Positions 1-33,035 of a DNA stretch of 33,035 nt are shown here, piece by piece. The position numbers and the translations under genes were made by a program. The DNA is from Candidatus Uhrbacteria bacterium (lineage in GTDB: Bacteria > Patescibacteriota > Patescibacteriia > UBA9934 > GWF2-40-263). The notes beneath the pieces were generated by a model that made no database searches, had not been told where the DNA came from, and was given only the letters and a program-made list of their open reading frames with translations. The stretch lies in assembly GCA_018700535.1 (NCBI GenBank), contig JABITQ010000025.1, positions 1 through 33,035 of the forward strand, read 5' to 3'. Positions within the stretch are counted from its first letter, which is position 1; each line of letters begins with the position of its first letter.

Positions 1-2
1 TC

Positions 3-107
3 GGGCTTTCTCCTGAGCATTTCAACAGAGTGAAGCATGAAAGGCTTCCAATGAGCAAAGCTGTCAGAGCTCGTATCCTGAAATATCTCGAGGACCACCC
101 AGCGTAA
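3..107 (+). CDS. 3' end of a gene cut by the window edge; possible XRE-like helix-turn-helix protein
   Basis: Open frame GLSPEHFNRVKHERLPMSKAVRARILKYLEDHPA* ends in TAA at 105-107 and is followed by a terminator. GLSxxHxxR resembles an HTH recognition helix. Confidence 0.45.
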   Translation, partial: GLSPEHFNRVKHERLPMSKAVRARILKYLEDHPA

Positions 108-128
108 CGACGCTTCACCTCACCAAAC

Positions 129-175
129 AATACACTTCCGCCTGGAAGACTTTGTCTGGCGAGGTGTATTTTTTT
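129..175 (+). terminator. Intrinsic terminator
   Basis: Stem AATACAC..CGCC / GGCG..GTGTATT followed by a T-run. Confidence 0.7.
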
Positions 176-246
176 ACTTCAATGCCTTCGTGGTCAAACA
201 AAAAACACCAGCTAGCCGATGTCTTTTGTGTGCTTGAATATTTGGT

Positions 247-486
247 TTACGCGATCTGTAAATGCGTCTTGATTCTTTCAACATCAGCTTCAATCGTACG
301 AACACATTCGACAGTGAAGTGACGCTCTTCATCTAAACGTTTAAGAATTACTGACTGTTGATCTAGTTGAGTACTCACTCTGTCTTCTACCGCAGTTAAA
401 TCAGACTTACTTGCCATGGTATCAAGCTTAGACTGATTGTCGATTACAACGGTAAGGATTTTATCGACTTGTTGCTCTAATTCCAT
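247..486 (-). CDS. Small coiled-coil hypothetical protein
   Basis: 79-aa ORF with heptad-like pattern; downstream of PP2C; terminator-like hairpin at about 196-225. Confidence 0.7.
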   Translation of the reverse strand: MELEQQVDKILTVVIDNQSKLDTMASKSDLTAVEDRVSTQLDQQSVILKRLDEERHFTVECVRTIEADVERIKTHLQIA

Positions 487-539
487 ATGATCAAATATTC
501 ACACTGCAAACATGAAACGACCAGCGTTTCAAAAACGCA

Positions 540-2255
540 TTATCCAGTAGCCGCACTTCGCGCCTTTTCCTCTAACGCCCTTTGCTGAATCCTGTCTCTA
601 TTTGCACGAAGATTCTTTGCCGACGCAGACAACTCCCCCGCAATCCTCTCCTTATCTTTTATTTCTCTTAGCAATCTCTGCCCATCCATCAACATCTCAC
701 CAACGAACAATTCTGCATCTGACGGACGGATGGTAATAGTTACAGATGATTCACCCTCTTGTCGTTCAAGTTTCACCTCTTTTCCAATCCTGGTCACAAG
801 TGCGTACTCACCATCAACATTAATCTGATCCCCTTCTGACAAAATCGTATCCGCCTGCTCACGCTCAACCGTAAACCGATCAACCTTGCGCATCGCCCGC
901 GAACCAAACTGTGATAGCTGATACTCCTGCGTTCGCGGATTGTACAAATCTACTGTCCAGAGTTTTGGATCGTATGACGGATCAGCAAAATCATCGCGCC
1001 ACACGCGCACGCCATCACCACCCTTGAACCTTGCTGGATAATTCTGTTCAAGCTCGCTAAGCGCCATCTTAGCGACCATGATCTCCGCACGCTTCTCAGC
1101 GGCCTCTAAGTCCAGACCACGTGCCTGATGTTCAGACTGCTCCGATCGATCACTAGGTGTAGATGTTTGCTCAAACTCTGAAAGAGCACCCCGCGCAGTC
1201 TCCAAGTCAGAACGTGCGTCTGCAAGCGTAAACTCCGTCACCACCTCAGGCTTTGGTAGATGCTTCAAATATTCGCGGTCAGGCCCACTCTCCCCAATAT
1301 CCACAACGACAGCGGAGACATCATCAGCCTTTACACGACGTCGACCAGCCGGCCTTCCAATCAATGCATCTGTGCTGTTTTGGATATTGCGCTCGGTCTG
1401 CAGTGCTGATTGATCAGATGTCATGTGCTCTAAAATCTCGGAGTCTAATAACGTGTCGTGCACACCATCACCAGTAATCACAACGCGATCGCCAGGATTC
1501 ACATCGTATGCATCGACAGATACTTGCTCAGGCTTTTTTGTATACCCCACAGCCTCAGTCACAACTGATGACCGAAAGTATTGCTTGAGTCTTGAGTCGT
1601 GATCAAAATCCCCTTTGCCTCCTGGGTGCTGATCAAGCATCCGCATTTCTTCCTTTGTAATCTGACCATCCTTAAACCCTTTAACTAACTCAGAATCATC
1701 AACGGTTAACCTATGCAGTCGTTTATTTGCAACCAAGTACACACGACTGTCTCCCACATTCGCCACATATAATCGCTGTCCGCCTCCTGGAAGCTCGACA
1801 AGTTTTGTTGCTGACAACGTTGTTGCTGCCATCTTTCCTTTTAGCTCCCCCGCCTTTTGCTTAACGAGCGAATGCGCACGACGAACAGCGTTTTGGATTT
1901 GGTCGCGCACAAGCTGATCAACCAAAGCTTTCTTTCGATCCTCTGGCGCTCTTGATTTTACAATGCTCTCAATTTTCAAATCTAACTCCTCACCCAGATC
2001 TTCAAACAAGACTTCGGCTGTTACACGAGAGGCCATGTCTCCAGCCTCAAGCCCTCCGACACCATCAGCAACAACAAACAATCCCCTTTCAGGATTATTA
2101 ACTTTCGCGTCTTCGCATGCTTGTTTGCGCACCTCAGACCCTCTCCGAATTCTTCCTGTAATAGGATCTTCCCCGACATTCATCAGCGCCTCGCGCGACT
2201 CAGGTGCAGGTGCACGATCATGAACAGATGGTTGTTTTCTTGCGACGTCCAACAT
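540..2255 (-). CDS. PP2C/PPM-family Ser/Thr phosphatase with long C-terminal extension
   Basis: Motifs CEDA, FVVADGVGG, ANVGDSRVY, LTVDDS, TGDGVHD, DDVSAVVV; C-terminal region of about 240 aa is partly coiled-coil. Confidence 0.92.
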   Translation of the reverse strand: MLDVARKQPSVHDRAPAPESREALMNVGEDPITGRIRRGSEVRKQACEDAKVNNPERGLFVVADGVGGLEAGDMASRVTAEVLFEDLGEELDLKIESIVKSRAPEDRKKALVDQLVRDQIQNAVRRAHSLVKQKAGELKGKMAATTLSATKLVELPGGGQRLYVANVGDSRVYLVANKRLHRLTVDDSELVKGFKDGQITKEEMRMLDQHPGGKGDFDHDSRLKQYFRSSVVTEAVGYTKKPEQVSVDAYDVNPGDRVVITGDGVHDTLLDSEILEHMTSDQSALQTERNIQNSTDALIGRPAGRRRVKADDVSAVVVDIGESGPDREYLKHLPKPEVVTEFTLADARSDLETARGALSEFEQTSTPSDRSEQSEHQARGLDLEAAEKRAEIMVAKMALSELEQNYPARFKGGDGVRVWRDDFADPSYDPKLWTVDLYNPRTQEYQLSQFGSRAMRKVDRFTVEREQADTILSEGDQINVDGEYALVTRIGKEVKLERQEGESSVTITIRPSDAELFVGEMLMDGQRLLREIKDKERIAGELSASAKNLRANRDRIQQRALEEKARSAATG

Positions 2256-2284
2256 AATGAATTCATTATAACAAAAACGCCGTC

Positions 2285-2689
2285 TTATGCAGACAGCGTT
2301 GCGTGTTGACTCTCAAGTTGCCGTTCGCTACTTGGAGTAAGTCTTACTGAAACCTTGTGAAATACGAGATGCAAACCAATCGCACTCATGGGAAGCAACT
2401 CTTCACTCCATTGCCGTGGAGACATGCGCGCCACAGTCAGATTGATGAAACCTGGATCGTCAGCATATTCAGATCTGACAACAAGTCCCTCAAGGTGTCT
2501 TCTGTGAGCCGTTGTCGCTACAACAGTTGTTTGCGTTCTGAAGTAGGCAGCAGGTAGGTGCGTCTTGATTCTCAGCGTTGACGCGCTCCCAGCAGGCGCG
2601 TAACCCTCGATGCGACTGAGTACACGCTCGATAAACCTTGGATTATCTGATAAATAATGAAGCCTTCGTCTTCCAGGAACAAGCGACAT
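2285..2689 (-). CDS. Hypothetical protein (cassette-type unit; weak PilZ-like beta pattern)
   Basis: GAGGTG RBS before ATG 2689; promoter TTGACT(2739-2734)-N17-TAATGT. Confidence 0.6.
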   Translation of the reverse strand: MSLVPGRRRLHYLSDNPRFIERVLSRIEGYAPAGSASTLRIKTHLPAAYFRTQTTVVATTAHRRHLEGLVVRSEYADDPGFINLTVARMSPRQWSEELLPMSAIGLHLVFHKVSVRLTPSSERQLESQHATLSA

Positions 2690-2776
2690 ACTCACCTCTC
2701 TTGAGCAGCGACATTAAGACGTTTATTCAATATAGTCAACCTAAACAACTTCACGACAAACAAAAAAGGCGTCTCA

Positions 2777-4444
2777 TTAGACGCCTTCCATAATCTTCTT
2801 TAGCGCATTCCATTCTCGCTTTCCTGTTTTCTTCTTTCTTAAAATCTCAGAGAATTTCTTTCCACTAAGCGCGCTTGGCACGATCACATATGTTGCACCA
2901 AGCTTGTAACACTTCTCTGCGTCTTCAAACGTATGCACAGAGACAATAGACACTCCTTTGAACTTTCGACTCTTCAAGAATGTTAACAAAGACATGCTAA
3001 TCACCAAGTCTGGAATTGTTGAGACGATTAGCTTGGCGTGGTCGGCCTTTAGTTCTTCCAAAAAGTTTTCATCTCCAGCGTCGCCATACACAGACGGCTC
3101 CCCTGCTTCAGAAAGTTTGCGGATTACCTGAGGATCAAAATCGATAATCGTGTAAGGCTTTTTGAGTGTGCGTATTGTCTTGAGCAACTGCTTACCTGTG
3201 TAGTGATATCCGAACAAAAGGACAGAGCTCGCTTTGTGTGATCTAAGTCGCTCTATCGCCAACATATTGTCAGGCTCGAGCCACTTGAACATCCATTTAA
3301 TCTTTTCGTAAATGACTTCGTTGTGCTCGATCAAAAACGAACTGCCAGCAATCGTCACCAACCCTACCGCCGTTGTAAGCGCAAGTGCAGGCTCGCCAAG
3401 ATGTCCTGCTGCGATCCCTGCTGCGATAACGATAAATGAGAACTCAGAAATCTGCGCGACTGTGGTACCAGAGAGAAACCCTGTGCGCGGATGATAACCA
3501 AGCCCACGCATGATCAACATGACGATGAGCGGGTTTCCAATTAGGACGAATGCGCTAAAGAGTGCGGTTGGGATAATCGTTGCGGCAAAGCTTTCAAAGC
3601 TTAGTTGTGTACCCAGAACGATAAAGAAGATGATAAGGAAGAAATCTCGCAACGGTCTGATACGTGCGTTGATCTCGCGGTAGTACATTGAGCTTGAAAG
3701 CGTGACACCCGCAATGAGTGCTCCGAGCTCGATACCGAAACCAAGTGCGACCAACCCACCAGCGATCAAAAAGCACCAAGCGATTGAGAAGATAAGTAGC
3801 AACTCTTGAGACTTTGCCACGTAGCGCAATAGTCGTGGAACGATTTTGGCAGAGATAAACCAAAGCAGTGGGACGAGCACGATTGCCTTTGCCATCGTTC
3901 CTACCAATACTTGATCGAGTGTTGCACCACTTGAAAACCCACCGAGGGCTAGCAAGATTATCATTGCGATAAAATCTTGAACCAACAGGAACCCGACACT
4001 GATACGACCGTACAACGAGTCAAGATCCTCTTTGTCCATCAACAACTTGATGATGATAATGGTAGAGGAGAATGCGAACGCGATTGAGAGGTAAATCGCG
4101 GTGACAGGCTCAAAACCTAATAGCGTTGCGATGATGAACCCAGCAATAGATGTAAACAGCACTTGCCCCAACCCTGTCGCCGCTGCAATCCCACCAACAT
4201 CTTTTACATTGCGCCAGTTGAGCCCAAGCCCGACAGTAAACAACAAAAACGCAACACCGATTTCGCTCATGACATCAAACACTTCTGAGCCATGTGTGAG
4301 CGCGAGCACAGAAGGCCCGGCGATCATTCCTGTGATTATGTAAGCCAAAATAAGCGGTTGCTTAAATCGATACATCAGCATCGAAATCGCAGCCGCGATG
4401 ATAAGAACAATTCCAATTTGAAAAAAAAGTTCCTCCAATAACAT
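2777..4444 (-). CDS. Cation:proton antiporter (CPA2/Kef type) with C-terminal TrkA-N/RCK domain
   Basis: About 13 TM segments; SEIGVAFLLFTVGL, FSSTIII, LLVQD, QISEFSF, YGDA motifs. Start moved to ATG 4444, downstream of TGnTATACT. Confidence 0.92.
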   Translation of the reverse strand: MLLEELFFQIGIVLIIAAAISMLMYRFKQPLILAYIITGMIAGPSVLALTHGSEVFDVMSEIGVAFLLFTVGLGLNWRNVKDVGGIAAATGLGQVLFTSIAGFIIATLLGFEPVTAIYLSIAFAFSSTIIIIKLLMDKEDLDSLYGRISVGFLLVQDFIAMIILLALGGFSSGATLDQVLVGTMAKAIVLVPLLWFISAKIVPRLLRYVAKSQELLLIFSIAWCFLIAGGLVALGFGIELGALIAGVTLSSSMYYREINARIRPLRDFFLIIFFIVLGTQLSFESFAATIIPTALFSAFVLIGNPLIVMLIMRGLGYHPRTGFLSGTTVAQISEFSFIVIAAGIAAGHLGEPALALTTAVGLVTIAGSSFLIEHNEVIYEKIKWMFKWLEPDNMLAIERLRSHKASSVLLFGYHYTGKQLLKTIRTLKKPYTIIDFDPQVIRKLSEAGEPSVYGDAGDENFLEELKADHAKLIVSTIPDLVISMSLLTFLKSRKFKGVSIVSVHTFEDAEKCYKLGATYVIVPSALSGKKFSEILRKKKTGKREWNALKKIMEGV

Positions 4445-4522
4445 AAGTGAAAACAGTATACCATTTGACACACATCTAAACATATAGTCGAATGGGGATA
4501 GTCTCAGCCAAAAAGGAGACTT

Positions 4523-5074
4523 ATGAGCAGATCGATTTTTCCACGGGAACGCCGATGGAGCACATGGCTCCGCTCACACATGCATCCCTCTGCATTGGTA
4601 AAGGCTGCAAACAAGCTCGAGGAGCTGGCTTACAGACTTGGTTTGACCTCATTTGTTCCAGCGACAGTCGACGTGCTGGTAACCGTCGAAACCAAAGAAA
4701 AGCTCGAAATTCTGATGGGGCTCTCAAGCGATGGAGAGAACAAGGGTCGATGGACACCTTTTGGTGAACGCATGTTCCGTGGTGACGAAGAACCACAAAC
4801 TCGTGCGATCATCATCATGTCTCGACTTGGACTTCAACTGCCTGAAACGCGCTTCGACCCCATTGGTGTCGTCAGTGCTCAGTGGCCACATGCCCACTAC
4901 CTGACCATCATGATTGAGCTGCGTATTACACCAGAAGAAGCAGCTCGCATCATCGCCACCAAGGAATACACCGAGCTTCAGCAATTCACTCTTAGCGACG
5001 CACTCATACGTGTCGACATGCCTGAAGCTTACAAACAGTGCGTGCGCAAATTGCGCGACCACACACTGCAATAG
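4523..5074 (+). CDS. Nudix-fold protein with degenerate Nudix box
   Basis: TVDVLV...EILMG...GRWTPFGE...GDE...RLGL follows the Nudix layout but lacks REUXEE; AGGAG RBS. Confidence 0.6.
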   Translation: MSRSIFPRERRWSTWLRSHMHPSALVKAANKLEELAYRLGLTSFVPATVDVLVTVETKEKLEILMGLSSDGENKGRWTPFGERMFRGDEEPQTRAIIIMSRLGLQLPETRFDPIGVVSAQWPHAHYLTIMIELRITPEEAARIIATKEYTELQQFTLSDALIRVDMPEAYKQCVRKLRDHTLQ

Positions 5075-5168
5075 CATCATGGGGACCTAAAAACGCGGGT
5101 CCTCATTTTATTATTGACAAAACCTATTAATTGCCATAAATTCACTTCCTGGTTCAAAAGGAGCAGAG

Positions 5169-6110
5169 ATGAATTCCGTATTCACAAAGATTGTTCAAAG
5201 CTGGAATATGAAAGGTTCTGAGCGTCATGTGCGCTTTTTACTTCTACTGACTAGCATAGGACTGATCGTTGCAGATGTGGGGTTCGACCACCCATTGAGC
5301 GACACTACAAAATTTCTGTCGAGGCTTTGCCTTCTCCTCGGTTTCAAGCTGATCGTTGAGCAATTCTATGTCTTGCACGTCACGATTCAAGAGACTGACT
5401 CGTTTCGAGATGCGCTCGCAATACTTTGGGAGTCTTCGTGGGTCGCTCAAGAATCATACAGCGAGCTTGTGAACGTTCTTGCTGATGAAAAGCAGAGCAT
5501 TCAGACACTCGAACGAAAGGCCGAGCTCGAACGCATTGAAGCGCAGCAATTGCTGAAGCAGAAGATGGAGCGACTCAAGCATCGTGCGAGAAAGATCCTA
5601 CCTGATGTGAGCGAGAGTAAGATCACAATGGTTGCTGAGCAAGCAGTTGCGATGTCGCAAGAGCAAGCAAATGCACACTTTCGCAAATACAAGCAGCTCT
5701 CAGAGCTGGCCAAAAGCGCATCACTTTTCAGTGGTGAGGAACGCAAAATTTTCTCTGACCATCTGAGGCAAAGCCGGTTCGATGATGCTGTTCAAATGCT
5801 TCAAGATCGTTCGGAGCGAATCAATCTGATTGAGGAAGCGAAGCGTCTAGGTGTTGAATCATCCATTGACTGGAACACTCCCCTGACAGAACTCGCGCAG
5901 ATCCGTGCAACGATCAACGTTGCGCAGACGCGCGCAAGGCACCAAGCAAGACTCGACGTGCTGCGCGAACGTGTACTGAGTGACACAGGAAATGATCGGG
6001 GTGCTCATCTGGCAAATATTCAGCTTGCACAAGACGCCATTGGCAACGACCGCGATTTTCGTAAGGCAATACACCCAGTCGAGAGAACCTATGGAAATCA
6101 CACTCGCTAG
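5169..6110 (+). CDS. Hypothetical membrane-anchored coiled-coil protein
   Basis: Two N-terminal hydrophobic segments, then helical/coiled-coil; TTGACA-N17-TAAATT promoter, AGGAG RBS, terminator about 6116-6150. Confidence 0.75.
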   Translation: MNSVFTKIVQSWNMKGSERHVRFLLLLTSIGLIVADVGFDHPLSDTTKFLSRLCLLLGFKLIVEQFYVLHVTIQETDSFRDALAILWESSWVAQESYSELVNVLADEKQSIQTLERKAELERIEAQQLLKQKMERLKHRARKILPDVSESKITMVAEQAVAMSQEQANAHFRKYKQLSELAKSASLFSGEERKIFSDHLRQSRFDDAVQMLQDRSERINLIEEAKRLGVESSIDWNTPLTELAQIRATINVAQTRARHQARLDVLRERVLSDTGNDRGAHLANIQLAQDAIGNDRDFRKAIHPVERTYGNHTR

Positions 6111-6220
6111 ACACACCCCTTTATCGTACGGATAGAGGGGTTTTATTGTTATGGATCAATTGACAACCCATTTTTGATCACATACGATCGAAGAGTCTTT
6201 AACCTAGAGCATGGAGACCT

Positions 6221-6670
6221 GTGCACCTTTTGCTCATCCTTCTGATCACAGCCCAAACGGCATTCGCAAACCCCACTGGCGACGCAGCTGTCACAATCGA
6301 ACAAACAGCCGACATTGAGCGCTGTGAGTTCATCGCGCAAATTGTGAAGCTCCAAATCAAACGCACTTCACTAGAGAGCAACCTACTCGCCGTTTGGGAA
6401 ACAAAACCAGAAGACGCCGAACAAGCGGCCATCCGCATGAGCATCATGGAAGAGCTCCGCGGCCGAATCGCAACTTTGGACAAGCAGATTTCGGTCATCA
6501 AGAGCGAGCTCAATTTGGTCGAGCTCAACCTGAAGACAACCATGAAGATCGAGCACCTTCGACCACTCGACAAGTTGGAGTGTGTCTATCGTGCCCACAA
6601 GCGCGAGGAAGAAGCGCGGAGCAAAGAAAAGGAAAAGGCAAAAAGTATGGCACCGACGCCAAAGCCTTAG
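6221..6670 (+). CDS. Hypothetical secreted coiled-coil protein
   Basis: GTG start after GGAG; signal peptide MHLLLILLITAQTAFA; TTGACA-N17-TACGAT promoter; terminator about 6680-6712. Confidence 0.75.
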   Translation: MHLLLILLITAQTAFANPTGDAAVTIEQTADIERCEFIAQIVKLQIKRTSLESNLLAVWETKPEDAEQAAIRMSIMEELRGRIATLDKQISVIKSELNLVELNLKTTMKIEHLRPLDKLECVYRAHKREEEARSKEKEKAKSMAPTPKP

Positions 6671-6800
6671 TACTGACGCGACACTCATTTCCAACTGGAG
6701 ATGAGTGTCTTTCATTTGGAGATCTATCTTGACAAAATGGATAAAAAACACTATGTTTCTGCCTTGCGCATTTATGCGTTAGAAGAAATAGGAGTGCAAA

Positions 6801-7373
6801 GTGCACACGATCTTTTACTGGCTCTCAGTCATTTTGATGGCTTTGGGTTTTGCCCCTTACATAAAAGCGATCGTCAAAGACGGTGCGCAACCAAAACGAA
6901 CCTCATGGTTTATCTGGTTGCTACTCGACTTGATTACCTATTCTGGGATGGTGGCGGCAGACTCGGTAAACGGACACATTCGTGTGGCCGTTCTCGGAGC
7001 CCTCGCGATCTCGATACTTTCAATCAAGTTCGGCAAGAATGGATGGACCAAGATCGACACATTGTCAGTGATTGGTGCAGCTCTCGCGATCGGACTCTGG
7101 AAGATGTTCGACAGCCCAACCGTTGGACTTGTCACATCACTGATCGCAACCATCATCGCCGCAATCCCAACATTCGAAAGCGGCTGGAAAACACCAGAGA
7201 AAGAAGACAAGCTTGGCTGGACCTTGTTCTGGCTCTCATGCATCGCAGCGACCATCGCAGCAGAGTCATGGGCACCAGAAGACTCCGCCCAACCCCTCAC
7301 ATTCCTATTCATCGAAAGTGTTATGATGTGGTTGCTATTTGTGCGACCACGGAAAAACACATCACCGCAGTAG
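6801..7373 (+). CDS. Multi-pass membrane protein, PQ-loop-like
   Basis: Six to seven TM helices with internal repeat (PYIKAI..P..SW / PTFESGW.P..E..W); promoter TTGACA-N17-TATGTT; AGGAG RBS. Confidence 0.75.
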   Translation: MHTIFYWLSVILMALGFAPYIKAIVKDGAQPKRTSWFIWLLLDLITYSGMVAADSVNGHIRVAVLGALAISILSIKFGKNGWTKIDTLSVIGAALAIGLWKMFDSPTVGLVTSLIATIIAAIPTFESGWKTPEKEDKLGWTLFWLSCIAATIAAESWAPEDSAQPLTFLFIESVMMWLLFVRPRKNTSPQ

Positions 7374-7393
7374 CCTGAACCGCTGGAGAAACA

Positions 7394-7696
7394 ATGTCTC
7401 TTCTGAACATCTTTGACTCTATACCTTCGTACCTCTGGGTCGAACTCGGTGTCACGGTTGCAGCCGTTCTGTTGATCATGAAGTTCAAACACTTCGACAC
7501 AGCTGGCCTTGCCATGATGATAACTACTGGCTCATTCATTGCCATAGCAATCGTTGGTGGTCATATGTTCACCTCGTTCGCTGATCACTTGCTCGGTGTC
7601 TATCACGGCGACACTCACCAGCTGAAGATCATGGTCCACAACGCACTCTATATGGCTTGGGGCGGAGCGCTCATGCACTTCAAGCACATATTCTGA
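7394..7696 (+). CDS. Small 3-TM hypothetical membrane protein
   Basis: GGAG RBS, hydrophobic segments, terminator about 7708-7746. Confidence 0.7.
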   Translation: MSLLNIFDSIPSYLWVELGVTVAAVLLIMKFKHFDTAGLAMMITTGSFIAIAIVGGHMFTSFADHLLGVYHGDTHQLKIMVHNALYMAWGGALMHFKHIF

Positions 7697-7788
7697 CCCG
7701 CTCCCCCTCGCCCGCAACCGTACTTGGTAGCGGGCTTTTTTGTTTTCCACAGTTCCCTCTCTTCTTATTCGTCTATAATAAGATTCAT

Positions 7789-8865
7789 ATGGCACACTCG
7801 CACGAACACTCAAGCCACAAGAACATTGCGTCCGCACTGGCGCTTAACCTCTTTTTTGTTGTCCTCGAAATCATCGGTGGACTGCTGACGAACTCTTTCG
7901 CCATCTTGAGTGATGCGCTCCATGACTTTGGTGACACGATGAGCTTGGGGGTTGCTTGGTATCTTGAGCGGGTTTCTAAAAGGGGTAAGACGAGTACGTT
8001 CTCGTTTGGTTACCGTCGCTTCTCTCTTCTGTCTGCACTAATCAACAACCTAGTTCTTTTAATCGGTTCGACGTTTATCTTGTGGCAGGTTATCCCAAAG
8101 CTTTCTGATCCACACCACAGCAACGGTGCGGGAATGCTTGTGCTGGCTGTGTTTGGAATTGCGATCAACGGTTTTGCTGCGTTTAAGTTGCGTAAAGGAA
8201 AATCGATGAACGAGAAGAGTGTGTCGTTGCACATGCTTGAAGATTTGTATGGATGGGTCGTTGTCCTGGCGGCTGGTCTGTTGATTATGATCAAGGACAT
8301 TCACGTTATCGACCCTCTGCTCTCGATTGGAATCACTCTCTATATTCTCTTGAACGTTCTTAAGTCTTTGCGCGACACAATCAAAATCTTCCTCCAGGGC
8401 GTGCCGACGGATTTGAAGATTGGTGAGATTGCTAAAGACATCTTGGGAGTAAAAGGTGTGGAGGGTTTGTACGACATGAACCTCTGGTCTCTCGACGGTG
8501 AGCACAATGTGTTTAGTGCGCATGTGGGTGTGGAGTCTGGTGTAAAGGGCGAGAAGTTGTTTTCTGTAAAAAACGAGGTGAAGCACAAAGTGTTTGAGCA
8601 TGAAATCGACCACTTAACGATCGAGCTTGAACGCAGCAACGAACGCACTAAGCAAGAACGCATCGATGGACTTAAGGACATCAAGCGCATGCAGCGCGAA
8701 GAAATTACTGCAAAAGACCCGCGAACATTCATGCCAAAATCAAAAAAGGCCCGAGCGGCCTTAGTCCTTATAATCCTTTCCCTCTTTGTAACAGCGTTTG
8801 TAATCACTCCTGAATCTAATGACGCCGAGCAAGCCACACACGAGCATGAGGAGGGGTTGCGTTAA
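7789..8865 (+). CDS. czcD: Cation diffusion facilitator (CzcD/ZitB-like Zn/Co/Cd efflux)
   Basis: SDALHD, FSFGYRRFSLLSAL, LHMLEDL, DPLLS, HLTIE motifs; His-rich N-terminus. Start ATG 7789 just after TATAAT. Confidence 0.88.
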   Translation: MAHSHEHSSHKNIASALALNLFFVVLEIIGGLLTNSFAILSDALHDFGDTMSLGVAWYLERVSKRGKTSTFSFGYRRFSLLSALINNLVLLIGSTFILWQVIPKLSDPHHSNGAGMLVLAVFGIAINGFAAFKLRKGKSMNEKSVSLHMLEDLYGWVVVLAAGLLIMIKDIHVIDPLLSIGITLYILLNVLKSLRDTIKIFLQGVPTDLKIGEIAKDILGVKGVEGLYDMNLWSLDGEHNVFSAHVGVESGVKGEKLFSVKNEVKHKVFEHEIDHLTIELERSNERTKQERIDGLKDIKRMQREEITAKDPRTFMPKSKKARAALVLIILSLFVTAFVITPESNDAEQATHEHEEGLR

Positions 8866-8969
8866 CGAATTGACATCGTTACGTGCCGCTGATATTTTTA
8901 CATCTCACTGAGCTACTTATACTTAGTGACCCAACGCAACTGGGAATGTTGCACTGGTTAGGAGACAAC

Positions 8970-9242
8970 ATGTCTTTGCCTGAGGGATGGGTTGATCTAA
9001 TTGACCTTTCGAACCTTGAGGAGTTCCAAGCGGCTGTTCTTGCAGCACCCCAGAAGTGGGATAAACGCTCTGCGATGTACGATGTCAATGGACACATCGA
9101 GGTAAGACCCTTCACTCCAAAGTCGCAGCAGAGCGAGCGAGGAATTGGCGACTGGAGCAACGGAGTCAAAACGGACAACAACCTCTTGGCGATTTACTGG
9201 CCGAGGCACAAGTCGTGCAACAAAGACAATTCAGGTCTCTGA
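8970..9242 (+). CDS. Hypothetical protein (cassette-type)
   Basis: AGGAG RBS before ATG 8970; TTGACA-N17-TATTTT at 8870; long hairpin terminator about 9251-9310. Confidence 0.6.
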   Translation: MSLPEGWVDLIDLSNLEEFQAAVLAAPQKWDKRSAMYDVNGHIEVRPFTPKSQQSERGIGDWSNGVKTDNNLLAIYWPRHKSCNKDNSGL

Positions 9243-9404
9243 ACAGCACTGACTCCATGCAACGAAACATTCTTAAATGGGTTCGTGGCGTGGGGTCTTT
9301 TTGTTTTTTTGATAAATAGAAATGTGATTGTTTCCATTGACTAAATCCTAAAAACCTTATAGTTTTTGGATTGCTCAATGAACATCTCTGGTTTGGAGAC
9401 TACA

Positions 9405-9833
9405 ATGCAAAAGATACTTCCCTTCCTTCTGCTTAGCCTAATGACCGCATGCTCGTCGCCGACAAATGTGTGCAACTCGATTGTTGGTCCTTTTGGTGGC
9501 GGCATGTGCGCGACAAACACACAGGCAACCGACGACCCCAGCGATCACTCAGAGGACGCAAGCATTATCGTGTTCGGTAAAGATGACTACGCTGACACAG
9601 GTGTTGCAGAAACGATTGAACTCGATCAAACCACCACCTGTGGTGGAGGTAGCGAGTTTTGCGACGAAGGCGAGGACATCCTCCCCTATACCTACATCGA
9701 CTACACCGAGATCCAAACCTGGTACATGTGCCCCACGGACGGATCCCCCACATTCCACGGCGGAGAGGAAGTGAGCGGGGTTGTAGTAATGGACGATGGA
9801 GCAATGTTAGAAGGTTGCTACGTGCTGATGTAG
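9405..9833 (+). CDS. Putative Cys-rich acidic lipoprotein
   Basis: GGAG RBS; signal with lipobox-like MTAC; several Cys; promoter at 9337; terminator about 9847-9878. Confidence 0.7.
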   Translation: MQKILPFLLLSLMTACSSPTNVCNSIVGPFGGGMCATNTQATDDPSDHSEDASIIVFGKDDYADTGVAETIELDQTTTCGGGSEFCDEGEDILPYTYIDYTEIQTWYMCPTDGSPTFHGGEEVSGVVVMDDGAMLEGCYVLM

Positions 9834-10012
9834 CCCACGATACGTTGACCCGAGTGAATACTTGGGTCTTTTTTGTTTATATATAGAAGAAAGCACTCAC
9901 ACTCATACATTGACAATAACCAACAATTGGCGTATTCTCCGCGGTCACCACGACTACCCCATTCAGCGGGTGCCCATTTTGGGAAAGCTGATTCTTGCAC
10001 ATGGAGCATTTG

Positions 10013-10402
10013 ATGCGATTCCTTCTTTGTCTTGCGATCGGATTGATGGGGACAGCTCAAGCAGCTGACTACCCCGGCCGTCACATGTTCACATCTCATT
10101 GGATCAACGACACCGCCTCGATCGAGCAATCACTGAGGCAGACCCCTTGGACTGAGCGCTGCGAGTTACGCAGATCGACCAGTCACACAGGCTTCAGTCT
10201 GCGAGCCAAAGTGGATGAGAAGGGGCAGCTGGTGGACCCGAAGGTTGTGGTCTTCACCATCATCGGTACCAGCACCGACGACGATCTTCTTGCCTGCGTT
10301 CTCAAGCAAGCACGTGCGCTCGAACCCCTTTCGGTAGAGGATGGATTCACCCCAGGCTACGAAGGTGCTGGAGACTTCACCTACCAATACTTCCTGCCCT
10401 AG
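10013..10402 (+). CDS. Secreted protein with TonB C-terminal/AgmX-PglI C-terminal-like pattern
   Basis: Signal peptide ending AQA; LRAKVDEKGQLVDPKVV...LLACVL...FTYQY pattern; promoter TTGACA(9910)-N17-TATTCT. Confidence 0.55.
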   Translation: MRFLLCLAIGLMGTAQAADYPGRHMFTSHWINDTASIEQSLRQTPWTERCELRRSTSHTGFSLRAKVDEKGQLVDPKVVVFTIIGTSTDDDLLACVLKQARALEPLSVEDGFTPGYEGAGDFTYQYFLP

Positions 10403-10491
10403 GCACAGCCGTCCACCAACGAGGACCAAACGGGTCGCTCATCTCTGGTGGGCGGCTCTTGTTTTACAATTTCGCCATAAAGACGAATTTT

Positions 10492-10553
10492 TGAAAAAGA
10501 AACACCCCACCGATCAACGAGATTCCAGTAGGGGTTTCTCGCTGACGATGGGG
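10492..10553 (-). repeat. 3' hairpin/terminator family A, copy 1
   Basis: GAAAAAGAAACA..CCCACCGATCAAC..GTTTCTCGCTGAC..GGGG; similar copies at 12331 and 12883. Confidence 0.75.
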
Positions 10554-10577
10554 CCAGCTTGCGTATGGGATTGTTGT

Positions 10578-10850
10578 TCAGGGTGAGATTGTGTTGCCAC
10601 GAGGACCGTGAATCATGATCATTACCATGGCACCGTCCTGACGGATCATGCCACCCAAACCACGTACGATAGTTCGTGCACTACGACCAACCGAGTCGGT
10701 CGGTACGAGTGAGGTAATCGCGAGTCCGTAGGGACACCCCAACTCTTCTGCAACACGACTCTTGATCTCATCATCAGTTCGCGAAGTTTTGACAATTTCA
10801 CGAATAGCTCTCTTGATACCGTCGTCGCTTAAATCTGTCCATGCACACAT
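10578..10850 (-). CDS. Hypothetical protein (cassette-type)
   Basis: AGGAG RBS before ATG 10850; promoter TTGACA(10925-10920)-N17-TATCTT. Confidence 0.7.
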   Translation of the reverse strand: MCAWTDLSDDGIKRAIREIVKTSRTDDEIKSRVAEELGCPYGLAITSLVPTDSVGRSARTIVRGLGGMIRQDGAMVMIMIHGPRGNTISP

Positions 10851-11017
10851 GATTTCTCTCCTAGTCAACGGGTGAAAGGTGAATTGCTGACAGATTAAGA
10901 TAGCATTAAATTGCCTTTTTGTCAATGTATTGAGGGTCAGAAGCAGGTGCATGCATTTACAAAACCAACAAAATATGTTGAACTCCCGCAGACCAACCAT
11001 GGTCTTTGGAGAATCCA

Positions 11018-11662
11018 ATGAGATCTATCATTGACGGCGTACCGTCAAATCTGTTCGCTGTCACCACCCGTGCGCTCAATGTAGTCCTGGGAGCTGACCC
11101 AACACAAGAGCGTCGAAGCATCTGCCTGATGTGTGCACGTGCTGATGATCACAAACAGGCGATTGTTACCTTGCTTGTAGGTGGCGAAGCAAATCGAGGA
11201 ATCCTCTCTGGGCTATTTGGTGAAGACCTCGCTTGGGCCGTGCATTGCATACGGTATGCAAGCCTCAAGCTGGCGTACCTTATAGCCAACCCTGATGCCG
11301 TCACATCTTTTGAGGGCGCAAACCCCGACGAAGATCTCTACGGTGGCGGTCTGCGGATCAAGAACAAGAAATTGTTCATCGTTCCCTCTGGCCTCAGCGC
11401 CGAAGGAGACCTGGTGGTGGGACTCCTTGTCGTCATCATGATTGGCGAGATCAACACCACCGAAGCGCGCGAAGTGGCAGAGAATGTCAGCGCGGAATGC
11501 CTAGCTTTGTTCGATGATACTGTAGTCGAAATCGAAGATTCCATTCCGGAATTCTCCTGCCCCATTTGCCGCTGCCCCAACACAACACATCACAAAACTG
11601 GTAACGACTCTAGTTACTTGGTCTGCAACGAATGTGGTCACTACGCCGCCTGGCGTTCGTAA
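11018..11662 (+). CDS. GlcG/HbpS-like domain fused to C-terminal zinc ribbon
   Basis: YASLK...YGGGLRI...PSGL...GD resembles the GlcG/HbpS A..K...GG.P...SG...D layout; CPICRC...CNECG at the C-terminus; GGAG RBS. Confidence 0.6.
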   Translation: MRSIIDGVPSNLFAVTTRALNVVLGADPTQERRSICLMCARADDHKQAIVTLLVGGEANRGILSGLFGEDLAWAVHCIRYASLKLAYLIANPDAVTSFEGANPDEDLYGGGLRIKNKKLFIVPSGLSAEGDLVVGLLVVIMIGEINTTEAREVAENVSAECLALFDDTVVEIEDSIPEFSCPICRCPNTTHHKTGNDSSYLVCNECGHYAAWRS

Positions 11663-11966
11663 ACCACAACCAACCGCCCCACGAGTAAGTCACCACCTAT
11701 CACGGTGGATCTACGACACCACTCTCGTGCGGGCGGTTTTTGTTTACCCAAACAAAAAAGGCGCAAGTAAATTGATTACTCGCGCCGCGTTAGGTGTGTG
11801 GTCAGTGTTGGGTCAGAGCCGTTCCATCCAATCGTAGTCGTGGTGAGTTGGTACTTATCGTTTATATTTGGACAGATTATCAACGTGAGAAAATAAAAAC
11901 ACCCCGCCGAAGCTACGAGTGAATTCTCGAACTTCATACGGGGTTCGTTGTTTGCCCAAGGGCTAG

Positions 11967-12233
11967 CTAGGCCTTGGTACCAGACTCTTCCATCAGATAG
12001 AAGGTGGCTGTGATCTCGTACTGTTCTCCGCGACATTGACCACAACTACACGGAGTGGTGTCGAACGTCTTGAATTCGACCGCCATTCGTTCCATGCCCT
12101 CGCCTGGAAAATGCTCGCCCCAAATAGAGACGATCTCTTGCCCCGTGACCTTGCCACTAGAATCGTGTGACTTATCGAGCTCAACATCGACTCTCTTTTG
12201 ACCATTTTCCATGACAACTTCGAGGCTTCTCAT
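11967..12233 (-). CDS. Hypothetical protein with CxCxxC motif
   Basis: AGGGGA RBS; promoter TTGACA-N17-TACCTT; terminator about 11890-11945. Confidence 0.65.
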   Translation of the reverse strand: MRSLEVVMENGQKRVDVELDKSHDSSGKVTGQEIVSIWGEHFPGEGMERMAVEFKTFDTTPCSCGQCRGEQYEITATFYLMEESGTKA

Positions 12234-12330
12234 AAGATATCCCTATTGGTGCTGGTGTACCGATGCTCATCATCAGGACCAGCGAAGGTAGCAATAATCA
12301 AAGCTCATGTCAACCGTTTAGGTGTCATTT

Positions 12331-12395
12331 TGAAAAAGAAACAACCCCACCGACAGCGAACCACCCGTAAGGTGTTTCTTGCTGACTGCGGGGTT
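12331..12395 (-). repeat. 3' hairpin/terminator family A, copy 2
   Basis: TGAAAAAGAAACAACCCCACCGACAGC..GTTTCTTGCTGAC..GGGGTT. Confidence 0.75.
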
Positions 12396-12405
12396 GAGCG
12401 TGCGT

Positions 12406-12702
12406 CTACATGAGTGCGTGGATGATCCCACCGATGACCAGGGCGCTCGTTGGTGCCGCAAACGCGTAAAAAATACGGCCTGTCACCGAGTCAAAAAAAT
12501 CCTCTGGATCTGGAATGTATTTGCTGGTCAGGAATGCAACAACGACTCCAAGCCCCATTGCCTGGAGAAATCCAATCGTCTGGATATGGAATGTCGTGAA
12601 GATGAACCAGTTCCAAAGCATCATGATGACAAAGCCAGAGTAGATGGCACTGACTGCATCAATGGCGGTGCTACAAGCGAAAATACCAAGAAGTACGACC
12701 AT
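12406..12702 (-). CDS. Small membrane protein (LWNWF motif, phage-like style)
   Basis: GGAG RBS before ATG 12702; three hydrophobic segments; TTGACA at 12776-12771. Confidence 0.65.
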   Translation of the reverse strand: MVVLLGIFACSTAIDAVSAIYSGFVIMMLWNWFIFTTFHIQTIGFLQAMGLGVVVAFLTSKYIPDPEDFFDSVTGRIFYAFAAPTSALVIGGIIHALM

Positions 12703-12882
12703 GACTTGCTCCAGCAAGAGGGTGTGAAGTCTCCGTTGAGACATTGCAAGATGACATAGGATTAGGACTCTGTCAATAGATTGGTATGGGGCATCTACCG
12801 CTTCAGACCCTAAACACCCTCAACCGCACCCCGCAGAGAGCGCCTTGCGTCTCACTGCTCAGAGATGCGGTTTTTGATTTTT

Positions 12883-12953
12883 GGAAAAAGAAACAACGCA
12901 CCCACGATCAGCAGACGTTTACGCAAATGCGTGTTTCTGCTGACGTGAGTGCG
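12883..12953 (-). repeat. 3' hairpin/terminator family A, copy 3
   Basis: GGAAAAAGAAACAACGCACCCACGATCAGC..GTTTCTGCTGACGTGAGTGCG. Confidence 0.75.
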
Positions 12954-12957
12954 CAAG

Positions 12958-13323
12958 CTAGGACTCAACCTCGGGTTTCTGCAGCTCTTGAGTGATTCCG
13001 AAACTTCGGAGAACAGCAGCCTCTGCCTCTGTGATAGGGCCAACTTCTTCCCATCCCCACTTCTTGTCACAGGTTCCACCTCCATAAGGCTCATGAAAAT
13101 CACCCTGCCTCTCGATGTACTCCACCCTCTTCGCAGCCGCAGCCTGCGGTTGCTGAGCAAGAGGCACTTGGTCCAGTGCGTAACCATACCAAGCGCCATA
13201 GTGTTCTGCGATGTTGAGATGGTCAGCTACTTCAGCAGCAGTACTAGCCACAACGTAACCGAGAGTCATTACCTCATCAACATCAGGGCCGGAAAAGCGT
13301 TTGGTAAGACGATAAAGCTTCAT
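12958..13323 (-). CDS. Hypothetical protein (phage-early-gene style)
   Basis: GAGGTG RBS; MKLYRL start; TTGACA promoter at about 13410. Confidence 0.7.
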   Translation of the reverse strand: MKLYRLTKRFSGPDVDEVMTLGYVVASTAAEVADHLNIAEHYGAWYGYALDQVPLAQQPQAAAAKRVEYIERQGDFHEPYGGGTCDKKWGWEEVGPITEAEAAVLRSFGITQELQKPEVES

Positions 13324-13476
13324 GACACCTCTCTTTTGTAATCGATTGTAACTGCCGCAGGGTTGTCAAAATGACTGGAGAATCTATCACGAAAACAGCC
13401 TTTTTGTCAATGGATGGAGGTGGGCGCTTAAAAAAGAAGAGACGCCTCGATGTATATCGGGGCGTCTTGCGTGTGT

Positions 13477-13902
13477 CTAGCTTGTGAGACGTTTGATGGG
13501 AGAAATGATGCACTTGCTCACTGCCCACCAGATAGCCCTCAAGAACGTCGCGAGGGTAAGTGGAACGATGAACCCAACTCCGATCACTAGTCGAAACAAG
13601 AGCTGTCCTTTGCGAACGAAGACTTCGTTCCAAAGAAAGATCGGAGGGGCTATGTATGAATCTCCGTGAAGGAACCTTTCAGCAGTGCTCGATATACCCT
13701 GCATATTCAAGAAGATGCAAAGCATGAACTGCAACAGAACGACGCTGAAGACCCGATCAGGGATGTTGAAATTGTGACCATCTGCATACAGCATCAGAAA
13801 AGTGATGGCTATAACCAGATACATCCCCAAGGTAAACTGAAAGGTCCATTTGCGCCCCGCGTTGAGGGAACTGACTTGCTCAGCAGTGTAAGCAGAAGAC
13901 AT
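13477..13902 (-). CDS. Hypothetical 3-TM membrane protein
   Basis: GAGGTG RBS before ATG 13902; TTGACT-N17-TACGAT promoter; terminator about 13430-13467. Confidence 0.7.
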   Translation of the reverse strand: MSSAYTAEQVSSLNAGRKWTFQFTLGMYLVIAITFLMLYADGHNFNIPDRVFSVVLLQFMLCIFLNMQGISSTAERFLHGDSYIAPPIFLWNEVFVRKGQLLFRLVIGVGFIVPLTLATFLRAIWWAVSKCIISPIKRLTS

Positions 13903-13998
13903 GACCACCTCTTGTGTAGGTCGACGATATCGTAGCGAGGAACTATTGCTGAGTCAATGGAATATTCGTTGGGGTTTACCATTTATTCTGGGGTAACA

Positions 13999-14033
13999 AT
14001 AAAACCACCTAGCGAATTGCTAGGTGGTTTTAT
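13999..14033 (-). terminator. Terminator downstream of tRNA (bidirectional-looking)
   Basis: ATAAAACCACCTAGC-GAATT-GCTAGGTGGTTTTAT inverted repeat. Confidence 0.8.
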
Positions 14034-14107
14034 GGTGACCCCACGGGGAATCGAACCCCGATTTCCAGGATGAGAACCTGGCGTCCTAACCGTTAGACGA
14101 TGGGGCC
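14033..14107 (-). tRNA. tRNA-Glu (anticodon CTC)
   Basis: Reverse complement GGCCCCATCGTCTAACGGTTAGGACGCCAGGTTCTCATCCTGGAAATCGGGGTTCGATTCCCCGTGGGGTCACCA: cloverleaf, GGTTCGA T-loop, encoded CCA. Confidence 0.97.
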
Positions 14108-14180
14108 TTTCGGCCTATTTTTGTTGCGTCGAGATAATAACATGATGGCTTTTGCGTGGCAAGATCTAAACTCCCCACAT

Positions 14181-14286
14181 TTGACACACCCCACACAATC
14201 CGACATATTCCCCGTGGGGAAACCCAGGAGAACACACCTGTGACTTTTTCGCTACCGGTCACGTGAAGGGTGTGTTTTTTGTTTTG
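14181..14286 (+). other. Mini transcription unit: promoter + RBS + 8-codon ORF/hairpin + terminator (sRNA, leader peptide or empty cassette)
   Basis: TTGACA(14181)-N17-CATATT; AGGAG 14226-14230; GTG..TGA 14240-14266; stem AACACACC/GGTGTGTT plus T-run. Confidence 0.5.
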
Positions 14287-14370
14287 TTAAAACTTTTTGT
14301 GTTCAACAAACTTATTGACCACTTTCAATATTTTACCTAAGGTCAGATTGTTCTTTCCAAGGAGTAGTCA

Positions 14371-14922
14371 ATGTTGTTTCTGCTGATGCTTGCATGTATT
14401 CATGCGACTCCGAGCGTGGTGACCAGTCCAGTTGCACAGATTGATTCAGACATCTCTGTGCATCATGAATCGTCACCGATTACAGGTGCAGAGTTTTCGT
14501 TTCTGATTTTGGTAGCACAGCAGTGCCCAATGCCGAGCGATGCGCGAGTATGCATTGCTTACATCACAACTGAGTACCCTCAAGATGAAGAACTAGAAGA
14601 GATCATCAAGCTTTTCTCTCGACATGAACAACTCAACGGAGAACACCTAGTTTACGTTCATGGATTCTACAATCACAAGGAAACCGTTTTCTTCCAAGGT
14701 GCTTACACACTCGATTGCAATCCAGCGAACCCATGCTCATTGCACGTAGACCTCAAAGCTGGCGCTGATGGACACGTCCTTATGACATCGTCCATGAGCA
14801 GAGAAACTCTCGAGTGGGAAATTATTGGGAGCAACATCTACCCAATCCAAAGAATACAGAAATTTCCTACACTTGATCAGCAACTACGCCAAGCCCCTGA
14901 GACAACACAAGCATCGCGCTGA
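14371..14922 (+). CDS. Putative lipoprotein
   Basis: AAGGAG RBS; MLFLLMLAC lipobox-like start; TTGACC-N17-TAAGGT promoter. Confidence 0.7.
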   Translation: MLFLLMLACIHATPSVVTSPVAQIDSDISVHHESSPITGAEFSFLILVAQQCPMPSDARVCIAYITTEYPQDEELEEIIKLFSRHEQLNGEHLVYVHGFYNHKETVFFQGAYTLDCNPANPCSLHVDLKAGADGHVLMTSSMSRETLEWEIIGSNIYPIQRIQKFPTLDQQLRQAPETTQASR

Positions 14923-14995
14923 TGACATGTTGCCTCTGGGGTTTTTTAGTTTAAACAAAACAGCCCGCCCAGAAGCATCTGGACAGGCATTCGTG

Positions 14996-15520
14996 TTACG
15001 CGTGGCGCACAAGCCCCTTGGGATTCTTCACATCTTCAAAGACGGCAATCATCATTGCCATCAGGATTTCAGGGTCTCGACCGATGAACTTGTAGCTCAT
15101 ACCCCCTGTCTTGACGAGATGATGAGCATGGTCATCTTTCCAGACAGCTCTCGTCCATTCGAACTGGCAGATTGTTCCAAATTCGACATCGACCGAAATC
15201 TCAGCGATCATCTCAGCTGGACGAAGAATGCGTTGGTCAAGGTGCATTGTCCAACCATCCTTGTCCCTTGAAGCGTTGAGCCGACTTCTGATACCAATCG
15301 GCCACGGCGACGAGAGATCAACAACGACTTCATCACGTTTCATCATCCTCAGAGCTGGACTTGAATCGACAATTCCAGTCACCTGACTACGCACCGCATC
15401 TCTGCCCATACTTCCTTCAATCATTGTCTTGATCAGCTCAAAGACAGACTCACCCTCACTGAACAGATGCTTGGGATCTAGCCTGTAGAACACTTTTCCG
15501 CGTGGGAACATCTCGCCCAT
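14996..15520 (-). CDS. Hypothetical protein, possible divergent PilZ domain
   Basis: AGGAG RBS; RMMKR (RxxxR), NASRDKDG, AVWK, GGMSYKF..DPE; promoter TTGACC-N17-TAGTTT. Confidence 0.6.
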   Translation of the reverse strand: MGEMFPRGKVFYRLDPKHLFSEGESVFELIKTMIEGSMGRDAVRSQVTGIVDSSPALRMMKRDEVVVDLSSPWPIGIRSRLNASRDKDGWTMHLDQRILRPAEMIAEISVDVEFGTICQFEWTRAVWKDDHAHHLVKTGGMSYKFIGRDPEILMAMMIAVFEDVKNPKGLVRHA

Positions 15521-15682
15521 GTCTTCTCCTATTGTGCCATATCTCCGTGTATCCTTTCAGATTACCGGCTGGTCACACATGTTGCCAAGGAGAGCCCTTG
15601 GTTCAAAAAAACTATCAGGGATCAGGATGCCGGTCAATTGATGTTGCAGAAAACTAATGCTAGGCTCATGTTAGGAGGAAGC

Positions 15683-16108
15683 ATGAAAAAGCTCACAGTA
15701 TTTATTCTGGCCGCTTACCCCACAGAGAACTGGCTCCGTAGAACTCGACAGCGCAGAGAGCCGACTTTGTTTGAGTGGCTTGATGCCGAAGACATCGAAC
15801 TTTTCGAAGTGCAATGGGATGGTCGTATTGATGCGCTCATCAAAGCGTTCCGCAGGGGCGATCAATTCGTTGTCCGAGCAAGCAACTACATGAACCCAGA
15901 AGAGCGCTCCAACTTTAGGGGCAACCCCAAACCAGATTGGATGGGTGTCGTTGTTCGCACATGCGCTGCTCTCGGTATTCCAATCTTCTACAACGGACAC
16001 ATCATGCACCCAAGCCCTGTCAGAGACTACGACATTGAATGGAGTGATCACGGCAGAGGAAAAGATGAACTCATAGAAGCCCTGTCTCCATTCGTGGTGG
16101 AAACCTAG
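15683..16108 (+). CDS. Hypothetical protein, possible degenerate resolvase-like fold
   Basis: AGGAGG RBS before ATG 15683; IDALIKAFRRGDQFVV...CAALGIPIF pattern. Confidence 0.6.
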   Translation: MKKLTVFILAAYPTENWLRRTRQRREPTLFEWLDAEDIELFEVQWDGRIDALIKAFRRGDQFVVRASNYMNPEERSNFRGNPKPDWMGVVVRTCAALGIPIFYNGHIMHPSPVRDYDIEWSDHGRGKDELIEALSPFVVET

Positions 16109-16182
16109 AGCGTCTCAACATATACATTGACAGAAACCTCTCTGTCGACTATATTGTCCCGGTCTTCAAAGTGGAGTTTCTT

Positions 16183-16554
16183 TTGAACAAACCGGTACTG
16201 GTCATCATCGACGACGACGATCAACTTCGCAAAGCAGTAAGTCGCATACTTGCGCGATGCGGATTCGATGTCCATGCATTCGACAATCCAGATGATGCTC
16301 TTCTATACATCGAAGAGAACCCGGAGTTCTCTGGTATCTTGTCTGATTTCGACATGGCATCAACTCGAAACGGCATTCAAGTGTTCCACGAGGTTCAACC
16401 GATCCTGAGTGGGAGACCGTTCGTTCTTCTCACCGGCACAGAAGATCTCGAGGAAAGGTATCCAGGACTTCCTTCTGAGTGCGTGGTCCGTAGAAAACCA
16501 TGTATCATCAAAAGCCTGCTACCTGATCTCCCGGCCCTGCCCCCGTCTGCTTGA
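16183..16554 (+). CDS. Single-domain response regulator (REC)
   Basis: VIIDDD, ILSDFDM (phospho-Asp), NG, LLTG, RKP; GGAG RBS before TTG 16183; TTGACA-N17-TATATT promoter. Confidence 0.88.
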   Translation: MNKPVLVIIDDDDQLRKAVSRILARCGFDVHAFDNPDDALLYIEENPEFSGILSDFDMASTRNGIQVFHEVQPILSGRPFVLLTGTEDLEERYPGLPSECVVRRKPCIIKSLLPDLPALPPSA

Positions 16555-16636
16555 TGGGGGTCTTTTGTTACACAAACAAAAGACCCCCCGTCGCCAAAGC
16601 TTCGGGGGGTCGTGCGTTGAGGCCTGCGTTTGACCT

Positions 16637-17602
16637 CTAGTGTTCTTCGTCTCCTTGCACCTGTTTGGCCAGCAATCGATCAAACCTCGCTGAGAGCTCG
16701 GGAGATCCGGCACGAAACGAGCTGGCCATACAACGAAAGACAACAATGCTCACCCCATCAGCAACCAGAGCCTCCAAGCGATCAGACCAATCACCCACCA
16801 ACAAATCCCTGATCCTTCGCAAGGTATCAAGCAACCACGGATGCTTTTCTCGCGCTGAGCTAGAAACTGCCCACTGAAACAAAGTCCAGGTGTGTTCAAT
16901 ATTTCTGTTTGTAAGCACCTCAAGGATCCCGATCTGACACGATCTGTCTTTCACCTTCATGCTCATCATCTGCTGAACAAACTGGTCAACCTGCTCCGCA
17001 CGCATCACATTGATCAACTCAACGATTATGGCGCCATCACGCTCAGCATCTTCGTAAGATACAAGTCCAGTGAAAGTTTCCCTGAAAAGCTCGGACGCGT
17101 AATCAAGCACATCATCAGACTCAAGCCTGCTGATCATGTACCTGCGAGTCTCGTCGTCGAGGTTGCCGGTGTTGATCCGCTTGAGCATGACCGAGCTCGA
17201 GGCACACACATCGACAAACTGCTTCATGAGTTCAAAGTGCATGCTTCCACCAGCAATCACCGCTTCGACACTGGCATCATCTTGCAAAATGTATGATCCG
17301 TGAATCGCCAACGTGGCGAGCCTGAAATCATCGTCTGATGATTTCATCCACTCAGGATGTGTCACACAAGCCTCAGCGAGAACGAGTCCGCTCTCGTTGC
17401 GACCACTCTGACTAGTCACGCGCAACCCTGCAGATACACGAACTTCCCGCAGGTCACCATCAATCCTTTCACGGACGTACAAGTCGACATCCCCCACACG
17501 ATGATCACGGCCGTACACAATTGCGGCATAGGGCGTTTCAGCCCCGACAACCACAACGCTATTTTGACCAAACACCACTGCACGAAATCCTTCACTACCC
17601 AT
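16637..17602 (-). CDS. Hypothetical protein, paralog of 24122-24928
   Basis: Shared AVxF..N.VV...PYAxIV...GDxDL...RV.AG...GLV..AC and LDxETR..MIS.L....YAxELF motifs. Confidence 0.8.
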   Translation of the reverse strand: MGSEGFRAVVFGQNSVVVVGAETPYAAIVYGRDHRVGDVDLYVRERIDGDLREVRVSAGLRVTSQSGRNESGLVLAEACVTHPEWMKSSDDDFRLATLAIHGSYILQDDASVEAVIAGGSMHFELMKQFVDVCASSSVMLKRINTGNLDDETRRYMISRLESDDVLDYASELFRETFTGLVSYEDAERDGAIIVELINVMRAEQVDQFVQQMMSMKVKDRSCQIGILEVLTNRNIEHTWTLFQWAVSSSAREKHPWLLDTLRRIRDLLVGDWSDRLEALVADGVSIVVFRCMASSFRAGSPELSARFDRLLAKQVQGDEEH

Positions 17603-17738
17603 AACGACACCTCGAGCTTGTGGACTGTTCCACGATTTGAGTTTTTGAGATTCACATTGCTTCTCTATTTGTCTCCAAGCTTACTTAGACACAAGTAGAG
17701 AACGGCGAGTCGAATGTGTGCATTCGACTCGCCCGTGA

Positions 17739-17945
17739 CTAGTGCCACCTGAGCATCGAGAGTATCGATGACCGAGTGTGCCCTGGCGGTGATGGCGATT
17801 TTGCCAGTTTGCGATTTGCAATCTTCCGCGCGCGTGTCTCGGCACGCTCCACGAGAGCCATGCCGATTAGTGCACACGCAAAAATGACCAAGACCCATGG
17901 ATGCTGAAGAAGCTGATCCACGCCGTGCTGAATAGGTTGATACAT
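17739..17945 (-). CDS. Small single-TM protein
   Basis: 68 aa, one hydrophobic segment, basic tail; promoter TTGACA(18046-18041)-N17-TATTTT; hairpin 17703-17735. Confidence 0.5.
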   Translation of the reverse strand: MYQPIQHGVDQLLQHPWVLVIFACALIGMALVERAETRARKIANRKLAKSPSPPGHTRSSILSMLRWH

Positions 17946-18106
17946 CCCGAATTCCCTTGTTTGAGTGATGGTGCTACTTGCACCAAGTGTACTACCTTAC
18001 CGAAAAGAGTACGGCAAAAAATAGCATTATTATTGATCTTTGTCAATGTATCGAAACTAAAAAACCCTCGTTTTGAGGGTTTTCATTCTATCTATTTTTC
18101 TTCAAC

Positions 18107-20371
18107 CTATAGCTCAAACGCCCCAGCATCACACACCCCAAACCGCCCAAAAGATCGCTGGTCAGCAGTTACCACTACTCCACTTACATCCGTGCAATCC
18201 GCCGCTGGGATCATATCAACTGCCGCTGAACTGCGTCGAAGTGCGTGAGTTTTGGTTGGGCCACCGTTGTGTCCGAGTGACTTCATGTTTGCACTTACAC
18301 CAAACAAATCTCCGTTTACGACACTGACATTACAACCGGCATACTCATTAATAATCGAGTACCCCAACGTATTCACAACTCCAGATGATGCATAGCAATC
18401 AGCCATTCCTGTGCCTCCGTCACGGTTTTGATCCATAACCACTGCTTTGAGGTCTACGTTTGAAGTTCTGTGTCCAAAATATCCTCCTCCACTTCCTCCA
18501 CTATATATTCCCAACAGGTTCGACTCGTTCTCAGCAATTGTTACAAACGAGAGTGTGGCGTTAGAACCATTATAGATCCCGCCCCCAAGTTTACCTGCTG
18601 TGTTGCCGCTAATTGTTGTGTTCAAGGCAACAAGCTGAACATCACTGTGCACACCACCACCAAATTGCCCCGATGCATTGTGACTGATCTCAGAGTTGGT
18701 AATACTTAATTCGTTTTTATTGTATACCCCACCTCCGTAATTACTAACAGCGTTATTTCCAAAAATCGCCGCTGTATCAATTGTTACATACGCCAGACTT
18801 GAAGTAGATACTCCACCACCACTCACAGCAGCAATGTTGCCACCAATGGTTACGTCAGAAAGCGAATGTGTTCCGTTCCCAAGGGCAAGTCCCCCACCAT
18901 AATACCCAGATACATTTCCTGAAAAATCTGAGTTCTCAACTTCTGACAAACCACTAAGCGCTGCACCTCCACCTGAAGACGTTGCTGAGTTTCCGACAAA
19001 GACTGAGTCTACGATTCGCACAGAAGAGTACGCTCCGCTTTGCACTCCTCCACCACCGCGCGAACGATTTGCATCAAATACCAAACGTTCCAAAACAGTT
19101 CTCCCTGAACCTGCGAGCAAAATCCCTCCCCCAGGACCAACAGATTGGTTTCCTTTAAACATGGTATCTCGAATTGAGCCGGTGGATGCGCTTGAAATTG
19201 CTCCACCACCAATAGGCCCTGCTGCCACATTGTCTCTAAATTCAGAGTTGAATACCTGCATCTGATTAAAGATGTCTTGATAAATCGCTCCACCATTAAG
19301 TGACTCGTTGTGAGCGAATACAGAATTGTCGATATTTAACTCGGCAGCAGAAAAGATTGCTCCTCCTTTAGCCACAGAAATGTTTCGATCAAAATACACG
19401 CGCTCAAAATTTCCAACAGATGACGAGGACATCAGTGTGATCGCAGCTCCAGAACCCAACCTCGACACATTGTCCTGAAAGAATGAATCCCGAACATCGA
19501 CTCCTCCACGACCTACACGCAAACCTCCACCTCCACCTGCGGAGTTCATTCTGAATCCGCTATATGCAACATCAAGCGTGGCGTCTTCGTTGTAAACAGC
19601 CCCACCAGAACCAGTTGCATTGTTGCTTGTAAAATCTGTCTGCGTGATTGTGATCGATCCAAAATCTCCTCGGATCGCTCCACCATCATCAGACGCATTA
19701 TTAAACTCAAATTGACTTGCAACAATATCAACGACACCACCATTGTTAAAGATAGCTCCCCCATCTCCATAAGCAGAATTATATTCAAACATCGAATTGC
19801 TGACTGAAAGGTTACCTGTGTTCGCAACACCTCCACCCACACCAGGAACTCCAGCTGACCACATGGCCATGTTTCGCGCCACGACAACTGAATCAAGAAC
19901 GAGATCTCCGTTGTTCAAAACACCTGCACCAAATTCAGTACGTCCGTTTTGAATTGTCATGTCCTGAAGAATCAACGACGCACCTGGATGCACTTCAAAT
20001 GCTCTGTCTAAATATGACGCATCGATCGCCACGTTCCTAGATCCGTTACCAACAATACGTAGTGACCCCGTTGTATCCGTAATATCAAAATCTTTATACT
20101 CTTCATCTGTCGCACCACTTGTTAAGAGCACACGATACAATCCATCGTGTTTAAACGTAATAATGTCATCACCTGGGTTTGCATTCGCTTCCCGAATCGC
20201 AGACCTAAGTGTGCACCCATTCAAATTACAGGGCCACAGTTGATCTTGATACATCGTCACCTCATACGTTGCCGCACTTACTCCCTGGGCAAAAATAAAA
20301 GATCCAAGTAAAAGGATCGGGATAACAACGAATAAACTTAGGCGAGACACTGTGTGGTTGATCAACATCAT
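18107..20371 (-). CDS. CSLREA-domain / Pmp (GGAI-FxxN) beta-helix surface protein with choice-of-anchor-Q-like C-terminus
   Basis: Signal peptide; CTLRSAI; many FxxN..GGAI repeats; C-terminal NGGPTKTHAL..SAAVD..DQR..R..CDAGAFE. Confidence 0.9.
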   Translation of the reverse strand: MMLINHTVSRLSLFVVIPILLLGSFIFAQGVSAATYEVTMYQDQLWPCNLNGCTLRSAIREANANPGDDIITFKHDGLYRVLLTSGATDEEYKDFDITDTTGSLRIVGNGSRNVAIDASYLDRAFEVHPGASLILQDMTIQNGRTEFGAGVLNNGDLVLDSVVVARNMAMWSAGVPGVGGGVANTGNLSVSNSMFEYNSAYGDGGAIFNNGGVVDIVASQFEFNNASDDGGAIRGDFGSITITQTDFTSNNATGSGGAVYNEDATLDVAYSGFRMNSAGGGGGLRVGRGGVDVRDSFFQDNVSRLGSGAAITLMSSSSVGNFERVYFDRNISVAKGGAIFSAAELNIDNSVFAHNESLNGGAIYQDIFNQMQVFNSEFRDNVAAGPIGGGAISSASTGSIRDTMFKGNQSVGPGGGILLAGSGRTVLERLVFDANRSRGGGGVQSGAYSSVRIVDSVFVGNSATSSGGGAALSGLSEVENSDFSGNVSGYYGGGLALGNGTHSLSDVTIGGNIAAVSGGGVSTSSLAYVTIDTAAIFGNNAVSNYGGGVYNKNELSITNSEISHNASGQFGGGVHSDVQLVALNTTISGNTAGKLGGGIYNGSNATLSFVTIAENESNLLGIYSGGSGGGYFGHRTSNVDLKAVVMDQNRDGGTGMADCYASSGVVNTLGYSIINEYAGCNVSVVNGDLFGVSANMKSLGHNGGPTKTHALRRSSAAVDMIPAADCTDVSGVVVTADQRSFGRFGVCDAGAFEL

Positions 20372-20558
20372 AATACAGCAAGTTAATTTGAAACGATTCT
20401 AACACAAAATTGATAAACTAAGTGTAAAAATTTAACAGCTTTTTCCCATTTTGTCAATGATTAATGCCATACTTTGTCACAATCAAAAAACTCCACAATG
20501 TGAGCAACGGACACCCTCGTACAGGGGTCGTTGCTTTATTGTGGAGCCTGGTTCTGAC

Positions 20559-21062
20559 CTAGTCACCTGTTGTGTGAGAACGATGCCCCCAACGCTCAAC
20601 CACCTTGGCTAGAAATGCTTCCCCCTTCTCAAGCATTGGTGCATCGCGTGTCGACACGTTGTCAGGAAGCCGAGCGCGGAGGAACCTTTGCTCAAACTGC
20701 TCAGTGACTTCTCTTGGAAGAGTGATGAACATCTCCTCGAGTCTCCTTGCATTCCTAGCTCGAAGCTCCATTGGGTAATCTGGATCGATGGCCCCTACAA
20801 AGAAGATGAGGAAGGTTCTCTGGTGATAATGCTTCAGCATCAAATACTTGAGTGGATCGTAGGGATGCTCGCCAGGCTCATCCACTGTGATGGTATCGGC
20901 AGGTTGAAGCCACATTCGAACATATGCATTGTCTCTGGTGGAAGGTGCTGTTTCAACCTTGCCATCAACCACCTCAAATAAATGAATCACGCCGTCGCGT
21001 TCTCGAACCGCCGCTCGACAAGCTCTTTCGTTGAACATTCCAATTCGACCTTGAACACTCAT
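20559..21062 (-). CDS. Hypothetical protein (cassette-type)
   Basis: GGAGG RBS before ATG 21062; TTGACA-N17-TATTTT; long bulged hairpin about 20485-20546. Confidence 0.7.
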   Translation of the reverse strand: MSVQGRIGMFNERACRAAVRERDGVIHLFEVVDGKVETAPSTRDNAYVRMWLQPADTITVDEPGEHPYDPLKYLMLKHYHQRTFLIFFVGAIDPDYPMELRARNARRLEEMFITLPREVTEQFEQRFLRARLPDNVSTRDAPMLEKGEAFLAKVVERWGHRSHTTGD

Positions 21063-21186
21063 GAATGCCTCCAATTGGACTTAGAAAATATACTCGCGAA
21101 AGCGTTTTGTCAACCCATGTAGACCAAGAATGATTGACCCAACATCACATCAATGCTAGTTTGACTTGTCATTTCATTTGACCCGC

Positions 21187-21206
21187 TTAGCTGAGGTTAG
21201 CTGAGG
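21187..21206 (+). repeat. Perfect 10-bp tandem repeat (TTAGCTGAGG x2) in 5' UTR
   Basis: Read directly, just upstream of the GGAGG RBS. Confidence 0.85.
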
Positions 21207-21218
21207 CTGGAGGCGCAC

Positions 21219-21893
21219 ATGCCCCTTATTGTTGGCATGAACATTCATGATTCTGCTGAGGTCGAGTGGCGAACAGCGTTAGGTGACGTGATCGAAAAGT
21301 TCACCATGTGGTTTTGGGGACTCAAGACCGACGACGTGACCTGCTTCTTTGCGCACGACCCATCAGTGCCCCCTGGCGCCGTTGCAACCTTCACCGTCGA
21401 GCTGTTGTTCAACAAAGACGGTAGATCATCCGAGCGACGCCATCAGTTCTCAAAGGAGCTTGGTGAGAAGCTTGAGATAGCCGTCCGCGAGATCCGCTGC
21501 AGACTTGATGACAAGCCCCCGAGCGACCTCGAAGCCGTACGTGTCGAGGTTGCCTGCAAGCCCTTTGACCACGAACACAATGGGTTCTACATCACACCAA
21601 AGCCCGACGAGACCAGCTCTGAAGATACCGAGCTTATCCAGTCTCTCTCAAAACGACTTGATCAACTGGAGATCACTCCACGTACACTCAAATGTCTGGC
21701 AGAATTCAAGCGCGCCAATCTGGTCTATGTCTGGCAGTTGGCACAGATGACTGAATCAGAGGCATTGAAAATTCCAGACTTTGGCAAAAAGTCGAAGAAC
21801 GAGATGATAGAGATTCTCGCCCAGATGGAATTGCGCTTTGGCATGAGTCTTCATGACATGCGCGATCAGCTCCCATCCACCCCCGAAGATTGA
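21219..21893 (+). CDS. Fusion: N-terminal tautomerase-like region + RNA polymerase alpha C-terminal domain
   Basis: C-terminal LDQLEITPRTLKCL...VWQLAQMTESEALKIPDFGKKSKNEMIEIL...FGM matches the RpoA CTD; N-terminal Met-Pro with VELLF..GRS.E pattern. Confidence 0.75.
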   Translation: MPLIVGMNIHDSAEVEWRTALGDVIEKFTMWFWGLKTDDVTCFFAHDPSVPPGAVATFTVELLFNKDGRSSERRHQFSKELGEKLEIAVREIRCRLDDKPPSDLEAVRVEVACKPFDHEHNGFYITPKPDETSSEDTELIQSLSKRLDQLEITPRTLKCLAEFKRANLVYVWQLAQMTESEALKIPDFGKKSKNEMIEILAQMELRFGMSLHDMRDQLPSTPED

Positions 21894-22057
21894 CCTAGCT
21901 ACGGCCGTTCACCATCTGGTGGGCGGCTCTTTTGTTTAGAACGATTCAATGTAAGTTAAAAAAGCTTTCGACCGATAGATTGACAACTAAGTAATATTTA
22001 AGTAAAAACTGAAGTCGTTGTATTCTCTGAATCTCGACGTCATCACTCGGAGCAATC

Positions 22058-22564
22058 ATGCACAAGCTGACCCATCTCATCTTCGCAATCCCTTTTCTGG
22101 CTTCATGTACCAGCGATTCGCCATCGACAGATTCGCCCACAAGCGAAATTCCATCATCCGCAAAGCTTGCGAACGTACCCAAGTCACTACAGGAGACCGC
22201 GACGTATTACTACGATAATACACCTGCATCCGAGCTTCCTGGCTACCAAGACTCGCTCGCAGCATTCATGGAAGTTCGTAGCGAAGTGATCTGCTTCGGT
22301 ATGCTCGAAAATGATCGTTGGACCGTGTTCCTACGCGACACTGACCCAGCTATCGTCACAGCTTCCATCTCAGACCCTTCTGATCACGATCTGTACATCG
22401 TCATCCGCGATATGCAATACCACTTGGGATGCAATACCATCGCAGTCTCTTCAAGCGGTAAGGAACTGAGGGTCTTTAGCGGAGAAGTGATGAGCATCTC
22501 GATTGACAACAGTATTGCTGTTGTCACATCACACCCAATGCTTCCGCAACAATTCCCGCTCTAG
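22058..22564 (+). CDS. Putative lipoprotein with Ser/Pro linker
   Basis: GGAG RBS; lipobox LASC; SDSPSTDSP linker. Confidence 0.7.
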   Translation: MHKLTHLIFAIPFLASCTSDSPSTDSPTSEIPSSAKLANVPKSLQETATYYYDNTPASELPGYQDSLAAFMEVRSEVICFGMLENDRWTVFLRDTDPAIVTASISDPSDHDLYIVIRDMQYHLGCNTIAVSSSGKELRVFSGEVMSISIDNSIAVVTSHPMLPQQFPL

Positions 22565-22679
22565 TGCACACGGCACTCCTGCTCAAACGGCATCTCTAGC
22601 TTGGTGTCGTTTTTTGATACCCAACAAATACCAAACAAAAATACTGACCCAAGTGATGGATCAGTAGCGAGTCTGTGAC

Positions 22680-23288
22680 TCAGTCTGCGTCGGTTGTCTC
22701 CGCCAGCTTGGCGAATGCAAGACGTCTTCCAGGATTCAGAGGCCTCATGATGTGGTTCGCATTTCCTCTGTAGAAAGGAACGCGAAGGGTGAGTTGGCCG
22801 TAGAATAGCTCGTGGTATTCAGGCCCAACCTTCATGGATTGCACACACACAAATGCGTTCAGCACCTCCCCGTCAACGGTCTGGACAACAACTCTGTCAC
22901 CGTCTTTCAGGCGCTTGCCACCCAACGCAAATCGACGAGTTGCCTTGTCGTATTCGAGGGGCATTCCGGCACTTTTGAGATGCTCGGGGTCCCCGAGCGA
23001 ACTGCGAAAACTCACGATCATCCCCCGTGTCAATTCACATGTAAACTGAATGAAGTGGGCATGCATTTGGAAGTAGTAGCTACCCTCCCGACCATACCTT
23101 CCTGCCTTACCAGTCAAACGCACTTTATCGGCACACTGAATGACAATGTGCTTACCTGAGACAAACACATCCCCGATAACCCACGCGGTATTACCAGGCT
23201 GTTTACCCTCTTTACAATCAAAGATCCCGATTTGGGTGTGTCGTGCAAGTTCGTCTTCTGGTCGATCAGCAAATGCTGTATCCGACAT
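22680..23288 (-). CDS. Hypothetical protein (C-terminus weakly DUF5348-like)
   Basis: AGGAGG RBS before ATG 23288; TTGACT-N17-TATTTT; LEYD...RF...LKDGDRVVV pattern. Confidence 0.65.
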   Translation of the reverse strand: MSDTAFADRPEDELARHTQIGIFDCKEGKQPGNTAWVIGDVFVSGKHIVIQCADKVRLTGKAGRYGREGSYYFQMHAHFIQFTCELTRGMIVSFRSSLGDPEHLKSAGMPLEYDKATRRFALGGKRLKDGDRVVVQTVDGEVLNAFVCVQSMKVGPEYHELFYGQLTLRVPFYRGNANHIMRPLNPGRRLAFAKLAETTDAD

Positions 23289-23379
23289 CTGTTCCTCCTG
23301 GTGTAAATGAGAAATCATCGACAAAGCAAAATAATACACACAGATCGTTTAGTCAATACCTGAGATGCTCATGTCAACG

Positions 23380-23679
23380 TTATAAACGAAGTTTTATTTG
23401 GATCTGTATTGTTGATCCATCACGAATGGATTCTTTTTTTCTGATTTTTGCCTTGAGTGGCAAAACAAATGTCTTGGTTTTTGAATCTGGGAAGATTGAT
23501 GTGTTCCAGACAGAGCTCCCAACAGTTACCTCAACTGGTAACGACCCCCAACCGCGTTTTGCCTTTTTGAATCGTTCGTGAATGTCAGCGCTCATGTCTT
23601 TTGGTAAGCCTGCAAAAAACCACTTAGCAGGCCCATCGTACATCCAGACGTTTGAAATAAATGTAAATTTAGTTTTCAT
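23380..23679 (-). CDS. DUF1905 domain protein
   Basis: W.F..LP, RGWGSLPVEVTVG..WNTSIFPD, FVLPLKAKIRKKE motifs. Confidence 0.85.
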   Translation of the reverse strand: MKTKFTFISNVWMYDGPAKWFFAGLPKDMSADIHERFKKAKRGWGSLPVEVTVGSSVWNTSIFPDSKTKTFVLPLKAKIRKKESIRDGSTIQIQIKLRL

Positions 23680-23690
23680 AACAGTCACTC

Positions 23691-23882
23691 TCAAAGAATA
23701 TGTTGCACACGCCCAACCTCCCCCGTATCAAGCCGCACCTTGATCCCACGCGGATGATCTCGTTTGCTCGTCAAAATATCTTGAACAAACCCTTGCGTTA
23801 ATTTCCCTGTACGCTGATCTGCCTTTAGGACGATTGCCACATAAAGACCAGAGCGTATGTTTGTTCGTTTTGTGTTAGGCAT
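23691..23882 (-). CDS. ywbE: YwbE family protein (DUF2196)
   Basis: IVLKADQRTGKLTQG.V.DILT...HPRGIKVRL..G.VGRV signature. Confidence 0.9.
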   Translation of the reverse strand: MPNTKRTNIRSGLYVAIVLKADQRTGKLTQGFVQDILTSKRDHPRGIKVRLDTGEVGRVQHIL

Positions 23883-24121
23883 AATTGTATTGTCTCTATT
23901 GCAATCTTACCCTTTTCCGACTTCTTCGAATAGAAACTCGAAGAAGCTCTTGTGCCGCAGATACAACACAAAAGAAGAAACACTTGCAGCTACTCAGCGC
24001 TAGCTCCCCTCCTCCTCATCGCGCTGATGAGGAGGTTTTCGTTTTCAAAACAAAAACCCCACCTTTCAAGAAGGTGGGGCCGCGTGCGTTGGGGTTGTGT
24101 ACTTACCCCATGTTCGTTTTT

Positions 24122-24928
24122 CTAGAGGTTCAATCCGTCTCTGATCGACTCGACCGACATGCCTCCACGCTCCGAGAGTGCTTTGAACAATTCGGACGTT
24201 TGCGAAGGATCGCTAGGGAGGCGCCCTGCCATTTGGTCCATGAACTCGATGACGCTCTTTCGCGTCATGACCTTGATCAGCTCCAACATGAGTGTAAGGA
24301 ACCTCCTCAGATCATATGGGTCAAGCGCCCCATCGTTGATGCCATACCTCACTTGAAACAGCTCTGCCGCATACTTCACAACAGCTTCCTGAGAAAGCGC
24401 GCTGATCATGCATTGACGAGTCTCCTGATCGAGCTTTCTTGTATCTGCTCGTCTGACCGGCACACTTGCTTTTATTCGTCGAAGCAAGACATCACCCGCT
24501 CCTTCGCCAAGGCGATTGATGAAGGGCTCCATGAACACGAAGTCCATATTCCCATTCAAAACCACCCGCTCATTCGAGTCTTCCAAATATTCTTCAACAT
24601 GCCAGCTGATGAAAGAGCTGACGTCTGCCACATGACTGGCCATCGCTTCAGCGTCGACGAAATCGTCAATACTTGGATTCAGCCAACCGGCCTTGATGTC
24701 ACAGGCAGCGACAACGACTAGACCACCAAGACCTGTCCATTTGGTCGCCACCACACCAGCACCTGCAGGCACACGAGCCGCAACCAACTTGCTGCGAACA
24801 ACCCGTTTGATGAACAGATCGCTGTCTCCCGCCTTGTAGTGTTCAGGAGTCACGATCCCTGCATAGGGCTTGTTATCACCCTCAGTGATTATGACAACAA
24901 AATTTCGATTGAATACAGCAGAACTCAT
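24122..24928 (-). CDS. Hypothetical protein, paralog of 16637-17602
   Basis: Protein similarity plus shared 5' leader; GGAG RBS before ATG 24928; TTGACA-N17-TAGTTT. Confidence 0.8.
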   Translation of the reverse strand: MSSAVFNRNFVVIITEGDNKPYAGIVTPEHYKAGDSDLFIKRVVRSKLVAARVPAGAGVVATKWTGLGGLVVVAACDIKAGWLNPSIDDFVDAEAMASHVADVSSFISWHVEEYLEDSNERVVLNGNMDFVFMEPFINRLGEGAGDVLLRRIKASVPVRRADTRKLDQETRQCMISALSQEAVVKYAAELFQVRYGINDGALDPYDLRRFLTLMLELIKVMTRKSVIEFMDQMAGRLPSDPSQTSELFKALSERGGMSVESIRDGLNL

Positions 24929-25125
24929 CACCAACTCCGAGCTTGTGGAAGATCCACGTTTTGAGATTCACTTGCCTATTGAAAGAACACGGGGAAAACT
25001 AACATTGAGCAAAGGGATTGTCAATGTAAGACCATTGACAATAGTCCTGTAAATACATACAGTCCTGGGTCTTCTAGCGGAAATTTTATCCACGTCGAAG
25101 ACAAGATCATTTCAAGAGGTGAACG

Positions 25126-26244
25126 ATGAGTGAGTCATTCGTTAAAAGCGTTGTGCGAGTTGGTGTTTTCCCTGGCAACAAACCTGGATTCTTCGGAGTC
25201 GTGACAGAGTGGGGCCAAAACACGGCAATGGTTCGACGTTTTGCCAGCGACGGTGCTGATGAGCACATCTCTGTGCCAAGAGCTACGGTGAGCATACAGA
25301 TGCTGCCCGGTGCTGGGCCACAAAGTGTCCTTTTCAATCACCTCACTTCCAAAGATGAGCACCTGGCAACTTTGAGCAGGCCAGAGGTGATCGTCACGTT
25401 AGCTGAACGCACCAAGCTCCTTACGCACCGTGAAAAAATGGAAGCAGTGATCCTTGCCGACGTTGTCAGACCGATCACGCTTGCGTTGATGGAAAAGATC
25501 AAGAATCCTGAACTGCGCCTTTGGGTACTCATAGACCCGCGAGTGAGCGATCTGGCATTGCACATGGCGGAAACTGCGAGCAAGGCAGAACTCTGCAATG
25601 CATCAATCAGGATGTACGGAGAATGTGTCAATGACAACGTGCAGCACCCCCACTGCTTCACAAGACTGAATACGTTTCTGGATTCGTTAAGATTCGAACC
25701 AGCTGAGCTGGAAAGGTTCTTCGCAACCGTGACAGTAGCTCCGGGCTCGGAAGACGTACACAATACCTGGGTGCGTTGCATGACAACAGGTCTGGCTCTC
25801 ACGTACTGCCGCTACCTTCAGCGCACCGGCGGTTCTCTTCCAGCACGTCTCCATGTTCTAGACGTTCATCTGCCGAGAACTGAAGAGGTGCGTAAAGTTC
25901 CGCTGACACCTGAACTGCTGTCCGGAATCCTCACTGACGATGCACCGATTGAAGTGATCCAGATGGTGCGCTATGGAATGACCCGGGATGCAGCGGTCAA
26001 GTTCCTGACGAGCAGTGACGCACGCGTCAATCTTGTCATGAGACTGACGGCCCTGTTGTTCTTGAGCAAACAAGCATTCTTCGACAGATGTCTATTAGAA
26101 CTACGAACGGTCATGAGCCCCATGGTTGCCCAAGCGGTAATCACTGCCGGGGACGCACATGCCAACCACGACGTGTTTGCGTATGGCGTGGATAAGCTCA
26201 GGGTTGAGTTTCAAAATCAGGCTTCACAACCTCCCTCCGAATAA
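25126..26244 (+). CDS. Hypothetical protein, tandem paralog 1
   Basis: Shares SVPRAT.SI, LF.HLT.K..HL.TL..P.VI, MEAV..ADV, LR.WVL.DP.V, LTDDAPIEVI, HAN..VF with the next gene. Confidence 0.85.
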   Translation: MSESFVKSVVRVGVFPGNKPGFFGVVTEWGQNTAMVRRFASDGADEHISVPRATVSIQMLPGAGPQSVLFNHLTSKDEHLATLSRPEVIVTLAERTKLLTHREKMEAVILADVVRPITLALMEKIKNPELRLWVLIDPRVSDLALHMAETASKAELCNASIRMYGECVNDNVQHPHCFTRLNTFLDSLRFEPAELERFFATVTVAPGSEDVHNTWVRCMTTGLALTYCRYLQRTGGSLPARLHVLDVHLPRTEEVRKVPLTPELLSGILTDDAPIEVIQMVRYGMTRDAAVKFLTSSDARVNLVMRLTALLFLSKQAFFDRCLLELRTVMSPMVAQAVITAGDAHANHDVFAYGVDKLRVEFQNQASQPPSE

Positions 26245-26488
26245 CGTAGGAGGATTCATAGCAGTTGGTACGACACCAGCTGCTATTTTGTTTGCAGAGT
26301 TTTATTGAAGGTTACAACAACCACCCCAAACCCCTCCTTCCCCATACGTAAAAGGAGGGGCCTCGGAGTCGGAATAGCTGTTCCGGCATAGTGGTTCCAT
26401 TGACAAAAACGTCAAAAATACATATGGTCCCGGGTCTTCTAGTGGGATTTATCCATGTTGAAGATACAATCATTTCAAGAGGTGAACG

Positions 26489-27595
26489 ATGAGTGAAGTA
26501 TACACAGCACTCGCAACTACCACTGTGCTCATTGGGGATTCACCCAGTGGCAACCCCGACTTTTTCGGACAAGTGGTGGAGATCGACAGCATGTCGGCGT
26601 TGGTAAGCTGCATCATCTCCGATGGTGAATACCAGCTTGTATCTGTGCCAAGAGCAACAATGAGCATCAGGGTGATGGGTAGTGGAGGAAGTAGGCACAC
26701 ACTCTTTCACCACCTCACCAACAAAGGCTCTCATCTCAATACCCTGAAAGATCCGACCGTGATCACAAAGCTGGCCAAGAAGACTGGTCTGTTGGATGAT
26801 CGTGAGATGATGGAAGCAGTGTTGATCGCCGACGTATTGGACGTGGTTACACTTGCTCTGCTGAATGCCATCACAGATCCAGACCTGCGCTTTTGGGTAC
26901 TGACAGACCCAAGTGTAGATGACTTGGCTGCAGACATGAGAGGCATCGCGAGTAAACAAGAGGTTTGTGACGCAGCCATCAAACTCTACGAACAACTCGA
27001 TGGTGAACTCATAGGTAGGCCCCCCATCTACAAAACACTTCTCGCGTGCCTGCGCACAGTAGTGGAAGATCAAGATGAGATGGTGAGGTTTATCGAAACC
27101 GTCGTAGACTTTCAAGATTCGGAAATCATTCACAATGCCGTTGTGCGTGGCATGGATGAGAATCTTGCCTTGAGGTGCTACACATGTCTTCAGGCCAGTG
27201 GCAGCTCTCTGCAAACACGTCTGCTCATTCTGGAACACCATCTACCAACCATGGAAATTACAAGCCATGAAGCACTTGCTGTATTCCTTACCGATGACGC
27301 ACCAATCGAGGTGATCATCGCAGCTGCTGAGAAGATGAATCACCAAGTATCCTATTTGATCGTGTTGGATAAACAATCTACTTCTATCATGAGGATGGCA
27401 GCTCTATGGAGACTCAGCAAGTTTGAAAATCACCCAGAATTCCTCGTTGCCGCACACAAAAAGATGAGCCCTGAACTTCTCCAGGAAGCATTCGCAACTG
27501 TGGAAACACATGCCAATAGCGGTGTGTTTGCTGATGTAATAGCAACACTCAAGATCATGTCTGAAGCCCAGGCTTCAGACCCACCCTCCGCATAA
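26489..27595 (+). CDS. Hypothetical protein, tandem paralog 2
   Basis: See paralog 1; TTGACA(26400)-N17-TATGGT promoter. Confidence 0.85.
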   Translation: MSEVYTALATTTVLIGDSPSGNPDFFGQVVEIDSMSALVSCIISDGEYQLVSVPRATMSIRVMGSGGSRHTLFHHLTNKGSHLNTLKDPTVITKLAKKTGLLDDREMMEAVLIADVLDVVTLALLNAITDPDLRFWVLTDPSVDDLAADMRGIASKQEVCDAAIKLYEQLDGELIGRPPIYKTLLACLRTVVEDQDEMVRFIETVVDFQDSEIIHNAVVRGMDENLALRCYTCLQASGSSLQTRLLILEHHLPTMEITSHEALAVFLTDDAPIEVIIAAAEKMNHQVSYLIVLDKQSTSIMRMAALWRLSKFENHPEFLVAAHKKMSPELLQEAFATVETHANSGVFADVIATLKIMSEAQASDPPSA

Positions 27596-27665
27596 CGCAG
27601 GAGGTCCATAGCAGTTGGTACGACACCAACTGCTATTTTGTTTGTGGAGTTTTGAACAAATTTGA

Positions 27666-27829
27666 AACAACCACCCCTAACCCCTCCTTCCCCACACTTA
27701 AAAGGAGGGGGATATGAGCAGACGTTTCGAATCTCTGTTCCGGTCCCCCGCCTTGTAATAACTAGGAAGGAGGGGTTAGCCGTTCGAGGCTCTGAGGAGC
27801 CCTCAGGCTCTCGAAGAGGGGTGGTTGTT
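27666..27829. repeat. REP/MITE-like inverted-repeat element with nested palindrome
   Basis: AACAACCACCCCTAACCCCTCCTTCC ... GGAAGGAGGGGTTAG[insert]AGGGGTGGTTGTT; left arm also present at 26316-26360. Confidence 0.7.
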
Positions 27830-27849
27830 ATCGAAGTCAGAAATATTCT

Positions 27850-27878
27850 CAAACAAAATACGCACAACCCCGGTAAGG
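27850..27878 (-). repeat. 29-bp exact direct repeat, copy 1 (terminator)
   Basis: CAAACAAAATACGCACAACCCCGGTAAGG. Confidence 0.92.
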
Positions 27879-27918
27879 CTGTGCGTTGCGTATTCTTTGT
27901 CCGTCTATGACGACGGTG

Positions 27919-28428
27919 TCACTCCATCACATTGTCGAAGTACCTGCGTGCGAGATGCCACGGCAGGATGAGGGTCCTTGATGTGTACTTGTCAAAGACG
28001 AACGTCAGCATACACTCACGCTCATCCCCTTCAGCGCCACTTTCGAGATTGTCTCCCACGCGGAACTGCTGCGGAAGATTCGGATCATGGGTTGCCACAT
28101 GAAACATTGCTTCTGCAACATCGGTACCAAGACGCGTAAAACTGTGGGGTGAATTGTCATACCCCATAAATGATTCCAGGCTCACCGGCTGTGCAGTCAG
28201 CAAACGCTTGATGTCTACACAATCATCGAGCTCATGCCTTTCCTCTGCATCGCCTGAGACATGCAACCTGATGCTACATGCACCACCACCGTCTTCTCCA
28301 GCAAAGAATTCAACTTGAAACCTAATCCCTTCTCTACGTTCGAATTTGTTCACGAAGACAGGCTTGAGTCTCTTCATTCTGTCATCTCTGGGATCGAACT
28401 GAAAAACCTCTTGACTGGCACTGCCCAT
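27919..28428 (-). CDS. Hypothetical protein flanked by direct repeats
   Basis: AGGAG RBS; TTGACC upstream; lies between two copies of the 29-bp repeat. Confidence 0.75.
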   Translation of the reverse strand: MGSASQEVFQFDPRDDRMKRLKPVFVNKFERREGIRFQVEFFAGEDGGGACSIRLHVSGDAEERHELDDCVDIKRLLTAQPVSLESFMGYDNSPHSFTRLGTDVAEAMFHVATHDPNLPQQFRVGDNLESGAEGDERECMLTFVFDKYTSRTLILPWHLARRYFDNVME

Positions 28429-28495
28429 TGATCTCTCCTATGTGATCGACCTTAATCTCTCACAACTACTCCCACAGGTCAATCTCCTCACTCGG

Positions 28496-28524
28496 CAAAC
28501 AAAATACGCACAACCCCGGTAAGG
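28496..28524 (-). repeat. 29-bp exact direct repeat, copy 2 (upp terminator)
   Basis: Identical to 27850-27878. Confidence 0.92.
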
Positions 28525-28545
28525 TTGTGCGCTTGTCGTTACTTG

Positions 28546-29196
28546 CTACTTGCGCCACTGTCGGTCGCCGGCGTCGCCGAGACCTGGGACGATGAAGGCG
28601 TTTTCGTTGAGTTCGGGATCGATTGCTGTGACGTGGATCTTCACATCTCGGTGCTCTTTGTTCAAACGTGCAGCACCTGCATTTGCAGCGATGATTGCGA
28701 CATAGATGATCCTTTTGGCACCATGCTTTTTCAGGTGCGCCACTGCAGCGCAAGCTGAGCCTCCAGTCGCCAGCATCGGATCAAGTACGTAGCAGGTTGT
28801 TCCGCGTGAGATAACCTTGGGAACTTTGCTGCCTCTGAAGTTTGGTCGGTGTGTTTCTTCGTCACGATCCATGTCCATGTGCCAGACCAGCGCACCTGGG
28901 ATCATTTCTTGAAACGCACCAAGCATCCCCTGGCCAGCACGCATGATTGGAACGAAGGCGTGTGTAGACTCGAGAATGAAGGGAACCTGCGCACGCACCC
29001 CAAGAGGGGTCGTCACTTCCCCATTCTCGAGATGAAGACCCTCGAGCGCTTGGATTGCCATCATCATACTGAGGTGGTGCAGATACTGACGAAAAAGAAC
29101 GTTCGGAGTGTTCTCGTCGCGAAGCTTGCCCAGGAGCACTCGAGCAATCGGGTGCATGTTTATCGCAGCTTCAACAGACGGACGCATCGGACACAT
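28546..29196 (-). CDS. upp: Uracil phosphoribosyltransferase
   Basis: LRD, TPLG, PIMRAG, RDEET, LDPMLATGGS, IVPGLGDAGDR motifs; GGAG RBS before ATG 29196. Confidence 0.95.
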   Translation of the reverse strand: MCPMRPSVEAAINMHPIARVLLGKLRDENTPNVLFRQYLHHLSMMMAIQALEGLHLENGEVTTPLGVRAQVPFILESTHAFVPIMRAGQGMLGAFQEMIPGALVWHMDMDRDEETHRPNFRGSKVPKVISRGTTCYVLDPMLATGGSACAAVAHLKKHGAKRIIYVAIIAANAGAARLNKEHRDVKIHVTAIDPELNENAFIVPGLGDAGDRQWRK

Positions 29197-29294
29197 GAAT
29201 CTCTCCGTAATTTGGATTCGGGTGCATAATAGTCGATGTTCTAGATTCTGGCAAAACAAAAAACCCTCGATGATGTCGAGGGTTTTATTTTCTA

Positions 29295-30575
29295 TTATTC
29301 CCAACCTTCTCCTTGTCGCACCAGCAAATCATCAGCACGCAATGGCTCTGCCATTAAGTCCTTCACCACACGCTCCATGCGAGCACTTTGTGAACCCTTC
29401 ACCAACACAACATCGCCTTTATTAATCTCTCGATCAAGCCAACGCCCAGCCTCTACGGAATTTGTAAAATGATGCGTTTCTGTTTCAGGAATCCCCGCCT
29501 CAATCGCAGCACGACGCAAATCTTGCGCCATCTCCCCCACGGTCACAAGCACATCCACACCAACCTCTGCGGCATACATCCCGATCATACGATGCTCGTC
29601 CTCGGTGTACTGCCCAAGCTCAGCCATGTACCCAAGCGCAGCAATGCGTCGTGAGCTTTCTGCTGGAGAAAATTCTGCGAGCACATCGAGTGCTGCTTTC
29701 ATTGATGCTGGAGCTGCATTGTAACTTGAGTCGATAATGAGTGATCCTTTGATTCCAGCAAGTGGGTTCATGCGCCCAGGCTCGAACGTGATATCTGGAA
29801 TACCAGCCAAGATCTGCTCATTGCTCAACCCAAGGTGACGCGCAACGACGACTGCCGGAAGCACAGATGATGCACCGGAGCGCCCAAGAACATTTTCTAG
29901 TTGGATAACGAGAGGGTCGTGACTCTCTGCTTCTGTCGTGACAGACAGTGTTGAGAATACTTCCCCAGGCTCAAATGAGAAATCTTCTCTCGTATCTAAT
30001 GTGTAAGCAGTTGCCTGCAAATCAGCATTGGTTTGAAATCCATACGTGACGACAGGTGCAGATGCATGCTCTGTTAACCCCATCACCAACGAATCGTCGG
30101 CATTCATAACGCACAACCCTTCGCTGTCAGTCGCAGAGAGGATCTCTGCCTTTTCCTCCGCGAGTTGCTCAACAGATCGAAAGTACTCAGCGTGCACAGG
30201 AGAGATTCGTGTCAGCACACTCACTGAAGGTTTTGCCACATCTGTGAGATAGCTCATGTCGCCAGGGTGATCAACAGCGTATTCAAGAACAAATACCTCT
30301 GGCACGTTTATTGGTTTCATCAAGAGAATTCTGAGCCAACCAAGCACGGACTTACCAGGAGATGGTGCACCTAAAATAGTAAGCGGGACACCAAACTCGT
30401 TGTTGTAGTTTTTGTAGGTAGATCGCACGGTGTACTTTTCAGCCAAAACAGTAGCGATTGCATTGCGGGCGGAAGTCTTTCCGACAGACCCTGTCACAGC
30501 AACGATAATCGGTTTGTGCTCGGCAATAAGCTTTTGCGCTTTCTTTTTAATCTGTTTTTTGATGAAGTCTTTCAT
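29295..30575 (-). CDS. murF: UDP-N-acetylmuramoyl-tripeptide--D-Ala-D-Ala ligase
   Basis: VTGSVGKTS, NNEFGVPLT, GRM, IDSSYNA, M.ELG...H, LVKGSQ.ARME motifs. Confidence 0.93.
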   Translation of the reverse strand: MKDFIKKQIKKKAQKLIAEHKPIIVAVTGSVGKTSARNAIATVLAEKYTVRSTYKNYNNEFGVPLTILGAPSPGKSVLGWLRILLMKPINVPEVFVLEYAVDHPGDMSYLTDVAKPSVSVLTRISPVHAEYFRSVEQLAEEKAEILSATDSEGLCVMNADDSLVMGLTEHASAPVVTYGFQTNADLQATAYTLDTREDFSFEPGEVFSTLSVTTEAESHDPLVIQLENVLGRSGASSVLPAVVVARHLGLSNEQILAGIPDITFEPGRMNPLAGIKGSLIIDSSYNAAPASMKAALDVLAEFSPAESSRRIAALGYMAELGQYTEDEHRMIGMYAAEVGVDVLVTVGEMAQDLRRAAIEAGIPETETHHFTNSVEAGRWLDREINKGDVVLVKGSQSARMERVVKDLMAEPLRADDLLVRQGEGWE

Positions 30576-30582
30576 ATCATTG

Positions 30583-32352
30583 TTATTCAACACTCCTCAC
30601 AGGAGGGATCTCAAAATACTGTAGCAGAAACTCGGCGATCTCCCCAAAGAGTGGAGCGGCCGTAGACTCAGCCCAGAAGACGTCCTTTGGATTGTCGATC
30701 CGGACTACCATTGCAAAACGTGGATCTTCAACCGGACCAAAACCTGCGAATGACCCAATAGTTGAATCCTGACTATATCCTCCACTGCTACTAGCAACCT
30801 GCGCGGTTCCGGTTTTACCGGCAATATAATATCCAGGCACACCAGCCTGTGTTCCGTGACCATGCTCAATAACTGAGACGAGCATTGCAGCAATCGTACG
30901 TGCAGTCGACGGCTGGATTACCTGTGCAAGATCTTGTGAACTATGCACTTCCACTGATCCATCGTCATAACGAATCTCATCGATGATCTGCGGTTTTTTC
31001 AAAACACCTCCATTTGCAAGCGCTGCATAAGCCATTGCCATCTGAAGCGGCGTCACCGTAATCCCCTGTCCGTAAGATGCCGTCGCGGCGTAAATCTCTG
31101 CACCGATATCAAGCGAGGCGATTGTCCCGGCAGATTCTGTATCAAGCTCAATCCCCGTCTGCACACCAAACCCAAATGCTTTTACGTAATCTACAAACGC
31201 ATCCATTCCCATCTGCCGCATCGAGAAGATCATCCCTGTATTAATCGAGTCTTCCAGAACTTTTGTCATATCAACCATGCCGTACACTTTGCTCTCGGCA
31301 TTCCGAATAGGTTTTGGCCAACCCTCAACCATTGAATACCCTTTGTCCTCAAACAAAGTCTGTGGGCTCACTGCATCGGCATCAATTGCTGCCGCCATAG
31401 TGATTGGCTTAAAAATTGACCCAGGCTCATACGCATAAAAAATCGCTGGGTTATTAAACGCACGAATGCTTTCTACCTCGTTATATGCATTTGGATCATA
31501 ATCAGGCGCCCCACACATCGCGAGCACACGCCCTGTTGCCGGCTCAATAATCACCACAGACCCTCCGTCGGCATCATGTCGCTTAACAGCCTCCTGCAAT
31601 GATGAGCAGGCCATGTATTGAATCGTGCGGTCTAGTGACAAGACAATGTCAGCACCATCGACAGCAGGCTCGAGCGATTGATCTGCCACCGCAATAAGTC
31701 TCCCTGAAATATCGCGTTCAGATAATAAAGACCCCTCCTTACCAGAAAGCAGCTCATCAAAGTGACCTTCGATTCCATACTTACCAGATTCTGATCCATC
31801 TTCGTTTGTCCCCAAAAATCCAAGCACGTGCCCACTCATCTCTGCCTCTGGATACAAACGTGTTGGTTCGCGCACAAACGCAACCCCATCAAAATCAAAC
31901 GCGAGGATTTCGTCTAGCATCTCATCCCCCACCTCTCGCATGATCGGCTCGTAAGGGTCTTCCGGCTGATCTATCCGTTCTTCAAACGCATCAATTTTTT
32001 CCTCATCCCAACCAAAGACTCCACCAAGCGCTTCAGCAACTTCATCTGGCTCCTCGATTAATCTTGGATCGGCATACACAAATGCCAGGCGATGATTTGT
32101 CGCCACCGCAACCAAGGTCTCGTCTTTTTCGTCGTGCACAAAGACGGTTCCTCTGTCAGGAACAAGTTGTTGCAATAACTCGTGCTGACCGCTTGCAAGC
32201 GCATTGTAAAAGCCATGGTTGATTACCTGCAACCAAAACAATTTAATGACAATGACGGACGCAAAAAGAATCGCTCCCCATCGCAGCGCTTCAAGACGCA
32301 CATCACGATCAGAGCCTCTCGTTGTTTTCCATTTTTTCTTTGTCTGTCTCAT
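30583..32352 (-). CDS. ftsI: Class B penicillin-binding protein (FtsI/PBP2-type transpeptidase)
   Basis: N-terminal TM; RG.V, R.YP, G.YGIE, EPGSIFK (SxxK), SIN (SxN), KTGTAQ motifs. Confidence 0.9.
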   Translation of the reverse strand: MRQTKKKWKTTRGSDRDVRLEALRWGAILFASVIVIKLFWLQVINHGFYNALASGQHELLQQLVPDRGTVFVHDEKDETLVAVATNHRLAFVYADPRLIEEPDEVAEALGGVFGWDEEKIDAFEERIDQPEDPYEPIMREVGDEMLDEILAFDFDGVAFVREPTRLYPEAEMSGHVLGFLGTNEDGSESGKYGIEGHFDELLSGKEGSLLSERDISGRLIAVADQSLEPAVDGADIVLSLDRTIQYMACSSLQEAVKRHDADGGSVVIIEPATGRVLAMCGAPDYDPNAYNEVESIRAFNNPAIFYAYEPGSIFKPITMAAAIDADAVSPQTLFEDKGYSMVEGWPKPIRNAESKVYGMVDMTKVLEDSINTGMIFSMRQMGMDAFVDYVKAFGFGVQTGIELDTESAGTIASLDIGAEIYAATASYGQGITVTPLQMAMAYAALANGGVLKKPQIIDEIRYDDGSVEVHSSQDLAQVIQPSTARTIAAMLVSVIEHGHGTQAGVPGYYIAGKTGTAQVASSSGGYSQDSTIGSFAGFGPVEDPRFAMVVRIDNPKDVFWAESTAAPLFGEIAEFLLQYFEIPPVRSVE

Positions 32353-32397
32353 GGGTTTAAAACAAAAATAGAGCGGGGATAATCCCGCTCTATTTTA

Positions 32398-32844
32398 CTA
32401 CAGCTCAGAGAAATCGTCTTCACCCACAACACGTCCTAAGTACGCACTGTTTTCTCCGGTGTTTTCATTGTTGATAATTCGGATCAATTCACCGTTCTGT
32501 GCCTCGTAGTCGGTAAACGTATATTTGTCCTTCACCTCGGTGACAGATTCACCAACCACCTCGGTTACCATCCCCGCATCCGCGTAGGTAAACTCGTACT
32601 CTTTGTTTTGATAAAGCACTGCCTCATCTTCTGCCTCGATCAACTCTTGGATCTTTTCAAACAACACAAGTTCGTCTTCGTCTGCAACAACTGAGATCAT
32701 GCGTTCTTCACCATCATCATACAACCAACGCATCTCTTGTCCTCCCTTAAGGGTGATGATCGCGTGACCGATATGAGTGAACGGCTCGTTAAAAACACTT
32801 GCCGACTGCCCTGGCTCTTTCGCTAAAAATTGTTCAATCGTCAT
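32398..32844 (-). CDS. Acidic protein, DUF4178-like
   Basis: GGAGG RBS; W..D.G...ISV, Y...Y....AG, F.DYE..NG, Y.G pattern. Confidence 0.6.
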   Translation of the reverse strand: MTIEQFLAKEPGQSASVFNEPFTHIGHAIITLKGGQEMRWLYDDGEERMISVVADEDELVLFEKIQELIEAEDEAVLYQNKEYEFTYADAGMVTEVVGESVTEVKDKYTFTDYEAQNGELIRIINNENTGENSAYLGRVVGEDDFSEL

Positions 32845-32936
32845 AGCTCCTCCATTTAGACTTAACGCAAGCGATTATACACAAGGTTTGAACACTTGAA
32901 AAGGGTTTATTTTATGCCTAAACACAGCCCAAAGCA

Positions 32937-33035
32937 TTGACACAAGCCCATTTTAATGGTAGTCTCCCTGGTCCTTAAACTGGACCATGCTACCTCAAAC
33001 CAGAACAACCAACCGGAGAGAACATGCCGAGAGCA
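32937..33035 (+). promoter_or_regulatory. Cassette-type promoter and RBS, with start of a further gene at the window edge
   Basis: TTGACA-N17-TAGTCT with TG extension; GGAG then ATG at about 33024. Confidence 0.65.

What the first reader, a model, noticed from the sequence alone, without database searches (positions are those of the whole stretch)
2271..33035. Dense field of autonomous single-gene expression cassettes among ordinary chromosomal genes
Seen: more than 20 short, mostly unrecognisable ORFs each have their own TTGAC(A/T/C)-N17-TAnnnT promoter (e.g. 5114, 6160, 6729, 8870, 9910, 10925-, 13957-, 14315, 16127, 18046-, 21113-, 21134, 23356-, 25035, 26400, 32937). Most also have a GGAG/GAGG RBS and their own terminator, and they lie in mixed orientation between core genes. 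Known: this promoter-RBS-ORF-terminator layout resembles the early/host-takeover modules of SPO1-like phages, not a streamlined chromosome. Inference: a cassette acquisition and shuffling system, possibly a store of host-interaction genes in an episymbiont. No integrase or phage structural gene is visible.
Basis: partly seen in the sequence, partly recalled or inferred. Interest (0 to 1): 0.85.

Follow-up and report, generated by a model that had tools for sequence, protein, structure and literature searches.

The report
Variable island of self-contained gene cassettes
A 24-kb stretch of a tiny uncultured bacterium's chromosome is packed with species-specific genes that each carry their own promoter, ribosome-binding site and terminator, unlike the organism's conserved genes, so it looks like a fast-turnover accessory island and not a dedicated gene-capture machine.

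Summary
The window holds 15 exact TTGACA-N17-TAnnnT sites against 0.31 expected. Of 31 genes called between 4.5 and 28.5 kb, 20 have such a promoter, 26 a GGAG/GAGG Shine-Dalgarno (SD) site and 20 a terminator.

The organism is a ~1 Mb Parcubacteria ('Uhrbacteria'-like) genome. The stretch is its longest run of genes without an ortholog in the same-genus genome (26 genes). It has the highest promoter density of any contig over 8 kb. It lies between anchors that sit about 4.5 kb apart in one relative.

The layout is genome-wide and order-wide. Conserved genes have no SD above background and carry U at -1 of the start codon. Species-specific genes are SD-led, GC3-rich and mostly monocistronic.

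Five tested ORFans or ORFan families have no credible homolog, or only patchy ones. I found no integrase, shared boundary site, phage structural gene, defence gene, enrichment of secretion signals, or deletion or excision joint. The best reading is a hypervariable island of moron-like autonomous cassettes. A dedicated capture and shuffling system is not supported.

The parts
540..4444 (-). Left conserved anchor: PP2C phosphatase (540-2183) and Na+/H+ exchanger with TrkA-N (2777-4444). No SD and no TTGACN promoter.
   Evidence: Pfam. Exchanger is 78% identical to G001_C19, which has PP2C next to it. The same pair occurs in L095, L096 and L099.
2276..2739 (-). Single cassette between the two anchor genes: promoter TTGACT-N17-TAATGT (2739), GAGG SD, ORF 2689-2285 (134 aa, no family), terminator 2300-2276.
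4523..28428 (.). The accessory island: 31 called genes, mean GC3 0.537. 20 have a promoter, 26 an SD, 20 a terminator. Orientation 17 plus, 14 minus.
4523..5106 (+). ORF 4523-5074 (183 aa) with AAGGAG SD and terminator 5079-5106. No TTGACN promoter.
5114..6141 (+). Cassette: TTGACA-N17-TAAATT, SD, ORF 5169-6110 (313 aa, 2 TM), terminator 6115-6141.
   Evidence: Only a marginal partial hit in 161 other genomes of the order.
6160..6709 (+). Cassette: TTGACA-N17-TACGAT, GGAG, ORF 6221-6670 (149 aa, signal-like N-terminus), terminator 6680-6709.
6729..8865 (+). Promoter TTGACA-N17-TATGTT followed by three ORFs: 6801-7373 (4 TM), 7394-7696 (2 TM), and a CDF cation-efflux gene 7789-8865. Possibly a small operon.
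8870..9242 (+). Cassette: TTGACA-N17-TATTTT, AGGAG, ORF 8970-9242 (90 aa).
9337..9868 (+). Cassette: TTGACT-N17-TAGTTT, GGAG, ORF 9405-9833 (142 aa, lipobox-like), terminator 9847-9868.
9910..10458 (+). Cassette: TTGACA-N17-TATTCT, GGAG, ORF 10013-10402 (129 aa, signal-like), terminator 10432-10458.
10494..10925 (-). Cassette: TTGACA-N17-TATCTT, AGGAG, ORF 10850-10578 (90 aa). It ends in the long-hairpin dispersed repeat famA (10556-10494).
11760..12313 (-). Cassette: TTGACA-N17-TACCTT, ORF 12233-11967 (88 aa), terminator 11786-11760.
12406..12702 (-). 98-aa 3-TM protein with GGAG SD. It is the only island ORF with a phage-family hit (phrog_2169, category 'moron, auxiliary metabolic gene and host takeover', E 2.7e-14).
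12899..13410 (-). Cassette: TTGACA-N18-TAGATT, GAGG, ORF 13323-12958 (121 aa), terminator 12917-12899.
13477..13957 (-). Cassette: TTGACT-N17-TACGAT, GAGG, ORF 13902-13477 (141 aa, 3 TM).
14033..14162 (-). tRNA-Glu(CUC) with its own TTGCCA-N17-TATTAT promoter. It is the only part of the island with DNA matches in relatives.
14315..14922 (+). Cassette: TTGACC-N17-TAAGGT, AAGGAG, ORF 14371-14922 (183 aa, lipobox-like).
14963..15637 (-). Cassette: TTGACC-N17-TAGTTT, AGGAG, ORF 15520-14996 (174 aa), terminator 14988-14963.
16127..16561 (+). Cassette: TTGACA-N17-TATATT (11/12 match), GGAG, ORF 16183-16554 (stand-alone response-regulator receiver), terminator 16539-16561.
16637..17602 (-). 321-aa ORFan with GAGG SD. 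It belongs to a 3-copy family with 24122-24928 and C87:16669-17829.
   Evidence: The profile search found only the 3 members among 1.84 billion representatives.
18061..20457 (-). Promoter TTGACA-N17-TAAATT, ORF 20371-18107 (754 aa, signal peptide, PMP-repeat beta-helix), terminator near 18083-18061. No SD, GC3 0.37.
20559..21113 (-). Cassette: TTGACA-N17-TATTTT, GGAGG, ORF 21062-20559 (167 aa). Its promoter is back-to-back with the next one.
21134..21928 (+). Cassette: TTGACC-N17-TAGTTT, GGAGG, ORF 21219-21893 (ORFan N-domain fused to an RNA-polymerase alpha C-terminal domain), terminator 21903-21928.
22642..23356 (-). Cassette: TTGACT-N17-TATTTT, AGGAGG, ORF 23288-22680 (202 aa), terminator 22666-22642.
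23380..23882 (-). Two genes conserved in G001 inside the island: DUF1905 (41% identity) and a 63-aa protein (84% identity). No SD, GC3 0.38-0.41.
24055..25024 (-). Cassette: TTGACA-N17-TAGTTT, GGAG, ORF 24928-24122 (268 aa, paralog of 16637-17602), terminator 24081-24055.
25035..26286 (+). Cassette: TTGACA-N17-TACAGT, GAGG, ORF 25126-26244 (372 aa), terminator 26258-26286. First of a tandem pair.
26400..27636 (+). Cassette: TTGACA-N17-TATGGT, GAGG, ORF 26489-27595 (368 aa), terminator 27608-27636. Second of the pair: 40% aa identity, flanks 78-90% identical.
27860..28428 (-). ORF 28428-27919 (169 aa) with AGGAG SD and terminator 27886-27860. That terminator is 97% identical to the one at 28532-28506.
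28546..32352 (-). Right anchor: UPRTase (28546-29196), Mur-ligase-family gene (29295-30590), PBP2-type transpeptidase (30583-32352).
   Evidence: Pfam. Same order and strand, at 49-60% identity, about 4.5 kb from the exchanger in L097.
32937..32965 (+). TTGACA-N17-TAGTCT promoter whose gene runs off the window.

Best explanation
Window 4.5-28.5 kb is a hypervariable accessory island in the chromosome of a ~1 Mb Parcubacteria ('Candidatus Uhrbacteria'-like) bacterium. It lies between a conserved Na+/H+ exchanger and a upp / Mur-ligase / PBP2 block.

The island is built of about 30 lineage-specific genes, mostly ORFans. Most are self-sufficient, insulated transcription units with four parts: a sigma-70 promoter with a perfect -35 box, a 20-90 nt leader, a GGAG Shine-Dalgarno site 5-7 nt before the start, and an intrinsic terminator.

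The same 'moron-like' layout marks species-specific genes throughout this genome and in two other genomes of the order. These cassettes are GC3-rich. The conserved genes differ: they sit in operons, have no SD and carry U at -1 of the start codon.

Inferred, not shown: the cassettes are gained, lost and replaced at a limited set of intergenic slots by ordinary recombination, not by a dedicated integrase. They persist because each brings the signals it needs to be expressed wherever it lands. Their source is an unsampled gene pool, possibly viruses or other mobile DNA of these bacteria.
For: Signals are real:
- 15 exact promoter sites against 0.31 expected.
- Genome-wide, 234 of 264 TTGACN-N16-18-TANNNT sites are intergenic.
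- GGAG-to-start spacing in accessory genes peaks at 5-7 nt (147 of 170 occurrences) and is flat in core genes.

The island is accessory:
- From 4.5 to 23 kb, 23 of the 26 called genes have no hit in same-genus G001 and 3 have only weak ones.
- It is the longest run of genes without an ortholog in the genome (26 genes; the next is 17). It has the highest promoter density (0.67 per kb) among 45 contigs over 8 kb.
- The island is richer than other accessory genes: promoter 20 of 31 against 88 of 278 (p 5e-4), SD 26 of 31 against 154 of 278 (p 0.002).

Anchors: in L097 the order PBP2, Mur ligase, UPRTase, 4.5 kb, exchanger lies on one strand, and none of the window's island proteins matches that 4.5 kb.

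Genome-wide contrast, accessory against core: SD 190 of 331 against 72 of 533; promoter 113 of 331 against 44 of 533; terminator 203 of 331 against 194 of 533.
- Core SD frequency (9-11%) is not above the 12.9% found before internal start codons. Accessory SD is 51% even where no choice of start was involved.
- U(-1) is 74% in core genes against 13% before internal ATG.
- GC3 is 0.447 in core, 0.536 in accessory SD+ genes, 0.452 in the most conserved core genes, and intergenic GC is 0.443.
- The contrast replicates in G001 and in the first 400 kb of G024, a genome from another family.

Slot turnover: among 422 syntenic adjacent core pairs between G000 and G001, 299 are empty in both, 25 are filled in G000 only, 31 in G001 only, and 67 in both.

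ORFan status:
- 26489-27595 matches only itself in 5.8 billion proteins and in 161 other genomes of the order.
- The 3-member family profile finds only its own members in 1.84 billion representatives.
- 5169-6110, 16637-17602 and 22680-23288 have only marginal partial hits in the order.
- The N-domain of 21219-21893 is patchy: two other genera (E 1.6e-20 and 1.9e-10), absent from the same genus. The G005 copy has its own TTGACA promoter, SD and terminator, and the G007 copy an SD and a terminator.

The moron definition (own promoter and terminator, GC unlike the neighbours, extra DNA relative to relatives) is taken from passages of PMC3594210.
Against: - No mobile-element, phage structural or defence gene is in the island. 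PHROGs hit 1 of 30 ORFs, PADLOC 0 of 20, and Pfam found no integrase. Acquisition is therefore inferred only from composition, signals and distribution.
- No donor or homolog was found anywhere. This fits very fast divergence or de novo origin equally well.
- The promoter contrast is much weaker under a generic sigma-70 score for genes with more than 100 nt of upstream gap: 37% core against 44% accessory at 9/12 or better. Part of the difference is therefore operon structure and -35 quality.
- Only 13 of the 31 island genes show all three signals. Eleven lack a TTGACN promoter.
- Contigs of 4 runs from one study show no joint across 4001-24000, so there is no sign of ongoing gain or loss in that population.
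- Anchor synteny on the right side was seen in 1 of 5 relatives' loci examined.
- Gene calls, start sites and terminators come from my own heuristic scripts. 'Core' is defined by one comparator genome.
Confidence: 0.7

Rival explanations
1. A dedicated cassette-capture and shuffling system (integron-like). A site-specific recombinase inserts, excises and reorders single-gene cassettes at recombination sites on the cassette boundaries.
For: The layout is a dense array of single-gene units not shared with relatives. Tandem duplicate cassettes have flanks (78-90% identity) more conserved than the coding part (40% aa). Short hairpin repeats lie at some cassette ends (10494-10556; 26311-26367 and 27652-27713). 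In G005 a homologous cassette sits in a tandem array with a repeated terminator-promoter junction.
Against: - No recombinase gene is in the window.
- The genome has one tyrosine-recombinase match, at a contig end on C54. It is 76% identical to G001, so it is conserved and Xer-like. There is one serine recombinase on C84, and no DDE_Tnp_1.
- The hairpin repeats occur at only a few boundaries, and also between core genes elsewhere. No sequence is shared by the boundaries in general.
- Cassettes carry their own promoters and lie in both orientations (17 plus, 14 minus), unlike integron arrays.
- No joint was found in 4 runs.
Confidence: 0.05
2. A decayed prophage or other integrated mobile element. 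The small genes would be its early, host-takeover or moron genes, with the structural and integration genes lost.
For: - The promoter, strong SD, small ORFan and terminator layout resembles phage early and moron genes (PMC3594210 passages).
- One ORF (12406-12702) matches a PHROG in the category 'moron, auxiliary metabolic gene and host takeover'.
- A tRNA gene lies inside the island.
- GC3 differs from the core genes.
- An extra RNA-polymerase alpha-CTD protein (21219-21893) could act on host transcription.
- The ESM Atlas nearest feature hit for 26489-27595 is a viral cluster, but at score 0.81, which is chance level.
Against: - 29 of 30 ORFs have no PHROG hit. There is no integrase, terminase, capsid, tail or replication gene.
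- No partial tRNA copy or direct repeat bounds the region.
- The same layout is spread over the whole genome in single slots between core genes, and it occurs in three genomes of the order. One element cannot explain that.
Confidence: 0.1
3. Native, very fast-evolving or de novo genes and not acquired DNA. Young or rapidly diverging monocistronic genes need strong stand-alone signals, and the composition shift reflects their own selective regime.
For: - No homolog was found anywhere for the tested ORFans.
- SD, U(-1) and promoter frequency change gradually with ortholog identity. SD runs 16%, 17%, 40%, 41%, 60% from 70% identity or more down to no hit.
- Most 1:1 filled slots between G000 and G001 are diverged positional orthologs of 27-49% identity.
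- In the duplicate pair the coding sequence has diverged far more than the flanks.
Against: - GC3 of SD-led accessory genes (0.536) is above core genes (0.447), the most conserved core genes (0.452) and intergenic DNA (0.443). Origin from local sequence does not explain it.
- 25 and 31 slots are filled in one species only.
- 5 of 7 no-hit 1:1 slot pairs show no similarity at all (z below 2).
- One cassette family is patchy across genera and absent from the same genus.
Confidence: 0.2

Closest known systems
Phage morons (independent promoter-gene-terminator units; Cumby, Davidson and Maxwell 2012, PMC3594210, passages read)
   Same: Each has its own promoter and terminator. GC content differs from the neighbours. 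They are present as extra DNA relative to relatives and are mostly small genes of unknown function. One island ORF hits a PHROG of the moron / host-takeover category.
   Different: Here the units sit in a bacterial chromosome with no phage backbone. They make up roughly a third of the gene set (334 of 1065 called genes have no hit in the same-genus genome). They also differ from the host's core genes in how translation starts.
Hypervariable genomic islands of streamlined free-living bacteria (Prochlorococcus islands, SAR11 hypervariable regions; recalled, not checked in a paper here)
   Same: The region lies between conserved flanks and its content is unrelated between close relatives. It is rich in ORFans and includes a tRNA gene. 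The genome is small and was found in marine metagenomes.
   Different: Strain-level variation was not seen in the 4 runs laid. The nearly uniform cassette layout and the SD / U(-1) split are not part of the usual description.
Integron gene-cassette arrays
   Same: An array of single-gene units, many ORFans, that varies between relatives.
   Different: There is no intI, no attC-like sites and no common Pc promoter. Cassettes have their own promoters and lie in both orientations.
SPO1 host-takeover module
   Same: Many small genes with near-consensus sigma-70 promoters and strong SD sites.
   Different: There is no phage context, and PHROGs hit 1 of 30 ORFs. Each gene here is insulated by a terminator, and the genes lie in mixed orientation.
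SD-independent translation in SD-poor lineages
   Same: Core genes lack SD although the 16S rRNA keeps CCUCC. Some Parcubacteria are reported to lack the anti-SD motif altogether (PMC9297842 passages). U at -1 can pair with A37 of the initiator tRNA (PMC10018350 passages). The initiator tRNA here has A37. The Bacteroidia case is recalled only.
   Different: A sharp split within one genome was not mentioned in the passages I read: conserved genes are SD-less with U(-1), and species-specific genes are SD-led and GC3-rich.

Membership tests
Integron | intI-type tyrosine recombinase next to the array | tested here: not met
   PF00589 in the whole genome gave one match, at C54:2-250, not in the window. 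It is 76% identical to G001, so it is a conserved housekeeping type. The genome is 98.6% complete in 96 contigs, so a gene at a contig break could be missed.
Integron | attC-like recombination site at the 3' end of each cassette | tested here: not met
   blastn of the window against itself and the genome finds repeats at only a few boundaries (10494-10556, 26311-26367, 27652-27713, 27850-27885 / 28496-28531). The other terminators are unrelated in sequence. No structure-based attC model was run.
Integron | Promoterless cassettes in one orientation, read from a common promoter | tested here: not met
   20 of 31 genes have their own TTGACN-N17 promoter. Orientation is 17 plus and 14 minus.
Phage moron | Own promoter and own terminator | tested here: met
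   Promoter in 20 of 31, terminator in 20 of 31, and promoter, SD and terminator together in 13 of 31. These are sequence predictions only.
Phage moron | Base composition unlike the neighbours | tested here: met
   Island mean GC3 is 0.537 and accessory SD+ genes 0.536, against 0.447 for core genes.
Phage moron | Extra DNA relative to related genomes | tested here: met
   No orthologs in G001. The anchors are about 4.5 kb apart in L097 against about 24 kb here. 25 slots are filled in G000 only.
Phage moron | Located in a phage or prophage genome | tested here: not met
   PHROGs hit 1 of 30 ORFs. No structural, replication or integration gene was found.
Prophage / integrative element | Integrase, att repeats and element backbone genes | tested here: not met
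Hypervariable genomic island | Conserved flanks with unrelated content between relatives | tested here: met
   The left flank is conserved in G001, L095, L096 and L099. The right flank plus the exchanger on one strand was seen in L097 only. Content is unrelated in all of them.
Hypervariable genomic island | Presence/absence variation within a population | tested here: inconclusive
   No joint was found in contigs of 4 runs from one study at about 5x depth, with pieces up to 3 kb. Power is low.
Defence island | Known defence-system proteins | tested here: not met
   PADLOC hit 0 of 20 island ORFs.
SPO1-type host-takeover module | Phage genome context and early genes acting on host functions | not testable with these tools
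   Only the layout resemblance can be seen. No phage context was found, and the functions are unknown.

The most novel reading that the evidence does not exclude
An order of Parcubacteria runs two gene-expression dialects in one chromosome. Conserved genes are translated without a Shine-Dalgarno site, using U(-1)AUG and A-rich leaders. A large, fast-turnover pool of GC3-rich ORFan cassettes carries perfect -35 promoters, GGAG at 5-7 nt and terminators. The cassettes would come from a separate gene pool that has not been sampled, such as viruses or plasmids of these bacteria. The split would let the cell or the invader control the whole accessory set at once, for example through access to the anti-SD end of 16S rRNA. 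The window is the largest depot of such cassettes in this genome.
Probability: 0.3. Interest if true: 0.8.

Novelty: new variant of a known kind. Interest (0 to 1): 0.55.

Why it matters
CPR bacteria are full of 'hypothetical' genes whose reality and origin are disputed. Here the ORFans are marked as real, separately expressed genes by a full set of expression signals. As a class they differ from conserved genes in promoter type, translation-start mode, codon composition and operon structure.

This gives three things:
- a sequence-only way to tell accessory from core genes in these genomes;
- a warning for gene finders, which assume one RBS model per genome;
- a testable question about how SD-less and SD-led initiation coexist on one ribosome.

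If the cassettes prove to come from CPR viruses or plasmids, it would also open a view on gene flow in a group for which mobile elements are barely known. The island itself, taken alone, is an ordinary kind of object.

Tried and rejected
- DNA search of 4500-16600 against 30 relatives matched only the tRNA-Glu.
- Rfam at gathering threshold found only the tRNA.
- ESM Atlas for 26489-27595: an N-terminal KOW/SH3-like part plus HEAT-like helices at TM 0.47-0.53, and a viral feature hit at 0.81, which is chance level. These are leads only.
- ESM Atlas for 21219-21893 gave no usable hit.
- AlphaFold2 of 21219-21893 with a 3-sequence alignment gave pLDDT 57. I judged it too poor for a fold search and ran none.
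- I asked whether the four larger ORFans (16637, 24122, 25126, 26489) form one family. They form two families (35% and 40% identity within, 11-12% between).
- A conserved motif downstream of the -10 box (GGTC-like) looked present in the window but is weak genome-wide.
- The idea that tRNA-Glu and the 63-aa gene were split by an insertion, because a similar pair lies close together on C29, was dropped. The order is not collinear, and the two tRNAs are different isoacceptors (CUC and UUC).
- Secretion or surface enrichment was not found.
- Sequencing runs: no RNA holder is listed. The 4 DNA holders come from one study and may include the source sample.
- Laid contigs showed no joints. Loose ends cluster at the tRNA and at the dispersed repeats, as expected for repeats shared with other organisms or loci.
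- Complex prediction, fold search, viral contigs and metagenome-contig scans were not used. The look-up of encoding contigs is marked closed and was not called.
- Literature: three searches. By title and abstract start, none of the listed papers deals with a core/accessory SD split in CPR. I read passages of PMC9297842 only, so this is not proof that it is unpublished. Supplements were not opened.

Full report
**What is there**

The window is contig C27 of a 1.03-Mb, 96-contig genome (47% GC, 98.6% complete). The nearest named relatives of its Na+/H+ exchanger are MAGs titled Parcubacteria or Candidatus Uhrbacteria, at 65-69% identity. The top hit, at 72%, carries a 'Gammaproteobacteria' title that I take to be a mislabel.

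In all, 23 TTGACN-N17/18-TANNNT sites were found. The exact form TTGACA-N17-TANNNT occurs 15 times against 0.31 expected from shuffles. Looser promoter and terminator scans are each about twofold over shuffles.

I wrote a simple gene caller based on codon log-odds plus an RBS and start-codon bonus. It gives 31 genes starting between 4.5 and 28.5 kb:
- 20 have a TTGACN promoter within 200 nt.
- 26 have GGAG or GAGG in place.
- 20 have a hairpin plus T-run terminator.
- 13 have all three.
- 17 are on the plus strand and 14 on the minus strand.

Only 10 of 40 scanned candidate ORFs reach a Pfam cut-off. Those hits are PP2C, a Na+/H+ exchanger, a CDF transporter, a receiver domain, a PMP-repeat protein, an RNA-polymerase alpha-CTD, DUF1905, UPRTase, a Mur ligase and PBP2.

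**Is it unusual for this genome?**

Yes. The genome has 153 exact sites and 225 TTGACN-N17 sites. The window is 3.2% of the bases and holds 15 and 22 of them (binomial p 4e-6).

I fetched the whole same-genus genome G001 and compared it by tblastn. Of 1065 called genes, 731 have a hit. From 4.5 to 23 kb of the window, 23 of the 26 called genes have none and 3 only weak ones (32-41% identity). This is the longest run of genes without an ortholog at 50% identity or more (26 genes; the next is 17). C27 has the highest promoter density of the 45 contigs over 8 kb.

The island is also richer in signals than other accessory genes. Promoter: 20 of 31 against 88 of 278. SD: 26 of 31 against 154 of 278.

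**Context in relatives**

- In G001 the exchanger (78% identity) lies next to a PP2C gene, as it does here. The contig ends just past the exchanger.
- In one Uhrbacteria MAG (L097) the order PBP2, Mur ligase, UPRTase, about 4.5 kb, exchanger lies on one strand. These are the window's two anchors (30583-28546 and 4444-2777), which are about 24 kb apart here. None of the window's island proteins matches the 4.5 kb.
- Four other relatives have different, also unmatched, DNA upstream of the exchanger. Consensus promoters with an SD and a small ORF occur in those stretches too, at lower density.

**A genome-wide and order-wide split**

Genes with an ortholog in G001 at 50% identity or more behave differently from genes with no hit (counts; genes open at a contig end left out).

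| Signal | Core | Accessory |
|---|---|---|
| SD | 72 of 533 | 190 of 331 |
| TTGACN promoter | 44 of 533 | 113 of 331 |
| Terminator | 194 of 533 | 203 of 331 |

Controls:
- Core SD frequency at the longest-ORF start (9%) is not above the 12.9% found before internal in-frame start codons.
- Accessory SD is 51% among genes where my start equals the longest start, so no choice of start was involved.
- GGAG-to-start spacing peaks at 5-7 nt in accessory genes (147 of 170) and is flat in core genes.

Core genes instead carry T at -1 of the start codon in 74%, against 13% before internal ATG codons.

All measures shift stepwise with ortholog identity.

Composition also differs:
- GC3 is 0.447 for core genes.
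- It is 0.452 for the 116 most conserved core genes.
- It is 0.536 for SD-bearing accessory genes and 0.451 for accessory genes without an SD.
- Intergenic GC is 0.443.

The same split appears in G001: SD 13% against 50%, T(-1) 75% against 38%. It also appears in the first 400 kb of G024, a closed genome of another family in the order: SD 14-15% against 44%, T(-1) 69-81% against 41%, GC3 0.42-0.43 against 0.525.

The 16S rRNA keeps the CCUCC anti-SD. The initiator tRNA has A37, which can pair with U(-1) according to passages of PMC10018350. Passages of PMC9297842 report that some Parcubacteria lack the anti-SD motif altogether.

**A result against a strong reading of the promoter contrast**

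Under a generic TTGACA/TATAAT score, and restricted to genes with more than 100 nt of upstream gap, core and accessory genes have promoter-like sites at similar rates. At 9/12 or better the rates are 37% and 44%, against 4-9% in controls. The difference is therefore mainly in -35 quality and in operon structure.

**Turnover**

Between G000 and G001, 422 adjacent core-gene pairs are syntenic:
- 299 have nothing between them in either genome.
- 25 are filled only in G000.
- 31 are filled only in G001.
- 67 are filled in both.

Most 1:1 cases are diverged positional orthologs (27-49% identity). Of the 7 no-hit 1:1 cases, 5 show no similarity (z below 2). Four of those five carry a promoter, SD and terminator together.

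**Origin and function**

- The 368-aa ORF 26489-27595 matches only itself among 5.8 billion proteins and in the 161 other genomes of the order.
- A profile of the 3-copy family (16637-17602, 24122-24928 and a C87 copy) finds only its own members among 1.84 billion representatives.
- Three more ORFans give only marginal partial hits in the order.
- The N-domain of the alpha-CTD fusion 21219-21893 has homologs in two other genera (E 1.6e-20 and 1.9e-10) and none in the same genus. The G005 copy has its own TTGACA promoter, SD and terminator and sits in a tandem array with a repeated terminator-promoter junction. The G007 copy has an SD and a terminator.
- PHROGs hit 1 of 30 ORFs: a small membrane protein in the moron / host-takeover category.
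- PADLOC hit 0 of 20.
- Secretion or membrane signals are not enriched.

**No capture machinery**

- The genome has one tyrosine-recombinase match. It is conserved in G001 at 76% identity and lies on another contig.
- It has one accessory large serine recombinase on C84, and no DDE_Tnp_1 match.
- Repeats at cassette ends are limited to two species-specific dispersed hairpin families and the duplicated cassette pair.
- Contigs from 4 DNA runs of one study cover 4001-24000 at about 5x with few differences and no joints. This is a weak test.

**Verdict**

The best explanation is a hypervariable accessory island made of moron-like autonomous cassettes, in a lineage whose accessory genes as a class use a different expression dialect from its core genes. 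The dedicated acquisition and shuffling system is not supported. Origin by transfer from an unsampled pool is inferred from composition, signals and patchy distribution. Fast divergence or de novo birth remains a live rival.

**Limits**

- Gene, start and terminator calls are heuristic.
- One comparator genome defines 'core'.
- Only 400 kb of G024 was used.
- There are no expression data.

Noticed in passing
genome-wide; in the window e.g. starts at 4444(-), 8865-side gene 7789(+), 20371(-), 23882(-), 32352(-): Conserved genes have T directly before the start codon in 74% (13% before internal ATG) and no Shine-Dalgarno site. The initiator tRNA has A37 and the 16S rRNA keeps CCUCC. The same holds in G001 and G024.
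   Followed up: yes
window 21219-21893 (+); L133:1267-1917 (-); L132:1480-1851 (-): An extra protein has an ORFan N-domain (starting MPLI) fused to an RNA-polymerase alpha C-terminal domain, which is 50% identical to the CTD of the gene C69:362-1585. Homologs exist in two other genera and none in the same genus. One homolog lacks the CTD. The AF2 model was too poor to use.
   Followed up: partly
window 25035-26360 and 26400-27710: In this tandem duplicate cassette pair, the promoter/leader and terminator flanks are 78-90% identical while the proteins are only 40% identical.
   Followed up: partly
window 26311-26367 and 27652-27713; copies on C9 (two), C19, C20, C34, C65, C96: A species-specific dispersed ~50-nt repeat forms a hairpin CCCCTCCTT / AAGGAGGGG, i.e. 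an SD-like sequence paired with an anti-SD-like one. It lies in intergenic DNA, also between core genes, and is absent from G001.
   Followed up: partly
window 10494-10556; copies on C23, C47, C55, C89: A species-specific dispersed ~63-nt long-hairpin repeat acts here as the likely terminator of ORF 10850-10578.
   Followed up: partly
window 18018-18046 (-): A perfect TTGACA-N17-TATTTT promoter has no ORF of 40 aa or more behind it (a 77-aa ORF at 17665-17898 scores poorly). Genome-wide, 33 of 153 exact sites have no called gene within 300 nt. These may drive small RNAs or very small proteins.
   Followed up: no
window 28546-32352 (-): UPRTase, a Mur-ligase-family gene and a PBP2-type transpeptidase have no ortholog in the same-genus genome (30% identity or less). 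They are present in the same order at 49-60% identity in a more distant Uhrbacteria MAG (L097). The genome has other PBP paralogs on C44 and C15.
   Followed up: partly
G001 contig C19 (L027), end at 5542: The same-genus assembly breaks about 190 nt past its exchanger gene, at the point where the window's island begins. This suggests a hard-to-assemble or variable region there too.
   Followed up: no
G000 C84:605-2290 (+): A 561-aa serine-recombinase-domain protein with only 24% identity to anything in G001 lies beside another run of accessory cassettes (4529-9919).
   Followed up: partly
window 14033-14107 (-) and G000 C29:22103-22177: The two tRNA-Glu genes are different isoacceptors (CUC in the window, UUC on C29). 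A paralog of the window's 63-aa gene lies about 200 nt from the C29 copy.
   Followed up: partly

What the first reader, a model, noticed from the sequence alone, without database searches (positions are those of the whole stretch)
27850..28535. ORFan unit bracketed by a 29-bp exact direct repeat that is the upp terminator
Seen: CAAACAAAATACGCACAACCCCGGTAAGG occurs at 27850 and 28496, 646 bp apart. It terminates both upp and the unrelated 169-aa ORF. Removing one period would restore upp plus its terminator cleanly. Inference: the footprint of a cassette inserted by recombination at a terminator, or of a duplication followed by ORF replacement. This is the best local clue to the mechanism.
Basis: partly seen in the sequence, partly recalled or inferred. 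Interest (0 to 1): 0.78.

Follow-up and report, generated by a model that had tools for sequence, protein, structure and literature searches.

The report
Duplicated terminator brackets an accessory gene
In a tiny marine Patescibacteria genome, the transcription stop signal of the uracil-salvage gene upp is repeated behind an unrelated small gene of unknown function, which suggests that single-gene units are added next to housekeeping genes by copying a short stretch of DNA.

Summary
The 29-mer is exact at 27850 and 28496. It extends to 37 nt with two differences and occurs nowhere else in the 1.03-Mb genome. Both copies are minus-strand intrinsic terminators: a 12-bp stem, a 3-nt loop and an ATTTTGTTTG tail. 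One follows upp and the other follows the 169-aa ORF.

The ORF is not upp-derived (hhalign probability 0.12%). It is not a strict ORFan either, because it belongs to a rare, patchy conserved family. Four marine runs and two other metagenome contigs hold only the filled form. No empty site or circle was seen, but only contigs could be examined.

The pair is not unique in kind. The genome has 18 sharply bounded exact repeats of 22-47 nt at roughly one-gene spacing. Seven loci lie behind tandem paralogs; in the six tested, synonymous sites are near saturation. Four lie behind unrelated genes, including clpP.

My best reading is a duplicative gain of a self-contained transcription unit at upp's terminator. 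This resembles a phage moron or PeSL cassette, and the mechanism is unproven. The main rival is local homogenisation of terminators. Interest is moderate.

The parts
28496..28532 (-). Copy R2: the intrinsic terminator of upp. Stem-loop at 28506-28532, U-tract at 28496-28505.
   Evidence: It starts 13 nt after the upp stop codon.
27850..27886 (-). Copy R1: the intrinsic terminator of the 169-aa gene. Stem-loop at 27860-27886, U-tract at 27850-27859.
   Evidence: It differs from R2 only at 27879 and 27886. Both differences are in the 5' arm, and both keep pairing as A-U or G.U.
27919..28428 (-). The 169-aa gene: an acidic protein with no known domain, a member of a rare conserved family.
   Evidence: ORF. 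No match in Pfam, NCBIfam or PADLOC; one sub-threshold PHROGs match, phrog_23622, E 0.038. Homologues share the motifs HEFDDCxD...PVxL and LPW...YF. Single copy in the genome.
28429..28495 (-). 5' region of the 169-aa gene. It has an RBS (AGGAGA, 5 nt before the ATG) and a weak promoter-like site (TTGACC, 17 nt, GAGATT).
   Evidence: Read directly. The promoter scan lists no site here, because 8 of 12 matches is below its threshold. The promoter is therefore inferred.
27887..27918 (-). 3' untranslated spacer of the 169-aa gene, with a small 5-bp hairpin. It is not shared with upp.
   Evidence: no alignable similarity with the spacer after upp.
28546..29190 (-). upp, uracil phosphoribosyltransferase.
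   Evidence: Pfam PF14681, E 1.8e-59. Its own promoter-like site TTGCCA-17-TATTAT lies at 29254-29226.
29260..29286 (-). Terminator-like hairpin after the Mur-ligase gene (murF-like, 29295-30593). It shows that upp is its own transcription unit.
   Evidence: Pfam hits for the ligase.
27661..27835 (.). Long imperfect palindrome just beyond R1. It is built from a ~47-nt element that is dispersed in the genome (REPIN-like).
   Evidence: I1; copies on C9, C19, C20, C34, C65, C96 and at 26316-26360; DNA fold -53.2 kcal/mol, z -8.2.
27608..27636 (+). Terminator of the convergent 368-aa gene (26489-27595). It is itself a near-copy of the terminator at 26258-26286 behind the tandem 372-aa paralogue.
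   Evidence: (D1, I5).

Best explanation
The 646-bp period is a self-contained accessory transcription unit. It consists of a weak promoter, an RBS, a 169-aa gene of a rare conserved family and an intrinsic terminator. It was added directly behind upp's terminator, and in the process one 37-nt terminator (hairpin plus U-tract) came to stand on both sides of it.

Both copies now work as terminators, one for upp and one for the new gene, so neither gene reads into its neighbour. The ancestral hairpin was a perfect ACGCACAACC/GGTTGTGCGT stem. Each copy has since taken one A-to-G change in the 5' arm that still pairs as G.U.

The step that made the duplication is inferred. One possibility is recombination at the short terminator homology with DNA that already carried it (circle integration or unequal exchange, as proposed for phage PeSL cassettes). 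The other is repair of a staggered break that copied the target on both sides. Once present, the two copies allow loss of the unit as a 646-bp circle or deletion that leaves upp and one terminator intact.

Shown: the anatomy, the uniqueness of the repeat, the unrelatedness of the two genes, the patchy family, and the reality of the arrangement in DNA. Inferred: the insertion itself, its direction and its mechanism.
For: Repeat and structure:
- The repeat is exact, unique to this locus and far beyond chance.
- Identity begins at the base of the stem and ends with the U-tract. The flanks on both sides do not align.
- Both copies are predicted terminators.

The two genes:
- upp (PF14681) and the ORF are unrelated.
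- The ORF is a real gene family. It has homologues in G039 (E 3.8e-12) and G022 (E 1e-5) among 60 relatives, 4 other representatives at E <= 1e-3 among 1.84 billion, and conserved motifs.
- Each homologue sits in a different context. In G039 it lies in a 60% GC island within roughly 30-43% GC flanks.
- G004 keeps ftsI-murF-upp synteny but has a convergent 319-aa gene after upp and no homologue there.

Analogous brackets at other loci:
- In the same genome, clpP (PF00574) is followed by a 30-nt exact repeat that includes its last four codons. The repeat recurs 1475 nt downstream, beyond an unknown 289-aa gene that has its own terminator-like hairpin (seen by eye in the sequence printed; not scanned).
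- Two more loci (C59, C16) have unrelated neighbours with one shared terminator.
- All 20 bracketed genes tested lack Pfam, PHROGs and NCBIfam matches at the thresholds used, apart from two weak sub-threshold hits.

Reality of the arrangement:
- Logan contigs from 4 runs of one study bridge R1 and R2 separately. One contig (X3, record 21, 27671-28678) bridges both.
- The exact repeat (29 nt) is one base too short to collapse if those contigs were built from 31-letter words (the k of the assembly is recalled, not stated by a tool).
Against: - No empty-site allele, joint or circle was seen. Only contigs, which drop rare variants, could be laid.
- No donor locus or second context of the repeat was found in the genome, viral or metagenome collections. 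The two metagenome contigs that hold it show the R1 context only.
- The composition of the unit (about 50% GC) is the same as its surroundings.
- The nearest relatives are too distant to serve as a true empty site: upp is at most 52% identical, and upp was not found in the one same-genus genome at E <= 1e-20.
- In 7 other loci exact terminator or 3'-UTR repeats follow old tandem paralogues. This needs homogenisation or some process other than a single insertion, and the same process might act here.
- Homologous recombination alone does not explain how the first duplicate arose.
Confidence: 0.48

Rival explanations
1. Local homogenisation. upp and the 169-aa gene are old neighbours, and their terminators were made alike by a short-tract copying process (gene conversion or template switching) that acts on neighbouring regulatory hairpins across this genome. 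On this reading the repeat is not an insertion scar.
For: - The genome has 18 sharply bounded exact direct repeats of 22-47 nt at 150-3500 nt spacing with unrelated flanks. A complement-only control gave 0.
- In 6 loci the two genes in front of the identical terminators are tandem paralogues. Amino-acid identity is only 29-46%, nucleotide identity 44-61%, and the same codon is used at only 33-63% of identical residues. A seventh locus (C48) shows the same by DNA similarity.
- Those terminators are therefore much younger than, or are kept alike independently of, the genes.
- Promoter and RBS islands behave the same way (25106/26469 in the window; C62, C16).
Against: - Conversion needs pre-existing similarity. 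upp and the 169-aa gene are unrelated, and so are their flanks, so a first duplication is still required.
- In the clpP case the second copy contains clpP codons and lies 320 nt beyond the inserted gene's own terminator. It is a footprint, not a converted terminator.
Confidence: 0.25
2. Remnant of a site-specifically integrated element. An integrase-bearing island or prophage integrated at upp's terminator (the attB site), leaving attL and attR with a shared core of 29-37 nt. Later deletions removed all but one cargo gene.
For: - Core repeats of 20-60 nt at the 3' ends of housekeeping or tRNA genes are typical of integrase-mediated insertion (established knowledge, recalled).
- Analogous brackets lie at the clpP 3' end and, in same-genus genome G001, next to a tRNA-like sequence (44 nt).
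Against: - Each bracket has a different sequence.
- The genome holds only one partial tyrosine recombinase (at a contig end, C54), one large serine recombinase (C84) and two RAYT-like Y1 genes. None is in the window.
- The unit is an intact promoter-gene-terminator module with no gene fragments. It has no PHROGs match below E 0.01 (one hit at E 0.038).
Confidence: 0.12
3. Decay of a tandem array. The 169-aa gene once had a tandem paralogue with the same terminator between itself and upp. A deletion removed that paralogue's body and fused upp to its terminator.
For: Tandem paralogue arrays with shared terminators are common in this genome, including the neighbouring 372/368-aa pair in the window.
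Against: - It needs a deletion that ends neatly between upp's stop codon and the hairpin.
- No paralogue or fragment of the 169-aa gene exists anywhere in the genome.
Confidence: 0.08
4. Artefact or decayed upp copy. Either the tandem arrangement is a metagenome assembly error through a repeat, or the ORF is a degenerate upp duplicate.
For: The genome is a 96-contig metagenome-type assembly.
Against: - Independent contigs from 4 runs and one further metagenome contig (L020; 99.9% over 3291 nt, ending at 27924) show the same junctions.
- hhalign probability is 0.12%.
- The ORF has its own homologues.
Confidence: 0.03

Closest known systems
PeSL cassettes of T4-type phages (Arbiol, Comeau, Kutateladze, Adamia, Krisch 2010, PMC2839356; author list recalled; abstract and 'find' passages read)
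   Same: ORFan genes are bracketed by direct copies of a short regulatory motif that contains a terminator stem-loop. Recombination between the copies deletes the gene or releases mini-circles of about 400-1400 bp. No dedicated recombinase is known. The modules are transcriptionally insulated.
   Different: PeSLs are composite promoter-plus-terminator motifs of one consensus, repeated many times in a phage genome, so modules can move between sites. Here the repeat is a terminator only. It is unique to one locus of a cellular Patescibacteria genome, and every other bracket in the genome has its own sequence. No circles have been shown here.
Morons of lambdoid phages (an autonomous promoter-gene-terminator unit inserted between two genes; recalled, no paper read)
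   Same: A single extra gene with its own expression signals sits between neighbours whose order is otherwise conserved.
   Different: Morons are defined in prophages and are not flanked by duplicated terminators. This unit lies in a chromosomal cell-wall and nucleotide-salvage neighbourhood.
Integron gene cassettes with attC sites
   Same: A short ORF is followed by an imperfect palindrome, the unit size is about 0.5-1.5 kb, and most cargo is of unknown function.
   Different: There is no IntI or attI nearby, no array, and the repeat is locus-specific. The hairpin shows no GTTRRRY core by eye. The gene appears to have its own promoter.
attL/attR core duplications of integrase-mediated islands at 3' ends of tRNA or housekeeping genes
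   Same: A direct repeat of a few tens of nt lies at the 3' end or terminator of a housekeeping gene and brackets foreign-looking DNA.
   Different: There is no integrase and no other element genes. The insert is only 0.6 kb.
Concerted evolution in tandem paralogue clusters, e.g. the S. aureus lpl cluster (Tsuru and Kobayashi 2008, PMC2568036; abstract read)
   Same: Short, highly conserved segments inside arrays of otherwise diverged tandem genes act as recombination sites.
   Different: There the conserved segment lies inside the ORF. Here it is the terminator or 3' UTR (and sometimes the promoter), and in the upp case the neighbours are not paralogues at all.

Membership tests
Intrinsic (Rho-independent) terminator | A G+C-rich stem-loop directly followed by a U-tract, downstream of a stop codon on the coding strand. 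| tested here: met
   Both copies have 12 pairs (6 G-C), a 3-nt loop and the tail ATTTTGTTTG, 13 and 32 nt after the stop codons.
Intrinsic (Rho-independent) terminator | Transcripts actually end there. | not testable with these tools
   No RNA run holds the stretch (one search lists DNA-type runs only).
Uracil phosphoribosyltransferase / PRTase (for the 169-aa ORF) | Sequence or profile similarity to PF14681/PF00156. | tested here: not met
   No Pfam hit at E <= 0.1. BLASTP E 0.12. hhalign probability 0.12%.
Integron cassette / attC | An IntI-type tyrosine recombinase and attI next to an array of cassettes. | tested here: not met
   The only PF00589 hit in the genome is a partial one at the end of contig C54. 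There is none in the window, and only 2 copies of the repeat exist.
Integron cassette / attC | attC core sites (GTTRRRY and its inverse) at the ends of the palindrome. | tested here: not met
   By eye the hairpin holds GTTGTGC, which does not fit GTTRRRY. The motif definition is recalled.
PeSL-type regulatory cassette | A composite early promoter plus stem-loop motif of one consensus, repeated at many sites of the genome. | tested here: not met
   The repeat is limited to 2 copies. The 14 brackets that remain after excluding the 4 RAYT/REP palindrome islands each have a different sequence.
PeSL-type regulatory cassette | Recombination between flanking copies yields deletions or mini-circles. 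| tested here: inconclusive
   No joints were found in contigs of 4 runs. Contigs cannot show rare forms.
REP / REPIN-RAYT or IS200/IS605-type hairpin element | A dispersed family of the same palindrome, with a cognate Y1 (HUH) transposase flanked by it. | tested here: not met
   The terminator repeat is not dispersed. The two Y1 genes (C5, C42) are flanked by other palindromes.
Integrase att-site duplication | An integrase or other element genes between or beside the repeats. | tested here: not met
   Only the 169-aa gene lies between the repeats. It has no Pfam, NCBIfam or PADLOC match, and its only PHROGs match is at E 0.038.

The most novel reading that the evidence does not exclude
This Uhrbacteria-like lineage may gain, lose and swap single ORFan transcription units through a recombinase-independent, terminator-anchored route. 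Short exact regulatory repeats (22-62 nt: terminators, 3' UTRs, sometimes promoters) would serve as portable linkers that are copied at each insertion and then kept identical. That would explain why they stay letter-perfect behind tandem genes in which, at conserved residues, only 33-63% of codons are the same, and why they also bracket unrelated genes next to upp and clpP. It would be a cellular counterpart of phage PeSL shuffling and a route for making the 'dark matter' accessory genome of Patescibacteria.
Probability: 0.25. Interest if true: 0.75.

Novelty: new variant of a known kind. Interest (0 to 1): 0.52.

Why it matters
Patescibacteria genomes are small, yet they are full of lineage-specific genes of unknown function, and how these genes arrive is poorly understood. 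This locus shows a clean, checkable anatomy: a housekeeping gene, its terminator, one unknown gene, and the same terminator again. The same genome repeats the pattern at clpP and elsewhere, and it keeps terminators identical behind tandem paralogues whose coding DNA is nearly saturated with change.

If the repeats mark a general way of adding insulated single-gene modules, or a terminator-limited homogenising process, either would be a new feature of genome evolution in this group. Both are directly testable with population reads or inverse PCR.

If the pair is only a one-off old duplication, it is a minor curiosity.

Tried and rejected
Function of the 169-aa protein:
- The AlphaFold2 model built on the 6-sequence alignment was poor (pLDDT 39), so no fold search was run.
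- ESM Atlas gave nothing at or above 0.9.
- A profile search of PDB sequences gave 0 hits at E <= 1.
- PHROGs gave one hit at E 0.038, PADLOC gave 0 and NCBIfam gave 0.

Searches for empty sites and other contexts:
- A word-index protein search found only the protein itself.
- A protein-pattern scan of metagenome contigs found 0 relatives among 94 pattern matches.
- A 24-nt core of the repeat found 0 stretches in genome contigs and 0 in viral contigs.
- It found 2 metagenome contigs, both in the R1 context.
- One of these (L021) continues through the dispersed 47-nt element into sequence identical to contig C34. That is either a chimera or a real alternative junction, and I did not use it as evidence.

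Reads:
- Only contigs were available. They showed no joints, insertions or deletions, and no loose ends among the rows shown at the repeat borders (5 rows were not shown). This is not evidence that the empty form is absent.
- Contig depths over the ORF look lower than over upp in 3 of 4 runs. The tool states that such depths cannot rank genes, so I draw nothing from this.

Relatives:
- Same-genus G001 gave no match for the Mur ligase at E <= 1e-10, none for the 368-aa protein at E <= 1e-3, and none for upp at E <= 1e-20. It could not serve as an empty site.

Other look-ups:
- An exact look-up of upp and the ligase with my chosen start codons found neither in the protein collection; this is uninformative.
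- Earlier findings of this scan: none fit.
- Rfam: only the tRNA passed the gathering threshold. In 27550-28600 there was only a chance-level lncRNA hit, E 0.89.

Literature:
- Three searches listed no paper on identical terminators bracketing genes. I saw listings and abstract starts only.
- For RAYT/REPIN together with 'candidate phyla radiation', none of the 10 listed of 36 papers held the third term.
- Supplementary files were not consulted.

Full report
**Observation**

The 29-mer is present exactly twice in the window, at 27850-27878 and 28496-28524. It has no other match at up to three mismatches and none in 100 shuffles. The repeat finder extends it to 36 nt at 97% with 646-nt spacing (D7). 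The sequence itself shows 37 aligned positions with two differences, at 27879 and 27886.

On the minus strand both copies are intrinsic-terminator-like. Each has a 12-bp stem with 6 G-C pairs, a 3-nt loop and the tail ATTTTGTTTG. One starts 13 nt after the stop codon of upp (28546-29190, PF14681, E 1.8e-59). The other starts 32 nt after the stop codon of the 169-aa ORF (27919-28428).

Identity begins at the base of the stem and ends with the U-tract. The flanks on both sides do not align. Both differences lie in the 5' arm and turn an A-U pair into G.U. The inferred ancestor is therefore a perfect stem, and each copy has taken one structure-neutral transition (reading).

**Uniqueness**

The window is contig C27 of a 1,033,565-base, 96-contig genome rated 98.6% complete. 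There the pattern occurs only at these two places at up to 3 mismatches, and a backwards control gives 0. blastn-short finds nothing longer than 17 nt elsewhere. A 24-nt core is absent from the genome and viral collections. The repeat is therefore not a dispersed element.

**The gene between the copies**

The gene has an AGGAGA RBS 5 nt before its ATG. It also has a weak promoter-like TTGACC-17-GAGATT site, read; this is below the threshold of the scan.

It is not upp-like. BLASTP gives a best E of 0.12, and profile-profile comparison of its family against nine upp sequences gives a probability of 0.12%. It is single-copy in the genome. It has no match in Pfam, NCBIfam or PADLOC, and only a sub-threshold one in PHROGs (E 0.038).

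It is not a strict ORFan.
- Among 60 relatives, two have homologues at E <= 1e-5: G039 at 3.8e-12 and G022 at 1e-5. Three more genomes have only weak hits at E >= 0.0125.
- The exhaustive representative search finds 4 other clusters at E <= 1e-3.
- The six aligned proteins share the motifs HEFDDCxD...PVxL and LPW...YF.
- The homologues sit in different contexts. In G039 the gene lies in a 60% GC island within flanks of about 30-43% GC. In G022 it is shortened and lies beside a tRNA-like stretch.

Function remains unknown. The structure model was poor (pLDDT 39), and the Atlas and PDB searches gave nothing usable.

**Organism and synteny**

Record titles of the best FtsI matches (up to 74% identity) name Candidatus Uhrbacteria and other Patescibacteria. 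The order ftsI-murF is kept in the 13 nearest loci whose flank reaches beyond ftsI, with an mraZ-like gene upstream in 8 loci (my name for the 148-aa ORF at 32398-32844; no family search was run). upp follows murF only in this genome and in G004. In G004, upp is followed by a convergent 319-aa gene, and there is no homologue of the 169-aa gene there.

upp itself is patchy. It was found in 9 of 36 relatives at E <= 1e-20, and not in the one same-genus genome. No relative is close enough to serve as a true empty site.

**Is the arrangement real, and is there an empty site?**

Four DNA-type marine runs of one study hold 83-97% of the sampled words. Their contigs bridge R1 and R2 with no differences in the unit, and one contig (X3, record 21, 27671-28678) bridges both copies and the whole gene. 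If Logan's contigs are built from 31-letter words (recalled; no tool states the k), the 29-nt exact repeat is one base too short to create an ambiguous path.

A separate metagenome contig (L020) is 99.9% identical over 24634-27924. No joint, deletion or circle form was reported. Contigs drop rare variants, so this does not show that such forms are absent.

The two terminator copies differ at 2 of 37 positions, while L020 differs from the window at 3 of 3291. The duplication is therefore older than the sampled strain diversity, and an empty site need not exist in these samples (inference).

**Genome-wide context**

This changes the reading. A k-mer scan of the genome for direct exact repeats at 150-3500 nt spacing with unrelated 60-nt flanks found 51 of at least 16 nt and 18 of at least 22 nt (up to 47 nt). 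A complement-only control found none (earlier versions).

I set aside six of the 18:
- four that are palindromes of two RAYT/REP-like systems (C5 5377, C42 16128, C8 twice);
- one inside tandem tRNA genes (C21);
- one coding low-complexity repeat (C50).

The rest are terminators, 3' UTRs or promoters shared by adjacent single-gene units. The identity islands are sharply bounded.

In six loci the two genes in front of identical terminators are tandem paralogues. These are C5 (47 nt), C9 (44), C30 9119 (42), C35 (28), C73 (33) and the window's own 372/368-aa pair. Their amino-acid identity is 29-46%, nucleotide identity is 44-61%, and the same codon is used at only 33-63% of identical residues. 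C48 (38 nt) is a seventh by DNA similarity beyond the repeat, with its second gene cut by the contig end. The coding DNA is therefore old, and the terminators are either young or kept alike.

In four loci no paralogy is detectable:
- upp and the 169-aa gene;
- clpP and a 289-aa gene (30 nt);
- C59, a 147-aa and a 190-aa gene in front of lepA (29 nt);
- C16, a 285-aa and a 216-aa gene next to hpf (24 nt).

The clpP case is telling. The repeat contains clpP's last four codons and stop codon. Its second copy lies 1475 nt downstream, about 320 nt beyond the 289-aa gene, which has its own terminator-like hairpin (seen by eye in the printed sequence, not scanned). It is a footprint, not a working terminator.

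None of 20 bracketed genes tested has a Pfam match. In the subsets scanned against PHROGs and NCBIfam, the only matches at E <= 0.01 were two far sub-threshold hits: phrog_16279 for the 216-aa gene and NF008175 at 15 bits (cutoff 788) for the 289-aa gene. The 22 bracketed proteins compared show no cross-locus similarity.

The same-genus genome G001 (227 kb sampled, the first 20 contigs) shows two such islands, of 62 and 44 nt, plus a third 27-nt row at a contig start that I did not examine. A different genus of the family (G030, 400 kb sampled) shows one clear and two doubtful islands. No non-Patescibacteria control was run.

**Mechanism**

Site-specific recombination is unlikely. Every bracket has its own sequence, and the genome holds only one partial tyrosine recombinase at a contig end, one large serine recombinase and two Y1 (RAYT-like) genes with their own palindromes.

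For the two housekeeping cases (upp, clpP) the simplest history is a duplicative gain of one insulated transcription unit, with a 30-37-nt piece of the resident gene's 3' flank ending up on both sides. Two routes could produce this. One is short-homology recombination with DNA that already carried that piece. The other is repair of a staggered break. I cannot tell which from the data, and I mark this step as inferred.

The nearest described system is the PeSL cassette of T4-type phages. There, ORFans flanked by repeated promoter/stem-loop motifs are deleted, inserted and released as mini-circles without a known recombinase (PMC2839356; abstract and passages read).

The main rival is terminator-limited homogenisation between neighbours. 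This is needed anyway for the paralogue loci. It cannot create identity between unrelated sequences, so at upp it would still need a founding duplication.

Decayed array, integrase remnant and artefact are lesser rivals. A decayed upp copy is excluded.

**Verdict**

The more interesting result is the genome-wide habit of letter-perfect regulatory repeats between neighbouring single-gene units, which I did not find described in three literature searches (listings only).

Noticed in passing
window 27661-27835 (also 26316-26360): A long imperfect palindrome between the convergent terminators. Folded as DNA it gives -53.2 kcal/mol, z -8.2. It is built from a ~47-nt element that also occurs on contigs C9 (twice), C19, C20, C34, C65 and C96. 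In the runs, many unrelated contigs end in it. It resembles a REPIN, and no cognate transposase was identified.
   Followed up: partly
G000 C5:5383-6078 and C42:16274-16921 (L162, L163): Two Y1 (PF01797) transposase-like genes. Each is flanked on both sides by its own perfect palindrome (35 and 46 nt) that is dispersed over many contigs. These look like RAYT/REP-type systems in a Patescibacteria genome. None of the 10 listed papers (of 36 that held at least 2 of the 3 terms) combined RAYT/REPIN with 'candidate phyla radiation'.
   Followed up: partly
window 25126-26244 and 26489-27595: Tandem 372- and 368-aa paralogues of unknown function with 40% amino-acid identity. Their 5' UTR/RBS/start (28 nt exact; 49 nt at 90%) and their terminator plus downstream element (104 nt at 87%) are far better conserved than the coding DNA (55% nucleotide identity).
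   Followed up: partly
G000 C30:2103-2132 and 3578-3607 (L153): A 30-nt exact direct repeat containing the last four codons and stop codon of clpP. It brackets 1.4 kb holding one unknown 289-aa gene with its own terminator-like hairpin (by eye). It looks like an insertion footprint.
   Followed up: partly
L021 1-2042: A metagenome contig that joins window 27896-27652 (R1 plus the palindrome) through the dispersed 47-nt element to sequence 99.9% identical to contig C34. That sequence holds tRNA-Gln, a 308-aa ORF and a further ORF cut at the contig end; neither was scanned against any family library. It is either an assembly chimera at the repeat or a real alternative arrangement.
   Followed up: partly
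window 28595-28640: In run X3 one contig is identical to the window from 27671 to 28594 and then carries 10 differences in 46 nt inside the 3' end of upp. This suggests a divergent upp allele or strain. The contig path may be mixed at a shared stretch.
   Followed up: no
L004 1315-1330 / 2046-2061 and 2304-2319 / 3117-3132: In G039 the homologue of the 169-aa gene lies in a 60% GC island flanked by a perfect 16-nt inverted repeat. The neighbouring ~246-aa ORF (not scanned; methyltransferase-like by eye) is likewise flanked by another perfect 16-nt inverted repeat.
   Followed up: no
window 9800-13500, 18018-18054, 21903-21936: Repeated intergenic modules among small unknown ORFs. These are promoter-like (TTGTCAATG-containing, 4 copies), terminator-like (3' arm TCTGGTGGGCGGCTCTT shared by terminators 11.5 kb apart) and a 45-nt family with 3 copies.
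   Followed up: no
P0004 (3279 aa): A giant protein from the representative library matches residues 71-109 of the 169-aa protein in six separate stretches (E 1.1e-4). This part of the family may be a repeat domain elsewhere.
   Followed up: no
L144 8356-8399 / 9335-9378 and L142 1619-1680 / 2262-2323 (G001): The same-genus genome has a 44-nt exact hairpin repeat at 979-nt spacing, with the second copy abutting a tRNA-like sequence. It also has a 62-nt exact repeat at 643-nt spacing just upstream of a purA-like gene. Flanks are unrelated in both cases.
   Followed up: partly
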